Source: Elsinoe ampelina (taxonomy: Eukaryota). From it: a stretch of 64,000 nucleotides of DNA. The notes beneath the pieces were generated by a model that was not told the origin of the DNA, ran no database searches, and was given only the letters and a program-made list of their open reading frames with translations. Of the stretch, positions 1 to 64,000 are shown piece after piece (the stretch's first letter is position 1; each line of letters opens with the position of its first letter). A program made the position numbers and the translations under genes. The DNA is taken from NCBI GenBank assembly GCA_010093995.1, contig ML992526.1, positions 1 to 64,000 of the forward strand. Reading direction: 5' to 3'.

Positions 1-640
1 GGTCACCCACCGCATTACTAATCAGGCGATCAGTTGCTTAAATATGGCAGATCTGACGGGATGCCTTGCTTTCAACTGTCTGTGGCCGTATCTGGCTACT
101 TGGCGCCACTTACTCAATATATCCACAGGCACTACTGGTCCGTGACCGCCATCCCGCAGCGTAAAGGCAAGATCCTGCTTGTGGTAGCCGTGAGCTCCTC
201 TCTCAGTATGAGACGACAAGTCGAAGCGCCTCCAAAAGCACAGGTGCAATTCAGACCCGATGTCTGTGTCCAACTTGTCACATCGCAGCGTGATGGGTTG
301 GTCAAGCTGGTTGGATGGCATACAGTCTCATCAGACCGATGGCCTGGCAAGCATCATTCTCTGGCGCGCTTGACACGAAGAGAGAACGATCTCAAGTTTG
401 GTAGGAAAGGTTCGGCCTGCAGGTAACTTAATATAATAATATGCGATGACCCATTGCAAGCACGCGGCAGATAGCCGCCGTCGTTGCAAGTCTGTGAAGA
501 CCACTGGCCACTTTGAGCCAAACCGGTGTGTAGCGATACAGCTGTGCATTGGGGCCCGGCGACGGGGCTTTCAGCAAAATCGTTGTCAATCCCGAGTCTT
601 CAACCAGACCAACAGATACGCTGGGTGAATATCAATTGCC

Positions 641-1432
641 ATGCCATTTTATGAGGATCTGACTTATTCCCATGATGAGACGATCAAGGCAGTACGCGAT
701 TATCACCGCTTCTTGATGGACCTATTTTTGGACGATGGAGATATCTTTGAGCCACCGGATTCAGGATGGCCTTCGTTGCAGACGTACCCCGAGGACTTTA
801 ACAAGTCAGACGATGTCAAGAGACTACTCAGGCATCTGCCCTACACTCGGCAGACAGTAGAGGGCGGTAGCAACACTCGCTTTGCGGATTGGTCGGCTCT
901 CATTGAGCTGAACGCCGATTTCGAGGACCTCATGGTCGACACCGAGGGTTTCGTCGCTCTCAAGGGGGAGGTACCTCCATATGTGGTCAGTCTCACTGAC
1001 AGTGAGACCGACTGCCCGATCTTCCTGCTAGACACGAAAGCAGGCGTGGTTTACTGGCCTGATGGCCCTGGAGAGATTGGGAACGAAGCCTCTCGAGAGC
1101 AGGTGACTTGCGACTATTATGAATGGGCCACCGACAAGGAAGCAATATGGCGGGAGAACTCGCTGGCTTGGACGGTACCGGACTTCTTCGAGGTCCTCAA
1201 AGATCTGTTCAGAAAATTGGATTTCGTTCCGGTCAGCCCTCACGAGGTGGATGACCCGTGGAATATGAGGCACGGCAGAACATTACTGGCACGGTCAAAG
1301 ACGATACTGCGTGAGCATGGCTGGCCAGACCTGGCGGCTTATGATAAGGAGAGTTGCGTGAAAGCTCTGCGGCAGTCCAAGGAAGACTACTGGGACGAAG
1401 TCGCACGGATAGACCCGAAGACAGTGGGATGA
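641..1432 (+). CDS. Hypothetical protein, 263 aa, single exon (acidic, Trp/Asp-rich; function unknown)
   Basis: Long ORF with a good start context (gccATG) and globular-looking sequence ([34 protein letters not shown]). It resembles an uncharacterised fungal family as I recall it; no domain assigned with certainty. Confidence 0.7.
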
Positions 1433-1725
1433 ATATGGTGGCCCTGTGACGCTACGAAAGTGTGAAGCTGGAAGGATGACGCCGGAGAACTTCTCATGTA
1501 CACTGATCCCAGGCGTTCACCAGCTCTTCGGCGACCGTTACGCAAACAAGCTCCTCTCAGCTTCCAACGGTGGCAGGTAAACTGTAATATTAGAGTTGCC
1601 ACGATGTTTACGAGCCGTTTCCCCAGCAAGTTGGCGAGTATCTGCCAACGTCTCACTCCTCTCGTCCTTACTGGTAATTTTTCCAGCACGCATCATCTTT
1701 GAACCAAGGTGGTGCCCAAGAGGGC

Positions 1726-2895
1726 ATGGAGGGCACCGATGCACACCTACATTTGTCGAGCAGGGGGTTGAGCTCACTGGAAGCTCTGCACCAGGGATTT
1801 GGGTCTTTACAGACATTGACAATTGTATGTCTTGCTTTGGCCACTGTCACCATGGGGCTACGGCTCTATGTGAGAAGAGCGATGGTCAAGATCTTCGGGC
1901 CTGAGGATTGGGCTATGTTGGTAGCATTTGTGAGCAGGACGATCTGTAGAGTCCTGTGTGGAGCTGACATCCTGTCAGATGTTCTTCGTGATACACACCT
2001 CGCTTCTTATCGTGGTGTTCAGGCTGGCCGCCCTGCTGTTCTCCGGTCGAATCGCCGTACTACCGCAGGTCGAGAAGGTGAATCTACTCACTTGAATGTC
2101 TTGCTTGTTGACTGAGACTTCCAGCTCTTCCACATCTGTTATGGCTTCTACATCCTCTGCCTCTTGTTTCTTAAGCTCTCCATGGGCTTCTTCTTCCTGC
2201 GCATCCTTCGCCACCGCGCCGTCCAGGTCGCGATCATCTACGCCCTTTGTACCGCCATTGTCGTCTCGGGGCTGATATTCTACGGCTTTGCGGTCTTCAC
2301 TTGTGCTCAGTTCCGAGATCTCACCTCCATTCGGGGCCAGTGTAGATACCAGCTTGCAGCAGATGTCACCAACACCATCTTCTCTGGACTCAACATCGTG
2401 TCGGGAGTCATTTTCGTTGGCCTGGCGGTCTATCCCTTGATCAAGTCCAAAATGCACATGCCTACCAAGATTGTGGCTTCTCTCATTCTTGCGCTCGGTA
2501 GTGTGGGGTGTGTCGCCTCGGCTGTGCGCCTCTCGCTTGTTCTGGAACCAACGGACTATACACGCTGGCTTGCGCAATTCATGTACAGTGGCCGTTGGCT
2601 GGTGACAGAGGTGACATGTGGGATCGTGGCGGCCAACCTTGCTCTCATTCGGCCTCTGCTAAGCCTGATCAGGCAGAGATTGTGTTTGATGATGAGTAGA
2701 CGGAGCAGCGAAGCATCTGGGCCCAATTCGACCGAGGCCGCATATGTAGAGCGAGCAACGATGGAAAGCCAGAAACTCAAGGGTCAGGGCGAGACTCTGA
2801 TGTGGATCGAGAAGAATATGATGCTGTCTGCAAGTGAAGTGGAAAGTAGGCAGGCGTCGTCTGCCATAGATCCAAAGGCTAGCATGACATTATGA
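1726..2895 (+). CDS. PTH11-like rhodopsin-domain integral membrane protein (non-CFEM GPCR-like), 3 exons
   Basis: Introns 1930-1978 and 2078-2124 (GT..CTGAC/TTGAC..AG) join frames. Family motifs LRLYVR...FGPEDW, LKLSMGFFFLRI, LGSVGCVASAVR and EVTCGIVAANL; several hydrophobic helices. Confidence 0.85.
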
Positions 2896-3722
2896 TATAC
2901 CAATAATTTGTTCACCTTCTCCATGCAAAACACCCAAGATCACGTGGTGACGGTGCTCCTTCTCAGTCATCGAAGTAAAAATCAGCGTCATGGCGTGATG
3001 GTTCGCTTGTGCAGCCCACATACAAGTTTTGGAACGCGTCAGGTCGCGTGGTCGAATACCGCTTGTCGATCATGACGGCGGAGGAGTAAACAGCCAACGC
3101 ATACCCCACGATAGATCAAATATGGTGCGATAAAACCACAAAAGTCCATGTGACTGCGACAATTCGATCTTGAGAGAATCTACGTTCGATGTGCCTGAAA
3201 CTTCAAAGGTTGGCTTGCGGGAACGGGTTAATTGTTGGCTGTCACTTTGGCGGCTATTGCATCAATGGCGTCGCCGCCCTGGGGGCAAACTGCACCTCCG
3301 ATTGGCCGCAGTTGTCCTGTCTTGATGCTGCCGCATGTCAAATTCCCTGCTTCATCTCCCCCTACGACTCGTGTCACCACATGGTGCTCTCGCGCCCATA
3401 TACCTCGCTTGCACTGGTGTATGGACTCGATCTTTTCTTCTAGGTCGCTTCTTTGTATTCACGACATCACGATTCTTTCAGCGGCATAGCGGCAGGTGCA
3501 TTCGTCTCGTATTCTTGCGGACGACAGAGTGATAGCGTAGCGAATTACCTTGGATCGAGATTCCACTTCCTGCACTCGTGATCACAGGAATAAGAGCAAG
3601 GACATATCATTGAGCATCAACACTCACACTCAAATCGTTGTTGGATCAGCAAATAATTAGATCGGGCGGGGACAACACATCACCCCAGACAGGAGGGCAG
3701 GGCCTTGTGAGCAGGTCTCACA

Positions 3723-6700
3723 ATGGCCGACGTGCCAGCAGCGACTGCGGCTCCTGGCGAAGGTATTGGAGGATTCCTCGACAGTGGAAGCGGACGTGCT
3801 ACACAATCCGAGCAGCAGACCGTAGGCACACTTCTGGCCTCGATTGCGACGGCGGCTGCCTCCTTCGGTATACAATTTCTGGTCTTCTACATTCTCAGAT
3901 GGCGCCTCACCCGAATATATCGACCAAAGACGTATCTCGTGCCCGAAAGGCAGAGGATACCAGCTCCCCCTTCTGGGCCATGGCAATGGATCAAGCCACT
4001 CTTCACCATGCCAAACTCTACAATCATCAACAAGTGCGGACTCGACGCATATTACTTCCTGAGATACCTGAGAATGCTACTCAAGATTTTCATTCCCATG
4101 GCGATTATCATTCTGCCCATACTCCTACCGATCAATAGGTACTCTGGTTCCCAAGACGACAGAGCAGAAGGCACCAATGAACTCGGCTTTCCCAACGTGT
4201 CACCCCCGAACTCAATCAGACTTTGGGCTCATCTTGTCCTCGCCGTCATGGTCATCTGCTGGGTCTGCTACGTGGTCTATGATGAGCTGCGAGGCTACAT
4301 CCGTATTCGTCAAGCTTACCTGACCTCTCCGCAACATCGGATACGGGCTTCAGCCACGACTGTTCTCGTGAGCGGCATACCGAGAAAGTGGCTGACTCTC
4401 GAGGCACTCAGCGGCCTTTACGACGTATTCCCTGGCGGTATCCGCAATATTTGGATCAATCGAGACTTTGACGAGCTACTCGAAAAAGTCCAACTTCGAG
4501 ACAAGACGGCTAGGCAGCTGGAGGACGCCGAAACTGTTTTGATCAAGATGTGTGTAAAGAAGCACAGACAAGAAGAGGCTAAGAAGGCGAAAGAGGAAGG
4601 CCGAGCTCTGTCAAGGAAGCAGAAGAAGGCAAAGAGAGAGCAGGACAATCAACAAGCTGAGAACATGGCCCAAGGAAAGGGTAAGAGCTCTGGAGACCCA
4701 CATCAGACACCTCATAATGTACACGAGGCTGCTGACGACTACGAGCACGGCGGACACGAGAGCGATTCAAGCGACTCTACTAGCGTTGACCAACCCGCAC
4801 TCGACCTGAAGAATCCTCTCAAATTGGTCGGTCATGGCCTAGGTGCCTTGACGCACGGTATCGCTTCGATAGGCCAGAAAAGCAAGAACTTGGTTGGCGA
4901 GGTCGTCGACGATGTCAATCACGGGGTCAAGACGGTCAACAATGTCGTCGATAGTGCAAACACTGGCGGCGGCTTTGTCGCAGACGATTCCGCTTATGAG
5001 CAGCCATCGAGGAACAAATACCGGCAAGAAAACTTCGCACCTCCTGGTAGGGTTGCGACTCAACCAGGCGTTCGTGTTGTCCAAGACAGTGGGCGAGGGA
5101 ACCACAGCCACAATCAGCATCAGACCCATCATCGCCAAAACACCTCAGTCGACGCAACACCACCCTCGGCAACTTCCACTGCGGTGACCAGTTCTGGTGC
5201 TAGGATCTCGAACGCAGAACCACAGTCTTTTGAACAATTACGCCCTACAGAACAGCAGGCAGAACAGCGCCCAACCGGTGCCAAGGGGATGAAATCCAAG
5301 GTTAAGGCATACAAGAATAGATCCGCTCTACCATTCCCAAGTCCTAATCCACAAGCCATCGAGGCACCTGAGTACCCGTTGGAGGATCTTGGTGCTGGGC
5401 AACAGAACGGTCACAAGCACGAGGATCGCGTGGCAAAGAGCAAATGGGCTGAAGCGTGGAGCAGAACACAATTCTGGAAGAAAAAGTCGACAGAAGAAGA
5501 GCCTGCGGTCGAGTATCCCAAAGCCTTCGTTGACGAGTATGCCGAAGACCAAGACGGCGAGCCAGAGTGGAAGAAATATATTGAAGCCAAGGACCGTCAG
5601 ACTATGCGACTACCTGTTGTACCCTGGATGTTCAGTCTGCCTCTTATTGGTGAGAAGGTTGACAGAATCTATCACCTGCGCAAAGAGCTCGCTCGACTCA
5701 ACGCAGAGATCGAGGCCGACCAGAGCGACGAAGGTATAGAACGTACACCTTTGATGAACAGTGCTTTCATCCAATTCAACCACCAAATCGCTGCTCACAT
5801 GGCTTGTCAATCTGTCAGTCATCACATTCCGCAACACATGGCGCCACGACTGATCGAGATTTCCCCAAACGACGTTATCTGGTCAAATATGTCTATCAAG
5901 TGGTGGGAGAGGTACATCCGCACTGGCCTCGTTGTCGCAGCATGCACCGGCTTGATCATCCTCTTCGCCATTCCTGTCGGCTTCACAGGTCTGTTGTCTC
6001 AGGTTAACGCACTTGCCGCAACGTATCCTTGGCTTGCATGGCTGGCAGATCTCCCAACAGTCGTCATTTCAATCATTCAGGGTATCCTGCCCCCCGTGTT
6101 GCTTGCTGCCTTGCTAGCAATTGTGCCGATCATCTTCCGATTCCTGGTCCAGATGATGGGCGTAGCTACTACAAACGACAAAGAGCTTGGAGTACAGAAG
6201 TTTTACTTTACATTTCTGTTCTTCCAAGTTTTCCTGGTCGTCACACTCTCAGCTGGACTCACTCGTACTCTCACAGACTTGGCCAGCGATACCATTGGAG
6301 TTCTCCGAAAGATCGCGACCGACCTACCGAAATCTTCCAACTACTTCTACAGTTACATGGCTGTTCAAGCTTTGGGTCAGAGCGCTGGTGCACTTCTGCA
6401 AGTCGGCACATTGATCTTCTGGTTTATACTCGGCCCGATCCTGGACTCGACAGCCAGGCAAAAATGGGCACGACAGACTAACATTCAGTCGATCCAATGG
6501 GGTTCCTACTTCCCATTCTTTACACTCATCGCCACCATCGGTATCATCTTCTCGATCATTTCTCCTCTGATCCTGATATTCAACCTGGTCACGTTCAGTC
6601 TTTTCTTGCTAGTCCAGCGCTACAACGTTCTGTACGTCTACCTCTTCCGCAGTGATACTGGTGGACTGCTATTCCCAAATGCGGTCAACCAATTGTACAC

Positions 6701-7724
6701 TGGTCTTTACGTCATGGAGTTCTCTCTAGCTGGTCTTTTCCTCATCGCCCGAGACTCCAATGGAGGCTCCGCTGCTATTCCACAAGGCATCATCATGATC
6801 GTCATGATTGCCTTCACCGCACTCTTCCAAGTCCTCTTGAATTCGGCCTTCGCCCCATTGCTACGCTATCTGCCTATCACATTGGAAGATGAAGCCGTCA
6901 TCCGTGACGAAGAGTTCGCCCGAGCCCAAGCCGCTCGATTCCGTGGCCTGACCCAAGAAGAGCCTGACGAACGCGACGGCGACGATATAGAAGACCAGCT
7001 CGCAAAGCGTGAGCGTCAAGAAGAAGAAGCCGATAGATTCGCCGAAGAGCAAGAACGTGAACAAATCCGGGAGAAACGCGCGAGCCGTGGCGACAGCAGA
7101 AGCACCTCCCGCCACCTCCGCAACGGAAGTCACAACCGCCACTCCTCCATGCAAACCAAACCCACCGGCCACTCCAGCTGGAAAGACCGCGCCACCACCG
7201 CCGCCCGCACCCCGACCGACGCCCTCCGCCGCTTCACCCAACCCCGCGGCCGCAACACCGCCCCAACCGCTCCCGCCACCGCCGCAAAGGAGACTACCAA
7301 CGGCTTCTCCGTCGCCCCCGCCTCGGCCCGCGAGCAGCGCCACCAACGTGACGTCGAAGCCCAACAAGTAGCAGGCGACGTCCTCTTCTCAGGCTTCAGC
7401 GACGAACTCGAAGACCTGACTCCCGAAGAGAGGGATTCCCTCGTGCGGTACGCCTTCCAGCACCAAGCACTTCGCGCACGTAGGCCGGTGGTGTGGATCC
7501 CGCGCGACCCGTTGGGGGTGAGCGACGATGAGATTGCGAGGAGTAAGCTGATGTCGACTGTGGGGAGGGGGGATGGCGAGGGCGAAGGGGAGAAGGAAGG
7601 CGAGGGGGAGACGACGACGTATATCTGGATGAGTAATGATGGGACGGGGTTGGATGCGAAGAACAGGGTGGTATTCAGGAAGAGCCCACCGGATTTTGCG
7701 AGTGTGGATTTGATTCAGTTGTAG
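3723..7724 (+). CDS. OSCA/TMEM63 (CSC1/RSN1/PHM7, DUF221) calcium-permeable mechanosensitive channel, 1333 aa
   Basis: Motifs RIYRPKTYL, GLDAYYFLRYL, SAFIQF, PNDVIWSN, DTGGLLFP and the C-terminal VWIPRDPLGVS extension; multiple transmembrane segments; single exon. Confidence 0.93.
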   Translation: MADVPAATAAPGEGIGGFLDSGSGRATQSEQQTVGTLLASIATAAASFGIQFLVFYILRWRLTRIYRPKTYLVPERQRIPAPPSGPWQWIKPLFTMPNSTIINKCGLDAYYFLRYLRMLLKIFIPMAIIILPILLPINRYSGSQDDRAEGTNELGFPNVSPPNSIRLWAHLVLAVMVICWVCYVVYDELRGYIRIRQAYLTSPQHRIRASATTVLVSGIPRKWLTLEALSGLYDVFPGGIRNIWINRDFDELLEKVQLRDKTARQLEDAETVLIKMCVKKHRQEEAKKAKEEGRALSRKQKKAKREQDNQQAENMAQGKGKSSGDPHQTPHNVHEAADDYEHGGHESDSSDSTSVDQPALDLKNPLKLVGHGLGALTHGIASIGQKSKNLVGEVVDDVNHGVKTVNNVVDSANTGGGFVADDSAYEQPSRNKYRQENFAPPGRVATQPGVRVVQDSGRGNHSHNQHQTHHRQNTSVDATPPSATSTAVTSSGARISNAEPQSFEQLRPTEQQAEQRPTGAKGMKSKVKAYKNRSALPFPSPNPQAIEAPEYPLEDLGAGQQNGHKHEDRVAKSKWAEAWSRTQFWKKKSTEEEPAVEYPKAFVDEYAEDQDGEPEWKKYIEAKDRQTMRLPVVPWMFSLPLIGEKVDRIYHLRKELARLNAEIEADQSDEGIERTPLMNSAFIQFNHQIAAHMACQSVSHHIPQHMAPRLIEISPNDVIWSNMSIKWWERYIRTGLVVAACTGLIILFAIPVGFTGLLSQVNALAATYPWLAWLADLPTVVISIIQGILPPVLLAALLAIVPIIFRFLVQMMGVATTNDKELGVQKFYFTFLFFQVFLVVTLSAGLTRTLTDLASDTIGVLRKIATDLPKSSNYFYSYMAVQALGQSAGALLQVGTLIFWFILGPILDSTARQKWARQTNIQSIQWGSYFPFFTLIATIGIIFSIISPLILIFNLVTFSLFLLVQRYNVLYVYLFRSDTGGLLFPNAVNQLYTGLYVMEFSLAGLFLIARDSNGGSAAIPQGIIMIVMIAFTALFQVLLNSAFAPLLRYLPITLEDEAVIRDEEFARAQAARFRGLTQEEPDERDGDDIEDQLAKRERQEEEADRFAEEQEREQIREKRASRGDSRSTSRHLRNGSHNRHSSMQTKPTGHSSWKDRATTAARTPTDALRRFTQPRGRNTAPTAPATAAKETTNGFSVAPASAREQRHQRDVEAQQVAGDVLFSGFSDELEDLTPEERDSLVRYAFQHQALRARRPVVWIPRDPLGVSDDEIARSKLMSTVGRGDGEGEGEKEGEGETTTYIWMSNDGTGLDAKNRVVFRKSPPDFASVDLIQL

Positions 7725-7846
7725 ATGGACGATGAAGGGGGTCGGGGGGATGAATGTACACTATTGTTGGGAGAAGATGTTCGTTGCTAATCATACACCA
7801 CTGACGACTCAACCACCCCTTCATGACCTTCCACTCCAGGTGTCAT

Positions 7847-8689
7847 CTAGAAATCCGCCTTTTCCGCATTCGTCCCACTCCCGTATCTCTTGACATCCTC
7901 CTTGGCCGCCCCCTTGTACTTCTCAAAGTGCTTAACTTCTTCGCTATCCATGTACTTGACCACATTATCCGCCTGCCATTTCTTGAAGCTGAACCCGAGG
8001 CCTTCGTGCGAGTAGTCCTTGTCGTTGGCCTGGTCCTTGTGGTACTTGACCTTGATAAAGTCCGAGTCCTTCGTCTCCGGGTCGAGGGAGAGGGAGACGA
8101 GGGCATTGATGGTCGCGGTTTTGGGGATGACTTTGAAAGTCCACGACTAGTTCTCCCCGTCAGCAATCGGGACCAGGAGGAAGCCAGCGCAGAGGAGAAG
8201 AGACAGTCCGCAGGCAGGAGGCAGGGACATGGGACTCACCTGCTCATTCTTAAACTGGATCAACCCGTCCTCGTTCTTCACGATCTCGTAGCCCTCGTTC
8301 TTACTCGCTTTGAACAGCTTCGGCAGCGCGAACCACTGTCCCGCCATCTTGTACAGGTCGTTTGCGTACACGAATTGGTCGTCGTACACGCAGTCCGGTG
8401 TGTACCGCTCGACCCGTCGGATGGTGGGTTCGCATGAGTACAGCGCGATGATGTCGTCGACGAGCTCCTGGCGGGCTTTGGAGAGTTTGATGGATTTGTT
8501 GGGGTCGGGCTTGTAGTCTTCTGTGCTGTTGGTTTGGCGGACTTCGAATTGCTCGCCTGGAGCGGTGGTGGTGGAGGACATTTTGGTGGTGGTGGTGAGG
8601 GGCCGGGAGTGTGCTGTGGGGAGTCTGTATGGGGTGGTCCTGAATTGAGTCCTGAGGATTGGAGAGCGTGTGATTGTACGAAGAGACAT
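7847..8689 (-). CDS. NTF2/SnoaL-like fungal protein, 2 exons (alternative start at 8581)
   Basis: Intron 8147-8239 joins ...FKNEQ to SWTFKVIPK...; core YTPDCVYDDQFVYA...GQWFALPKLF is typical of fungal NTF2-like proteins; stop TAG at 7847-7849. Confidence 0.75.
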
Positions 8690-9217
8690 TGGAGAGGAGA
8701 TATGTCCTGCGGCGGACGGTGATTTTGTGTCAGATGTGATGGACCTACCTCTGCCGTATGCATGGTGAGGTGACGCAACAATGATCATGGCGGGAATGGT
8801 TGTGTCAAGCTGTTGTCACGGAGGGAGAATTGTCTGGGCTGTGCATGTACTTGTCAGAATATGCGAATCACGGAGGATTGAGAATGCCGTCGGAGCAGGA
8901 GATGTGCCTGGGAGTGATGATTAGGTGAAAACAAGGGTCGTCGTCGACCAAGGTATATCTTGGCGGTGACCGAGCTTTACCTCGGCATATCATTCAGATA
9001 TACAGTAGTACGGTTTCTACTTCAGATAGTTGGGGCTGTCGATAGTATTATATTGGAAGCTATTCTACAAGCGAGTGATATCCAGCCCATGCTTTGATCC
9101 AGCAATGCCCCTGATGCCCGAGCAGGAAATTACACATACAACACTCCCAATCTGCGAGCTCTTCATGAATTGAGATACCGTGCTGCCGTCCAAAATCATC
9201 CACATTACCAGATCGAT

Positions 9218-10621
9218 CTAGTGACCGCTCTCCACCATGACTCCCGACGCTCTTCCATGGACAGAGGTCTTCATCCTACTCCGCAATTCCTTGATAGGGG
9301 CGGCGAATGAGCTAGCGCTTTGTGAAGGAGCAGGGAGACTCTTCTTCCTCGGACTTCTGCGGAGGACCCTATCCTGCGTCTTTGAAGCATTCTCCTCTCC
9401 TGTCGACGCGCCAGGATCCTCGCCTTCAAACGGTGGCGCGAGCTCGACCGTCTGCATGACAGGCTCTTCCTTCTTGATCTCGGGCTGCGCCTCCTTTTCT
9501 TTCCTGGCGATCTCCTCCCTCCGTGCCATGGCCTTCCTGTCCCGCTCATATCGCAAACTAGTGTCGCCTCTGAACTTTGTGTTCAATAGACCGTCCCAGA
9601 ATGTGAAGAATGGCTGGCTGAAGTTTGTCTTGATTCCCCAGCTTTGGTGATGGATGTCATGGTATGTCGCGTTATTGCTTGTGAGATGCTGCAGCGGATC
9701 AAATGGCAGGGCATATCCACAATGGTCGTCCACCGTCTTGATCGTGCTGCAAGTGAAGAACCACATAGCCTGCCTGCAGGTCATGCCGGTCAACAGATAT
9801 GCGACACCAGCTCCGAGCGTGTCGAGGATGAAGCCTTCAACCGGGTGGTTGTACAAAGCACCATACGCGTACGGCACGTAGAGGCGATGGTGTCGCGAGT
9901 GGAATTGAGCTGGTCATCATTAGTACAGCGACTTGGAGGATCCTATGTTCGTCTACTTACTGTACAGCCACTTGTTGAGGTGCATGGCGCGGTGCCAGAA
10001 GTATTGCCAGGTATCAATAATGGTGACGCCAACAAAGAATTGGATGGCTGGAATACCGACGTGGTAGACAGCCTTGGCTGCTAGAAGCTCCCATCCTGCA
10101 AATGCCGGGACAAGAGCTCCCGTAGCATCGTGCTGGACCTTATCGTACAATCCACCAGCCAGAACCGCGGACACATTCGGATATGCAGACCCCAGCTTTT
10201 GAGCCAGACCCAGCGAATCCACACCAATCATGGCAAGCCCCGAAGGCACTGCCTGCTGGGCAATCCTGATCCTACGAGCCCACACAGCGATATCATAGTC
10301 TTGCTTGCCCTTCATCGGTATCGGGTCAATCGCTCCAAGCAGAAACGCGAATCCAGTCTGAATGATCTGCTGAATGACGACTTCACGAAAGACCTCCCAT
10401 CTTGAGACATGATTGCGCTTCGTGAGCTCTTCAGGTGTGTGCAGTCGGTAAGAAGGAGCGAGGTCGTAGACATCTATTAAGTGGAAGAAGCCGGAGACGG
10501 CCCAGTATGCGACGATTAAAAGGAGGGCCTGAAGTAGAGTATCGGGCAGGCCCGGAATTAGAGGCTCGAGAGGTGTGAGAGTGTAATCGGGGAGCGGTGG
10601 TAATGTCGAGTTGGTCGCCAT
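9218..10621 (-). CDS. SUR2: Sphinganine C4-hydroxylase (fatty acid hydroxylase superfamily), 2 exons
   Basis: Intron 9910-9960. Histidine boxes HRAMH, HSRHH, DDHCGY and HDIHH; motifs YVPYAYGALYNHP and WGIKTNFSQPFFTFWD. Confidence 0.93.
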
Positions 10622-11321
10622 GTCTGGCAGTATATTATACAGCCGCCTCTTGCTCAGTGACAGTCGAGGCGGCTTGTGTCAGACAGCTGACGAATGCGGG
10701 ATTAAGACGGCTTGTCGTGTGACGGTATTATTAATACAATCGGCGATATAGGTTCGCAAAGTGGGTGTTGTTGGTATGGTCGTGCGATCAGTCCAAGGAG
10801 TGGCAAGGGTGGGCAGTTGTCGTAAAGCAAAGCAGGTGTTTAGGAGGAAGGTGTGTGAGAGAAGGGTCGATGTTTTCATAAGATGACCGCACCTCACCAA
10901 CAACCAAAGACGGCTAGAGGGCTGAGCGCCAGGCCGATCGATTGTGGCAAAACCTTGATTCGAGGCCGAGATTAGATATGATCTGATCTTTCGGAAATGA
11001 GCATGGCGGGACAATTGGATTCTGGACAAGGGGACCGGTATTATGTATTTCTCGTACCCTTGACTATTCTCTGGTGTTTCCAGTATCATGCACGAGATAT
11101 TCCGTATCCATCTATCTCAAGTGACAAGTCTCCAATCGGCGAGGCTGTTGCTGCAGGCGGCGTCTACTGTCGATGATGGGATCACCGGACCGCCGGCCGA
11201 TTGTGCTGATGTCATGCTCGATGCGGGATCCTTGTGGTTGCACACATGTCTGTTATCCTGAGGTAGGACATTCTCGTCGTAAATCTTTCTACAAGTCTCT
11301 ATCTCGTTTCTTTGCATAGCC

Positions 11322-12180
11322 ATGGCTTCCGACGCATGTTGTATCTGCTCTTCACTGCTAGACACGTTCGACGAGAAGACCGAGAAACCTATCATCCCCG
11401 ACCGGTATCTAGGCTGCTGCGGACGGGTCATATGCACTCGATGCGTCGTTAAGAACCCACGGTTCAAGTCATATTGTCCATACTGCCAGATCTCCTCGGA
11501 GCCCTCGGCCTTACCGCAAGGCCTGAAAGAGCCGCCTTCGTATGATGCCACCTCAAAGGCAGAAGCGCTGAAAGAGAAGAAGTTGCCACTCGACGAAGAC
11601 GAGCTCCCTGCGTACTCAGAGGTTCCACCACGACAGCCACAGCCAGAAAAGGGCGCGGACACTCCAGCGGAAGACGTCCTGCATTTCGTCACACCAGACG
11701 ACAGTCTCCAGTCTCTCTCGCTAGCCTATGGTGTGCCTATCAACGCTCTCCGGAAGACGAACAACATCTTCGCCGACCACCTTCTCAAGGGCAGAAAGAC
11801 AGTCCTCATACCGGGAGAATACTACAAAGGCGGCGTCAGCCTATCCCCTCAACCCCTCGACGACCCCGAAGAAGAGCTCAAGAAGAGCAAGATCCGACGT
11901 TGGATGATGGCCTGCAAATGCGCAGAGTGAGTACCTCCACTTGTATCTCCCTCCCTCAAGCCCGATCTCTGACGTGAGGAGCGTTGCTCCCAAGTACAGA
12001 TACGATGTAGCCGTCCTCTACCTCGAACAAACCGAATACGACCTCGAAGTCGCCATCCAAGCCTTCCACCACGACGAGCAATGGGAGAAAGAGCACCCGA
12101 TGAAAGAGAAGGGAAAGAAGCCAAAGACGCCGCGATCAGTGGGCATGAGACGTTTCGTGGGTGGTAGTTCACGCACGTGA
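11322..12180 (+). CDS. Intracellular LysM-domain protein with N-terminal Cys-rich (RING-like) zinc finger, 2 exons
   Basis: CxxC...CCxxxxCxxC...CxxC at the N-terminus; LysM segment LHFVTPDDSLQSLSLAYGVPINALRKTN...VLIP; intron 11927-11999; no signal peptide. Confidence 0.8.
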
Positions 12181-12227
12181 GGTCTTGCTTGGAGAGGAAG
12201 TCTACGATTATCGCCCGTTTCTTCGGG

Positions 12228-13410
12228 CTATGATTTAACATATCCATACCCCACCGCGCTGTCCGCTGGTAGTTCCCGCACTGGTCTATCAGTCCCCAAC
12301 TCAGCGGTCGGCGAGCTCACCTCATACTTTGGGAATACAGACATTGTCTGCACCGTATGAGGATACGAACTCGGCGGCGCCATGGTGTTGGTCGGCGAGA
12401 ACGGCGGCGGAGGCATAGGTGGTCCTCCTGGAGCCAAGTGCGGGTACCCAATGTGCGAGACTGGTCCGCTGGTGTATCCTGCCATGCTGCTCGGCCCGAG
12501 CGGATGCTGGGAGGCGCTCTCGCTGGGACTGACGCTGTTGTGTCGGACTAGACCGCCGCCTGCTATTGCTCGGCCTCGTCGTCGGAGGCAGAGGAGGATG
12601 AGCCCGCCGAAGAGAGCGACGCCTGCTGCTCCTGCTGCGACGCCGATGCCGGCGACTGCGCCTGTTGATAGACCATCCGAATCTGCGTTTGAGTTGGCGG
12701 CCTCGCTCGGTACAGGCGTGCTGCTTTGGCTTCCTTCTCTTACTTGAGTCGCTGAAGGTTGGGCGGGTAGCGTGTACTCTGCACTCTGCGACGTGGTGTA
12801 GAAGCTACTGCTCGTGCTGGAAGTCGAGGTCGTGGCAGCAGATGAGGTGCTTTGCGCCGCCGAGGTCGTCGACGGTACTACTGATGACGAAGACGCTCGA
12901 CTCGTTGGCGGAGCAGCCACTAGGGTCTGCTGTAGTATAATCTCATCTGGACCACCCCTACCACAACAATCTCTCGTCTTCCCGCAACCTGCTCCAGGTA
13001 AGCTTCATTCCCTACTTTACGCCCGTACGGTACTCACACCACGTCCTCGAAGTCGGCGTCCCATCACACGGCGTGATCGGCGCATTCCCATTACTATCAT
13101 TCTGCGCCGGATCCGGACACACATTCCTCAAACACACCTCATCAGGCCAATCAGCATTGCTACACCCTTCACGCCAATACAGCATGGTGTCGATATTCGA
13201 CTGGTTGACTTCATACTGCGAGCACAAGCCATTGGGCATGCAAACATCGTTGGGCAGGCCATCGGTTCTGCCGGCCCCGCAGCAGAAGGAGTTGGAGGCG
13301 TTGAAGGAGTTGCAGGGGACGAAGTCTCGGCCTTGGTCGACGCCGGTGGGTTTGTAGCATGTTGCGTCGACCGTTGTGAGGAAGATGGCGAGGGAGAAGT
13401 AGAGGAGCAT
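12228..13410 (-). CDS. Single-pass surface protein: signal peptide, Cys-rich domain, Ser/Thr stalk, transmembrane helix, cytosolic tail (Mid2/Wsc-like architecture), 2 exons
   Basis: Intron 12989-13037 restores WCCGKTRDCC; N-terminal hydrophobic signal; LSTGAVAGIGVAAG...LRRRGR transmembrane and stop-transfer segment. Confidence 0.82.
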
Positions 13411-16050
13411 TATGTCTAAGTGGGCGGTATGGGAAGAAATAGGACAGCCTTGTAGGGCGAGGAGCGACGTGCAGGGAATCGGTAGGGGAAAGAGAGGTGG
13501 TCGGAAACAGACGCGAGGTAGAGAATGAAAAATACAGTACGGAACAATACCTGCCTACTCTAACTAGTCTTCAGGTGGCATGGCATGGATGCTCGCAGTG
13601 GCATGTTAGATGAACATGTTGGTGCTCCATAGTGGCGGCAAGGATGGCCAACTAGTTCGAGACGACGATTCGCTGTGTCGTCGAGAGATCGATGGGATGA
13701 ATGGTCTGAGTGGCTGGTGGAAGTAGTGGAAATTTGATCGGCGGGTGTTAGGGTTTCAGGTGTGCCTAATTTTGGAGTGCCTGATACTGTAAATTTACAT
13801 TACTTTCAAAGGAGCTACTCGCTTGATTAGAGGAGACCTTGGAAGATTGTTCTCGGGCTGTGAAGAGACGGAAAGACTGACATGATGCCATGATCTGGAT
13901 TTTCTTGAGTCATCAAGAGTGCTCGAGTACAGTACCATCTATCGAGTTGAGGTGGTTCGTGGCTGACTCGGCATTCCTCAGGCCCAAGAGGATTTGTTTT
14001 GCTTGGATGATCATTGAAATCACTTTTCGACCACTCGAGGTCGTCTTGACGCCACGCTCCGTTCTGGTCTTCCGGCATGACTCCGGATGTGGAATCTTCC
14101 GTTTCTCAAGCGATGGTCTCAAGCTATTCCAGTATAGCTTCGGCATCCGGCTCAAGTGCTTGCGGGTGTACAGATGTCGGTGTGGCGGTTCGTTACCGAA
14201 TATATGCCTCGAGAGGCGAGGTTAGGCCAACATCAATTGATGGAATCTTCCGCTATCACTGAGTTGACATTGTCTTGTTTGCAATCTTTCGGCCGCTGAC
14301 CATCTCCTCATAATCCGAATGAGTTGCTATGAGGCAGTATGGAATGACGTACCCAAGGGGCCGCTGTCAGGAGACTCTCATTGATACTGCGAGCTCATTG
14401 TTGGAAGTTCACAAGTCGAACGACACGTCCCAATGATTCAGGCGCTGTATCTTCCACAGTCGAGTACGCATGGAACCATTGTCCATCGCCTTCGACTCTG
14501 TTCCGATGACACCAATAGGTGGCTTGCCACGGGCTCCGATGTGCTTGAATTCAGTCCGCATGCTTCGTAGAGATACTCTAACTCACAATCAAAAGCCAGC
14601 ATGTCATGTAGATGGCTCTTCGATCTGAAAAAAAGAGGTTCATCAGGGCAGGTCCACCCAGAAGTCAAACCGCGTCCAGAAGCACTTCAAACACCGTCAT
14701 CTCTTCCATGAAACCATTCCCAATTTCCCGCTCCTCAGGCACAACTTCCACTTGTTCTTTACCAAACCATCCCGATCCTCGCCCTCGGTACCATCCAGGG
14801 TCAACCATCTCCCACATGGCACTGACAGCACGTCAGTCACAACCTACCTCATCCTGCCCAGACCTTGAATGCCTCAACATCTCCCCAGCCCTAACCTCAC
14901 TAAATAGCGATCGTCACACATCACCGTGCCAGCAGAACTCACATCACCTGGGCCAACTCTCCGGGCAAGTCGCAATCTCCATCGGGCTCACACACGCGAC
15001 TACCCCTGTGCAACCCAGCTCCATTCGCGGCCAGCATCGAGCCCCGTGTCCATAAACGCTCACATGCGAAGGTCCAGCGATGCCCAAATGAACCACAAAC
15101 CGGATCTGCCCCCGATCCTCGTGCCTGATCAATGCTAATCTTACCCCCGGCGCCGGCTCAAACGACGTCAACCGGATCCACGGGACCAGTTATGGTGCAT
15201 GCAGCGGACGGGCCGTGCGGAGCGGTGAAGCGCATTGCATTTGCATTGCAATGGCAGCGTGGGCAGGGCAGCCGAGAGCCGAGACTTGGGGGGAGGCAGG
15301 GGGATCGATCGAATGTCCAGCAGTCCGACTCCCATTGCCTATTCCAATCCCAATCCAATGCATGCCGTGGGGAACAGTCGTTGGAAAAACAGAAACAGGC
15401 ACAAAAAAAAGTCCATGACGCCCACCCGCAGCTCCTCCTCCCCAGCACGGTTCGCAGAGACACAAAATCGCTGATGCCCGCCCTTTCGCCAGCGCGAACC
15501 TTGGTCCTTGGGCCCCCCCCAAAACAGGGAAATTTTTCGCCCGGCAGAACATGGTTCGGCGCTTTGGGCCACGCACTGATTGGCGCCCGTCATCAGTGGA
15601 TCGGCCGGCATCGCGAACCGGCGCAAGCTGTGTCATGGGAGAACCTTGTTTCATTCCGGACACAAGGGCGAGTAGTGGGATCAGTTGCGATCGTGAGGAA
15701 TTGCGCATGTTCGTCTTGCCCTGAGGGAAACGTCGACGATGGGGGTTTGGCGTGGATGGGAAGTGGGGACGAGCGCAGGACGCGCCAGGTTTTTTTTCTG
15801 TCGGATGCTGACGGGGGGAAGAGCTGATGGTTATTATTATGAGGTTGCCCTGCGTTGGTGACGTGCGGTTGCATTTGCGCTGCGTGAGGTGAGGTGTATG
15901 GTATAACGATCTCTTCACGACTTTTTAACGCGAATCATCCCATTTGACTATTTCCCTCGCCTGCAATATCAATCTACCCGTCCGAGCAGCGGGCCACACC
16001 CACCTTCTCCAACCTCTGGCGCTCCTCTCCGCCTAATCCGAGAGACGAAA

Positions 16051-16995
16051 ATGCACGTCCCCAACCTCCTCCTCTCCCTCTACCATCTTTCCTCACCCAC
16101 CCACCGCCGCGCCGCCCGCGAACGCAAAAAGGACTATGAACGCCAGTTCGCGGCCCACAAAGAAGACAACCTCAAGCGCGTGCGCCGCATGTCCCAACTC
16201 CGCGGCGAGCCCAGCGTTGATTTCCTCTACGACTCCGCATGGGGCACCGGTGCCGCGAGTCGGGCGAGGAGTAGGAGCACGCATGATGTGAGGGTAGCCC
16301 AGCCGGCGTATGAGAGGGGGATGGAGAGGGCGACGGGGCGGAATGAGAGGGGCGAGAGGCCGAGGCCGTTTAGTATGATTTACGATGGGACGTCGGCGTT
16401 TCCTGGCGCGGGGTACGGGGGGGAGGAGGTGGTGCCGCCTTTGCCTACGATGGGGGCGGTGGGGACAATGGGGAGGAGCGGGAGTGATGGGTATGTGAGT
16501 GGGGGGAGTGGGTATGTCAGTGGAGGCAGTGGGTATGATTCTGGGTTGAGCGGGTTGTCGGGGAATAGCTTCGAGGCGAGGAGGCCGGGGAGTATTGCGC
16601 CGAGTCTGGCGGGAGGTAGTGGCTTGACGAGTAGGAGTGTGAGTGGAGGGGTGGAGATGAGTGGTGGGTTGGGAAGTGGACCTGAAAGCGTACCGGGCGC
16701 TGCACTGCCAGAGGTCGAGCAGGAGCCGCCCAGGTATGTGGATGTTGCGACGCCAGTGAGGTTGAGCAGGGAGAGGCCGAGACCGATCAGTCTGATTGGA
16801 GGCATGGAGGTGCCAGGTTTCTGGAAGAGAAGCATGAGTCGAAGCAGGAGCAGAGGCAGGGAAAGGAAGAAGAAGGTAGACCAATGGTGGGATGCGAATG
16901 GTCCGGGACCTGAGCAGGCCCTCGGGAGATTCGTGCAGGTAGTAGACGGCGGGCAGGGCGAGAGGGAGTTGAGGATGAGTGCCATGGTCAACTGA
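16051..16995 (+). CDS. Hypothetical low-complexity Gly/Ser/Arg-rich protein, 314 aa
   Basis: ORF with aaaATG context after a pyrimidine-rich leader; internal repeat GYVSGGS x2 and the RPRPxS motif twice. No recognisable domain. Confidence 0.55.
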   Translation: MHVPNLLLSLYHLSSPTHRRAARERKKDYERQFAAHKEDNLKRVRRMSQLRGEPSVDFLYDSAWGTGAASRARSRSTHDVRVAQPAYERGMERATGRNERGERPRPFSMIYDGTSAFPGAGYGGEEVVPPLPTMGAVGTMGRSGSDGYVSGGSGYVSGGSGYDSGLSGLSGNSFEARRPGSIAPSLAGGSGLTSRSVSGGVEMSGGLGSGPESVPGAALPEVEQEPPRYVDVATPVRLSRERPRPISLIGGMEVPGFWKRSMSRSRSRGRERKKKVDQWWDANGPGPEQALGRFVQVVDGGQGERELRMSAMVN

Positions 16996-17193
16996 GTGGC
17001 ACGACACTGGACGATGACGACTTTCCTATCACTTCACCGCCAACAAGACCAATGTACGACTTTCCTTTGGCTACACCACGGCGTTCATCCTTCAAAACAA
17101 CGAGCACGACTCACGAATATTTCCTAATTCCCTATAGACAACGGAAGGGTCGAGAGATACCAATATACCCAACTATAGACTGCCATGTATGCT

Positions 17194-18837
17194 TCACATT
17201 TTATCAAACACTTTCGTGCCTGCAATACCTTTCTCCGTGCCAGGTCTCTCCTTGGCTTGGAAGTCAGTTGTGACCACTTCCCTGTCATCGCCCGCAAGTA
17301 GCCCACTGATTTGGCCGACCCATTGCTTACCTCCATCGGGAGCCTTGGTCCGCTTGACTTCAACTTCTTCGCACCTATACCTCGAACCCTCGGCCAGGAC
17401 ATTCCTCCTGTGCCACGCACCAACGAAAACCCCGTCTGGATCTGATTCGTCTCTCACTTTTCTCCATTCCTGCAGTTCAGACCCGAATGTCTCCTCCAGA
17501 TATGGCCTTGCCGAGTCATCGGTAAAGTTCTTCGCCCAATGAGGATGGCCGCCATACTGACGCATCAACCACTCGAAAGCTTCGTAATACCTCGCTCTGC
17601 ACGGCGGATCCTGCAGATAGGGTCTGTAAAGCGTAGCGTTGAGGTAGAGAGTCGGCTCCGTCTTGCAGGTTCCGTCGAGATATGGCCGGACGTTGATCTT
17701 TCTTGTGTCGCTTACCCGAACTTCGATCGGAGCGTGTACCCAGAGCCCTTTTGATGAGAATGGAATGCGATGTTCCTCGAACGGGGCGTGATTGATCCAT
17801 GCTGAGAGGCGGGAGATGATCTCGGGACCTTTGGACAGTGGGACAGCCCATTCGTTGACGAACTGTGAATAGAGACAATTCATCAACAGTCCATACTGCA
17901 TCGACTCGACAGCGTTGGTCGAGTTGCCTGTCTTGAAGCCGTATTGCATACCGAAGACGAACCACTCAATTGCGGGGAGAATACGAGGGAATATGTTGCT
18001 TATGCGCAGTAGGGTGTGGTAGGTGTGAAACCCAACAGATCCGCCATAGAATGACCACGGCGCAGGCCGAGCGGGAGCCTCTGTTTTGTCCGCGGCCCAG
18101 ACGACGCATCGCTTGAGGTAGGGTAGCCACCAAACGCGAATGAACTCATTCGAGGTCCACAGAGAGCTGTCCCAGGTATCAAGAACATGCGAGAGTGGCT
18201 GAAGAGTTTGGGTCCATTCAAGGTTGGTCGCCGGACAGAACTGATAGGTTACCTCGACGATGATTCCAAGTGCGCCTAAAGATAGAAGACCTGCACGGAA
18301 GAGCTCCACGTTCGTCGTGACCGAGCACGTCTGAAGGCTGCCATCTCCAAGAACAATCTTGAAGGAAAGCACCTTGTCGGCAATCGTTCCATGTCGGAGC
18401 GTGCTGCCATGCGTACCAGTACTGATAGCGCCTGCAAACGACTGGTCGACGATGCTGCCAAGGTTCGGAATGGTCATGCCCCGAGCATTTGCCTCTTCGT
18501 TGAGCTTCCAGAGACGAATTCCAGCTTGGACTGTCATGATGTTCTTCTCCTTGTTGACGTCCAGCACCGCGTTCAGCTTGTCGAGATTGACAATCCATGA
18601 GCTGGTCAAGGTCAGGTCGGAGGGCGAGTGACCACATCCTACAGTGACGATTCTGCGCCTACACCGCCGGGCGACCTGGATGAGCTTCTGAACTTCGGTG
18701 ATTGTCTCTGGTTGGAGGTATAGTTCTGGGCGGGAATGAAATGTCTTTGCCCATGTTGAATGTACATGGCTTGTGCTAGATCGGAATGGTACATCTGGCT
18801 GGAAGTCGGCGAGTTCCTGCTTGATGAGAGGATCCAT
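17194..18837 (-). CDS. ALO1: D-arabinono-1,4-lactone oxidase (FAD-linked sugar-1,4-lactone oxidase), 547 aa
   Basis: VGCGHSPSDL covalent-FAD motif, LGSIVDQSFAGAISTGTHGS, PIEVRVS and HPHWAKN. Confidence 0.92.
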   Translation of the reverse strand: MDPLIKQELADFQPDVPFRSSTSHVHSTWAKTFHSRPELYLQPETITEVQKLIQVARRCRRRIVTVGCGHSPSDLTLTSSWIVNLDKLNAVLDVNKEKNIMTVQAGIRLWKLNEEANARGMTIPNLGSIVDQSFAGAISTGTHGSTLRHGTIADKVLSFKIVLGDGSLQTCSVTTNVELFRAGLLSLGALGIIVEVTYQFCPATNLEWTQTLQPLSHVLDTWDSSLWTSNEFIRVWWLPYLKRCVVWAADKTEAPARPAPWSFYGGSVGFHTYHTLLRISNIFPRILPAIEWFVFGMQYGFKTGNSTNAVESMQYGLLMNCLYSQFVNEWAVPLSKGPEIISRLSAWINHAPFEEHRIPFSSKGLWVHAPIEVRVSDTRKINVRPYLDGTCKTEPTLYLNATLYRPYLQDPPCRARYYEAFEWLMRQYGGHPHWAKNFTDDSARPYLEETFGSELQEWRKVRDESDPDGVFVGAWHRRNVLAEGSRYRCEEVEVKRTKAPDGGKQWVGQISGLLAGDDREVVTTDFQAKERPGTEKGIAGTKVFDKM

Positions 18838-19407
18838 GGCGGTGGAGAGGAGAGGAAGAAGAAGCGATGTGTCCCAGGGATGAGAGATTATGGTCGAATC
18901 TTGGAGTCAGACTCAACCGCAACGAGTCAGTAACGACATATCGATGTTTGCCGACTGGTCTATCAGATGCGTTGTAGATGGATGGTGTTGATGACAAAGG
19001 TCACATCCCCGCCATAACTTTTCTCACTTGGTGACGTGAACGACTTTTTGCTTCACATGTCGACGACAACTGGGCTTTTGAGAATCACTGCAACAATCGC
19101 TGTCTCCTCAGATATCTCCACATTACACAGGTGAATTCGCAAACACACAGATCACGTCTAGCTGCTTGCTGTCGTACGACATGAATTAGGCCTGAGAAGC
19201 AAGACTTCGGCAAACGTGACCAATCAGCGCAGGCGGTCCGGAATCACAGCTTCATTTCCGTCATTCATTATCTTTCCTTCCTGTGTGGCACACACGGTCG
19301 CTGCAAGACTTCTGCTTCAATCGTACTCCAGGACAATCAGGTTCTCACGTGTCATCAGCGTGCTTCAGTCGATGAAGCGGCAGTAGCGATCGGATTGGCA
19401 GTGGATC

Positions 19408-20022
19408 ATGCTCAAAACAGCACTCATATCATCGACGTTCACGCGCTGCGTAACGCGCCGTACGCAGACGGTCCTTCGATCTCAGTATCACTATGCGGTA
19501 GATGCCAAATTCGTATTCACGGGTGCTCGCGGCGAGACATCGACAGAGGGGTTCAAGGCGTGGTTGGGCACGGAGACGTCTACCTGCGTTCTCCTTCCTG
19601 GTCGAATTGGCAAGGCATTCCAAAAAGGCATCATTGCTTCAGCAGGCGCTGCGATCAGGTCGGCGCCAGATCGTCTGCCATTGATCTTCGATCACGATAC
19701 CTGCACTTTCGTTAGTCGTGAGTCGTCGGGGCTCTACTGTCGATACTTGTGCTGATGGGACCGCAGCGAGCACGCCGCTACCTCGGATTATCCTGCCTGT
19801 GAATTTGCCGAGACAGACAGACTCGCCGCACACGCCGTCGACACTCTTCATCTACGATGTTGGCGACATGATCACATTCGACGGCACAGAGGATGGTGAG
19901 TCAAGACCGAGGACTTGCACAGGATGGAACACTGATTGAATGCCACAGCCGAATTTGCAGCGCACTCTCAAGACTCTGCAAAAGAGCTTCGCCCAGTATT
20001 GGAGAAACTGAAGGACATGTGA
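19408..20022 (+). CDS. Hypothetical 170-aa protein, 3 exons; presequence-like N-terminus and Phd-like C-terminal helix; candidate Doc partner
   Basis: Introns 19718-19766 (GTGAGT..GCTGAT..CAG) and 19896-19948 (GTGAGT..CTGAT..CAG) give exons of 310+129+74 = 513 nt, open to TGA at 20020-20022. Confidence 0.72.
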
Positions 20023-20090
20023 TTCGATTACTTGGCTGCATCTCATGAAGCTTCTCACATGGCACCTTCCCACCTCTGTCGAACCCAAGG

Positions 20091-20666
20091 CTAATACTCC
20101 TTTGCTTCTGCTCGAAGGCGCTCAATCTCTTTAGACACACTCTGCACTGGTCTCGCGATTGACTCGTAGCATTGAGCAAGCTGCTCTGTCGTCCATTCGT
20201 TGTTGACAACGGCCAGGTGCGCCTTGCTAAGAATGGTATTGGTGCGTTCGTCTTGGAATGGCACCTGCTGGAGGGCATAGCCGTTGATCTTCAGGAAGGT
20301 GTCGGCGACCAACATGGCTGCCCTCTTATTTCCATCCTGGAAAGCATGATTCTTCGCCACTTTTTCCGAGAGATTGGCTGCGAGGCGAAAAACATTCTGC
20401 TCTTGGGTGTAGTGCTTGATATTGATCGGAGAGTTCATGGCAGACTCGAGCAGGTCTGGCTGGACGAGAGCCGCCTCGGTGAGATGGTTATGCAGGAGTC
20501 TTTGTACAAGCTCGACTGTAAGAAAGCGAAAGGTCTTGAGGGGCGTGGCAGCCATTGTCCGCTTGGTTTTGGGGATTGTCTGTAGTTGTAAACTGGGTAT
20601 CAAGTTTTGAGGTACTCTCTCAGTGAATTTCTGCTGTCTGAAGGTGCAGAATGCTGGCCTCGACAT
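20091..20666 (-). CDS. Fic/Doc-family (death-on-curing type) protein, copy 1; probable main start at 20555 (154 aa), in-frame upstream ATG at 20666
   Basis: LLESAMNSP and NHAFQDGNKRAA (motif at 20322-20348), then FLKING; intronless. Confidence 0.88.
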   Translation of the reverse strand: MSRPAFCTFRQQKFTERVPQNLIPSLQLQTIPKTKRTMAATPLKTFRFLTVELVQRLLHNHLTEAALVQPDLLESAMNSPINIKHYTQEQNVFRLAANLSEKVAKNHAFQDGNKRAAMLVADTFLKINGYALQQVPFQDERTNTILSKAHLAVVNNEWTTEQLAQCYESIARPVQSVSKEIERLRAEAKEY

Positions 20667-20943
20667 GATCCTCTTATACTACGTGCGTGACAGATAATGC
20701 TGCCCCTCAGCCCCAGCTGTTGCAGTCCAAGCAGCGTCTCGCCCAACCGCGCCGCCTTGCCACGAGCGAGACGCCGCACCGCCATGTTTCACAAAGCCGA
20801 TAGTTCGACAAGCGCCAACTAGAGCCTTTGCCAGATTGATTCCGTTGGGCCAGATTACATCAATTTTTCGAAGCCGAATGAAATTCTCGATGGCATTCGA
20901 GGTTATGTTGTCCTGGTGCAGCTCGTATCGTAGATGACCTCTG

Positions 20944-21345
20944 TCACTTGGAGGCGATCTCTTCGTAGTACTTTCCCAGCTCCTCTCCAGTCCACTCCCC
21001 GGTGACAACCCTGACCTGAGCATCTGCGAGCTCATCTTCTGCCCGTTCATTGCTCACACGTAGCCTCTTTCCGTGCAACCTGAGGAAGACATCCGCAGCA
21101 AAGAGCGCAGTCCTCTTGTTCCCATCTTGAAACGGATGATTGCGCGCCAACTTCTCCGCAAGATGCGATGCAAGCTGGTAGTGGTTCTCCTCGCCCGTGT
21201 AATGAGATAAATTCTCGGGTGACTCGCACGCAGAAGACAGCATCGCTGGCTGCGAGAGCGGAGTCGAGAAACCCATTAGTAGTTTATGCAGGATGTGGAC
21301 CTGATTGGGCCTCAAAAACCGGAACGGTGAACAAGGAGTCGACAT
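20944..21345 (-). CDS. Fic/Doc-family protein, copy 2, 133 aa
   Basis: MLSSACESP and NHPFQDGNKRTA (motif at 21112-21138), then FLRLHG; intronless; collinear with copy 1. Confidence 0.88.
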   Translation of the reverse strand: MSTPCSPFRFLRPNQVHILHKLLMGFSTPLSQPAMLSSACESPENLSHYTGEENHYQLASHLAEKLARNHPFQDGNKRTALFAADVFLRLHGKRLRVSNERAEDELADAQVRVVTGEWTGEELGKYYEEIASK

Positions 21346-21716
21346 GCTTGCCCCTCACGATGCGCGCGATTCATCAAGCCATTGTGTAGATTTCGAGATG
21401 CAGCATTGAAGCAAAGGAAAACCCCACAGATTCAGCACGTGACCACATTCCCATTCTGCGCTCCGTGGACCCGCGCGCGCACCGTCTCTCCCTCCTTCCC
21501 ACCTCTTCATCATCAACCCTCATCTGATCTAACCAAATCAAGGAAAAGCCAGCATGCGCGACGTCGATGTCCTCTTCTGCCTTGGCCTTGAAAGCAGGGT
21601 TGGAGGAGGAGGACTGAAGGAATTTGGAGACTGGGCACTTTCAAGGACCACCAAAGAACTTGTCTTCATATTACAACGACTTTTGTATTATGTACATCTG
21701 AAATTCCCACTATTAC

Positions 21717-24700
21717 TCATGCAGAGTTGCGCATGAACCAATCCGTCGAGGGATCAAACTCAAAATTAGTAATGTTGAACTCATTAGGAAGAGCATTGCC
21801 ATCTGCAGCTCCTGCTGCTTGACCAAGATCCATCTGCTCAGTACCAGCCATACCCCCGTTGGCTGGGTCAACGCCAGCTGGTAGCCGTGGTAGGTTGAAG
21901 AAGTCGAAGACGTCAAGGTATTCGAGCTCATTCGGTGCCGGGGTCCGCGCAGGAGTCACCGTGGTAGTACCTCCTGCTGTCCGAATACGATCGAGGGGGA
22001 ATTGGCGTGGCTGACGGCTTATTAGGAAGTCCAGATCGTAGGCAGTGCGCCTCATGTCTGCGAGGATTTTGACAGTGCTGGGAGTTACCCGCTCGCCGTT
22101 GAGATCGCCCCCAGATTGTTCGGATTCGTGATATTCATCGAGAACTCTTGTGAGCAGTACAGCGTAACGCTCAGCTACTTTTTGGTAGGCACCCATCTCT
22201 CGCAGCGTATCGACGAGGGGGTGGATGTTTGGGTTTACCCGGTGATCGATAGTCGAGCCATGCACGAGCAATAGACGGGCAGCCACCCATAGGGAGAATG
22301 CAAAAGGAGGCCCGAGAGTGTTGAGCAGGTTGTTGGATCGCACGAACTTGTTCAGTGCACATATATCCTCTACGGCATTGTGACACCGTTGCGATGCCGA
22401 GTATGAAGGTGTGAAAATTGGCGAGCGTGTGGTAGGATATGCAGCAGATGAGTGAAGGCGGATGATGACACTGGTAGGAAGGTCAGCCAGAGAACTACCA
22501 GAACAGGCTCCCTCGTACGGTCGCTAAGATCTTAGCAGCCCCGATACAAGGTCGGATTCAGTAATTACTACCAGATGGTCGCAACGATATCATTTGAGTG
22601 GTTCTGCACATACGAATACGCTGATATATTGACGCAAAACTACCAGACCGACACGATCAAGGCACAGAGAAAACGGGAGTGACTTACGTGTGGTAGGTAA
22701 TGTGGAGCATAATCCACATGGTGTTGATGGTTTTGTTGGCCCCCGTAGCAAACATGCGTGACATGTTGCCGTACTCGGAGGGCAAGCTGAACTTCCATCG
22801 ATTCAGACTTCCGTCGAGCTCACGGTATTCCCTTTGCCACTGCTCCACATCGGACAGGGCACCTATATCTACCGGTTTCTTCAAGAACCTATGCACTCTC
22901 GAGAGAATACCGAGAACCTCGATATAGTACGAGAAGGTGCCGAGGTTAGCCGCTTTTGGGTCGGTTTGGTCTGGGTATTCTGAAGTCGAAAACCATCTCG
23001 TTTCAACTGGAGCATTGCGGGCGAATTGGTCTTCTCGGCATGGCAATCGGCGATCGATCTCCTTGTCGTCAAGAGCAAATTCGAAAGCTGTTGCAATGGT
23101 CGCATATCGATCGAGGATATAGATCATCCAAAATAGGCGCCGGCGGCTCTCGTCCTCGATGAAATCCCGCGGTTCTGGTAGTACCATAGCTCGCAACGTG
23201 TAAATAGATGGGTAGAGCGGCGATACTGTCATCGAGTTCGGCTCAACAGCTAGGCCTAGTTGAACGACACTCCTGGTGATTAATGCCAGCATATTCCAGC
23301 CAGGGGGACCATTTGAGAAGCCAATGATATCAAGAGCAAGTATAACCAATGCCTGTAAAGCCTTGACTGAGCTGTTGTCGAGTCCGTACAGGAGAACCTT
23401 CTGTTTTGATTTGTTGTAGTATCTCTCTCGAGCTTGCTGCTCCAGTCGTGGGTCCGTCGAGAATTTCAGCGTCGTGGCAACAAGGGCATGAAGCAGAATC
23501 CTGTCCGCTTCATCAAGACTATTCGAGCCAAACAGAGAGTCTAGAGTCGCCCGTCGATGTAATATGGGGCACCACGTATTGATGTGCTTGAAGTATAGGT
23601 CCACGAGTGCATAGAGTAAGTCATACGGCGGTAGGTCAGCGTCTTGTGCCACAGTCATGGCTGTATCTGTAGAGCTGCTTGTGGTACCTGGTATATTGAG
23701 GCTGGCGGATTCAAGGTGCGGATTGGTCGGTTCGAACATGTTTGTGCCGGTCGGTGTGGACTGCATCCGTGCTACCGGAGTCTGTCCCTGTGTGAGGCCT
23801 TGAGGTGGCGGCATGCCATTGCTGTTTCTGTGGGCGCCAAACCCTGGCTGCATCTGGCGCTCGTGAGGACTGTTGTATGATACTGGGGCCCGTTGCATGT
23901 AGTATGAGTCGGTATGACTTCGGGCGTTCGATATGACTGAAGCTGGCGAAGGGGTGTTGTGGGCTGCTTGAGGTTGCATTTGTGGAGGAGCAGTCGGTTG
24001 TTGAACTCCTGGTAGTACATTTGCGAGCTGTTGGAGGAGCTGCTGCTGGGTCTGAAGGACACCTTCAAGCTTGTCTACACGTTGTCAATTGCAAGACCCC
24101 TTGTCCGCAGTCCTATGAGGCTTACCTAGTCGTGTCTCCAGCTCTCGTCCATAGCCAGCTCTGTTTCGTTGTCAGAATTTGGGTCCCATCTCTGGCGAAT
24201 TCATTCGAGCTATCTTTCAAGGACGGAAAGCTTGAGCGCTGTCCTCTGACTATCAGACAAGCTAAGGTGATGACCGAGCCGGCTTGACTGACCAACGTGA
24301 CCATCAGACCAGATCCACGTACTGGCCAATGCAGTATTGAAAAGCTGACCAATGCGACGTTGACTACCAGACACGGATGTATGTACCGATGTAGAGAGTT
24401 TGACTTACCGCAGGCCAGGTTTCTTCCGCTCCTTGTATTCACAATTGTGGCCATTTCTTAGACACCACCCTGCATCTCGGGTCAATTCTTGACGGCGACA
24501 GGCCAAGGATCTACATACCACAGGCAGGTTGACCGCGGTCGCATTTCACCTGTTGCACGTGCTACGTCAGTACAGTCTCGGTGCGGCTTGCAGGATGATA
24601 CAAGCTACTACCGGGTGGACGAGGGCTCACCTTTCTTTGCTTGCAGAGCTCGCATGATACAGAAAGAGGTCGCTTTGCACGCTTCCTCTTGCGCGTATCC

Positions 24701-24837
24701 TCGTCTCCAACGCTATCTTCGCCGCTCCAATCTTCCTCGTCTTCAATTTTCGAAGTATCAACGCCGTGCGAATCGGGAGACGCGTTACCTTGCCCGTGTA
24801 GGTTTGGGGAGGCCTGTTGCTGGTGCTGCTCGGCCAT
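21717..24837 (-). CDS. rhaR: Zn(II)2Cys6 transcription factor with fungal-specific TF domain, probable L-rhamnose regulator, 6 exons
   Basis: Introns 24550-24630, 24470-24518, 24161-24408, 24075-24125 and 22471-22687 rebuild CELCKQRKVKCDRGQPACGWCLRNGHNCEY; middle homology region ESRRRLFWMIYILDRY. Divergent from L-rhamnonate dehydratase, as in the known rhaR-lraC linkage; the gene name rests largely on this synteny. Confidence 0.8.
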
Positions 24838-25198
24838 GACAGCAATGCAATGCGACGAGTTCGGAGAGAGGTACACCGAGGAATCACAGATCAGAAAAAG
24901 TCGGGGAAAGGTTGGGGGCGGAGCGAAAGAGACGTTTTGCGGCTGAAACTTTACAGTACCTTAAAGTTACTTTGGACCCCGCCGCTTCAAGCAATTTCGC
25001 CGCGGACAACCTCGATCTTACTATGCCTCTATCACAATAGAACAGTAGTGGCAACGGAATATCGATCCATTCACGAGTTTGGAATGCATGATGATCCACT
25101 ATTATCACTACCTCAATCTCGGCAATAGATCCTACCAGTAAGTAAACCCCGAGACAAGACAAGGTCAATCAGTTCGCGCTGCCATACCCCGTCGGGCT

Positions 25199-25215
25199 CG
25201 GTGGTCGCTAGCCCG
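25199..25215. promoter_or_regulatory. CGG-N11-CCG Zn2Cys6 site, candidate RhaR-binding element in the divergent promoter
   Basis: Sequence CGG tggtcgctagc CCG, about 220 bp upstream of the lraC ATG; matches the spacing reported for Aspergillus RhaR. Confidence 0.55.
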
Positions 25216-25436
25216 GCTAATTCTGAGGAACCTTGGGCCAGAGGAGCATCTTTCTGAACCCTTCGGAGGGGCACATGTCATCCAAGCTGTTCGGCTACCA
25301 AAGGACGGAAGAATTCCTGCGTAAACATTTCCTCGACCTTATTGCTTCATCTTTCTTTTCTTCTCGCATCTACCTCTCCTTCTCTCGTGTCCTTGCAATC
25401 CCCTTCCACCCCTCGTTCGTCTACCCCGCAATCACA

Positions 25437-26760
25437 ATGCCTGACGTCAAAGCCTTCCCCACAATCAAGGCCGTGAGGTCGTTTGTCATCCAGGGTGTGG
25501 GATCTGGCGGCGACTATCACAATGTCGAGGGCGGGCATTGGTTGATAGATTCCAAGATCTCGACTCCCATGTCGGGCTACGAAGCATACCGCAAGTCACG
25601 AACGAGCTGGGGTATCAATGTGCTCGGGTCCTTCTGCGTAGAAATCGAGGCTACAGATGGCACAAAGGGGTTCGCTACAGGCTTTGGAGGTCCACCAGCA
25701 TGCTGGCTCGTCCAGGAGCACTTTGAGCGCTTCCTTCTCGGAGCAGGTCAGTCGAATCATATCCCGTCCCAGCCAGACAACGACAGACTCACACGAACTA
25801 GACCCACGTGACACCAACAACCTCTTCGAGCAAATGTACCGCGCCTCCATGTTCTACGGCCGCAAAGGTCTCCCCACCGCCGTCATCTCCGTCATCGACC
25901 TCGCCATCTGGGACCTCCTAGGCAAAATCCGCAACGAGCCCGTCTACAAACTCATCGGCGGCGACACCAAACAAGGCCGACTCAACTTCTACTGCACCGG
26001 ACCCGAGCCCGCATCCGCCAAATCCATGGGCTTCTGGGGCGGCAAAGTCGCCCTCCCCTACAGCCCCGGCGAAGGGCCCGAAGGCATGCGCAAAAACATC
26101 GAATACCTACGCCAAAAACGCAGCGAAGTCGGCCCCGATTTCCCCCTGATGGTCGACTGCTACATGTCGCTCAACGTGCAATACACCATCGAGCTGGCCG
26201 AGAAATGCAAAGACCTCAACATCAACTGGTGGGAAGAGTGTTTGTCCCCCGACGATTTCGACGGCCACGCGCTCCTCAAACGCGCCCATCCTTCCATCAA
26301 GTTCACCACGGGCGAGCACGAGTTCTCAAGATACGGGTTCAGGAAGCTCATCGAGGGGAGGAACTTGGATATCATCCAGCCGGACGTCATGTGGCTCGGT
26401 GGCCTAACAGAGCTGCTCAAGGTCGCGGCGATGGCGGCCGCGTATGATGTGCCTGTCGTGCCGCACGCGAGTGGGCCGTATAGTTACCATTTCGTCGTGT
26501 CGCAGGCCAATTCGCCGTTCCAGGAGTACCTGGCGAACTCGCCTGATGGGAAGTCGGTGTTGCCGGTGTTTGGGAATCTGTTCACGAATGAGCCGATCCC
26601 GACGAATGGGTACCTCGATGTGTCGGTTTTGGATAAGCCGGGTTTTGGGCTGGAGTTGAACCCTGCTGCGCCGCTTATTGATTCGAAGCTCATCTTTAAC
26701 CCGAATCCGCAGAAGGCGTTGGAGGATCCGACGGAGAAGCCAAAGGTCAATGGATCGTAG
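25437..26760 (+). CDS. lraC: L-rhamnonate dehydratase (enolase/mandelate racemase superfamily), 2 exons
   Basis: Intron 25747-25801. GGDYH...HWL, ISTPMSGY...RTSWGINVLG, MVDCYMSL, WWEE, TGEHE and VVPHASG match RhmD/LRA3. Confidence 0.92.
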
Positions 26761-26923
26761 GCAGTGGATGTAGTGGAAAGCAGGATTGCTGGAATCGCAG
26801 CAGAATAGCGAATCGTTTTAGACTGTATATATCCATGCATAATGCTTGCAATGCTTGCTTCCACAGCCTTCTCTTCCGTCCACACTCATCTTCACTCATG
26901 GGTATCATTGACTTCTCTTCTTC

Positions 26924-27805
26924 TCATCTGCCTTGTCTCCTCTCCCTCATGCCCTGCACTCTTCTCCTCTCCTCCTCAAATCCCCTCTTCAAGCCCCTCT
27001 CCTCATCCCGCCTCTTCTCCCTCACCTGCCACCTGTAGAAACCTTCCAACCCCTCCATGCGCTTCTTGCTCTTCTCCAACCCCTTCTTCGCTTCCTCCTC
27101 ATTCGCAACCCCACTTCTACCGCCACGGGTGACAGTGACGAACCCATCGGCGTCCGGTACTTGTCGCCGCTTCTTTTCCTCTCGCTTCTTCGCCTCTTCA
27201 GCTTCGTTGTACGCAGACATGTACTCGTCTACACTACGTTGGAGCTCAGCTTGGTCGGGGAACTGGAGGCGATGATGGGCCTTATATCTCGCCAGACCGA
27301 GCGAAGGTAGCTTGGCGGAGAGATCTGGGCTGAGCCAGGTGAGAGGCGTGCGGGCTTTTGCGGCTTTGCGAGCGGCGGTCATGGCAGCCGTGGCGCTGGC
27401 TGCGTCGACGAAGGTGACCACACAGGTCGCGCCGGAGGGCTGGAGCAGTCGATCCCATGTAGCCGGCCAGGGGAAGGTGGTGTCGAGGTCATCGCCCGCG
27501 GAAGGACGTTTTCGTTTGCGAGAAGTTTTGGTGCTCGTCGCTGGAGCCGGCGTGGAGTCGAAGATTATGCTCGAGATGCGGCTGGGACTGAGGGAGGCGA
27601 AAAGTGCACGTATCAGGGTAGGTGTGCTGTCTATAGGCACATTGACGAGGAAGAGAGAGGTGGGGGAGGCGGTGGAGTCCTTGGGGGCATGTGGACGGAC
27701 GTAGAGATAGTGAGTTTGTGGTTTGGGTAATGACGGGAGCGGCGGTAAGGTGAGTTGTAGGATAGAGTAGTCATTGATTGACGACGGTGCTCTTGACGGA
27801 GTCAT
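26924..27805 (-). CDS. RRP7: Ribosomal RNA-processing protein 7
   Basis: HYLYVRPH and LFLVNVPIDST (RRM-like N-terminus); C-terminal PDADGFVTVTRGGR and FYRWQVRE. An upstream in-frame non-ATG start is listed at 27850. Confidence 0.88.
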   Translation of the reverse strand: MTPSRAPSSINDYSILQLTLPPLPSLPKPQTHYLYVRPHAPKDSTASPTSLFLVNVPIDSTPTLIRALFASLSPSRISSIIFDSTPAPATSTKTSRKRKRPSAGDDLDTTFPWPATWDRLLQPSGATCVVTFVDAASATAAMTAARKAAKARTPLTWLSPDLSAKLPSLGLARYKAHHRLQFPDQAELQRSVDEYMSAYNEAEEAKKREEKKRRQVPDADGFVTVTRGGRSGVANEEEAKKGLEKSKKRMEGLEGFYRWQVREKRRDEERGLKRGFEEERRRVQGMRERRQGR

Positions 27806-28341
27806 GGCTGTGGGATAGACTGCAGGACCATGAAATGCGATGGACATCAAGGACGAGAACTTTTCAGACTGCCGGCGTTAAACCATGTCAAGTCCGCTCC
27901 CACACACAATCTGTTCCGACTCCTCCTCTTTCCATTCTCCCTCCCCTCTTCCAGTCAACACCGTCTTCGACATCCAGATGCCGTAAATCTTCTTGCTCAT
28001 GAGATTGGCAGTGGGTCCAGTCAACTTTGACGAGTGTGGCACGGCGGAACATGATGAGCTGTCAATCCCAGAAGCGCTGTCCTGTCACGAACAAGTTTCA
28101 GAGACTCGACAAACCAATAAAAATACCAGTAAGCGCCCATACGCCACGTGATGGGTAACACTGGCAAGCACCAATAGAGTACAAGTCTTGCGAGCTGTGT
28201 ACAATATGTAGTCGGCGTTGCTCGAGTCGCCGCTCGTTTCTCTCACATACCAACCCCTGCTTAGCTTCTCGTTCACGCATTATGCTATATCACTATTTGG
28301 CGGTTTTTTTAGGTCTCAAATTAGCACCCTGTGCAAGTCAC

Positions 28342-29264
28342 ATGATGGAGTCCAAAGACAACACTACAGATCGTCTCTGGAATTGGGATCAAGTTCCTGC
28401 ATGGCAGCAGGACAATCGCTACATCATTACAGGCTATCGAGGGGCAACATACTCCTATCGGAAGGCTCTAACATCACTCGGATATCTCCACAACCAGACC
28501 GGCAACATATTCACTCATCTACTTGCTATCCCAGCGCTTGTCATTTTAGCAGTCCTGGTCTATCATGTCCGGCACATATCCACCGATCCTGTCGATCGTC
28601 TAATAATTGCGATCTTCGTGGTCGGCGTGTCGACATGCTTCCTACTCTCGACCTGCTTCCATACATTCTCATGCCACTCCGCGCCTGTGGAACAGCTTTG
28701 GGTGCGTGTTGACTTTCTGGGCATCATCATCATTACCGCGGCAACATTCGTCGCTGGCGAGTACTATTTCTTCTTTTGCGAGCACATCCGGATGGGCATA
28801 CATATGGCTGTGGTAAGCCATCTGGGGTGAACGAACACGACACGAGCAGCCGAGCTAACTCCAGCCAACAGACTATATCACTGTCAGTCCTCGCAATCAC
28901 TGTACTCCTCACGCCACGACTTCAAGGGCCCAAGCATCGAACTCTGAGGCTTGTCTGCTTTTGTCTCATGGGCGTCTCTGGCTTCGTACCCATGATTGAT
29001 AGCCTGGCGCATTACGGTTGGGATCATTCGAAACGCTACTCTATCGTATACTACCTGATCGAGATGCTGTTGGAAGTCGTAGGAGCTGTGTTGTATGGTT
29101 GCAGGCTCCCAGAGAGATTCGCTCCTGGCAGGTTCGACATGTGGGGCCATTCTCACCAATTCTTCCATATTTTCACCGCAGCCGCAGCTTGTGTCCATCT
29201 TACTGGTCTTGCCAATGCTGCGCGCAAAACGCGGGCCCTCGAGCGATGCGCTAGTGGGTACTGA
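28342..29264 (+). CDS. PAQR/haemolysin-III family membrane protein (IZH-like), 2 exons
   Basis: PAWQQDNRYIITGYR, HNQTGNIFTH, STCFHTFSCHS, DFLGI and PERFAPGRFDMWGHSHQFFH; intron 28813-28871. Confidence 0.9.
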
Positions 29265-29415
29265 GGCGTCAGCAACACCGCCGGATCTGGAGCATCGGCC
29301 ACGAATGCTCTTTTGGGAGGCCTCTGGGAGCACCATCACTACTCGGCAAAGTCGTTGTTACCTGCAAAAGTCTATCATTCTCGCTATGAATTCGATGCGA
29401 CTACACCGAAGCAAA

Positions 29416-31717
29416 CTACTCAATCCTATGCGCCCCCGAAACGTCATACACACTCGGCACCGTCGCCACACTCGCCTCCAACACCTTAAAAATCGGCACC
29501 TGCTTGAACACATCGATGATATGGTGCACCGTCGGCAAAGTGTCCCAATCCCTCGCATCCCACTCCACCCTCGCCTCCCTCGCCACCAACTTCTTCGCCT
29601 TTGGCTTCCCCTCCGCATGCCCATTCGCCTCCTCCTTGACCCCATTCGTCTGCCCGTCCTTACTCGGCCCCTGCACGAACGGATCAAACACCGCGTACTC
29701 CGCGTCTGCCTTCCCGGGCTCCCCGACGGCAGGGACGTACTTGTACATCAACATGCCGTCATCGGGCTGCGGTTTGGGGACGAACTCCTCCTCCTTCTCC
29801 TCCAGGCCCTCCCATACCAACGACCCGAACTTGCGTCCGCGCCACCCCATCTCGATCTTGGTGGTGCCGCTCGCGTCCGGGTCTTCGGGCGAGATGTCAA
29901 TATCGCATCCCCACTTCGGCGCGCCTAGCTCTTCCCGCCCCGTCACGATCGGATCGGTGAGCGACTCGAATAGCATCGGGAGGAAGGTGCCTTGCTTGAC
30001 GCTCCCGTCGCGCGAGGTGTATTTGACGCCGTGGATGTACAGCCCGCAGTGGTTGTATCCTGTGCCGCCCAGCCAGACCATGTCGCGGAGGGAGCAGCAT
30101 GTGAAGCTGGCCTGTTGGACAGTAGCGGGGGAGGCGAAGGAGAACTGGTCCGTCGGGAAGAGGGTCTTGAGGAAAGTGGCGGACGTGTTGAAGCGGATGG
30201 TGTGGACTTGTTGCCATTCCATCGAGTGGGAGCGGATGCCTTTGAGGAAGTTCTGGGGTTGGCGGGGGCCCGGGGAGGGGCCGAAGGAGAGCGGTTGGCG
30301 GTAGCGGTAGGGATGTTTGGCGAGGAGGTGCTTCGCGAGGGCGTGTGTGGACGAGTCCCATTCGTCGTGGGAGAAGTTGTAGTCGTTGAATTTGGCCGGG
30401 TTGAAGTCGATGCCGCGCTTCTTTTGCTCGGCGGGGGACATACCGCTGATGCGGGTGAATTCTTGGATGCGGTCGGCGCGGAACTTGCGTTGTTTGACGT
30501 AGAGCTCGAGTCGGTCGTTGATCTCTGAGGGTGAGGTGCCGAGCGGGAGGATAGCGGCGAGGGACACGGCGTCCTCGATGGCTTGGGCGCCCCCTTGAGC
30601 TTGATGGGGCTGGAAGGGGTGCGCGGCGTCCCCGAGCAAGGCAAGACGTCCGTTTATCCAAGTGGGAATGACTTCGAGGTCGAGCAGAGTCCATACCTTG
30701 AGCGAGTCCTCCGGAGCCTTTGCCATCAGAGCTTTGAATTGGTCTGCAAAGATGCCACCGATCTTGAGCATCTGCTCCTTGTCACCCTTCTGGTTCCATG
30801 TAGCGCCCTCGACTCTGGACTCTCCACTTGGGTGGATGAGCAGGAAATTCATCACAGTATTGTTGACGCAAGGATACCACACAAGTCGACGGTCCTCAGC
30901 CAAGGCCATGGTCAGAAAGCCCTCATGTGATACCAGCTCAGCTGTGACCGGATCATTCTGAAGGTCTTTCATGGGGATGAGGAAACGGAAGGCGCTGTGA
31001 CCACAGTCGAATGGCTTGTACTTTGAGCCGTCGACTACCGAATTGCGGCAAAGCGACTACCAGAGTCAGTAGAGGCTCGCTATTGTTTGCGATTATCACT
31101 TACATGAACACCGTCAGCACCAAGCAGAAGGTCTCCTTGGAAGACCTCTCCGTTTTCAGTTGTGACCTTTGCGTTCGCAGCATCCACCTCTGTAACCTTG
31201 CTCGCAAGCTTGAGCTCGCAAGGCTTGCCCTTGCCCTCCGGACTGACTGCCGCTTCCCGAATAGCACTGTGCAAGTGTGCTCTGTGTACGAGGTACCAAG
31301 GCTAGTGATTGATTAATTAAGGTCAGCAGCGGTTCTTCAGCTCAACCTACATGCTGCCATTGCTTGTTCGCCTCCCTCATATCGGCGTGCATGATGTTCT
31401 TTCCGAAGGGCAGGAACATGCGAACTCCGTTCATGAGATTGCCACCGACTTTCTTGACATCCACTCCGAGTCGCGACAAGACGCCTTGTGCATTGGGCGC
31501 CATGTGGATCGCAGCACCGACTTCGTTTGAGAATCTGGAGGTCTCGAGGATTGTGACATTGTGTCCCTGTTGTCGGAGGGCAAGTCCAGCGGTCTTGCGA
31601 GCGTCAGAATCGAAGTGTAGCTGAACAGTGCAGCATGCTTACAAGACCACCGATACCTCCACCAACGATGACCACATTGAGAGGGCCTGAGTCTCCGCCG
31701 ACCCCATTAAGGACCAT
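29416..31717 (-). CDS. FAD-dependent monooxygenase (salicylate-hydroxylase-like) fused to a C-terminal acetoacetate-decarboxylase-like domain, 4 exons
   Basis: VVIVGGGIGGL, LLLGADGVHS and LLGDAAHPFQPHQAQGGAQAIED; C-terminal WLGGTGYNH...LFESLTDPIVTGREELGAPK. Introns 31594-31642, 31302-31350 and 31057-31103. Confidence 0.88.
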
Positions 31718-32256
31718 GATGATAGCTTGCGGGTCTGTGTTGCGACTTGGGAGGTTTGCTTCGGGAACTGCAGGCAAGATGCTCGATCACTTCAATGAAT
31801 GTGGTTCAAAGGTGCACAAAAGACTTGCAAGAAATTAAAGAGCTTCGGCACCGTCCGGCACAAGATCTCTCGACGATACGCATGACGAAGTGCTCGAGAC
31901 TCAGATACCATATGGTAGTAGCTCTGCTGCCGTTGTCAGCACTCTGCAAACCCCGCGCTGCTAGCAATGTGGAGGAACCGGGCCAGACATTGCCTGTAAA
32001 TCCTCATCGACTCTGTCTGGAATCTCACGCCGGCTCCACTCGGGACAACAATGTGGGGAGCTCTCTCAAAAGCTTCGCCGTTTATTGACGAGAGAGCTCT
32101 GAGAAATATCCCCCTTGTCGGTCTCGCGGTGGATGAGAGACCGAGCCGGTGAGCTCCTCCAGCCGGAGCTTGTAGAACATAATGTTGTAAGTCAGATGCG
32201 TCTTTCCTATCTCTCAATTGCACGCTTTGTACTACAGTACCACCACGAAATCAATC

Positions 32257-33583
32257 ATGGCACCCATCACTTCTGACTTCGCCGACCACTTTGGTATCGA
32301 GAACATCCCCTTTGGCATTGCTTCTTCGTCCAAGCACACCTCTCCCCAAGCTGTGACTCGTCTTGAGAACAAGGTCATTTTCCTTGCGGATCTCCCAGAA
32401 GTGGGCAAGGCCGCTGGTGCGGAGGGTGTCTTTACACAGCCTACACTCAACAGCTTCGGTGCTTTGGGGAGGGCGACGCATAAGGCGGTACGAGCTGCCA
32501 TTCAGCAGGCGATCAAAAGCGGATCTACTGAAGCGGCAAGCGAGGACATCAATGATGTGAAGCTTCACTTGCCTGTGTCGACGGGCGACTTCACCGACTT
32601 TTCTTGCTCGCCGCATCACAATCGCAATGCTGGTCAGGCACTGCTTGGCTACTCCAGCGCGCTACCACCAGCCTTTCACAACCAGCCTCTCGGTGAGTTG
32701 GACAGAGAACGCAGTGAGAGGCGCCTATCGCTGACAATTCCACAGGGTACGCTGGTCGATGCTCCAGCATCGTAGTTTCTGGAACTCCAGTCGTGCGCCC
32801 GATGGGTCAGTTCTTCGAGTACGGCAAGGAGGGTTTGAAGGGCGAGCGAAAGAATGTCCGACAAGGTCCTACCAGATGGATGGACTATGAGCTGGAGTTG
32901 GGTGTGTTCATTGGCAAGCCAGTACCATATGGCCAGTACGTCACAGCAGAGCAGGCCAAGGAGAATGTCTTCGGCTTCGTCTTGTTCAATGACTGGAGTG
33001 GTGAGTACGACTCGCAACATAACAGCATGATAGACTGACATTACTAGCTCGTGATATCCAACAATTCGAAATGATTCCTGTTGGACCTCTGCAATCGAAG
33101 CACACGGCGACCACAGTCTCTCCGTGGATCATCACACCCGATGCCGTCGAACCATTCAGGATACCTACGAGGACGCGTGAAATCCCCATCGCACCATACC
33201 TGGTTGACAACAAGGGTGGTGCCCTCGACATCAAAGTACAAGTCGCGGTCGCAGATGGCAAGGGGGGAGACTACAAGGTCACCGGACACGCAAATGCAAA
33301 TGTCATGGATTGGACATTCGAGCAAATCATCGCCCATCAATCGTCAGCAGGATGTGGTCTTCGATCAGGTGATCTACTCGGCATCGGTACCATCTCGGGG
33401 CCTGGCAGCGATCAGCACGGTTGTCTATTGGAAGAGTTTGTGCCTGGTACAACCGCGGCGCGTGGCTATGTGGAGGACAACGAGATTGTGCAACTCCAGG
33501 GGTATGCAGGCCCAGGCGTTGGCTTTGGCGAGTGTGTCGCTCAATTGGTACCGGCGATACACCAAGAAGTGTGGCAAAACTAA
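32257..33583 (+). CDS. Fumarylacetoacetate hydrolase family protein, 3 exons
   Basis: FGIENIPFGI, GDFTDF, MDYELELG, NDWSARDIQ and GDLLGIGTISG; introns 32693-32745 and 33001-33047. Confidence 0.9.
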
Positions 33584-34255
33584 GACCAGGAAAATCCAGA
33601 AGGAGGCATGCTTTATTGCTTTTGCATTAGCGGCAAACGTCTAATCGCTGGTCTTTTTGTCATGTCGCGTCCCAACAAAAACCTTGCCTCCTCTTCAACT
33701 TTGATTGTCGTCGATGTACGCTTGACTCCATCACCTGACCCACTGCAATCACAAAACCGGTGCCGTGAATACATCTCTCCAGTGTGATGCCCAGGTCTGC
33801 CAGTCTTATCCGGATCGTGCCCCATGTGGAGGGAATGTCTCAAGCGAGCAGATTTGATGAAAAAAACGTGGAGGAAGAACGGGGAACCGCTACTGATTCG
33901 TCCTGCCAATGTGGGCAAGTGAAGGCCAAGTCTAGAGGATGTGGGGGCCCCAGCCCAGTACCGGCCGTTGAAAGACGCTTTGAAAGCGGTTTTGCGGGTT
34001 TTCTGGTTGGCCTGGCCTCCTCCCAGCCAAAGGCTCGTGCTGTTTTCGAGCGAGACTTTGCATCTTCCCAGTGCTACTGGACCCATCCCCAGACAGTTCA
34101 AACGCTCCTCGCGTCTCTCTCTCCACACACCCGGGGGTCTGCCCTACCTCTCATCTCCCCTATAACGCTGTCGTGATGTCCTTGATAACATCTCGATCGT
34201 CCTTGGACGTGGTAGTATCATTCTCCTATCCGTCTCTAGAACATCTCCATTCATC

Positions 34256-36014
34256 ATGGTTTCCTTCAAGGAGGCATTTGCCTTGCCAAAGTCAGAGGTC
34301 GACCAGGCCACCCCTCCTGGTACCTCCCAGTTGATCGGTGAGCGGGAAAACCCTGATCTTGCATCTGTCATGCATTACTAACGCGTCGATACAGACAACG
34401 AGCTTGTCAGAACAGAGACTGGTCACCATGAACACACCGAAAAGCACATTCACCTCCAGCCTGAACCATCGGCGGACCCAGCAGATCCCCTCAACTTTGC
34501 ACAATGGCGCAAGTACGCCATCCTGGCCCTCATGTCCGTCTACGCCTTCATCTCAAACACCCAGTCCGCCATCGTCTCTTCCGCCTTCCCAAAGATGGTG
34601 ACAGCCTGGGCTGTCTTCTCTGAGCGTGGTCCCCCCACAGGCATCGTTCCCTTCCCACGTCTCGTCTATCTCATTTCCGTCAACTCCCTCATGCTCGGCG
34701 CATCCAATTTACTCTGGGTTCCCCTTTCCAACACCTTCGGCCGTCGACCCATCATCCTCGTCTGCCTCCTACTCCTCACAGTCTGCTCCATCTGGGCTGC
34801 CGAGGCCAAGTCCTTCAATTCCCTCCTCGCAGCCCGTGTCTTCACCGGCATGGGAGGCGCCGCGGCCGACACCCTCGCTCCAGACGTCGTAGGCCAGATC
34901 TTCTTCGTCCACGAGCGCGGCCGTTCCATGGCCGTCTACACCATCTTCCTCACTGCCGGTTCCCTCGTCGGCGGTGTCGTCGGCGGCTACATCGCCTACG
35001 GCATCGGCTGGCGCTGGACCATGTGGCTTCACGTCATTCTCGCCGGCGCCGTCTTCCTCGGCTGCTTGTTCTTTCTTCCAGAAACCCTCTTCGACCGCGA
35101 ATCCGCCCTCGCCGCCGCCCACGACGAGACCGGCAACGGCTCCGACATTGAGAAGGAAAAGACCGGGACCATCGAACGCATCAACTCCCAAGTCTTCCCT
35201 CCCTACACCTTCTCCCGCTCCATCGGTTTCATGAAGCCCCGCCCCGGCATCTTCGGCCGCTTCATCACCCCCTTCAAAACCCTCCGCTACCCCGGCACCA
35301 TCATGGTCTGCCTGCACTACGCCGGCCTCGTCGGCCTCATCGTCACAATATCCTCCGTGGGTCCACAAATCCTCGTCGCCCCTCCCTACCTCTGGGGCGC
35401 CAACGCCGGTCTCCTCAACATCGGCGGTCTGGTCGGCGCCATCCTCGGCGCCATCTACACCTACTTCACGGCCGACTGGATCACCAAGCGCGCCGCCCGC
35501 AAGGAGCAGCACGGTTACGCCGAGCCGGAGAAGAGGTTGCCGCTCATGATCCCCGCCTTGGTCATCGCGACGGGGGGCTCGCTCGTGTTTGGGTTCGTGG
35601 CCCAGAACCCGTCCCCGAACGGTTGGGTCGGTCTGAACGCCGGTATGGGCATGGTGGCGTTTGGTCTCATGCAGGTGCCGTCCATCGGGTTCAACTATAT
35701 CATCGAGTCGTACGGCCGTTGGGCGAGTGATTGCTGTGAGTATTCCCCCCTACACCGCTCCCCCTTGACACCTATACATGTGCTGACAACGTCGAATAGT
35801 CCTCATGGTCGTCTCCTTCCGCGCCATCATCTCTTTCGCCTGGACTTTCTTCGTCGGCGAGTGGGTCACCGAAGCTGGCGCCGCGGTCCCGTTCGGCGTC
35901 TTCGCTGCGTTGATGGCCGTGTTTGGTCTTACCGTCGTCCCCGTGTGGTTGTTCGGCAAGAGGATGAGGATCGCGACTGCCGATTGGGTCGGGACGGATA
36001 AGAAGTTTTATTAG
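34256..36014 (+). CDS. Major facilitator superfamily transporter (DHA1/HOL1-like), 3 exons
   Basis: PSADPADPLN, PLSNTFGRRP, FFVHERG, LPETLF and EPEKRLP; about 12 hydrophobic segments; introns 34338-34394 and 35736-35799. Confidence 0.92.
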
Positions 36015-36496
36015 TCTTTGTGTGTTTTTCTGCGAGGCGAGCTGGAAGAGCAGAGTGAAGGAGATGTTAAGAAAGGGATGTCGAGGTGTGTAGATATGGT
36101 CATGGGAATGAGATGTTTACGAGTAAAAGTCGTCTCGTGCCTTCGTGGATGTTATTTCGTGAAAAGTCCACAACTTCGGAGCTGTTGAGATTGAGGGTTC
36201 CTTTGTGTACCGTGGTGTACAGAACATCAGTGCTGAGTAGGTAGAACGTGATCATATTGTTGTACTCGTGGTACTGGTCGCTCGTGCACGCGTCAAGTGA
36301 TCGAGCCGTGAGTGTCGCGTGCTTCGTTGATGTTCGCCGGAGTCATTTCTCTTTAACGGATGCGTGATACATAGACTTGAATTCGAAGTATGCATTCGTC
36401 CCAAATGATGTGTATCTACCGTACAACTCCCTTGCAAAGGACAGACCACCATCCCCCCACATCCTCGCCCTCATGCTACGCTCATATCACCATCTC

Positions 36497-38020
36497 TTAC
36501 CTCCACGGTCTCCATCCCCTGCCGGTCTTCAACCAATACCCTGCAACCCCCAAACTAGCCAGCGTAGTCAATATCGCGAATCCGAAATGCGTCACTAAGA
36601 CATGTTAGTCTACTTCCTTGTGGTCCGTTGTTCATGAAAGTAAGGACTCACAGAAAGCCTGTTCGAAAAACCCAAACCCAGCAGCCAACTGCTTGCTCCG
36701 CTTCTTGATCTTCAACTCTTGGGTAGCTTCCAGGTAGAGTTTCTGCACGACCTTGTTCCGCTCTCCAGTCGATGCGGTGAGTTCCGCGCCTTGTAGCTTG
36801 CCTGCTGAAACAAAAGCTGGCCGTGCAGTGCTGAACATATCCGGGATGTAGCGATCTGATGCGTCGGGTGAGGCGGGCCATCCGAGAGGGAAAGCAGGGC
36901 CGACGAGGACCTCGGCGGGGATGGAGTTGAGGAAGGATGCTTGGGCGGGAATGAATTGCGAGAGGTACTTGCCTGATCCTAGATCGGCAAAGTAGGCTGC
37001 TGTGAGGTAAGACTGACCATTCGAGGTCAGGAAGTCAATGGCGTCGTCGAGAGAGCGGATGCTGTGGATCAGAAGAGCGGGTTGGTCGATCTTGCGATTG
37101 AGAAGCTTGTCGGAACGGCGGGGGATGTCGATGACGGCACCTGTGGACTCTTGCACGATGACGCGGCCGTCATTCTTTTCGAGATCGGAGATCAGAGAGC
37201 GTAGCGAGGCATCTGACTGTTTCCGCTTCTCGAGAGCGCCGTTGCCGAGAGGTGTACTGTCGGTGGAGGCGATGCCGGCGCGGACGAGAGCCTGGAGCAG
37301 ATCTTTCTTGACAAACTCGTTCACAAGGACAAGATCGGGGGCGTGAGGAGATCGTCCACGGAAGGAGAAGCGAGCATTGATAAGAGCACGTGCGGCCGCA
37401 TCGAAATCGGCATTTCGGTCGACCAGTGCAACGGAGAGGGTGGAAGTAGGCGAGGCGATGTGGTTTGAAGGTAGCGACTCAGTGTTCGCCGATGTGACTA
37501 TCGTATGTGGTAGATCAAGCTGTGGTGTAGATGTGGTGAAGACAATGCTGTCATGGTCCAGAGCTGGAGGGATGATCGATTTGAGCAAAGCTGGTAGTGA
37601 TCTTGTCGAGTTCTCGAATTGGAGGACCACCACATTGCCTGCTACTATTGCTGCGACCAGAGGGGCGATTGTGCTGAAGAAGAGATTGTGTGATGCTGGT
37701 TTGATGAGGGCGATACCAGTCCCTAGTCTTCTCGAGGCATCATCTTTGCCCTTTGCTACCGTGTACTCTTGGCTTAGTACCTTCTCGTGGTCTGCAATCT
37801 CAGCGTACCGAGTTCGAAGAGTGTTGAGAGCTAACGAGTACTCGATCTTGGCTTCTGCTGGCGTGAAGCCACTGTCACTGACAATCGCATCTTGAATCTG
37901 TTTCGACTTCTCAACTAATGTGTCCCTGAGTTTCTGGAGCTGGGCATGTTTGTAGAAGATGGTCTGAGCCCGGCCATCAATAGCAGCCGCCTTCAGGGCG
38001 GCGAGTTCTTGTTGCGACAT
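36497..38020 (-). CDS. Aldehyde-dehydrogenase-fold protein (ALDH3/HFD1-like) apparently lacking catalytic residues, with C-terminal membrane anchor, 2 exons
   Basis: PLVAAIVAGNVVV, VDRNAD, APDLVLV and SLDDAIDF; intron 36595-36651 adds the hydrophobic tail FGFAILTTLASLGVAGYW followed by basic residues. Confidence 0.82.
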
Positions 38021-38391
38021 CGTGTGTAGTGTGAAGACGTGTGTGAGAAGTAATGACAATAGCTGCAAATGACAGCTCTCTCCCCATGGGTCGACATGTC
38101 GAGAATAAGGTACAATGGCCACCGTTCCGCGTGCCCCAGAGTCGACTAGGCCGTTGCCTCCTCCACTCCCTCCGGGTCGGTCAGGCTTTGAGGGTAAATC
38201 GGGACAAAGTGGGCCGCCCGCTCCTATCCGGCCTTTGGAGAAGAGGAGCCTTTTTTGTGTCTGGATCCGATGTCACGCTGGCAATTAGAGACCTTAGGTC
38301 AGCGGGTGACTTGGAAGATGTTCTGAATCGACTCGCGACTTCATCCTTGAGAATACACAGCAGTGCGACCCCGCCGACACACACCGCAGCC

Positions 38392-38821
38392 ATGTCTGTC
38401 ACAACAACCCAGAACCCAGCGACGTACAACATCGTCCGAACACTCGCGGACTATGATCTCCACCACAGTGAACCGGTCGAGGGCTCAGCCCAAGGTATTG
38501 CACCTCCAAACCAGCATCCGATCCGCCCTTCAGAAGTAGCGCCAGAGAATTGGGAGACCGAGTACAGAAGAGTGCCGCCGCACCAACCCATAAACAGAGA
38601 CTTGGACTTTGAATTCAGGAATATAACCTTGAATGGAGTGGAGACATTTTTCCTGTACAACATGTTTACGGGAATCCAGATGGTGCAGGTGAGTAGTTAC
38701 AACGTGGAAGAGCAAGGACGGAGACTGACAAAGATGGCAGGCACTGAACCGGACCTGGCGGGCGACTGGAGGTAGATTCAACACCAGCTACTTCCGATGG
38801 CAGGTTGGAGGAGAGCATTAG
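38392..38821 (+). CDS. Small hypothetical protein (about 125 aa), 2 exons
   Basis: gccATG start; intron 38689-38740 (GTGAGT..CTGAC..CAG); ends ...YFRWQVGGEH-stop; divergent from the ALDH-like gene. Confidence 0.7.
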
Positions 38822-38950
38822 TCGAGAAGAAGTACATGCATGTCTATAAATATCGTCATCCCTAGGAGTTCTGGGCTCTAAATACACCTTATACCTCTAT
38901 CTATGTTATCCACCGGTACGCCGAGCAGATCGACTCCACCTATATCTCCC

Positions 38951-39490
38951 TCACAGCTGCTTGATCATGATTTCATCGGTCTGTAGGTCTCCGCCAACAT
39001 CAAAAACGTGATCGCCGACCTTCTCATACCCCATCTTACGGTACACAGCTTGAGCTTTGTGGTTCTCCTCCCACACCCCAAGCCACATGTACTTCTGGCC
39101 CTCTGCTCGAGCAATCTTCTCCAGCTCGATTGACAGGGCTTTTCCGACCCCTTGACCATGATAGTCTGTATGCACATAGAATCTGAGCATTTCCACCCTC
39201 TTGTCGTATGATCGGACACAAGGCTCGTCTGACTCTCGAGCCATGAGGATGAATCCTGCTATCCGACCCGACGGGTCCTCAGCCACTAGCATGAGCTTGG
39301 TAGGATCTTGGATTTCCTTGCCGATGAGCTCTGGAGTGTATGTCTCGTCGAGGAATTTGGCCAATTGTTCGGGAGTGACTGAGTGGCCGAAGGTGATGGA
39401 GAAAACATGTCTTCCGACTTCTGACACTTGTGCTGCGTCTTCGACCTTTGCTTTGCGGACGACTATTGGCGATATTGATGAGGTCGTCAT
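38951..39490 (-). CDS. GNAT-family N-acetyltransferase (PaiA-like), 179 aa
   Basis: RFYVHTDYHGQGVGKAL acetyl-CoA motif and WLGVWEENHKAQAVYRKMGY. Confidence 0.9.
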   Translation of the reverse strand: MTTSSISPIVVRKAKVEDAAQVSEVGRHVFSITFGHSVTPEQLAKFLDETYTPELIGKEIQDPTKLMLVAEDPSGRIAGFILMARESDEPCVRSYDKRVEMLRFYVHTDYHGQGVGKALSIELEKIARAEGQKYMWLGVWEENHKAQAVYRKMGYEKVGDHVFDVGGDLQTDEIMIKQL

Positions 39491-40293
39491 GATGGTGATT
39501 GGCGGAAGACTGCTTGATTACAGGTGATTTGCGCGTCTTACTAGTGGACTGGACAGTCTTTTCGTAGCTGAGATATGAAGTAGTTCGTGATCCAGATATT
39601 GAGAACAACAGACTGCAATTGAAATTGAGATGGAATTAAATGTCGTCCCAGACCTTTTACTCTTATCCTTTATTTGACTATCATGGAATCTTCCAATGCC
39701 ATCTACGAGTCACCACCACAAAGACGTGCGACAGGCAACGTGTGACCGCCAAAGGTATACTCTGGAGCGACGGAGACAGAAAATGTCATCTGGCAGGGCG
39801 TCAATGATTACTGTACTCCGCTTCCAGCTTCTCAGGTCTGGAATAAGGTTGAGGCACGCAGGGTTTTGGTCGGAAAACACGCTGATTTGTGTCTCCCCAT
39901 CGGTAGAGTGACTCGTGGTGTGACATTTAAGCCAAACATGCTTCTGGGACTGGCATCTTTCCCGATGCCCACACTAGTCACTATCTCCCATGTCTTCCAA
40001 AAGCCCAGAATAAGTACCTGTTCACCTTTCCCCTTCCTCACCAACTCAATCCCCCGTCCATCATCACAATGTACCTCCCCGCCGCCCACCGAGGAGGGGA
40101 GGAGGATGGCGGAAATGGTGAGGGTGAAGGGGGAGGAGAAGGCGGCGGTGAAGGCGTAGGGATGGATTATAGGGTAATGGCGTTTGATAGGGATGGGCAC
40201 AAGGAATTGCATCGGGATTGGCATGGCTGGGGAACGCTGAACGATGCATTGACCTATCTACAATTTTGACTCCCGGCACACTATACTGGTTGG

Positions 40294-42120
40294 TCATTTC
40301 GATGGGATGATGGGCAATGTGACGTAGTTGACGAATTTGTCGGAGAAATGAATGTGGTTGACACCGCGGAGCTTCTTCTCGGATCTAATACAAGTTAGTA
40401 CATGTTACCGACGTTGGATCGCTCATTGTGCTTACCGATCAACAGGGTCGTTGTGCTGGAAGATTCCACTTCCTTGAGTATCTCCACTGGCGACCTCGAA
40501 GATGATCTTTCCTCCCTTCTCAACCACTACCTGCGTGGGCCACACCTCCACGTCAACAGTGTATACTTCACCAGGTACGACGGGCAGAACATCAGTGCTG
40601 TAGTAGTCTCTCCATGGCAGGTACTCCCTGTGCTTGTAATGCTGGTCGTTCACCTTGCGCAGGGACACCCTCAGCCATCCCTTGGTGAGCGGCACTGGAT
40701 CACCCGCTGTGCCGGTATAATAAATCTCCTTTCCCTCAGGACTGATGTGGCGCAGTGTCAAGAACAGATCGATATCGCTTGGTGTTGGTCCAGATGGATC
40801 CGGTGTGACTGAAACATTGAGACGAGCAACAATGTTGCCTGTGATTTCCGTCTCCTGCTCGAATGCTGGGGTGGTGAATTGGATCAAGCTTGGATTCTCC
40901 ATCGTACCAAGAGCGCGGTAGCCGAGTTTGGCAGTGCCGCTGGGTTGAGAGGTGGTCAGACCCTTATCGGAGGTGAGGTAGTATTTGGTCCATTGCGTGC
41001 GAGCGATGGGCCACTCGTTTTCTGTCCGGCGAGGGTAGGCCTGCTCTGCTTTGGCGTCGTTAAAGCCCACATCACCCTTGCGGAGAACCATGTCGACCTG
41101 AGGCAGCTTGCCCTTTTGTGACCAGCCTTCGCGGTCTTCGCCTTTGAGGAATGCATCGAGGAAGGAACGCTGAATCTCGACTTCTTCCTTGTAGTAGAAT
41201 GGAAGGTCGTGGCGGCCGGTGATGCATCGAAGGTACTTGAGCTCGCTACCAGCGTTGACGAAGCCTTCAATGTTACCTCTGAGATGGAGCAAGATACCAC
41301 CCCAATTGGCCACAGACAGAAGAGGCACTTTGATATCAGCCATGTCGTATTCCTTGCTAGCATAGTACTCCTGATCGCGGAATTGGTTGTTCAAGTTGTC
41401 GATGTTCTGATCATTACGCTGACCTGCTCGCTCTTCCTCGCTGAGGTCACCCTCGAGCGTGTCTGGTCCCCAGTTGCTAGCCTTGCGACCCGGGCGCCCG
41501 TACTGGTTGGTGATGACTTGGCGGTTCCACCAGAAGCGGATGAAAGCGTTACTCAGAATACCGCCGTGTCGGCAGCGGTCACGGTAATAGTCGCTCATTC
41601 CCTCCCAGGGCACGATCGCTGACAGTCCCTTTGGATTACGGGCAGCGACTCGCCATTGAGATCCGGCGTAGTAAGAAATACCGAGGAGACCGACTTTTCC
41701 GCTTGACCATGGCTGCTCTGCGCACCACTCAACCACATCGAAGAAGCACTCTGACGTGCCTCTCGACATGGTGTCAAGGAGACCGGGCGACTGGCCCAGG
41801 CCACGCTCATCGGCCCTGACTACTGCATAACCATGCTTTGTCCAGAAAGCTGGATCTGGGGTCTCCCATGCTGAATGCTCAGACTTGTGCTCTGGATTCA
41901 CCTCGCTGTAGGACTTGGCGTGGAACTCGCTGTAGGGGATATCCTTGCCGTATGGGCCGTAGGTGACCAGAACAGGCACCTTGGTGTCCGTCTTTGGGCG
42001 ATAGACATTGACTCTCACAGGTCCATCGCCTGATTTGAGAGGTACTGCTGTATTCTGCTCGAAAATGTAGGGGAAAGTTGTCTCGTCGACGGTCCGCAAA
42101 TCGCGAACTTGGTTCGGCAT
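40294..42120 (-). CDS. CocE/NonD-family serine hydrolase (peptidase S15 plus PepX C-terminal domain), 2 exons
   Basis: YGPYGK, ADERGLGQSPG, nucleophile motif GISYYA, HLRG, GWLRVS; intron 40385-40435. Confidence 0.92.
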
Positions 42121-42525
42121 GGTGGGGGACTTCCGCGGAGACTGATTGTGAGCAACTTCTCGTCTTGACTACTACTGATGCTATGCTTGCGGTATAATTG
42201 AATGTAGGGGAGAATTAAGGGAGAGAATATCAACTGAAGAGTTCATGCAAGCTAGAATTGGGCTCGGATCTATTTCCCATGACGAATTGTTGCTCCGTGC
42301 TTGGACCGTTGAATGGTGCTGGTGTCTCTGCAGGTCCCTCCACATCCCGGAGTAGCATCAAGGCATGAGGGGGAGGGGCAATCTCCATACCCTCCTCGGC
42401 TCCGTCAGATGGCAGACGGAAGATGCTTGGGCCGACAAGGCCTCTATCCATATTTCTGTGCGATAGGTACCTCTCGGTCCTCTTCGTCCCGACATCTAGC
42501 ACAGCATTGACGTTAATCGACCACA

Positions 42526-43130
42526 ATGGCACACATTGGCAAGCTTCCTACCTTCCAGCGCTATGTGACTGGTCACAACAGCGAGGGCAAAGCCATTGTC
42601 TCCTCTGATGTTGACTCATCCCCACCATGGCAGACCAACATTGAGGGCGGTCGGGCAGCCTTTTGCCAGGCATACATTACGTCCAGTTTCCCAGTCGACT
42701 TCAATGGTGAGAAGGATGTGGAGACTTACAAGGGGTTCTTGAAGGATCCGCCGGGACTAGTCAACAGCAATGGTACTGTTCTTCGTATTGTAGTGAGTAT
42801 GCCTTCCCGTACATGTCACAACCCAGTCCTGACATCTTGTAGGACATGGGTCCTGGTGTCACATCTCCCATGCACCGGACTGTGTCACTTGACTATGGCG
42901 TAGTCCTGGTTGGAGAGGTGGAGCTACAGCTCGACAGCGGCGAGACTCGCTTGATGAAGACGGGAGATATTTGCGTGCAAAGAGGAACAAACCATGCATG
43001 GCGAAATGCCAGCCAGACTGAGTGGGCAAGGATGATGTATGTGCTGCAGCCGTCGAAGCCCATTGAGATCAATGGCAAGCCTCTTGGGGAGGACCTCAGC
43101 ACTATGGAAGGTGTCAAGTCATCTTCGTAG
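42526..43130 (+). CDS. Cupin-2 domain protein, 2 exons
   Basis: RYVTGHN, PMHRTVSLDYGVVLVGE and GDICVQRGTNHAWRN; intron 42793-42842. Confidence 0.9.
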
Positions 43131-43195
43131 ATATGGAACAAATAAAAGTCGTTTCTCTGATTTCAGATTCACTCGCTATATATACAATCAAATAC

Positions 43196-44071
43196 TCATG
43201 CAGACGCCATTCCTACAGGCTTGCCTTGTTCCCAGCAGCCCAGAGTGAACTGGCTGTTGCACATATTCGACAACTCCCATGTCTCTGCTCCAAGATGTCC
43301 TGGCTGACGATCTGATTCATTACCCGCCGCGCCAGCCACAAAACAAGCTGCCATGAAGTGATCGTCTGTGCCGTGTGCGTCTCTGTACAAAGGATGCTTC
43401 ATCAGACGGCAGACAGCGCGTCTGAGTTGAGGTCCAGTTGTGTTGCAAAAGACATCCTCGACACTTTGTCTGAACTCTAGGAGTGGCTTCTCTGGTGGTA
43501 CCACCTGCGCAAAGTTGTCCCTATACTTGATCATGGGATCCCACACGTTTCGGTAAAGGTTGTGTACAGCTCCTCCGGTGCCGATGAGGAGATATCCTTG
43601 TTCTCGGAGTGGTCGAAGAGCGGCTCCTACTCGCATGTGATAATGTGGGTCGTAAGAAGCATTCATCGAGATGATGGTGGTCGGGGGGCACTTTTCGGGG
43701 AACATTCTGATCAAGATTAAAAACGTATCGTGGATCCAGTCAAAGGTCTTGTTGCTTTGTGCGTCAAATCCAGCATCTTTCAACAGGCCAACACAGGTCT
43801 CTGCAGTAGGCAGATCCGGGACTAGCTCGTAGTGTACGTATTTCGAAGGATGTACATATCCGACTGGTGACTTCTTTGGACTTGGGTTTGCTGATACGTC
43901 GATGCGGTTCTGTCCAGGTGCGTCCCAATGTGCTCCCATGATGACCACACCCTTGATACCATTCTTGAGAGCCTCATCGCCACAGCGCTTCCAGTAATCT
44001 GCGGACTCGGATTCCTCGCCCAGCATCATGGTCGAGCCATGGCTGAAGAAGTGCACTGGCGTGGGAGCCAT
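43196..44071 (-). CDS. LigB/DODA-type extradiol aromatic ring-opening dioxygenase
   Basis: FFSHGS, GAHW, GTGGAVHNL and AHGTDDHF histidine motifs; ATG at 44071 in aacATGG context. Confidence 0.9.
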   Translation of the reverse strand: MAPTPVHFFSHGSTMMLGEESESADYWKRCGDEALKNGIKGVVIMGAHWDAPGQNRIDVSANPSPKKSPVGYVHPSKYVHYELVPDLPTAETCVGLLKDAGFDAQSNKTFDWIHDTFLILIRMFPEKCPPTTIISMNASYDPHYHMRVGAALRPLREQGYLLIGTGGAVHNLYRNVWDPMIKYRDNFAQVVPPEKPLLEFRQSVEDVFCNTTGPQLRRAVCRLMKHPLYRDAHGTDDHFMAACFVAGAAGNESDRQPGHLGAETWELSNMCNSQFTLGCWEQGKPVGMASA

Positions 44072-44531
44072 GTTGATGTCGGGTATGTCGAATGATGCTG
44101 CTGCGGTATTACAGCTAAGGATACACTGGTCAGTACACAGAATGTCAACTGTCAAAGAAAAGGAGCTTTGACAAAGCTGCGACAATATCTTTACCAGCCG
44201 TGATCCTTGCCCAGCCGCACGAGACCTACTTTTCGGGACCCAGGTGGAGAGAGGAGATGTGGTCGCGTCGGAAGGCCGAGGAGCAACTCGTTTTTCCGAA
44301 ATCAAACAAGGTTTCAACGGCTGAGGGGAAGCTTGGTCGACGATGCAGGGTCTCGCCCCATCTGGCTAGGCAATTTACAGGCAATCTAGATCTCGAGTGG
44401 TCCGTGTCTTTGCCAGTCTTTTCACCCCATTTTCTGCTGACCCGAGGCCTTTCTGCCCACTTCATTCCGTCCGTCCTCCACCTCTCGCTCGCCCACTTGC
44501 CCTTCAGCACTGGGAAGGCGAGCGTATACCG

Positions 44532-47500
44532 ATGAGCACCACCACGGAGCAGTATCAGCAACGTCCGTCGGTATCATCTGCATCTGCACTACCCCAGACT
44601 TCTCCGCAATCCGTTCTGGGGAAGCACCCTCGAGATGAGGATGCGACCAAGACGCCGAATGCGAATGGTGACTCGGCAAAGGACACACCAACCAAGCTCT
44701 TCCGTTGTGGTGACTGCGACAAGAGCTATTCTCGAGTCGACCACCTTGCCCGGCATGTGAGAATACACACACAAGTAGGTCCATCTTGTAAACCCTAACT
44801 GTTAGGGCATTATGTTAAACAAGCTAGGAACGCCCTTACGTCTGCGACACATGTGGCAAAGGGTTTGCTAGAGCGTTAGTCATAATCCCCCCCTCCCATG
44901 ATCTTTATTGCTACCAGAGACGCGATCGATCCTACCAGAACGTAATCAGTCCTACCAGGACGTGGTCATCAACAATGCTCACTGCCGATTGGCCCCCTGG
45001 TGGTTTCTCATCATCGACCACAAGTCAAGCCTTGGTGTCTAACATACTACCAGAGACTTACTTAAACGACATGCTGCCGGCCACAATGCACCAGCAAATG
45101 ACAAGACAGGCAAGGGAGGCTCAGCTTCATCCCGCCAGTCCAGGGTGAACCAAGCTTGCGAGGCTTGCGCCGAGCTTCACCTAAAATGTGACAATGTGAA
45201 GCCCTGCTCTCGATGCTGCACCAAAGGCATCTCGTGTAAATATCAAAACAACACTTCGGAGACAGAGGCTGTCGCACAGAACCTGCTCAGTCTGGCTCAA
45301 ACACCTGTGATAGACCACTCAAGCCTTCCAACTCCTGTCAGCTACCAACCAGATGCAAATCATAATCAAACTCCAGGAACTCATCACATGGATCTGAGCA
45401 TCACGCAAACGCCTAGCGCGGGTCCAATGCTATATCAAACGCAGGGAAACACGCCAGGACGAACACCAATGCTGATGCAGTATGATATGCCTGCACCCCA
45501 GCATCCGTACAACCACACGACAAATCATAATTTGCAGCAGCACGAGCATAATAACTACCAGGGTCAGAATACTACCAGCATGAATGACAATCAGCAATCC
45601 TATGGGCAGGACCCTCAGCCGTATGCACAGGACACTGATCAGCCATACTCGCATGACAACTCCGTGCCCCCAGAAATGGATCGCAATGAGCTGCATGACT
45701 TTCTGCGCGGCGTGATGGGCATACCAGCTACAGATCCTATGGCTGCACCAACTTCCGGCTACAAATCCGGTCTTTGGACGCCCCGTAACATGTACGACTT
45801 TGGTGTCGATACAAGCTTGGAGCTGAACGACATGGATCTAAGCTTCTTGGATACCTACAATCAGTACAATCCATTCGGCGCCACTCCGGATGCTGCAAAC
45901 TCGGCCATCGGATCGACTGTGAGCGAGACGCCTTCCGAGCCACCACTTGGGGTCGAGTCGTTGCAGAAAGCGTCGACGTGGCGATTTCGTCCCATACCAA
46001 AAGACACTGCCCCAAACAATCTGCTCGTCCCAGCTACAGATCCTGTCACTTCGAGAAGACTTCTCGTAGAACGTAGGGTCACACCAGAAACCTTGCCCTA
46101 CACAATACGAGATCAGATACTTGCCATGATCATTACCGCTGGCGCCGATAGCAAGTCTGTGCTTTCCTTTCCTTCGGTCGAACTATTGGACAGTTTACTT
46201 CAATTCTTCCTCTCCGGCGGACCATCTTCGACCGATCTCATTCACATTGCCACCTTTCGACCGTCACAGAAACGCCCAGAGCTATGCGCAGCCATGATAG
46301 CTGCGGGCGCCGCCAACGCCCCCGACACTGCCCTTCGCAAGCTTGGTATGGTTATTCAAGAGACTGTTCGAATAGCCGTGCCGAAGAAGCTGGAGACTGA
46401 CAATAGCTTGATACGGGATATTCAAATGATCCAAGCCGCCTTCCTCTCACTGAAGATCGGTTTCTGGTCCGGCAACAGCAGAAAGATGGAGATGAGTGAG
46501 AGCTTCATGCAGCCGTGGACAACTATGGTTCGGAGAGCTGTATGTATCCATTAGTCACATCACTCGACACTACTGACGCATATCAGGGATGGTTTGGTCG
46601 TAAGTATGATCAAATTGTGCCGTCGGCAGAAGATTCGGGAGAGGGACTGGAGGAGAAATGGAACAAGTGGATCTACGAGGAGAGCCGCAAAAGGTATGAC
46701 ATTTCACAAGATCCCATTTCGATATTGTCAGTCACTAGGGGGATGGCAAAATCTGGTAGTACTATACACCAGAAATCCTACCAGGGCTGGCATCCCACTG
46801 GAGATGCTCGCCGAGTCAAGCTGGAAATTGCCGGCTCTGGTAGGACTTTTGACCGCTCACGTTTGACCGACAAGATCAAAATTACATGATTCCAAAAGCT
46901 GGATGTCAATTCTAATGATTCGTCCAGGCTCTGCTATCACTTATTCGTCCATGATACCGTGGCGTCGATGTCGCTGTTTATCAATCCGATCATCTCCTTC
47001 GCCGAGATGGCTCTCCCACTGCCACAACCAGCAGTACTCTGGATGGCAAAGAGCGCGCAGGCATGGAAGAACGCTTATCTTGCGTTGCGAGATCCTCACG
47101 CCCAATCTCCCTCGACACTTGATCTCCTCAACAACATTGATCTTTACTGTACTCCGCATTCTCAAACGCCGTATGACCGCGCGACCGCCACGTATGCTAT
47201 TCTTGCCGCGACTTGGCGTCTTGTCTGGGATTACCGCCAGAACTGTGCTATTACAAAATCGATACCCAACCAGTGGAACAATGGAACGCTTCTACTTTCG
47301 TCTCGACTTGAGGAGTTGAAAAGATTGCTCGAGTGTTTGCGCATTGGCGCGGCTCAACCTGGCTCAGCACAAGCCGCTTCTTCTCATCCACAACATCCCT
47401 ACCAGCTTGCGCCCGTCAAAGTGCTATCCACAAGCGAATCGGATTTATCGTCACTTCTCTTCTTAGACGCTTTATCACTGCACTTGCATGCGCCGATGGA

Positions 47501-48299
47501 AGATATCCACATATTCGCTGGGGTAGAAGGCCACGAGGAAGCCAAACGCGTGTACCCTTCCCTACGTTCGTGGGCTGGCACGTCCGGTGCCCGACAGTCT
47601 GTTTGGCATGCCGCACAGCTCTTCCGATACGCTCGAGGCATCGAAGCCATCAATTCATTCGACGCCGTGGTAGTATATCAAGCCTCCCTGGTAGTTTGGT
47701 CCTGGGGCGTAATCAGCAACGCTGTGTCGACCCCAGCACCAGGCCAAACACCTGGCGGTCAAGGTCATGCTTATAGTTCGAGCTCAGGCGGCTTCAACGG
47801 TTCCGTGTCGACTCCGTACGGGGGAACACTGCCAGCGGGTGCTCCCGACGGCTATTCTGGTAGTACCTCGACCAGCTATCCCTGGCAAAAAGAAGACGTC
47901 GTCATACTCGATGACCTCAACTCCGAAGCCGCTGGTAAGCGTTTTGTGGCCATGAACCGCGGCCGACCAGCTATTGCCACCCCACTCGGCGGCAACCCGA
48001 GCAACGCAAGTGGCGTCAAGAGACGTCCCGACGGACGAGAGAGCCAGAGTCCTGTCGATACTCGAAGCCAGGGTCAGGGTCAGGGTCAGAGAAGGTCAAG
48101 CAACGCAACCGTCACTTGGAGTGATGCCACTGAGCAAGGTCAAGGCTACGCACTGCTGAACGATCCAGCTGCAGTCATGGGCTGTGTGATGGATCTCATT
48201 GCTGGTAGTCATAAGACGAAGAATGGGAGGCCACCACTGGTGGAGAACTTGTTGGAGCTAATGGGTGGGCTGAAAGCGGCAGTGAGTGTTACGGGATGA
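44532..48299 (+). CDS. Transcription factor with two C2H2 fingers, a Zn(II)2Cys6 cluster and a fungal-specific TF domain, 5 exons
   Basis: CGDC..RVDHLARHVRIH, linker TQERPY, CDTC..RADLLKRHAAGH and CEACAELHLKCDNVKPCSRCCTKGISC; introns 44775-44827, 44875-45053, 46540-46586 and 46694-46927. Confidence 0.9.
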
Positions 48300-48734
48300 T
48301 GTTGCCGGCGAGGGTCGAAGGCCAGCGAGGTCTTGATGATTGATGACTGTAAGCTATACAAAAGTTGTGCGATTCCGCCTGAAGTCATGATAGGTCGAAG
48401 ATCCTGGGAGGTGTCACAAGACATCATACGCAGTCTGGCATACCAAAGATGTGTGATTCATCATGCCAGAAATGAATATATATATACACATTCTCCTACT
48501 TTAATCTGACCAAGAATCTCTGCACCCCGTCCTGTTGAAGCGAGCTTTACCCCCACCCATCCACCAACCGCGTTCCACCTCATGCTTTCGTCATTCCTGT
48601 CCCCCATCTCCCCTCCCCTCCCCTCCCCTCCCTCCCCTCCATCCCCAAACTCCCATTCGCCCCTCTTACACCACCCTTCACCCATTCAACCATTCACACA
48701 CCCCAGCTTCCTCACCCCCCACGTCTCACACCAC

Positions 48735-50057
48735 CTACAACGCCAACCCAAAAGCAGCCAAACTCTCCACCCTCCCCGTCGGCACCGGTCTAGGCCTCCT
48801 CGTCCTCCCGCCCCTTCCCCTCCCCGGCCGCGGCCACTGGATCCCAGTGGGTCGAGGGTAGGTGCCTGTCGGTCCGACGGGTCGGGTGGGGAGGGCGCCT
48901 GTTGGGGCTGGAGCTGTGGGGCCAGCGGGGGGCAGTTCGGGATCGGTGGGCTCGGTGGGGTCTTCTGGCTCGGGCACGGGGGTGGGTTCTGGTTCTGGAG
49001 CGGTGGTTGGTTCTGGGGTTGGGACGGCGGTGGGAGCAGAGGTTGGTGCGGCGGGCGTGGAGAAGTTAGCGCTGGTCGTGGTGGACGGGGCGGCTCCGGC
49101 GGCGGGGAGGTCCGGGTAGCGGGCTTTGACGGCCTTGCTCCACCAGTCGCGGAGCATCCAGGTGTCGAACTCGGTGATGGTCGTGGAGCCGCCTGCTTTC
49201 ATGATGAATTTCCCGTCGGTGCCGGAGGGGGTCCAGTCGTAGAAGTCGTCGAGGCCGAAGCCGTGGCCGATTTCGTGGAGTAGGATGTGGATGTTGTCTT
49301 GCTTGATGGCGTTGAGGAAGTAATCTGTGCCGATGCGTTGGCCCCAGTCCCCGCCCGCGCCGCCGCCCATGCCGTCGGTGAGCCAGAGGGAGACATCGTA
49401 GTGGCGGGCTGCGCCGCCGGGGCAGTCGCTGTAGTCGTTGTCTTGGTTGAAGAAGCGGCCGCAGCGGGGGTCGCATTCGGGGATGCCTCCGGAGTCTTTG
49501 GTGGTGTAGATGTCTAGGCCGGTGGTGCTGCCTTGGAGGAGGTTCGTGTTGGTGACGGCGTAGCCGACGACGTTTACTTCGACGTCGCTGTATGGCCATC
49601 CGTCGTAGCCGGCGAGGGAGTCGATCCATTTGTTCATGCTTCGGCGGACGGCGGTGACGGTGTCGGCACGCTGGGTCTCGGTGGAGGTCTTTGTGGACTC
49701 CCAGCGGACGCAGTAGTTGATCTTGCCCTTGGTGGCGAGGATCTGAGGTGTGGTCAGTGGTAGGGGGTTCATTTAGGCCGAGTGACATACCTGGTCGAAG
49801 AGATAGTTTTTAAAGGACAAGTCGCGAGGGCGGGTGTCCTGAGTGTGCTTCCAGACCTCATCGAGACCAGCTGCGAGGTTGGCTGGACGGGTGCTGCTCG
49901 ACTGACGCTTGGCGATGCGAGTGACATCTTCCGAGATGAGAAGGGGATTGACCTCATCGAAGTTGCATGTCCTGGTCTCAAGCCCGCCTGCGACTGGCGA
50001 AGCGACAGCAAGAGAGCCCAGAAGGGAGAGTGCGGAAAGAGTATTTACAGAACGCAT
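48735..50057 (-). CDS. Secreted HEXXH zinc-metallopeptidase-like protein with Pro/Thr/Glu-rich tail, 2 exons
   Basis: Signal peptide MRSVNTLSALSLLGSLAVA, Kex2-like KR site, INYCVRW, GGAGGDWGQR and LLHEIGHGFGLDDFY; intron 49743-49790. Confidence 0.85.
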
Positions 50058-51371
50058 AATTGTAGTCTGGACCAGCCAGTGAAGTGATGAACGGGAAAGA
50101 GGTAGAGAAAGTAGAGAGTGACTGAAGGTGAGGCTTGTCTCGACTCTGTGGGAGCAAGCTCTTGATATGCACAAAGTGCAGTACTACCTGACTAAGTCAC
50201 TCATCAAGAGTACCAACAAGTGCTCCCTGCTGAAACCCCAGGCCAAGCATTGCACGACGTTGTTCTGGTACGGAAGGGCTAAGAATCGGTGGCGTTGGTG
50301 ATGAGATCGGTATGGCGCATGTAAAATGATTAGTGACAAGGTAGGGTACGAGACAACTTTGGAAGGTTTCATGACCACAGTTTGATCAGCCGGCAAGGTC
50401 AATGCGACGGGAAACATGAACAAATAGAGTGTGGAAGATTTCTTCGGTGGAGTTTGTGAAGATTGATATTGCCCAGGGTGAGCGGGGACGCCTTGGCAGA
50501 GCGGAACAGAGTCAGACTGGTGTTTGAGAATTAGCCAAGGGAATCGAATTAGCTTAGCGAGCTTCACGTGACACAGGGTCGCACAAGGGCAGCAGAGCCG
50601 CATCGAGGCTGATCAAGCAGAAGATCAAGATGGTAATTATAGTTGCCGGTGGGTAGCATATTGAAAGGAGAGGATGAAGATGGAGGAGAGGAAGGCTCGG
50701 ACGTGAAGTCTCCGGAAACCTCAAGTCGGCTCGTATCATCCTACAAAGATACAGTACCACCAGTACAGGTGTTCCAGCGCCCCCAGCTCTCGCGTAGTGC
50801 TGTAGCTGGTAAGCATTGTGTTTATGGAGATTTCAACCGACGAGTACTCCAAAGCACGCAGGAGAAACAGGGAAGAAGTCGCATGCCGATCACGTGCTGC
50901 CGAGTAGTGCGGAGAAACATCGGGCTCTTCTTTTGCCATCTTCTTGAATGTATCAGGCAGGAAGGTATCCTTGGCCTCTCTTCTGACTTTGCAAATGTAG
51001 CGGACCCATTGTGCAGCACACACGAGAAGCGTCCATTTAATACCAAAGACGGAACTTCTCCTGCAAGCAGTTTCAGAAAGGTGTTCAAAAGCCCTCAGGG
51101 CTGAGCCTCTGTTCTAAGGGTAGCCGCGACTGTCATTGGCCAAGGCGTGGATTCGACTTCGTGACACGAATTATCATCTCAGGGTCCCTCTTCTATCATC
51201 CACGCAGCCCGATTTACGGCCACATTGCATTCACACGCCCGTCAGCCATTCCTTGGACCTGTTGTTCTGCTCCCCCTCATCCTCTCGATTCCTACTTCCG
51301 GCATGCATTGCGCGAATCACCGGTGATCCCACTTCCGACAACTCAGAGCTCCCAGGAGCAGCTCCTGAAAA

Positions 51372-53573
51372 ATGTCCAGCGACTATAGCTATGATGACCA
51401 AGGTCAATTCTTCCCTTACTTCTTCGTCACACTCTCCGCTCTAGTAGTGATACCGGTCACATATTCGGTCCTCAAAAAATCAACAGAGCTTGAGAATACT
51501 GCCCCGCGGATAGACTCAGGCTTCAAACCAAAAGATGCCGACCTCGTTGAAGAGCAGAGGAGGAGGCAGAAGAAGAGGGAGCGCAAGATGAAGCGTATAA
51601 TACTTGCTGTCGGTGGCTGGATCTTCATCGCCTTCAACATTTGGTGGATGGCCAACACCACCCGTACGGCAGCAAAGATCTGGGACCCTTATGACATTCT
51701 GGGGATTGCACCAGTGAGCACATTCCCACTGACCTAGTAGAAGACCAGCGCTGATATACTACACAGGGTGCCACAGAGAAACAGGTCCAGTCAAGATATC
51801 GCAAGCTCTCCGTCACACTTCATCCCGACAAGGCCCAGCCCGATGAGTCGAAGAACGAAACACTCGAATTCGTCAACGACAGATGGGTGGAGATTATCAA
51901 AGCATACAAGACGCTCACCGACGAGGATGTGCGCGCCAACTATGAAATGTATGGCAATCCAGACGGCAAGCAGTCCACAAGCATCGGTATCGCGCTTCCT
52001 CAATTCCTGGTCGCCGAAGGGAATGGAAAGTACGTCATGATTGTCTATGGAGCTCTTCTCGGCATCCTCCTTCCCTACTTTGTCGGCAGCTGGTGGTATG
52101 GCTCGCAAAAGAGGACCAGGGAAAAGGTCTTGGTCGATTCGGTCGGCAGGCTGTTCAAGGAATACAGTGAGCGCATGGATGACAACGCGGTCATCTCTGC
52201 CCTCAGCTCTGGCGAAGAATTCAAGGATATTCTCAAAGGTCACAAGGCAGATTCTGGTCTTGGTCAAATCGAGAAGCGCATCCTTGCGCCTGGGACAAAT
52301 ACGACAACCGCCGCAGGACTCACCAAGAAAGATCAGACAAAATTGGGCGACATTGATGACGCGACAAGGCGCAAGGCTCTGGCACTACTCTGGGCCTACC
52401 TCGGCCGCACCGAGCTTAATAATGCTACCTTGAACGAGGAGAAGATCGAAGTCGCTCCAACAGCTCTTGCCCTCAACGATGCATTCATTCCCATCTGTCT
52501 GGCATATGGCTTCACCAATCCCACAGTCGCCTCGTACAAAGCTGCACAAAGCATCATTCAAGCTGTACCTCCAGGATCATCCCCTCTTCTTCAGCTTCCT
52601 TACCTCAACCGCGACAACATCAAGCACATTGAAGGCGCAGCAACATCATCGCAGCGCCGTCATCTCACCGTACAAGCTCTTATGGACATTCCAGCTCTTC
52701 AACGCCGCGAGATTATCACGAACGCCGGACTTAGCTTACCACAATATGATACACTCGTCAAGGTCGCAACTCAACTCCCACGTCTGGTGGTCGAGCGTAC
52801 CTTCTTCAAGGTGTCTGGCGAGAAGTATGTTCTGCCGAACTCGTTGGTACAATTCGTTGTCAAGGCAAGATTCATCCCACCAGGTTCGACGAATGTGCCA
52901 GATATCCACCCGTCTGATCTAGAGGACAAGGATCCTGACGAAGAGCAAAACACAAAGGCTGCTCGTGAAGAGGAAGAAGAGGCCAGATCACATCAACCTC
53001 CACTTGCAAACGCACCATACTACGCGAGAGATCATTCGCCGAGATGGAACATCTTCCTTACAGATGCGAGACAAGGCAAAATCGCCGTGCCACCGTTTAC
53101 TTTTCAAACTTTCGACAAGCCCATTCTCAATGCGGGTGGAAAGCCGACCTTTGCCGTACAGACTCTCAAGATGCAGTTCCAAGCGCCACCACAAGCTGGT
53201 CTTTACCGCTTCCAGATGCACCTCATTTGTGACAGCTATGTAGGCTTTGATGACAAGCGAGATGTAGCCATGATGGTCGAGGATGAGTCAAAGGCAAACG
53301 AGGACGATGAGGAGGAAGACATCAGTGAGCCGGAAGAAGGTACGTGCACGAATGAGATGTGATCAATAACCGACGACTGATGATCACGCAGACACTATCG
53401 CTGGACAAATGGCCGCTTTGAGGGGCAAGGCACCATCGGGCAAAGTCAAGCGCAAGCCGGCACCCAAGGTGGCCAAGGATGATGATGAGAGCAGCGAGGA
53501 AGAGAGTGGCACGGATGAGGACGTCGATAGTGATAGTGAGACCGACACCGACACCGACTCGGATGAGGACTAG
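51372..53573 (+). CDS. SEC63: Translocon subunit Sec63 (J-domain plus Sec63/Brl domain), 3 exons
   Basis: MSSDYSYDDQGQFFPYF, WDPYDILG, HPDK, YGNPDG, CDSYVG and an acidic C-terminus; introns 51714-51766 and 53340-53391. Confidence 0.96.
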
Positions 53574-54684
53574 ATTCGGGACGAGTCCGAGGCACGGACT
53601 TTGCTTGTGCATGTATTCTAAAGCTTGTTTCTTTGAGCATGGCTGGCGTTTTCCGCTCTGGCAGATGGTCTCTATGGTGCATCTACTGGGCATGCAGAGT
53701 GGGTGGGTTGTGCAGCGTCGGAAGCAGCGCCGGGCGAGGACGTCCAATCGAATCGTAGTACAGAAACAGCGCATACCATTGCCTTATCGACCATGGATGA
53801 TGAGTGACATTGGTATACTTTGCTTGTGCTCGAGCGGTGGATATGCATGCAGTCGATCTGATGATCAAGCCTCGTCATGCTGGTGATATAGTCAGCCGAC
53901 AGACGACGACATGCAGAGGAAGCTTCTTGATTGAGTGGTTCCTGAGGTGATGATCAAGAGGATTGTGTGATTGGCGGTCATGTACTGCAAGCACCTCGGC
54001 GACGTGAAGCCATGGCCGGGCATTTGGCCAATCAGCTTCACTCCTCTAACCGCCCACCTTCTTCCACCTCTTCTCTCTTCCATTCATCTTCTCTCTTGAC
54101 GCGCTGCCTTCTTCCCATCAATCTGTCCCCTCATGCACTCTTTCAATAGCGTCCGTCTTCGCCTTGCCTTGCCCTTTCCATCCTGGCATCTGTGCCCCTC
54201 TCCCTGCCTCTCCTTCCATGCACAATCAGGTCCAAGCTTGTCAGCATAAGTATACCCATCTTTCCAGCATCCTTCTCTTCTTTCCTTCAGCAAAGCCTGT
54301 CAATTCAAGAGCTGTCTTTTGGTTTTTACCTCCCCTTTTACTTCCGCCCCCGTTTGCTTTGTCGCAAAGAGCCTGGTGCTCGAATCATCAGAAAAAAAAG
54401 ACTACTGTCAACAATAATTTACCCCCAGCACTGCACCAACACTACTACTTCACCTCTACTAGTACTCTACTTGTTCTATCCCCCAAGTCTAATACTATCT
54501 ATTCTTTTCTGTTCTAGACAAAGTCGCTGGTCGACCCGTCAGACTACTAATTTTCAGCTCTTGTCCTTGTTCGCACACAGGACCGTGTAATACCACAAAC
54601 AGCCAGTGTTCACCATTCACTGCTACGAGAACATCAATAGCCTGTCCAACGATCAATCCAGAAGTCACATAATACCCAACCAAC

Positions 54685-55599
54685 ATGTCTGTCACTCAAA
54701 TCAACTTTACTCTCCGCGCGCCCTCGAGCAAGAACAAATCCTGCCACCTGGTTGGATCCTGGGACAACTACCGCGTTCAAGTACCCCTCTCGCGGTCGTC
54801 CTCATCCTCTTCCAAGCCCAAATTCTCCGGTGCCGTCCGATTTCCCGCCTCCGCCGCCGGCCAACGCTACTGGTACTACTTCATCGTCGATGGCCACAGC
54901 GCCACCTACGACCCCGGCGAGCCAAAGTGCGTCGAACCCACCACCGGCCGAACCCTGAACATCCTCGACCTCACTCCCGACCCCCGCATCTCAATCGCCT
55001 CCTCCGGCACCTACAAAGACATGCGACCAAGCGACACCACCTCCTCCAGCTCCCGCCGCCACTCCCGCGCCGTCGCCAACGGCCGCTCCCTCTCCCCAAG
55101 CCAAATCCAACACCCTTTCCCCTCGCGACCCTACGAGACCAAAGCCTTCTCCTCGAAAGAAATGGAAGCTTTATCCCGCCGCTACGCCGCCCAACGCCTC
55201 GTCGACACCGCTTCCGACTCCTCGTCAAGCGACGACGACAGCGTAGGCTGGTCCACCGGTTCCGGCTCCGACGTACCCTCCCTTTCCTCCCGGTCCAGCC
55301 ACAACTCCTCGCCCAGCTCCGTCTCGAGTCTGGGAGGCAGTCCGGTGCTCGGGCAGGGCGGGTTCATCAGATCAGGGAGCGGGTGTACGTGTGAACGGTT
55401 CGCGATCACTCGGTCGGGACAGAGGGTCAAGGTTGATTGTGGGGGTAAGGTATGTGCGGGGAGCGAGGATGGGAGCGAGTGTTCGTCGAGTGATAGCGAG
55501 GAGGAGAGGGCGCGGAGGAGGAAACATGAGAAGAGTAGTAAGAAGCATTCTTCCAGCAGTGGGAAGAGTAGGCGGCATGGGTTGGTGGTTCGTCGATGA
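54685..55599 (+). CDS. esdC: EsdC-like early sexual development protein (N-terminal glycogen-binding/CBM48-like domain), 304 aa
   Basis: HLVGSWDNY, GQRYWYYFIVDG, EPTTGRTLNILD, GRSLSPSQIQHP and C-terminal CTCERFAITRSGQRVKVDCGG match Aspergillus EsdC as I recall it. Confidence 0.8.
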   Translation: MSVTQINFTLRAPSSKNKSCHLVGSWDNYRVQVPLSRSSSSSSKPKFSGAVRFPASAAGQRYWYYFIVDGHSATYDPGEPKCVEPTTGRTLNILDLTPDPRISIASSGTYKDMRPSDTTSSSSRRHSRAVANGRSLSPSQIQHPFPSRPYETKAFSSKEMEALSRRYAAQRLVDTASDSSSSDDDSVGWSTGSGSDVPSLSSRSSHNSSPSSVSSLGGSPVLGQGGFIRSGSGCTCERFAITRSGQRVKVDCGGKVCAGSEDGSECSSSDSEEERARRRKHEKSSKKHSSSSGKSRRHGLVVRR

Positions 55600-55914
55600 G
55601 CCATTGGTCTTTGTCATTCAACTCGTTCACTTCCGCTAGAGATGGGATGTTCTTGCTGTTCGTCTTTGCAACCTTCACATGAACGGATGATTCGACACTT
55701 CACTCGTTCAGACACGACATGCCACGATATGATACGACACGACACCACATGACTACCATCTGGAGACAACACCATTCGTTGGACAGGCGCCACTGCCCGG
55801 CGCAGTCGGCACCACATCAACCACAGCATACTGGACACGCTAATTGTTACAAACACACTACACACCCGCTGCACGCGCGCAGCTTAATACACGGTCGCTA
55901 ATTAATACACCACT

Positions 55915-55932
55915 ACCACCACCACCACCACC
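55915..55932. repeat. (ACC)6 microsatellite
   Basis: accaccaccaccaccacc with degenerate flanking units. Confidence 0.8.
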
Positions 55933-56618
55933 ATCGCCGGCGTCATCACCACCACGGCCGCAGTCCCCAGCACATGAGTGGTGATTAACGGGATGACAAG
56001 CTCGCCGCTACCACGGCATATCTGAATTCATCACGCCGACTACCTCTGTCTGGCAGCTGGGTACTCCATGCCTGTCTACAGTAGCAGCTGGTAGTTCAAG
56101 GTCCAAGATGCACTGCCCGAGTTCGCTCACGGCAATGCAGGGAGTGTATGGGGGTCAGGAGAAAGGGAGGATGGGAGGAGGAGGAATGACAAACCTGACG
56201 TCTCTCTGCCGATATGGAGCAGGCAGAGGGAGGGCAAAGGCACGTAGCGTAATCAGCAAGAGACATTGAACATACTGATCACGACCTGTTCCCGTCCTTC
56301 ACATCCAAAGGTGTTTCGCTGTTTGGTTCAGTGTTGTCTTGAGATCAGCTGGCGGTCGTGCTTGTCGAAGGACTGGTACCCGGGACTCTGCGTTACCGCC
56401 GATAGATATCCATCACTGACGATCAGAGCATACTATCAGGTAAGTCTAATCACAGACGACGGACGTATCTGTCGTAGATCGAGACTGGAGCCACAGATCA
56501 CGGTAAGACTTGGGCATGACTCTGAAATATCGACATACTCAGACATCACAAACACTAAGATGGGGAGGACGAGACGGACTACACCATTCTTGCGAAGAAG
56601 CAGGAGATACAGAACACA

Positions 56619-57516
56619 ATGAGCCCAGGATCAGTTGAAGCTTGTACTTGCCCTGGGCCGAGAACTCGCGGAATCCGTTCGAAGGGAGGAAGCACTAGAA
56701 GCGATGACGCGAAAGCTGCAGAAAGAACTCAGCAAGCTGTCGGACAACATCAACCAGCACCCAGATCTATCAATCTGGATGCGGTGTCACCACACACATG
56801 TCCAGAACATGGGAGCTCGAGGTCGAAGAAAAGCCGCAAAGCCATGGGCGACTGCAACCGACAATACCGCAGGCTCAGGCAGTGGCACTGCACGAGCGAA
56901 ATGTCCAAGCTGGACAATTCTGTGAGGAGGAGGTGGAAGGCGAGAGCAGAGACTGCAGAAGAGGAACATCAGAAGACATATTCGATCGTCGGAGGAATGA
57001 CAATGCCGGGTTGTGGGCTGAGAGGGAGAGCCATTGAGCTACAATGCGATTTCTACTTCCTGCTATACAAAATGGCACTAGTTCAGAGAGAGTCTTCAAA
57101 GGCTGTAGTCGCGAAGGCGACAGAGGAGTTCAACGAGATGAGGGGCCGACAGAGACGAGACCAGGGAGAGAGAGCAGGAAGGAAGTTTGAGGAATGTCAG
57201 GGACTTGTGTCGGAACGCGACAGACTCAAGCAGCGGAAGACTGTTGCAGAAGAGCAGGCAGCCTTCGACCAAGTAAGGTACAGCGATGTCTACGTAGGAC
57301 TGGTGGAGCAGCGAAGGCATATGCGTCAGAGCTACAGGGTGCCTTGCTTCTAGAGCAAATACAGGGTGCTAGGACAGTGAGGGGAGGCGAACGATGCAGC
57401 CCATGCAAGTGTCACTTCAGCGAACGAGACCAACAAGCGGCTTGAAGAAGAACTTGCGGCCATGCAACAGCGACTGAATCTGGTCAAGAATGGGGCAAGC
57501 AAAGGCGATGTTTGAA
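56619..57516 (+). pseudogene. Possible frameshifted coiled-coil gene remnant
   Basis: Glu/Lys/Arg/Gln-rich helical peptides appear in turn in different + frames, without convincing introns to link them. Confidence 0.3.
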
Positions 57517-58134
57517 GACGCCGGAGCGAGGACCTTGCTTCAGCAGTGGCTGGGGCAGCAGGGTTGGTGGTCAGTGAGTCAGCAAGTCAGGTATAGCATC
57601 GAAGGAGAAGAGCAGGCAAGGTGTTGCAGATGAGAAGTGAGTCCGTATTTGTTGTGCTGGTCCAGCCAGCTTTTCCCGTGGCTCTCTGGTAGGATAAAAG
57701 AAGCAAAAGCAGCGCAGAGTGGTATCCCTTTTCCATCCATAACGTCGTTATATCTGTACATGTGCTTCGTAATCCCGTTGTCGTGGCGGTGAGTCCTCAT
57801 GACCTAACCATTACTAGCCATGCGCCCAAAGGAAAAGAAAGACCTTGCTGAGACAGAAATGTTGAGGCTTCCAGCTGATGTGTCGTACTGATCTGCTAGT
57901 GACCGCGACAAGGGCTTCGTGTTGTCAACAATCATGGCGTGCTAGATGATTCCGGTGCGAAGTGGGGCGAGTGTTTCCGAGAAATGACTCGGCACATCTC
58001 GAGAGATAGAGAGAGAGCCATCTCGAAGAGTCACACATCGTCTCGTGTAGCAAATCTGTAGCCTAATGTCGTACCCGGGATCTGACATGTCTGCATTCCT
58101 GCCCGACCAAGTATCTCCAGCATCACTCTCCCGG

Positions 58135-58428
58135 TCATCGAGGGAGGGGATGTCGTAATGAGGTTGTTGGCGATAGGGCGTTTCCTAAGGTGTATGGTGA
58201 GGTGTTCATATAAACATGTGTGCTAGAGCCAGCGAGGCTACGTTCGATGTATGATACTGGTGAATATCCCATCCGCCGGCGCGAGTGAGCAGCGCAAGCA
58301 TATCCTACCCACATGGTCCTCTCCTCGATCCTATGGCCTCTTCCATACGGATTCCGACACGGCTGTACCGCATGTTGGTAGTAGATGCAGCGGCAATGAG
58401 CATAGCGCTCAGTAATGCGGATACACAT
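58135..58428 (-). CDS. Small Cys/His-rich protein, 97 aa
   Basis: MC...ERYAHCRCIYYQHAVQPC...GH...VGYACAAH resembles a small uncharacterised fungal family as I recall it; no signal peptide. Confidence 0.6.
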   Translation of the reverse strand: MCIRITERYAHCRCIYYQHAVQPCRNPYGRGHRIEERTMWVGYACAAHSRRRMGYSPVSYIERSLAGSSTHVYMNTSPYTLGNALSPTTSLRHPLPR

Positions 58429-59392
58429 CCTGACTTTCGTTCTGGTCGTCCGCCAGTATGATAATAATGTAAACGTGCTCGAGTAGTGTAGATCGACAAC
58501 AACAGAAGTGGAGCCTTAAACAAGAGAATGGAAACTTAAGATACCCTCGACAAGTGGCAAGAACAAACGTAGACCCAAAAGTCAAGTTGCACATGACGCT
58601 CCTTACTCACCCTTCCCAGTCAAGTACCAAGTACCACACCCATCTGCCATCGACATCAGGCACCACTCCTACCCCTCACGTACTAGGGAACAACGTCCAT
58701 CCGATATCCGTGACTGGCCGTGCACAGCAGAAAGAGGCTCTAGTGACCAGCTTATAGGTCCATCACCTCAAGCTGGACAAAGCACCAAGCCCTCATCCGG
58801 TACCCGCGGAGTGTTGGCCAACCACAGGAGGGGGACAAAGGTGGTGCACAGGAACCACAAAGGAAACAGACGAGAAAAGGCACCAGAGAGGTGGACAGAC
58901 AGAAAAAAAGTATGACTGATCACCCCAAATGACGAACGTCGGAGGCCTGGAACGCAGCTGAAGTCGTGAAGGCCGCCATCGAGGTCGGAGATCAGTCAGC
59001 GTCGACTCATGGCCCCCTATCGCTCGGTGCGCGAAAAGGCGATACGCGGCTCTGATTGGCACGTAAGGACAAGAGCATGTCAGGGTCGAGGATCCTTCCA
59101 CGTGGATGCGAGGGTTCTGAATGGGTAGACGGTCGAAGAAAAAAGGCAAGAATGATGAGGACCGACAACGCTGAGAGGTCGAGGCAGCAGGGGAGGCTTT
59201 TTTCAGCCGCGGCCTGTGCGGCTCTGCGGGTGTCAGATTCATCCATCATTTCACGTGCATCTTCGTGGGCAGTGAGCATCTTGTCTTGCGGCTGAGAATG
59301 GCCAGGGGAATCTGGTTGATCCGAGGCTGTGGGACGATCGAGGGCCACATGTCATGCTTTTCGTGGGTAACGATAAGGTCTTTGATCCGGAA

Positions 59393-60913
59393 CTAGAATA
59401 TCCTGGATGTGCTTGGTCTTACCCACTCTACTTGATGACACGGTCTCTCTTCCATCCAGGACTTGATCTTTCTAGTATCCCATCCTGCGATGAACCGCCT
59501 GTCTTCATCTGTCCATCTCGTCGCGTCATCTCCTGCTACCGCAGCTGGATCCTTCTGCCGACCGTACCGGATCGACCGAACGAAGATGCACTTCTTCTTG
59601 TGATAGGTCCATTGGAAGCAGTCTGTTGCCTTTTGGCACGCGGACGCACATGTATCCGCTGTCTTTTGCGGCTCGTAGGGATCGTCGGCGTTCGGTTCGA
59701 AGCTATCCCACTCGCCATTATCCCAGTCTTGCTTTGTCTGCAGGGATGTAAAGTTGAAGTAGTCCATGGCCAGGTCGTGGTATAAGAGCGGTTGAAACGT
59801 CTTCCTGTGCTCCCACTCCCACCGCCACAGCTTGGGGACATCCTCGTCGAAAGTTTTGTGCAAGCTGAGTACCGGCTGACACCAATATCGATCGGCAAAG
59901 GGTATTCCATGTAGAGGGTGGGGGTTGAACATCGGCCAAAGTCCTTCAAGATCGACTCCAGAACCATGTAGTGCCCAACCGAGTACGCTGTCGCCGCAGC
60001 AATCCCCTAGCAGCTCTCCCCAGTATTTCCTCATTGCAGCACTCCCTTGCCATTCTCCAGTGCTCTTTCTGTAGTCATCCTTGACGAGACGCTTCATCGC
60101 ACCTCTGCTGAGTATGAACCCCGGTCCTCCATTCCCAAACCAGGTGCCGTCTCTTCCAGGAGACGGTGAGCCGAAATAATGTGGTTGATCCGCATCGAAC
60201 ATGGACAACAGCCTGAACACCGTATCCCAAACAACATAAGTATCCCCCTCGTAAAACACATACCATCTCTTGTCCGGCGCCATCATCCACGCCCGACTGA
60301 TGGCCGGCAGGAACTTGAACTTGTCCGTCTTCCACCCTTCCGTCGCAGTCATGGTCAACGCCGACGCCTTTCCATCCGCCAACTGAGCCGTCAACTCCTT
60401 GTACGGCCCGAATTGATCCGTACTATCCAGCAAATCCTTCGGTACATCGCTCAGCACATCGATCAACCCATGTCCATCAACGAAATCTTCCGCGTCCGAG
60501 AAAATGAGGAGATTCTCCAGACAAGCCGAGTGACCCTGCAGCGAGTGCCGTACCCGTTCAAGAACGCCATGGCCACTCTTCAACACCGGCTGGATGTCCC
60601 GCAGCTGATGTCCAGGGAACGATGCGCAAAGCTCGTCGATGGTCGCATTCCAGGCGGTAGTGCTGTCCACGGGTCGAAAAGACGTGGCCGTTTTCCAAGG
60701 ATAGAAGTCCGTTTCCTCTGCGGTAGCAGCTTCTGCGTCTTCAGCATGCCCTCCAGGATGGATGAGTTTCACTATTGGATGATCGGCATCGCGCAGGTAG
60801 TAAACCCCGCTCACCACCAGAGTGAACACAAAGACACCCAGCGGCCAGAGGATTCGTCGAAGTAGGGTCGGATTGGCCATGTGCGATCCGTCGAGTAAAG
60901 AATAGCTAGTCAT
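59393..60913 (-). CDS. Glycosyltransferase family 31 (fringe-like), type II membrane protein with C-terminal PAN/apple-like Cys module
   Basis: N-terminal transmembrane helix; GWKTDKFKFLP, WYVFYEGDTYV, GGPGFILS and CCGDSVLG; C-terminal CASAC...CFQW...C. Confidence 0.87.
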   Translation of the reverse strand: MTSYSLLDGSHMANPTLLRRILWPLGVFVFTLVVSGVYYLRDADHPIVKLIHPGGHAEDAEAATAEETDFYPWKTATSFRPVDSTTAWNATIDELCASFPGHQLRDIQPVLKSGHGVLERVRHSLQGHSACLENLLIFSDAEDFVDGHGLIDVLSDVPKDLLDSTDQFGPYKELTAQLADGKASALTMTATEGWKTDKFKFLPAISRAWMMAPDKRWYVFYEGDTYVVWDTVFRLLSMFDADQPHYFGSPSPGRDGTWFGNGGPGFILSRGAMKRLVKDDYRKSTGEWQGSAAMRKYWGELLGDCCGDSVLGWALHGSGVDLEGLWPMFNPHPLHGIPFADRYWCQPVLSLHKTFDEDVPKLWRWEWEHRKTFQPLLYHDLAMDYFNFTSLQTKQDWDNGEWDSFEPNADDPYEPQKTADTCASACQKATDCFQWTYHKKKCIFVRSIRYGRQKDPAAVAGDDATRWTDEDRRFIAGWDTRKIKSWMEERPCHQVEWVRPSTSRIF

Positions 60914-61443
60914 GTTGCGGAGCGGTGATGTAAGGAAATGGAACGGCAGGAGCGAACGCAAGGCAAGGAGATAGGGAGGGAAAATGTGCCACGCATTCTT
61001 GCTGGTGCTGCAAGGTGCCCGTGGCTGTACAGTACCTGCTTGGGAGGGCGCCTGAGGGTGCACTGCTTCCGCTCATTGGGCCTGACACTATTGACATGAA
61101 GACTTTGATTTTGTCGCATGTTTATCAATTGGCACGGTGAATTGGAGACTTGTGAAATGCGGCATGGGTTTCATTGAGATGCATGGCGGATGATGCGGCA
61201 CAGATGGGTCGAGATTGTTGGAATGGGAGGAAGTGAAGGAGGGAAGAGTGCAGGGCGGCAGGGAATGTCTTGAAAATGCCAGGTTTTTTGGCGGGTCAGG
61301 TAATGTTTCTGTCAACATCCCACAATTGATAAACAGCATGTGCCGTCTTTTGGCTTGTCGCCAACGGGAATAGCACGTGTCTCCCAAGGGGATCATATAA
61401 TACATCGTAATTCAAGGTCGTCTACAGCATACCGTAATACAGC

Positions 61444-63303
61444 TTAGTCAAGCCCAAGCAGACTCTCCAACTCTTCCGGACTCAACGTCGACTTTCTCCT
61501 CTTGGGTCGGCCCTTTATCTTTGTCTTCTTTGCAGGACTGCGTAGTGCTCCAATATCATCGTTCATCTCCAGCTCAAGTTCGCTATCCATGACGGATCCT
61601 CCGATTGGTTTGTTCAGCGCTTCCTCGGCTTCAGACTGAGCAGCTCTGAGCTTGTCTTGCATTGTCATCTGTGGGACGTCTTCCTCGAGGAATGAAGATG
61701 ACTGTGGTGGTTCCACTTGGACGGCAGTCTTCCTTGCCGAAGTTTGTGACCGACCCACTTCGAATACTGGCTTACGTATCTGTGGAGTATCAGAATCTGC
61801 GTTGAGGTTGAGCATGGCAATTCCTACCTTTCCTGATCTTGTACGAGATCCTTGATCTAAGGACCTGTTTTCTACGTCCGAAGAGGACAACTCCGGTGTC
61901 GGTACGTATCTCTGATGAAGTGACTCCAAGACTTCTGAGCTGTCGACTTGAGGTGGCTCAAAGGCTACTCGCTTGGGAGACTGCAGGCGAGAAGGCGATT
62001 GCAACCTTCTGGGCGACTGGATGTTGCTGCTCAGCTGTCTAAGCTGTTGACCTTGCACCGCCTTAGCGGGTCGGAGGTCGAAGAACTCTGGTGGATCGAC
62101 AGCGGTCTGCTTGACGGGTGAGGGCAGTGCAGGCATTGACGGAGTCTCTTCCTCGGTCAGCCCGCTGACTCCGCTGTCTCGAGACACGATTTCAGCCTCA
62201 GTAGAGTCCTCGTCGTTCATCCCACCATGCATGCTCGGACGTGGTAAGCGTGAAGGGCTCATGGTCTGCCTAATCTCCTCGAAGCCAGCGTCAAGTCCGA
62301 GTCCACGTTTGAGGTCGTCAAGGTTGATTGTATCACCGGTTCTCTCCAATCTTTTTCGCCATCCATCCATCATAACAAGTACATCTTTCCACCTGGCTTC
62401 CATCATCTCCCATCCTTCTCTTAGTCGGCCAATTTCCTCGTCTCGAATATCCACTTCTTCGACTGACACAAAGTTCGGATTTGTCAACAGATTGCGAAGT
62501 GTGTCCATGACAGTCTCCATGTCAATCGCTATGCTTTCGTAAACTGGTTGTCCACTGTTCGGCACAGTTTGTACATCGGCTGTTCTCGGTATTCCCAAGA
62601 GATCCTGCAATGTCTGTAGCGTGTTTCGTACAAGCGAAAGGAGACCGTCGTTCTCGTCGCTCAAGCTCTGGCTAAGTTGTGTCAGAAATTCGTTGGTCTC
62701 CTGCTTCAGCGTGTATTCCGGGTCGGCCAGAGAATGGAGGGACATGTTAAAGCTGGGCTGAGACCTTGATCCACCATTGATGCTGATAGATGGAGCCACA
62801 ACCAAGCTCTTGTTTCCACGTTGTTGACCCTGTAGATGACTCTTGAGCTTTTCGATCTGGAGATCTCGCTTGCGCAAGTCGGCCGTACATTGTGCCTTGA
62901 TCTGTTCTGCCAGTGTCTTTGTCTTCGCGAGCTGTGTTTGTAGTGTCTTGACTGATATTTGGACTTTTTTAAGATCAGCTTTGGCGTTGCGCGCATCCAC
63001 TTGGGCTTGCGTCAAGGCTCTCTCCTTCTCTGCCAGTCGGTTTTGTAGTCTCTCAATCTCAGAGTCTTTGCGAGTGTTTTCGATTCGAAGACTCCGGATT
63101 ATGTCTGCCGCCTGTTCGCGACCATCTTCGTCCTTGTCGCGCCTCAATAAAAGGTCGTGCACGAGATTGATGATCTGAGCGCGTGTCTCGCGAGTGGGTT
63201 TCGCAAAGTCGACACTCTTGCCATTGCGCAACAGTCCTCGTGCTAGAAGGAGATTGTTGACATATGTCGAAGCTGTGATGAGTGTCTCCGACTCCATTGC
63301 CAT
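61444..63303 (-). CDS. tinA: ADIP/Msd1-family coiled-coil microtubule-anchoring protein (NIMA-interacting TinA-like)
   Basis: ASTYVNNLLLARGLL, IINLVHDL, a long coiled coil, LTNPNFVSVEEV and RRKSTLSPEEL; probable in-frame intron at 61780-61827. Confidence 0.8.
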   Translation of the reverse strand: MAMESETLITASTYVNNLLLARGLLRNGKSVDFAKPTRETRAQIINLVHDLLLRRDKDEDGREQAADIIRSLRIENTRKDSEIERLQNRLAEKERALTQAQVDARNAKADLKKVQISVKTLQTQLAKTKTLAEQIKAQCTADLRKRDLQIEKLKSHLQGQQRGNKSLVVAPSISINGGSRSQPSFNMSLHSLADPEYTLKQETNEFLTQLSQSLSDENDGLLSLVRNTLQTLQDLLGIPRTADVQTVPNSGQPVYESIAIDMETVMDTLRNLLTNPNFVSVEEVDIRDEEIGRLREGWEMMEARWKDVLVMMDGWRKRLERTGDTINLDDLKRGLGLDAGFEEIRQTMSPSRLPRPSMHGGMNDEDSTEAEIVSRDSGVSGLTEEETPSMPALPSPVKQTAVDPPEFFDLRPAKAVQGQQLRQLSSNIQSPRRLQSPSRLQSPKRVAFEPPQVDSSEVLESLHQRYVPTPELSSSDVENRSLDQGSRTRSGKVGIAMLNLNADSDTPQIRKPVFEVGRSQTSARKTAVQVEPPQSSSFLEEDVPQMTMQDKLRAAQSEAEEALNKPIGGSVMDSELELEMNDDIGALRSPAKKTKIKGRPKRRKSTLSPEELESLLGLD

Positions 63304-63766
63304 GTCGTATGGTCACTTGGAAGTAATGGGCGATACTGCGACCACACGCAAAGAGCAAGCGTCGGGAGCAGCCAAAAACAACCTCGAGCCACAACAGTCT
63401 TCCACTTTGGGCTAGCGCAGCCTCAGCTTGGCAATTTGTTCCCCTCCTCTCAGAGCCTCCTCTGCTACTCCACTGCAACACTATCGCCACGGCTGACCTG
63501 GTCGGATTGACTGTGAACAAAGCGGAGACCAATGAGCCCTCCTGCGCATTCTGCAGCTTCCAAGGTGATGATCGGCCCCTCACTTTCTACCGTCGGCCTC
63601 GTGGTGACTTCGGACTTCAGTGTGGGGATGGCGCTTCAATGTCCGATGCATCAGAGATGGGCCTTGGATCAATTGGCATGGCGGTAGGTCATAAAAGGAC
63701 CAGACCCCAGTAACTCCTTCTCTCTCTACTACTCTACCACCAGAAACTGTTGATCGAATTGCAAAC

Positions 63767-64000
63767 ATGGCAAAGACTTACCCTACTCACGACGGTACGC
63801 AAGGAGTCCGGGATCGGACTTTCCTTCGCCATACTGACCATTCGCAGAGGTCATGGCCTGTAGTGAAGCAGTACACACCTGGGCCGAGTCCTACGACAGC
63901 AAGGTGAGACAACGTGGTCGTCCACTGCAACTCCTGCTCATTCAATCAGGATTGGGACAGACTGAGGACCGTCGTCGCACCCACTCTTCGAATTGACTAT
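63767..64000 (+). CDS. SCD1: Scytalone dehydratase, 5' part (runs off the window)
   Basis: Introns 63795-63847 and 63904-63949 give MAKTYPTHDEVMACSEAVHTWAESYDSKDWDRLRTVVAPTLRIDY, the characteristic scytalone dehydratase N-terminus; absent from the ORF track. Confidence 0.9.

Follow-up and report, generated by a model that had tools for sequence, protein, structure and literature searches.

In Elsinoe ampelina, two genes of the Doc family lie beside a convergent three-exon gene, here called the partner, and homologues of the partner adjoin Doc genes in other fungi. We propose a conserved fungal Doc-partner gene module in which the partner would bind and control Doc, in the simplest form by inhibition. 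We put the probability of this reading at about 0.55. The block may be a eukaryotic toxin-partner module.

The window (the whole 64-kb stretch of DNA that was analysed) contained two tandem, intronless Doc genes on the minus strand, with coding regions at 20094-20555 (copy 1) and 20947-21345 (copy 2). The open reading frame of copy 1 covered 20091-20666 (minus strand), and its homologue-compatible start was the ATG at 20555, which gave 154 aa. The partner gene at 19408-20022 (plus strand) was read from the frames as three exons encoding 170 aa, identical to the annotated protein P0001. Its stop ended at 20022, and the stop codon of copy 1 was located at 20091-20093. The features are listed below.

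19408-19717, plus strand: partner exon 1, Arg/Lys-rich, acid-free N-terminus, after which the beta-rich core begins
19718-19766, plus strand: partner intron 1, 49 nt, GT..AG, spliced in contigs of runs X3, X4, X5 and X6
19767-19895, plus strand: partner exon 2, conserved LPRQTD and FDGTED motifs (family alignment A7)
19896-19948, plus strand: partner intron 2, 53 nt, phase 1, directly 3' of DGTED plus G, spliced in 4/4 runs
19949-20022, plus strand: partner exon 3 with the stop codon, C-terminal helix, last residues LEKLKDM
20023-20090: spacer between the convergent stops of partner and copy 1, 68 nt, covered by transcript contigs
20091-20555, minus strand: Doc copy 1, 154 aa plus stop, intronless, with a C-terminal tail helix
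20322-20348, minus strand: catalytic motif of copy 1, H-A-F-Q-D-G-N-K-R, residues 70-78
20556-20943, minus strand: spacer between copy 1 and copy 2, 388 nt, transcribed
20944-21345, minus strand: Doc copy 2, 133 aa plus stop, intronless, without a C-terminal tail
21112-21138, minus strand: catalytic motif of copy 2, H-P-F-Q-D-G-N-K-R, residues 70-78
21346-21373, minus strand: short 5' leader of copy 2, where transcript contigs end in 4/4 runs

This layout agreed with the first-pass annotation, which had described two tandem intronless Fic-fold genes on the minus strand, a three-exon gene facing copy 1 at a stop-to-stop distance of about 70 bp (68 nt as measured), and ALO1 as the left flank. 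Both Doc genes matched the Pfam Fic profile, and the three-exon structure was confirmed by the frames, by P0001 and by splicing of both introns in 4/4 runs. The left neighbour of the block was an ALO-type oxidase (PF04030 and PF01565). The right neighbour carried a fungal transcription factor domain (PF04082). No further copy was found elsewhere within the 64-kb window.

Both Doc copies and the partner are expressed in E. ampelina. Contigs from all four runs (three studies) covered all three genes, and both partner introns were spliced out, with the joint 19717>19767 and a skipped span of 19895/6-19947/8 in each of X3, X4, X5 and X6. The contigs were taken as transcripts because these joints are spliced; the runs carry no RNA label on record. 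No splice joint was present in the Doc genes in the contigs between 20034 and 21373. The contigs of X4 and X5 were continuous from 19948 to 21366 and bridged copy 1 and copy 2, which does not by itself establish a single transcript. At copy 2 the contigs ended at 21366-21373 in 4/4 runs, a weak hint of a transcript start. Since the genes are convergent, Doc and partner are not on one mRNA in the window.

The Doc identity of both genes was established by profile, motif and, for copy 1, fold. In the profile search for Fic/Doc that the annotation had called for, both copies exceeded the cut-offs: NCBIfam TIGR01550 (DOC_P1, cut-off 38.65) gave 54.6 bits for copy 1 and 45.4 bits for copy 2, and Pfam Fic PF02661 (cut-off 24) gave 46.3 bits (E 7.9e-12) and 50.5 bits (E 4e-13), respectively. 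Copy 1 carries KNHAFQDGNKRAA (HAFQDGNKR) and copy 2 carries RNHPFQDGNKRTA (HPFQDGNKR). Both align to the P1 Doc motif and satisfy H-x-F-x-(D/N)-(A/G)-N-K-R, a consensus taken in part from the abstract of PMC2686095. H70, Q73, D74, G75, N76, K77 and R78 were invariant in 14/14 fungal sequences. The motif of AMP-transferring Fic proteins is given in the same abstract as H-P-F-x-(D/E)-G-N-G-R-x-x-R (PMC2686095). Neither copy has it: the second Gly is replaced by Lys and the last Arg by Met or Leu (HAFQDGNKRAAM, HPFQDGNKRTAL). The earlier description of H-x-F-Q-D-G-N-K-R in both copies, with Lys for the second Gly and without the final Arg, agrees with this reading. No conserved inhibitory motif was seen in the Doc proteins of the window.

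The AF2 model of copy 1 (pLDDT 86.2, pTM 0.84) had the all-helical fold of the Doc type. In a Foldseek search against the PDB, its top five matches were all P1 Doc chains (E 3.6e-5 to 2.9e-4, target-normalised TM 0.82-0.84). The assignment of the annotation to the Doc subfamily holds on these scores, the motif and the modelled fold. The C-terminal tail helix of copy 1 was missing in bacterial Doc, and copy 2 was tail-less. Homology of this tail to the C-terminal helix of the partner was rejected (hhalign probability 0.1); the two stood side by side only in misaligned MAFFT alignments. The 4062-aa protein P0199 was also discarded as a Doc relative, being a bacterial SprB-repeat protein with a spurious match of the Doc profile.

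In the tree, all 16 named fungal rows were in one clade with support of 95/89, to which the window genes belong. The named fungal Doc matches came from Elsinoe, Trichophyton, Pyricularia, Penicillium, Fusarium, Coniochaeta, Phyllosticta and others. The placement of the paralogues departed from species groups, and internal supports were mostly modest. The best explanation is that copy 1 and copy 2 are old paralogues within a Pezizomycotina clade of Doc-family (Fic-fold) enzymes. A Doc homologue of Aspergillus fumigatus was noted by Fico and Mahillon in 2006, and fungal Doc genes are described as solitary in a passage of PMC1626090. The function of the fungal 'DOC family protein' genes is given as unknown in the available parts of PMC1626090 and PMC2446400. 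The first-pass annotation had known of no described partner or function, and our literature searches likewise found no description of the partner. The fungal Doc genes themselves have been known since 2006; what is new is the partner family that adjoins them.

Linkage of the partner to Doc was observed in other fungi. With phmmer against 291 collected proteins, the only partner matches outside Elsinoe were P0290, P0287 and P0143 of Trichophyton (E 1e-17 to 9e-16) and P0239 of Akanthomyces lecanii (E 4.4e-7), and every one of these proteins also contains a Doc domain. In BLASTP, P0287 and the partner were 30% identical over 161 aa (E 1e-20). The metagenome contig L001 carries a Doc ORF identical to T. 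rubrum P0284. There, the partner opens with an ATG of its own, 10 nt downstream of the Doc stop, and an in-frame stop separates both ORFs. This spacing suggests that the two may share an mRNA. In Akanthomyces lecanii P0239, the partner lies upstream of Doc on the same strand and is merged with it into one gene model. Adjacency of both families was thus seen in three fungal classes (E. ampelina, the T. rubrum-like L001 and Akanthomyces P0239) and in different orientations: the genes meet tail to tail in Elsinoe, Doc precedes the partner in Trichophyton, and the partner precedes Doc in Akanthomyces. No flanks were shared between L001 and the 64-kb window. Intron 2 had the same codon position and phase in the Elsinoe partner and the L001 homologue, and the Akanthomyces gene model departed from family alignment A7 exactly at this point. 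Intron 1 was missing in the L001 homologue, where the ORF is continuous.

The linkage of homologues of the gene at 19408 with Doc genes, which the annotation had put up for checking, was observed in the two other lineages in which a homologue was located, Trichophyton and Akanthomyces. In E. batatas, the orthologues of copy 2 (KVT40_007349) and of the partner (KVT40_007366) are on one contig, 17 locus tags apart, and this nearest relative may thus have lost the adjacency. A word-based search with partner exon 1 as query gave three candidates; two were real, both from Elsinoe, and none came from E. australis. The same search gave no partner from the assemblies with a pair of copy 1-like and copy 2-like genes (P0004, P0036). 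Two other candidates were set aside. The metagenome locus L002, judged unrelated, was a pattern-driven match of 51 residues on an AT-rich, repetitive contig without a Doc gene. The extension before the Doc domain of Gyalolechia P0193 looked partner-like by eye, with a profile E of 0.45; its N-terminal composition resembles that of the partner family, though membership is not significant.

The partner matched nothing in Pfam, NCBIfam, PADLOC or the PDB sequences, and the partner did not belong to a known antitoxin family (Phd/YefM, MazE, YhfG and others). No relative was found beside the 80 nearest bacterial Doc genes, where the best E among 7558 ORFs was 1.6. No fold was assigned to it. Foldseek returned 0 matches at E<=0.001, and the best VIA-align match (MP1/roadblock-like, Z 4.7, rmsd 4.1 over 94 residues) was below the noise level of the tool. 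In the ESM Atlas, the partner scored at most 0.78, short of the lead level, and the partner part of Trichophyton had no usable match. A joined Trichophyton model was abandoned as a fold target, because MAFFT had wrongly placed the partner rows over the Doc domain. The partner is best explained as a fungus-specific protein.

In the AF2 model of the partner, residues 1-27 were disordered, the core had blocks with pLDDT of 80-90, and the helix at 147-169 was of low confidence. The core is predicted to be folded and beta-rich, with about 110 residues. At the N-termini of 4/4 confirmed family members, 5-7 of the first 30 residues were Arg/Lys, and the first acidic residue came no earlier than position 27-40. 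By its composition, the N-terminus looks like a mitochondrial presequence. The Trichophyton homologues terminate in LERLKDM or LEKLKDM, and the Elsinoe partner in LEKLKDM. With 170 aa and introns, the partner is unlike a Phd-type antitoxin, which counts against a module. The presequence is on the partner and not clearly on Doc, and such an arrangement would place the two in different compartments, another point against it.

The bacterial phd-doc pair is the addiction module of phage P1, in which Phd inhibits Doc. The fungal block is like this type II module in enzyme family, motif (H-x-F-x-D-(A/G)-N-K-R) and fold, and a small neighbour gene is likewise kept beside Doc. However, the host is eukaryotic, and the partner lacks homology to Phd and to any listed antitoxin and has introns and a presequence-like N-terminus. 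In addition, gene order and strand vary by lineage, and there are two Doc paralogues. Compared with the fungal 'DOC family protein' genes described as solitary, such as that of A. fumigatus, the window genes belong to a common Doc clade and add a conserved neighbour family. Class I Fic systems carry an inhibitory-helix motif. Among them, VbhT-VbhA and FicT-FicA likewise combine a Fic-fold enzyme with a small separate protein, and showed a weak structural resemblance to the copy 1 model (TM below 0.5). VbhT and FicT transfer AMP and carry the G-N-G-R motif and the inhibitory helix motif, whereas the window Docs have Lys for the second Gly. The poison-antidote logic of the eukaryotic Spok and wtf elements is alike, but these belong to unrelated families and consist of single genes or overlapping transcripts. 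Fungal toxin-antidote drivers are likened to bacterial type II systems in PMC12693581, and in the available text of that paper Doc, Fic and Fido have 0 occurrences.

P1 Doc phosphorylates EF-Tu at Thr382, according to the available portion of PMC10532202. By likeness to this reaction, both fungal copies would transfer phosphate from ATP to a protein. Kinase activity is the most likely function, because the whole Doc catalytic motif is retained. The target would be a member of the EF-Tu family, either mitochondrial EF-Tu or eEF1A. The partner consists of a presequence-like N-terminus, a core rich in beta structure and a C-terminal helix that is loosely attached, and its N-terminus suggests that it may be imported into mitochondria. 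Selection would keep the partner beside the Doc gene. Most likely, the partner is a Doc-binding regulator; perhaps, by analogy with Phd, it is an antitoxin-like inhibitor.

The linkage in three classes is also what would be expected if the partner were functionally tied to Doc without inhibiting it, as a substrate, activator, adaptor or mitochondrial delivery device. The presequence-like N-terminus in 4/4 confirmed members fits such a role, as does a core that, at about 110 residues, is larger than a simple antitoxin peptide. Some annotations even join Doc and partner as one protein, but these joined models are inconsistent, since the junctions of P0143 and P0287 differ, and the in-frame stop of L001 separates the ORFs. 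We regard a non-inhibitory partner as unlikely. It is more unlikely still that the partner is unrelated to Doc and that the adjacency reflects chance, or a remnant of shared ancestry or of a small block transferred as a whole, without selection. The documented lineages are only three, the two orthologues of E. batatas stand 17 locus tags apart, close convergent pairs are many in compact fungal genomes, and fungal Doc genes are called solitary in the available part of PMC1626090. However, every partner homologue found outside Elsinoe was within a Doc gene model or 10 nt from Doc, and about 30% identity, three orientations and no shared flanks are hard to obtain without selection.

We give the lowest probability to the view that the block is a selfish toxin-antidote element, securing its own transmission through addiction, spore killing or drive. 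This view is suggested by the homology to an addiction toxin, and the named fungal Doc matches are scattered across many genera, the paralogues depart from species groups in the tree, and the pair recurs without shared flanks. Against this, the window locus lies between housekeeping-type genes at a normal G+C of 0.50-0.55, no transposon features were noticed there, transcript contigs in 4 runs (3 studies) contain the genes, and the internal tree supports are mostly modest.

A module in which the partner controls Doc is the reading we prefer, and it can be carried further, at a strength we consider tentative and rather doubtful. The block would then be the first eukaryotic two-gene toxin-antitoxin-like system, composed of a bacterial Doc and a newly evolved, intron-bearing mitochondrial partner. 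It would control translation through mitochondrial EF-Tu or eEF1A in dormancy, stress or conflict, and the extra helix of the tailed Doc paralogues would replace the partner in cis.

To our knowledge, toxin-antitoxin modules are seen as an innovation of prokaryotes. With the partner family located beside Doc in three classes of filamentous fungi, a 'solitary' curiosity becomes a testable two-component system, and the family is a named candidate regulator of fungal Doc. The module reading predicts that tail-less Doc genes occur with the partner and tailed Doc genes without it. If the pair controls an elongation factor, it would represent a new mode of translational or mitochondrial regulation in fungi. 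If true, it would show how a bacterial toxin was tamed after transfer to a eukaryote.

Three small genes, two tandem Doc genes (copy 1 and copy 2) and a convergent gene, the partner, were flanked on the left by an ALO-type oxidase gene and on the right by a PF04082-domain gene. The features were as follows.

17194-18837, minus strand: ALO-type oxidase gene, left neighbour (PF04030, PF01565)
19408-19717, 19767-19895 and 19949-20022, plus strand: partner exons, from frame reading
20555 down to 20094, stop 20091-20093, minus strand: copy 1, 154 aa, start fitting its homologues
20322-20348, minus strand: copy 1 motif HAFQDGNKR, read from the sequence
20094-20135, minus strand: copy 1 C-terminal tail (residues about 141-154), with tail homologues P0005, P0006, P0031, P0038 and P0039
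21345 down to 20947, stop 20944-20946, minus strand: copy 2, 133 aa
21112-21138, minus strand: copy 2 motif HPFQDGNKR, read from the sequence
21717-23979: right neighbour with a fungal-specific transcription factor domain (PF04082)

The copy 1 frame was open as far as 20666, and all homologue N-termini fitted the start at 20555. The partner product of 170 aa was identical to the annotated E. ampelina protein P0001. Between the end of the partner stop and the copy 1 stop codon, 68 nt were measured, in agreement with the roughly 70 bp of the first-pass annotation.

Contigs from four public sequencing runs (X3, X4, X5 and X6; three studies, two organism labels) were placed on 19000-21800. Partner intron 1 (19718-19766, 49 nt, GT..AG) and intron 2 (19895/6-19947/8, 53 nt, GT..AG) were spliced out in all four runs. 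Since both introns were exactly skipped, the contigs were assembled transcripts and the three-exon model was confirmed. No joint was observed inside the Doc genes in the contigs of these runs, so the Doc genes were intronless. The earlier description of two tandem, intronless, minus-strand Fic-fold genes facing a three-exon gene was thus upheld by the reading frames, the Pfam Fic matches, the identity with P0001 and the contigs. In X4 and X5, a single unbroken contig ran from about 19080-19097 to 21366 and spanned the partner, the convergent junction, copy 1, the 388-nt spacer (20556-20943) and copy 2. The whole block including its spacers is transcribed; a contig over several genes is no proof of one mRNA. 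Contig cover ended at 21366-21373 in all four runs, which lies 21-28 nt 5' of the copy 2 start codon. The X3 and X6 contigs broke inside copy 1 (20426-20455) or just upstream of its start (20594-20622), and their depth on the copy 2 side was about half. The pattern over the 20556-20943 spacer could reflect read-through or overlapping transcripts. The left ends of the partner transcript contigs lay at about 19071-19097, some 310-340 nt 5' of the partner ATG, and in X3 the partner contig extended about 2.5 kb further left over the divergent ALO-type gene; these divergent transcripts apparently overlap or have a region in common. The X4, X5 and X6 contigs carried 19560 G>T, a synonymous change (GCG to GCT) at Ala51 of the partner, and 20648 A>G upstream of the copy 1 start. 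X3 was identical to the window at both positions.

The Doc subfamily assignment was checked with HMM searches and a structural model of copy 1. Copy 1 (54.6 bits) and copy 2 (45.4 bits) exceeded the curated cut-off of NCBIfam TIGR01550 DOC_P1 (38.65), and both passed the Pfam Fic cut-off. When a 14-sequence fungal profile was compared with PDB sequences, P1 Doc (E 3e-7) and a 'death-on-curing family protein' (E 5e-8) were matched, and the motif aligned residue for residue. H70, Q73, D74, G75, N76, K77 and R78 were invariant in all 14 aligned fungal sequences. The AlphaFold2 model of copy 1 (25-row alignment) had a pLDDT of 86.2 and a pTM of 0.84. Its top five Foldseek matches were all P1 Doc chains (target-normalised TM 0.82-0.84), and AMP-transferring Fic proteins came next with TM below 0.5. 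These results bore out the assignment. P1 Doc is described, in the excerpted text of PMC10532202, as a kinase that targets Thr382 of EF-Tu. From the match in family, motif and fold to this kinase, we infer that the fungal Doc proteins are active phosphotransferases.

Homologue searches gave 21 matches from 50 candidates with copy 1 and 99 from 113 with copy 2. A Doc profile run against 1.84 billion representatives gave 6872 matches at E<=0.001, with 38 at E<=1e-30. P0199 (4062 aa; E 7.5e-23 to the fungal Doc profile) was a false positive, a giant bacterial SprB-repeat protein that the profile matched over 13 short stretches. Named members of the close set came from Pezizomycotina only and were labelled 'DOC family protein' or 'Fido domain-containing protein'; they belonged to Elsinoe australis, E. 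batatas, Pyricularia, Penicillium, Tolypocladium, Coniochaeta, Fusarium, Pseudovirgaria, Phialemonium, Phyllosticta, Trichophyton and Lasiodiplodia. An unrooted maximum-likelihood tree was built from 48 rows (16 named fungal, 11 named bacterial, 21 unnamed) selected from about 290 proteins, leaving out fragments and most unnamed representatives. Every one of the 16 named fungal rows fell in a single clade (95/89), together with 10 unnamed fungal-like rows and the metagenome row P0147. Of the 22 rows labelled bacterial or bacterial-like, 20 were set apart by a branch with support 99/95; the exceptions were P0147 itself and P0227, a long-branched sister of the fungal clade. Copy 1 grouped with E. 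australis (100/99) and then with Penicillium and the homologue P0005 (94/91). Copy 2 grouped with E. batatas (100/97) and, with support 100/99, two unnamed assemblies, and this group then joined Pseudovirgaria and Trichophyton (80/84). By these separate groupings the two copies are, with moderate support, paralogues predating the genus. A prokaryotic scan of one genome per species (185,579 species) gave 368 candidate stretches, and 303 of them were confirmed. Among the best 80 of these 303, which were kept, the nearest Doc genes shared 35-48% identity over part of the length, and Beta- and Gammaproteobacteria predominated. A bacterial origin of the fungal Doc may reasonably be inferred from its distribution in fungi and bacteria, the tree being unrooted.

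The partner gave no match in Pfam, NCBIfam or PADLOC. A word-based search with its first exon returned 2 of 3 candidates, namely itself and E. batatas KVT40_007366 (81%). The view of the partner as a genus-restricted orphan lying beside Doc by chance was dropped after homologues were found in over-long Doc matches. Three proteins of Trichophyton interdigitale and T. mentagrophytes (P0143, P0287 and P0290; 255 and 271 aa) consisted of a Doc domain plus about 145 residues that ended in LERLKDM; the window partner ends in LEKLKDM. BLASTP aligned the partner with P0287 at 30% identity over 161 residues (E 1e-20). With phmmer, the only matches outside Elsinoe among 291 collected proteins were these three (E 1e-17 to 9e-16) and P0239 of Akanthomyces lecanii (4.4e-7). 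A four-row family profile recovered the same six proteins (E 1e-93 to 5e-65), with the next best protein at E 0.45. P0239 (305 aa) was partner-like over 10-163 and carried the C-terminal half of a Doc domain at 236-303. Because it departed from the family alignment directly after TLDGTAD, the site of Elsinoe intron 2, it most likely represents two same-strand genes fused by annotation.

The partner profile was also scanned against JGI metagenome contigs, where 2 of 240 pattern matches were confirmed. One (L002) was discarded, since the match was short, was driven by the pattern and lay in an AT-rich repeat without a Doc gene. The other, L001, was a Trichophyton rubrum-like contig of 4122 bp with the following features.

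2431-2840 (stop 2838-2840): Doc ORF, identical to T. rubrum P0284
2851 (ATG), open to 3285, same strand as Doc: partner ORF, N-terminus MLRYLPRTLRGGSSRAVRRHFHQ
3286-3350: partner intron, 65 nt; followed by a last exon ending in LEKLKDM
2431-3425: stretch with the closely spaced Doc and partner

The intron had the same codon and phase as Elsinoe intron 2. Only 10 nt lay between the Doc stop and the partner ATG, and other Trichophyton annotations gave Doc alone (127 or 136 aa). The separate ORFs meant that the Trichophyton 'fusions' are two head-to-tail genes. Such operon-like spacing in a eukaryote may point to a dicistronic mRNA or to a promoter within the Doc gene.

Every partner homologue found outside Elsinoe thus lay within one gene model of Doc or 10 nt away; the route through over-long Doc matches detects only partners close to Doc, and the metagenome scan, free of this bias, yielded one usable locus. 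Homologues beside Doc in other fungi, which the first-pass annotation had proposed to look for, were present in Trichophyton (with L001) and Akanthomyces. Adjacency therefore extended over Dothideomycetes, Eurotiomycetes and Sordariomycetes, in three lineages only. The order was partner then reversed Doc in Elsinoe, Doc then partner in Trichophyton, and partner then Doc in Akanthomyces, and the L001 flanks (2.4 kb and 0.7 kb) had nothing in common with the 64-kb window. Divergence to about 30% identity, altered orientation and unlike flanks argue that the pair is kept together by selection rather than inertia, and make adjacency without function improbable. However, the E. batatas orthologues of copy 2 (KVT40_007349, P0035) and the partner (KVT40_007366, P0002) were 17 locus tags apart on a contig of equal length, which favours functionless adjacency and suggests that partner and Doc are apart in the closest relative. 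No E. batatas copy 1 orthologue was among the homologue search results.

The AlphaFold2 model of the partner (7-row alignment; pLDDT 67.6, pTM 0.64) had disordered residues 1-27, a strand-rich core at 29-141 that included a single helix (65-79) and in blocks reached pLDDT 80-90, and a long C-terminal helix (147-169) with pLDDT about 50. Fold searches with this model gave no match above noise. The tail of Phd folds on Doc, and by analogy a domain with an uncertain terminal helix would be expected of a protein whose tail folds on its partner. In all four confirmed family N-termini (two Elsinoe, L001 and Akanthomyces), the first 30 residues contained 5-7 Arg/Lys and the first acidic residue came no earlier than position 27-40, which is the composition of mitochondrial presequences. 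In P0193 of a Gyalolechia sp. MAG (lichen-forming; 272 aa), a 110-residue N-terminal extension preceded the Doc domain. It had the same presequence-like composition at its start, and its PLFFYDSCYF resembled PLIFDHDTCTF of the partner; its match to the partner profile was not significant (E 0.45). No partner relative was found among 7558 six-frame ORFs of the best 80 of 303 bacterial Doc loci (best E 1.6). The enzyme family was the same as in P1 Phd-Doc, but the partner looks like a fungal invention rather than an imported antitoxin.

Copy 1 and many fungal Docs shared an extra C-terminal helix of the form ..EI..F...A..Y, modelled at residues 142-150 of copy 1 (pLDDT about 88). This tail was missing from bacterial Doc and copy 2, and a tail-less Doc occurred at all three partner lineages (window copy 2, Trichophyton and Akanthomyces). 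That the tail stands in for the partner in cis is an attractive idea; sequence comparison of the tail with the partner gave no support for it.

Fungal Doc genes had been noted before. The excerpted sources mention a solitary Doc homologue in Aspergillus fumigatus that, if functional, would be the first fungal TA locus (2006, PMC1626090), A. fumigatus and Coccidioides entries classed as Doc 'bad poisons' (2008, PMC2446400) and Fic/Doc sequences from 'a few fungi' (2009, PMC2686095). Later mentions found were expression-table lines only: AFUA_8G06180 up in conidiation (PMC5838799) and TERG_02161 down with terbinafine (PMC6963840). Our literature search, with most subscription journals outside its coverage, found no partner or function for a fungal Doc, in line with the first-pass annotation. 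The Doc genes therefore belong to a family already known and annotated, and the partner family and its conserved Doc linkage appear new. In contrast to the solitary A. fumigatus homologue as excerpted, a conserved partner gene adjoins Doc here.

The initial reading of the block as a toxin-antidote unit was partly supported, and it gained strength from the partner-Doc linkage in other fungi. A selfish nature of the block, as an addiction or drive element, seems very improbable. It is unlikely, though less so, that the partner serves Doc as a substrate, adaptor or localiser and not as an inhibitor. We favour, with a probability of about 0.55, a conserved Doc-partner module that is coupled and regulatory, in which the partner would bind and regulate Doc, most simply by inhibition. 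The presequence character of the Doc N-termini was less clear than that of the partner. In such a module, the target phosphorylated by Doc would be a translation GTPase of the EF-Tu family, and the presequence-like start of the partner may point to mitochondria, where the EF-Tu orthologue lives.

Follow-up and report, generated by a model that had tools for sequence, protein, structure and literature searches.

The window analysed here, to which all positions refer, is the whole stretch of 64,000 nucleotides from Elsinoe ampelina (GenBank assembly GCA_010093995.1, contig ML992526.1, positions 1 to 64,000 of the forward strand). It contains a small gene of three exons, hereafter the partner gene, lying beside two genes of the Doc type on the opposite strand (Table 1). 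The partner gene and Doc1 were convergent, with 68 nt between their stop codons (20023-20090). A preliminary description of this DNA had noticed that the C-terminus of the spliced partner protein resembled the Doc-neutralising helix of the antitoxin Phd, and had proposed that the production of such a helix could be switched by splicing. The oxidase and Fungal_trans genes listed in Table 1 were ordinary fungal genes, neither of which was kept beside the Doc/partner pair in other lineages.

Table 1. Genes, exons and introns at the Doc/partner locus of the Elsinoe ampelina window
Feature	Position	Strand	Remarks
D-arabinono-1,4-lactone oxidase gene	17197-18906	-	With FAD-binding domain
Partner exon 1	19408-19717	+	Residues 1-103, then base 1 of codon 104; the 103 residues do not differ from those of P0006; family profile 89 bits
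Partner intron 1	19718-19766	+	49 nt, GT..AG; joint 19717>19767 in contigs of 4/4 runs
Partner exon 2	19767-19895	+	End ...ITFDGTED and G of the Ala147 codon; family profile 55.7 bits
Partner intron 2	19896-19948	+	53 nt, GTGAGT...CAG, phase 1; skipped in contigs of 4/4 runs
Partner exon 3 (mini-exon)	19949-20022	+	Rest of the C-terminal helix, (A)EFAAHSQDSAKELRPVLEKLKDM, and stop TGA 20020-20022; family profile positions 146-169, 25.1 bits
Doc1	20091-20555	-	Doc family, 154 aa, motif HAFQDGNKR; Pfam Fic 46.8 bits; TIGR01550 DOC_P1 55.5 bits
Doc2	20944-21345	-	Doc family, 133 aa, motif HPFQDGNKR; Pfam Fic 50.5 bits; TIGR01550 DOC_P1 45.4 bits
Fungal_trans transcription factor gene	22687-24084	-	

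Removal of the two introns yielded a protein of 170 aa that agreed letter for letter with P0006, deposited from Elsinoe ampelina as 'hypothetical protein BDZ85DRAFT_63331' and ending in ...GTEDAEFAAHSQDSAKELRPVLEKLKDM. A protein of E. batatas (P0007) was 81% identical to it. Transcript contigs from all four runs considered (three studies) carried both the first joint and the second, the latter at 19894/5>19948/9; these runs were not on record as RNA, and the contigs were nevertheless spliced. The gene model and C-terminal sequence of the preliminary description were therefore right, and intron 2 was spliced as it had predicted. It had also correctly described how the word DAEFA is created over the second junction, where the codons read GAT G/CC GAA TTT GCA (the slash marks the junction), and how read-through would abolish the helix: with intron 2 retained, translation would run to ...GTEDGESRPRTCTGWNTD and stop at the in-frame TGA at 19937-19939 (ORF 19685..19939). 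Among the contigs of the four runs, a set from which rare forms may have been dropped, no intron-retaining contig was listed. It was also observed that the contigs of two runs were unbroken from the partner gene through Doc1 and Doc2, ending at ~21366-21373, just upstream of the Doc2 start. Their continuity across the three genes suggested that the 3' ends of the transcripts probably overlap, the strand not being given by the contigs.

The two neighbouring genes were assigned by curated profile cut-offs, 24 bits for Pfam Fic and 38.65 bits for TIGR01550 DOC_P1, together with the Doc motif HxFx(D/N)(A/G)NKR. Both genes scored above both cut-offs and carried the motif, which placed them in the Doc (death-on-curing) family and bore out the earlier remark that the flagged gene adjoins Doc genes. 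Doc1 and Doc2 are tandem paralogues with 45% identity, and the best solved relative of Doc1 was 9vzc_A (E of 7.1e-5). A C-terminal extension of ~20 aa ending in EY was found in Doc1 and in the Docs of the metagenome loci described below, and was absent from bacterial Docs, Doc2 and the Trichophyton Doc. The Doc of P1 has been reported to act on EF-Tu (PMC9207808).

By exhaustive HMMER search, 59 clusters of proteins related to the partner were obtained at E<=1e-3 and 19 at E<=1e-10. The proteins form a family of ~170 aa that is wide in filamentous ascomycetes. Organism names were carried by 17 of the 20 representatives that were looked up, and all of these were filamentous ascomycetes, of the genera Elsinoe, Zopfia, Phyllosticta, Acrodontium, Massariosphaeria, Pseudovirgaria, Blastomyces, Trichophyton, Microsporum, Aspergillus, Penicillium, Epichloe, Claviceps, Nemania, Cadophora, Cirrosporium and Trizodia. 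When the 58 other representatives were searched against Pfam, no family was matched, apart from the Fic domain in one fused model. Hits to AtaL (P0011) and to Aim19 (in the N-terminal extension of P0027) did not reach the cut-offs and were disregarded.

Across 32 aligned members, the tail was among the best-conserved parts of the protein, with the consensus LDGTxDAxFA.....S...L...L..LKDM, and D146, G143, T144 and L167 were near-invariant. The conserved C-terminal helix comprises 24 residues, starting with D-A-x-F-A, kinked at a Pro/Gly and ending with LKDM. D..F was present in 26/36 representatives with a modelled tail, and Pro/Gly at F+13 in 19/27. Scanning of metagenome contigs with a 10-row sub-alignment gave 16 related loci, in all of which the tail (profile positions 146-169) was a separate segment downstream of exon 2. 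Both the consensus and the related loci that were inspected thus established that the tail is conserved among homologues; DAEFA itself was found in 4 of 10 distinct loci. Besides the window, the intron was inspected in these ten loci; the other six, being near-identical to L004 or L008, were left out. The donor followed GAT G and the acceptor preceded C throughout, so that the Ala codon was split in phase 1, and read-through of intron 2 ended without the helix in every case.

Some deposited models of the family end before the helix. Four of the 32 aligned database models stop at ...GTxDG; these look like models with a missed last exon, not isoforms. In Blastomyces dermatitidis and B. gilchristii, 144-aa proteins annotated as 'variant' end in ...LDGTFDASRFSP without the helix, which is a matter of annotation only. 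It was noted that the differences between the annotated Blastomyces isoforms P0142, P0144 and P0143 fall precisely on the conserved junction of intron 2: two of them are helix-less, and one has an 8-aa in-frame deletion (AKFTNQLR) there.

The Doc gene was found beside the partner gene well outside Elsinoe. By tblastn, a full convergent Doc homologue with stop codons 170-260 nt apart was located in 11 of the 16 metagenome loci. In L014 and L017 the contig ended inside a convergent Doc gene, and in L002, L015 and L016 the ~10-270 nt left after the family gene were too short to tell. Doc therefore adjoined the family gene in 13/16 loci, that is, in 13/13 with enough downstream sequence. About four lineages can be told apart among the loci (L004-L012; L003, L013 and L017; L011; L014). 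In tblastx comparisons between these lineages and the window, only the ~1.3-kb pair was alike and the 6-kb flanks were not. Three deposited Trichophyton models, 255-271 aa long, join Doc to the partner, other strains having Doc alone (127-136 aa), and a Claviceps arundinis model of 272 aa fuses the partner to Doc. These fused models implied that the two genes are also neighbours in these fungi, on one strand and in either order. One Logan contig (85682 bp) was listed for both the closest Doc1 homologue and the closest partner homologue, which is suggestive only as a sign of linkage. With the 13 loci and the fused models of two further genera, the link to Doc is much stronger than the preliminary description had stated.

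Two irregularities were observed among these Docs. The Doc genes of L003 (~6820-6830) and L013 carry an in-frame stop at the place of a Trp in the other loci (..EEW.. replaced by ..EE and stop), which removes the last 14 codons of the extension. The Doc part of the Claviceps arundinis fusion (P0152) reads HAYQDRNKR, with Arg for the Gly of the motif, and ~35 N-terminal residues are missing; judging by this sequence, it may be a degenerate or mis-modelled copy.

The identity between the window and the loci was 27-30% for the partner and 50-53% for Doc, indicating that the partner diverges faster. Linkage that survives such divergence as well as rearrangement argues for a functional pair. Adjacency across lineages and independent of the flanks, which is a trait of type II toxin-antitoxin systems, was thus found here. 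Another trait of such systems, the co-transcribed autoregulated operon, was not: the genes are convergent in the window and in 13 loci, spliceosomal introns are present, and Pfam gave no DNA-binding domain. Because the two genes are separate eukaryotic transcription units, operon logic is not applicable to them.

The P1 Phd tail had been given correctly in the preliminary description, as was confirmed with NC_005856 (...AALDAEFASLFDTLDSTNKELVNR). In-register identity between the fungal tail and that of P1 Phd was limited to DAEFA. In Phd the word DS follows the Asp by 11 residues and KEL by 15; in the fungal protein these distances are 9 and 12, so that two indels, of two residues and one residue, are needed to align both words. 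Of the shared DAEFA...DS..KEL pattern put forward earlier, the first word was in register and the DS..KEL part was not. The chance of a Phd-tail 5-mer was p ~7e-4 within the last 26 positions of a given protein and ~4e-3 anywhere in a 170-aa protein. Shuffled Phd tails gave 1.8 matches on average in the six-frame window, and the real tail also matched FASLF at 44409 (+), in one reading frame and by chance, which illustrated the weakness of 5-mer matches. For its place, DAEFA is nominally out of the ordinary as a match, although it was picked out post hoc.

Comparisons of whole profiles did not recover a relationship with Phd. A Pfam search with P0006 and P0007 at E up to 10 returned 0 families, PF02604 and PF04014 being among those not matched. 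When the fungal family was compared by hhalign with an alignment of 11 Phd proteins, the probability was 0.14% and the E value 0.43, and the aligned stretch lay outside the tails. The first 8 columns of the fungal-tail profile (DAxFAxxx) picked residue 53 of Phd, with 807/20000 shuffles as good, or 1101/20000 without the two Elsinoe rows; over 18 columns, 6464/20000 shuffles were as good and significance was lost. These results spoke against homology with Phd. The hot spots reported for Salmonella Phd are F56, I59, M60, H63, L67 and L70, of which Phe56, the F of DDxF, is the gatekeeper (PMC9207808). In an alignment based on Phe, F149 corresponds to F56, and L160 (+11) and V163 (+14) to positions 67 and 70, while positions 59, 60 and 63 (F+3, F+4 and F+7) are His, Ser and Ser in the Elsinoe tail. 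Such a likeness appears to be that of a motif together with the periodicity of any amphipathic helix. At the level of sequence, DAEFA would be a motif-level resemblance, convergent or by chance, with homology to Phd unsupported; the caveat given earlier, that the match is short and could be chance, still applies to it.

Another kind of antitoxin was found beside the nearest bacterial relatives of Doc1. Eighty bacterial loci were fetched with the Docs closest to the fungal ones, which showed ~45% identity to Doc1. In 78 of them an ORF ended at the Doc start, and 72/78 of these upstream ORFs had the ending ...LTPYDP(E/D)F plus 23 residues up to ...LAK; they were of the MazE antitoxin type, which terminates in a helix of ~24 residues. 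PF04014 (MazE_antitoxin) was matched by 4/4 tested upstream ORFs, one of which matched 9vzc_B, and D[PA]xF occurred in 28/72 of the MazE-type antitoxins. The 9VZC structure has been described as an E. faecalis Phd-Doc complex with an AbrB-like antitoxin, whose bent C-terminal helix (residues 52-79) enters the concave face of Doc (PMC13034048). By hhalign, the best alignment between the fungal family and the MazE-type Doc antitoxins was tail to tail, with a score of 19.9 and P of 0.0081. This score was reached by 2/300 column permutations, and a reversed decoy scored 20.2 elsewhere in the protein. In an ungapped comparison of the fungal and MazE-type tail profiles, 3588/5000 permutations were as good, which was not significant. 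Because the decoy exceeded the real score and the ungapped control was not significant, homology of the tail to MazE-type Doc antitoxins was regarded as unproven.

With the family alignment, AlphaFold2 predicted one confident domain for the partner, with mean pLDDT of 88.8 and pTM of 0.78. Eight strands were modelled, together with one helix at 65-82 and, at 145-168, the C-terminal helix (pLDDT 94-96). The model suggests that the hydrophobic face of this helix packs on the partner's own sheet, and is not free as it is in Phd. A free, Phd-like tail is at odds with this placement inside the domain. The model was not matched by a solved fold: the best Foldseek E was 0.14 and the best VIA-align Z was 4.0, and the VIA-align rows (roadblock, profilin, protease-like) were too weak for fold assignment. 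The best feature score in the ESM Atlas was 0.78, under the level of chance matches, and searching PDB sequences with the partner gave 0 matches at E up to 10. A complex prediction of Doc1 with partner residues 27-170 scored 0.00, in a run without alignments in which the partner fold itself was uncertain, and so spoke neither for nor against docking. AlphaFold2 of the Trichophyton fusion P0071 placed the partner half at pLDDT <50 (mean 54.7, pTM 0.51), and was hence uninformative.

The N-terminus of the partner was also of interest. Residues 1-28 (window 19408-19491) are basic, with no acidic residue. In 25 family N-termini (first 14-36 residues), 2-6 Lys/Arg were present in 25/25 and no acidic residue in 23/25, and they often ended in R-x-[FLY]-H. 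By composition, these N-termini look like mitochondrial presequences. In the first 30 aa, the fungal Docs examined had 0-2 acidic residues; among five bacterial/phage Docs, four had 3-4 and the fifth had 1. The N-terminal composition of partners and fungal Docs raises the possibility of action in mitochondria. With presequence-like N-termini on the partners and Docs that start directly with the Doc fold, the pair may on the other hand not share a compartment.

Taken together, these observations describe an unnamed 170-aa family that, with the gene of a Doc-type (Fic-fold) kinase, constitutes a cassette held together while its surroundings change. The partner is probably Doc's partner. We lean, if only slightly, towards the reading that Doc and partner are a eukaryotic two-gene module, in which the partner is a cognate, antidote-like inhibitor or regulator of Doc and the helix is a candidate Doc contact. 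The partner would bind and restrain Doc, and would correspond, in a eukaryote and with a new fold, to a type II antitoxin. The C-terminal helix on its own mini-exon would be the leading candidate for the contact, since P1/Salmonella Phd and the E. faecalis AbrB-like antitoxin both use a bent C-terminal helix; this proposal is by analogy. The high pLDDT of the helix inside a confident domain suggests that it packs on that domain, which was counted against a contact role. Of the Doc-neutralising helix first proposed, the splicing, the conserved tail and the Doc link have stood; homology with Phd and a free tail found no support, and neither did a splicing switch in this species.

The partner might instead be tied to Doc without inhibiting it, as a substrate, an adaptor or a co-factor, for example a mitochondrial protein controlled by Doc or one directing Doc to its target, and the helix would then be just part of an alpha/beta fold. 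Linkage says that the genes belong together, not how, and the helix lies within a confident single domain; presequence-like N-termini in 23/25 members are in keeping with such a role as well, and a fold without a solved relative implies no antitoxin fold. Against this, the ORFs directly upstream of the closest bacterial Docs were predominantly MazE-type antitoxins, and the partner, small and with its terminal helix conserved, fits the pattern of antitoxins. Moreover, antitoxins usually evolve faster than their toxins, as the partner does relative to Doc. A role other than inhibition was regarded as doubtful, though to be taken seriously.

The antidote-like reading can be carried further, to a fungal toxin-antidote pair built on a bacterial Doc kinase, with a new-fold antidote of fungal invention that bears a mitochondrial presequence and whose helix, on a separate mini-exon in every member, plugs the Doc groove in the manner of bacterial antitoxin helices. 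The pair would then control translation, perhaps mitochondrial, via a bacterial-type EF-Tu, and the kinase would be released when the helix exon is lost or mis-spliced. In this extended form the proposal is unlikely.

The reading closest to the preliminary description is that the helix is related to Phd, neutralises Doc and is switched off by regulated retention of intron 2, which would release Doc. DAEFA is common to Phd and the family motif is D-A-x-F-A; the intron lies exactly before the helix in 16/16 loci and read-through never gives the helix; and helix-less annotated variants exist in two Blastomyces species, besides the one in-frame deletion model. However, a conserved intron position is nothing unusual in fungal genes, several of the models ending in ...GTxDG look like missed last exons, and the profile tests reject Phd homology. 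A packed domain deprived of its helix would, according to the AlphaFold2 model, more likely be unstable than a regulated form. With the spliced form alone in the contigs of 4/4 runs, even if contigs drop rare forms, and helix-less variants in Blastomyces annotations only, the splicing switch is unsupported in Elsinoe ampelina, and this reading as a whole is very unlikely. That an unrelated gene lies beside Doc and carries DAEFA by chance is scarcely credible: a 5-mer match is weak, as the shuffled tails and FASLF illustrated, and homology to antitoxin families was not demonstrable, but as to adjacency coincidence is already contradicted by the 13/13 loci, in lineages with unrelated flanks, and by the other orientations in Trichophyton and Claviceps.

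Type II toxin-antitoxin pairs count as a feature of prokaryotes and phages. Fic/Doc genes have been reported from 'a few fungi', where they were considered probable transfers (PMC2686095). In full-text literature searches, no description of a conserved gene partnering fungal Doc was found, and a conserved fungal cassette of Doc and a new partner family appears undescribed. Doc was kept with one specific neighbour over several ascomycete classes and in three orientations. Such kept pairing suggests that the toxin needed a dedicated controller after entering eukaryotes, which fungi built from a new protein. The analysis proposes a function for 'hypothetical proteins' of plant pathogens, human pathogens and saprobes, and two small genes offer a direct and cheap co-expression test of native eukaryotic toxin-antidote logic.

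Among fungi, the toxin-antidote elements wtf and Spok combine a linked poison and antidote and act in meiotic drive. The Doc/partner pair would resemble them in the tight linkage of poison and antidote functions, which are passed on together as a single unit of a fungal genome; its proteins are unrelated to theirs, and it gives no sign of drive, polymorphism or killing. Phd-Doc of P1 and Salmonella likewise pairs a Doc-family gene with a small neighbouring gene, and its partner ends in a helix of ~22-24 residues that starts with D-A-E-F-A in P1, compared with D-A-x-F-A in the fungal family. In contrast to Phd, the fungal partner has 170 aa, an intron-bearing gene and an unrelated alpha/beta domain, and the later hot-spot positions of Phd are unmatched in its tail. 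Its helix is modelled within a folded domain, whereas the Phd tail is disordered, and the fungal genes are convergent eukaryotic units, whereas Phd-Doc is an operon with the antitoxin first. Relative to the AbrB/MazE-type antitoxins of Doc, the fungal partner is twice as long, lacks a PF04014 match and has no apparent DNA-binding role. The Docs of these systems are, however, the closest solved and bacterial relatives of Doc1, and in the antitoxins paired with them the N-terminal part is beta-rich and ...DP(E/D)F comes next, with a 23-residue helix running to the C-terminus. A terminal helix of comparable length, tending to begin with D-[AP]-x-F, is thus common to all three kinds of Doc partner, a likeness described here with no claim of homology.

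Follow-up and report, generated by a model that had tools for sequence, protein, structure and literature searches.

A clustered heptamer, CTACCAG/CTGGTAG, in the bodies of two Zn2Cys6 regulator genes of Elsinoe ampelina

Why should a single heptamer, CTACCAG or its complement CTGGTAG, recur throughout two regulator genes of Elsinoe ampelina, in introns and coding sequence alike? An earlier note on this DNA had listed 22 copies, nine in or beside a rhaR-type gene and 13 in a gene with C2H2 and Zn2Cys6 domains, and all 22 positions are exact matches, in both orientations and partly in coding sequence as it had said; its estimate of about eight copies elsewhere became nine on recounting. Here we analyse the whole 64-kb stretch from which those copies were taken (the window) and ask what kind of element the word is and what may read it.

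The first of the two genes has introns of 81, 49, 248, 51 and 217 nt according to a gene model that translates into a protein with the same sequence as P0011, deposited for E. ampelina. Its product matches Pfam Fungal_trans, and it adjoins an MR_MLE dehydratase gene, an arrangement also given for rhamnose clusters, with the regulator beside the dehydratase gene, in the part of PMC4245848 that describes them. The second gene (gene 2) has introns of 53, 179, 47 and 234 nt, all GT..AG and all exactly skipped in a spliced contig from run X3, a run that is only guessed to be RNA. Its product matches Pfam zf-C2H2 and Zn_clus and is identical to E. batatas protein P0001 in 1056 of 1086 aligned columns. 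The coordinates of both genes and of their copies are collected in Table 1.

Table 1. Positions within the window of the two regulator genes, their long introns, copies of the word and one further intron
Feature	Position	Strand	Remarks
rhaR-type Zn2Cys6 regulator gene, 824 aa	21717..24837	-	8 copies of the word
Coding copy in rhaR	21878..21884	-	CTA CCA G = Leu-Pro-(Ala); exact match
rhaR long intron i5, 217 nt	22471..22687	-	gene model matching P0011
Three intronic copies in rhaR i5	22495..22646 (22495, 22568, 22640)	+	transcript reads CTGGTAG
Coding copy in rhaR	23175..23181	-	GTA CTA CCA GAA; conserved peptide M-V-L-P-E
Coding copy in rhaR	24009..24015	-	GTA CTA CCA GGA = V-L-P-G
rhaR long intron i3, 248 nt	24161..24408	-	gene model matching P0011
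Intronic copy in rhaR i3	24364..24370	+	exact match
Copy in rhaR / MR_MLE intergenic region	25132..25138	+	overlaps donor-like GTAAGT
Intron of flavin-monooxygenase-like gene, 47 nt, outside the clusters	31057..31103	-	3' splice site CTGGTAG
Gene 2, C2H2 + Zn2Cys6 regulator, 1084 aa	44532..48299	+	contains the word 13 times
Gene-2 long intron A, 179 nt	44875..45053	+	spliced out in X3 contig
Two coding copies in gene 2, 17 nt apart	45555..45578	+	variable Q/N-rich stretch; 45555 = TAC CAG, 45572 = ACT ACC AGC
Gene-2 long intron B, 234 nt	46694..46927	+	spliced out in X3 contig
Coding copy in gene 2	47399..47405	+	TAC CAG = Y-Q
Coding copy in gene 2, antisense	47688..47694	-	CTG GTA G = L-V-V; conserved region
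Coding copy in gene 2, antisense	47857..47863	-	TCT GGT AGT
Coding copy in gene 2, antisense	48202..48208	-	GCT GGT AGT; conserved region

Abundance, clustering and exactness of the word

The window contains 31 copies, both strands counted, a number reached by none of 100 dinucleotide-preserving shuffles (mean 5.34, maximum 11). The two gene bodies cover 10.8% of the window (6884 nt) and hold 21 of these 31 (binomial P = 7e-14). For local clustering the word ranks first among the 5172 canonical heptamers having at least six copies, with 13 of the 31 copies falling within 3.5 kb (P = 3e-9, against 4e-7 for the next-best heptamer), and the same exact word dominates both genes, 20 kb apart. As a base rate, fungal contigs other than this one, 422,202 nt in all, were searched for heptamers with at least nine copies per 3.5 kb; such heptamers occur in contigs L012, L026, L032 and L064/65/67, and in the two that were inspected (L012 and L032) they are mostly tandem microsatellite arrays.

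GC3 is low in both genes (0.54-0.55), and the codons CTA, GTA and CCA are more frequent in them than in neighbouring genes, features on which a reading based on chance or on base and codon composition would build. The tests reject that reading, which we consider extremely improbable: the dinucleotide shuffles and the clustering rank argue against it, the synonymous shuffles described below already account for the codon usage of each gene, and the top heptamer reaches 4-5 copies in 34 near-full-length rhaR orthologues, compared with 8 and 13 in the two genes here.

Strong enrichment is restricted to the exact heptamer. Its 21 one-mismatch variants are barely enriched, nominally so in the case of CTACCGG (3/3) and CTACCAC (5/17) alone. 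The flanking positions -2, -1, +1 and +2 are informative and extend the word to approximately TCTGGTAG[T/G]A, giving a site of about 10 bp, a size typical of a protein site. Relative to transcription, the sense strand has CTACCAG at 12 copies in the two genes and CTGGTAG at nine. A T follows at +1 in 8 of the 9 transcript-sense CTGGTAG copies and in 5 of the 12 CTACCAG copies, and the more uniform context of the former is a weak hint of strand-specific constraint. Neighbouring copies on the same strand tend to be spaced at multiples of ~10.5 bp (n = 7; R 0.78 and P 0.035 with periods of 10-11, chosen post hoc), a signal that is lost once the period may take any value from 5 to 30 (P 0.38).

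Two copies associated with the rhaR cluster (21175 and 25132) lie outside the coding gene. The intergenic regions are compact and leave little room to see whether the sites end at the transcript ends.

Coding copies and comparison with other fungi

The nine coding copies of the two genes occupy three frames and both strands, and part of them fall in conserved residues, without indels. Synonymous shuffles that kept the protein and the codon usage of each gene produced a mean of 1.32 copies and a maximum of five, and 0 of 3000 reached the observed nine. Expressed as synonymous opportunities, the word is used at 9 of 28 in the two genes versus 3 of 62 across a set of 12 other ORFs (Fisher 0.001). 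In rhaR, CTA CCA is the codon pair at each of the three Leu-Pro-G sites, and a 13-mer, TTCTGGTAGTACC, at the gene-2 copy 47857 is identical to rhaR 23172-23184. We set aside stalling at the codon pair CUA-CCA, since gene 2 carries its copies in other frames. Because the coding copies exceed the synonymous shuffles and strong enrichment is limited to the exact word, the data support a real element at the nucleotide level, explained neither by composition nor by protein sequence. A literature search found neither a description of the word in print, in keeping with its having been called undescribed, nor a factor that recognises it.

Across 71 rhaR orthologue loci of other fungi the word occurs at background level, 0.104 per kb in the genes and 0.086 per kb in their flanks, and rhaR genes therefore do not carry it in general. 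The word at the rhaR site 21878 is present in 1 of 51 other orthologue sequences and that at 23175 in 1 of 34. Among the three copies that could be compared in one relative, two are unchanged and one is changed, which at ~9-11% divergence says nothing about constraint. Judged by sequence comparison, the word clusters are specific to the Elsinoe lineage.

Long introns and splice sites

The two regulator genes have four long introns, of 179, 217, 234 and 248 nt, and all four contain the word, just as had been reported; the remaining five introns of these genes measure 47-81 nt. All four are real, two being confirmed by the spliced contig and two by a gene model that reproduces the deposited protein. 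They do not form a shared intron family, since pairwise local alignments among them, the word itself aside, scored like those of shuffled sequence. Searches of the four against Rfam gave no match, even at E up to 5, a tRNA search found none, and RIP, snoRNA boxes, the tRNA A-box and U12 signals were judged by eye to fit poorly.

Their internal structure is varied. Intron A has four sense-strand CTACCAG copies, three in a 20-nt tandem array (44911-44963) and the fourth forming the 3' splice site; the 11-mer CTACCAGAGAC at 44911 is found again at the splice junction at 45047 (repeat D15). Intron B has direct repeats and three copies of the word, two of them within a hairpin whose 23-nt arms (46770-46792 and 46829-46851; inverted repeat I1) are 83% complementary and resemble the terminal inverted repeats of a MITE. 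Neither a clear flanking target-site duplication around intron B nor a further copy of it within the 64-kb window was seen. The i3 intron of rhaR has one exact copy and three 15-nt repeats, TGAC[T/C]A[T/C]CAGAC, at 24247, 24298 and 24361 (family D1), and i5 has three transcript-sense CTGGTAG copies spaced 72-73 nt apart, with CTACCAG at its 3' splice site (22471).

Such repeats invite the reading that the word multiplied as a side effect of intron growth, a unit containing it having spread through the introns of two weakly constrained genes by tandem or inverted duplication, or by insertion of MITE- or introner-like hairpins, with the exonic copies due to coincidence or short-patch conversion. 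The tandem array of intron A, the 15-nt repeats of i3 and the direct and inverted repeats of intron B would all be expected under it, and so would the differences in length that comparison shows. A close relative (X12) has a short intron at the place of intron B, 48 letters standing in place of 228 nt; an intron at the i3 place is absent from 31 of 32 measurable orthologue loci; and of 45 measurable loci at the i5 place, 19 lack an intron while the introns of the other 26 span 47-120 nt. The rhaR gene of A. nidulans has introns of 154, 50, 51 and 52 nt (PMC4245848). Against this origin, the segments between the words of i5 were compared and share no residual similarity, the four introns have the word alone in common, and one-mismatch copies, the form in which decayed units should persist, are not enriched. 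Nor would it readily account for nine coding copies above the synonymous expectation, some at conserved residues without indels, or for the dominance of an identical word in two unlinked genes 20 kb apart. We regard an origin in intron growth as rather unlikely.

Three copies coincide with 3' splice sites: that at 45047 by the spliced contig, that at 22471 by the gene model, and one at the 3' end of the 47-nt intron (31057..31103, minus strand) of the flavin-monooxygenase-like gene, an intron inferred from the frame, its removal giving the continuous frame ...GDLLLGADGVHSLCRNS... These copies point to RNA and count against a site read on DNA. The word could, on this evidence, be a splicing element acting at the RNA level, by decoy or auxiliary splice signals, which a re-targeted U1-like snRNA might read, or by mutual pairing, that slows or tunes the splicing of the long introns and hence the output of the regulators. 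One orientation has an acceptor-like end (UACUACCAG/) and the other is donor-like, CUG/GUAG(U/G)A, and both end in YAG; two of the four long introns terminate in CTACCAG, and the intron of the flavin-monooxygenase-like gene has CTGGTAG as its end; the copy at 25132 overlaps GTAAGT; and the splice-junction 11-mer of intron A recurs within that intron. In rhaR the orientations are also divided, all four transcript-sense CTGGTAG copies being intronic and every transcript-sense CTACCAG copy exonic or at a 3' splice site.

The pairing code proposed in the earlier note fits one intron of the four. In intron B, CCUACCAGGGCUGGCA pairs with UGCCGGCUCUGGUAGG in a fold more stable than any of 200 shuffles (z -4.11), whereas i5, i3 and intron A fold like shuffles (z 0.02, 0.39 and -0.81). 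Other observations also tell against an RNA element. Splice signals are degenerate, yet strong enrichment is confined to the exact word; a bias towards the sense strand would be expected, yet orientation is balanced at 12 to 9; and the +5 G is missing from most of the donor-like copies. The single spliced X3 contig contains no alternative isoform and represents the canonical form only, contigs being apt to drop rare variants. An RNA-level role is on balance unlikely.

Candidate readers and known systems

The reading we favour, tentatively and at less than even confidence, sees the copies as an array of selected sites recognised by a putative sequence-specific DNA-binding protein. CTACCAG/CTGGTAG would be the core of a cis-element of about 10 bp, selected in Elsinoe and specific to it, that is recognised as double-stranded DNA, and a double-strand reader is the simplest account of the nearly balanced orientation. 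Like the sites of a transcription-factor cluster, the word has the size of a protein site and is orientation-independent. Both pathway-specific Zn2Cys6 regulator genes would then have 8-13 sites along ~3-4 kb, placed in sequence that is free to change, namely synonymous codon positions and introns that may have grown long around the sites. Our view of the reader, a DNA-binding protein, and of the result of its binding is an inference: the likely effect would be on the transcription of two low-expressed regulator genes, by intragenic enhancer- or silencer-like sites or by roadblocks. A location in gene bodies is unusual for transcription-factor sites and counts against such an array.

The recognition code of zinc fingers suggests that the two C2H2 fingers encoded by gene 2 would prefer a G-rich, CreA-like sequence to CTACCAG. 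Autoregulation by RhaR was rejected, the motif predicted for RhaR of A. niger in the portion of PMC5617896 that deals with it, TG[CAG][GTA]GGG, being unrelated to the word.

A broader form of the idea is a private gene-body code of Elsinoe, in which the decamer would have been selected into silent positions and expanded introns of pathway-specific regulators and would be read by a DNA-binding protein or a re-targeted U1-like snRNA, placing the whole regulator class under common control. We consider this quite improbable, and the statement that the word marks regulator genes goes beyond what two of two transcription-factor genes in a single 64-kb window can support. Should the word prove functional, it would be a rare clear case, in a fungus, of synonymous sites selected for a non-coding signal, would tie the lengthening of introns to regulatory sites being gained, and would point to an undescribed layer of control over the regulators of catabolic clusters (for rhamnose use and aromatic-ring cleavage).

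Several known systems offer points of comparison. The Mmi1 DSR of fission-yeast meiotic genes consists of hexamer clusters that run through gene bodies and introns and act in a dosage-sensitive manner, and the present word is similarly short and repeated through the bodies and introns of specific regulated genes. The DSR acts on RNA and in the sense orientation only, in contrast to the word described here, whose two orientations are about equally frequent. In yeast, hairpins in long introns shorten the distance from the 5' splice site to the branch point, and internally symmetrical intron families are described for the Hypoxylaceae in PMC8469720. The hairpin of intron B, with its 23-nt arms and two copies of the word, resembles both, but it occurs in one of the four long introns and a hairpin would leave the exonic copies unexplained. 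The introner-like elements of Dothideomycetes are, according to PMC3609843, longer than regular introns and have a stable predicted structure. The four introns studied here, also from a Dothideomycete, likewise exceed regular spliceosomal introns in length, and their length or presence is peculiar to the lineage; such structure is seen in intron B and not in the other three. Unlike introner-like elements, the four share no similarity beyond the word, so that near-identical copies are lacking within the window, and the word is enriched in exons too. A parallel to the array of protein sites that we prefer is provided by homotypic transcription-factor site clusters, which the word resembles as a short exact sequence of ~10 bp with many copies per few kb in both orientations and a weak tendency to helical phasing; those clusters lie upstream, whereas the copies described here are distributed through gene bodies, including introns and synonymous codon positions.

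Clustering of CTACCAG in two regulator genes

A pattern search found 31 copies of the heptamer CTACCAG/CTGGTAG in the 64-kb window; 100 dinucleotide-preserving shuffles averaged 5.34 copies and never exceeded 11. The coordinates listed in an earlier note, made from the sequence by eye, all match exactly, and the concentration it described in two regulator genes is borne out: 21 of the 31 copies lie within the bodies of rhaR and a C2H2/Zn2Cys6 gene (gene 2), which jointly occupy 6884 nt, or 10.8% of the window (binomial 7e-14). As a look-elsewhere correction for a reader-picked word, peak count per 3.5 kb was compared among the 5172 canonical heptamers present in six or more copies; CTACCAG came first, with 13 of its 31 copies in one 3.5-kb stretch (P 3e-9), and the P of the second-ranked heptamer was weaker by two orders of magnitude. 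Chance is excluded as the source of this clustering. Only two of the 21 one-mismatch variants, CTACCGG (3/3) and CTACCAC (5/17), are nominally enriched, so the signal depends on the exact word. In the TGGTAG orientation the flanks carry information (T/C and C preceding, T/G and A following), giving roughly TCTGGTAG[T/G]A, and the 13-mer TTCTGGTAGTACC is identical in rhaR and gene 2. Between 44911 and 48202, gene 2 begins with six plus-strand copies on the left and finishes with three minus-strand copies on the right, with mixed ones in the middle; the layout looks convergent, although three on the left are duplicated in tandem.

Features of the window and their coordinates
Feature	Position	Strand	Description
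5S rRNA gene	1-93	-	Truncated by window start (Rfam 55.4 bits)
Fic/DOC ORF pieces	20094-21354	-	Two adjacent pieces, each matching the Fic/DOC domain
rhaR	21717-24837	-	Zn2Cys6; five introns: 81, 49, 248, 51, 217 nt (gene model)
16-nt direct repeat	22426-22441, 22687-22702		CGTGTGGTAGG[A/T][T/A]ATG, 14/16 identical
rhaR intron i5	22471-22687	-	
rhaR intron i3	24161-24408	-	
Catabolic-looking cluster	29400-44400		FAD monooxygenase/ADC-like, fumarylacetoacetase, MFS transporter, aldehyde dehydrogenase, GNAT, S15 peptidase, LigB-type dioxygenase
Gene 2	44532-48299	+	Two C2H2 fingers and a Zn2Cys6 cluster encoded
Gene 2 intron A	44875-45053	+	
Gene 2 intron B	46694-46927	+	

The 824-aa product of the rhaR model is identical to the deposited Elsinoe ampelina protein P0011 and carries Fungal_trans. 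The gene adjoins an MR_MLE dehydratase gene, the same arrangement that PMC4245848 describes for A. nidulans rhaR/lraC. No further transcription-factor domains were found among the 51 long ORFs of the window that were scanned, and any extension to regulator genes as a class rests on two genes. Gene 2 lies at the edge of the catabolic-looking cluster and may regulate it. The Fic/DOC pieces just downstream of rhaR represent a single gene that is split or else two genes in tandem, and the 5S rRNA copy is a dispersed one with ordinary genes adjacent.

Long introns and their counterparts in relatives

The four long introns proposed in the earlier note are real, and each contains the word, since a 3357-nt contig of sequencing run X3 (same organism code) omits exactly four GT..AG introns of gene 2 (53, 179, 47 and 234 nt), including the long pair, and the rhaR model matches P0011. 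In intron A a 20-nt unit that starts with the word is present in 2.6 tandem copies; the word also forms the 3' splice site of this intron, and a second occurrence of the junction 11-mer CTACCAGAGAC lies upstream. Intron i5, which likewise ends in CTACCAG, has three copies spaced 72-73 nt, with no similarity between the separating segments when compared with one another, and i3 has three 15-nt repeats, one with the exact word. Intron B contains an inverted repeat with 23-nt arms that includes two word copies, and its predicted fold is much more stable than those of its shuffles (z -4.11), in contrast to the other three, which do no better than shuffles (z 0.02, 0.39 and -0.81). A third intron terminating in the word, a predicted one outside the two clusters, has the 3' end CTGGTAG. 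Intron-to-intron comparison of the four revealed no similarity beyond the word, and no Rfam families or tRNAs were found in them. The three copies that form 3' splice sites and the hairpin of intron B speak for the main rival to the reading favoured below, that the word is a splicing-related RNA element, which we consider unlikely. The 16-nt direct repeat brackets i5 with an offset, is in different reading frames in the two exons and includes the variant CTACCAC; it may be due to chance.

Alignment of RhaR relatives gave 71 orthologue loci on metagenome contigs (48-73% identity), several of them near-duplicates of one another, so that the intron counts are not all independent: at the i5 place there is no intron in 19 of 45 measurable loci and one of 47-120 nt in 26, and at the i3 place (between GLR and AGY) the intron is absent in 31 of 32, a single contig having one of 49 nt. 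Intron i3 is either old and rare or has been gained. The A. nidulans rhaR introns are given as 154, 50, 51 and 52 nt in PMC4245848. Run X12 derives from a close relative with ∼9-11% exon divergence, whose two last-exon indels agree with the protein of E. batatas. Within intron B, 228 nt of the window correspond to 48 letters in X12; ∼180 nt, hairpin included, have recently been inserted or deleted. In the middle of intron A 69 unlike letters replace 67. The copy-by-copy comparison covers differences up to 45297 and three copies of intron A: those at 44932 and 45047 are unchanged and that at 44911 has one change.

Coding copies and a possible DNA-binding reader

Nine copies are coding (three in rhaR, six in gene 2) and occupy three reading frames and both strands, in agreement with the earlier report of both orientations and of copies in coding sequence. 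When synonymous codons were shuffled within each gene, preserving the protein and the codon usage of that gene, the three rhaR copies compared with a mean of 0.52 (P 0.009), the six of gene 2, a count reached in 0 of 3000 shuffles, with 0.80, and the nine combined with 1.32 (maximum 5). Counting as an opportunity any tripeptide for which some synonymous codon choice could spell the word, 9 of 28 were realised in the two regulators versus 3 of 62 in 12 other ORFs (Fisher 0.001). CTA CCA G is the spelling at each of the three Leu-Pro-G sites of rhaR; two of these sites fall on residues conserved across Pezizomycotina, where the word occurs in 1/34 and 1/51 other orthologue sequences. The enrichment reflects neither base composition nor protein sequence. 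That the word was spread by purely mutational intron expansion would account for the arrays inside introns and for the relative's shorter intron, but leaves the coding excess and the lack of decayed copies unexplained, and we regard it as improbable.

Word density in the 71 orthologue loci is at background (0.104 per kb in genes, 0.086 in flanks), compared with 2.6 per kb in rhaR and 3.5 in gene 2. No other clustered heptamer was found in the 34 near-full-length orthologue genes, where the top count was 4 or 5 in 29 and the highest, 8, came from a 66%-GC contig. The only comparable heptamer pile-ups among those inspected in other fungi are penta-/hexanucleotide microsatellite arrays flanking rhaR orthologues (contigs L012, 3042-3078, and L032, 7727-7939).

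The exactness of the word, its ∼10-bp extent, the silent-site excess and the introns grown around it suggest that selection has acted directly on the sequence, as DNA or as RNA, and that the trait was gained within the Elsinoe lineage. Because the copies divide almost evenly between the two orientations relative to transcription (12 to 9), a double-strand reader is favoured, and we tentatively suggest that they form arrays of putative sites for a DNA-binding protein that would read the double-stranded word and act on rhaR and gene 2. Same-strand spacings lean weakly to multiples of 10.5 bp, in agreement with a double-strand reader, in a post hoc comparison (P 0.035 for period 10-11; P 0.38 across all periods).

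Comparison with known systems

No published description of the word or the phenomenon was found in full texts on the two heptamers, introner-like elements, RhaR motifs and the E. ampelina genome or introns. Membership of an introner-like element family was rejected by the tests run here at window scale. The DSR clusters of fission yeast resemble the word arrays in layout but not in strandedness. The closest system in its working would be a homotypic binding-site cluster, from which the arrays described here differ in occupying gene bodies.
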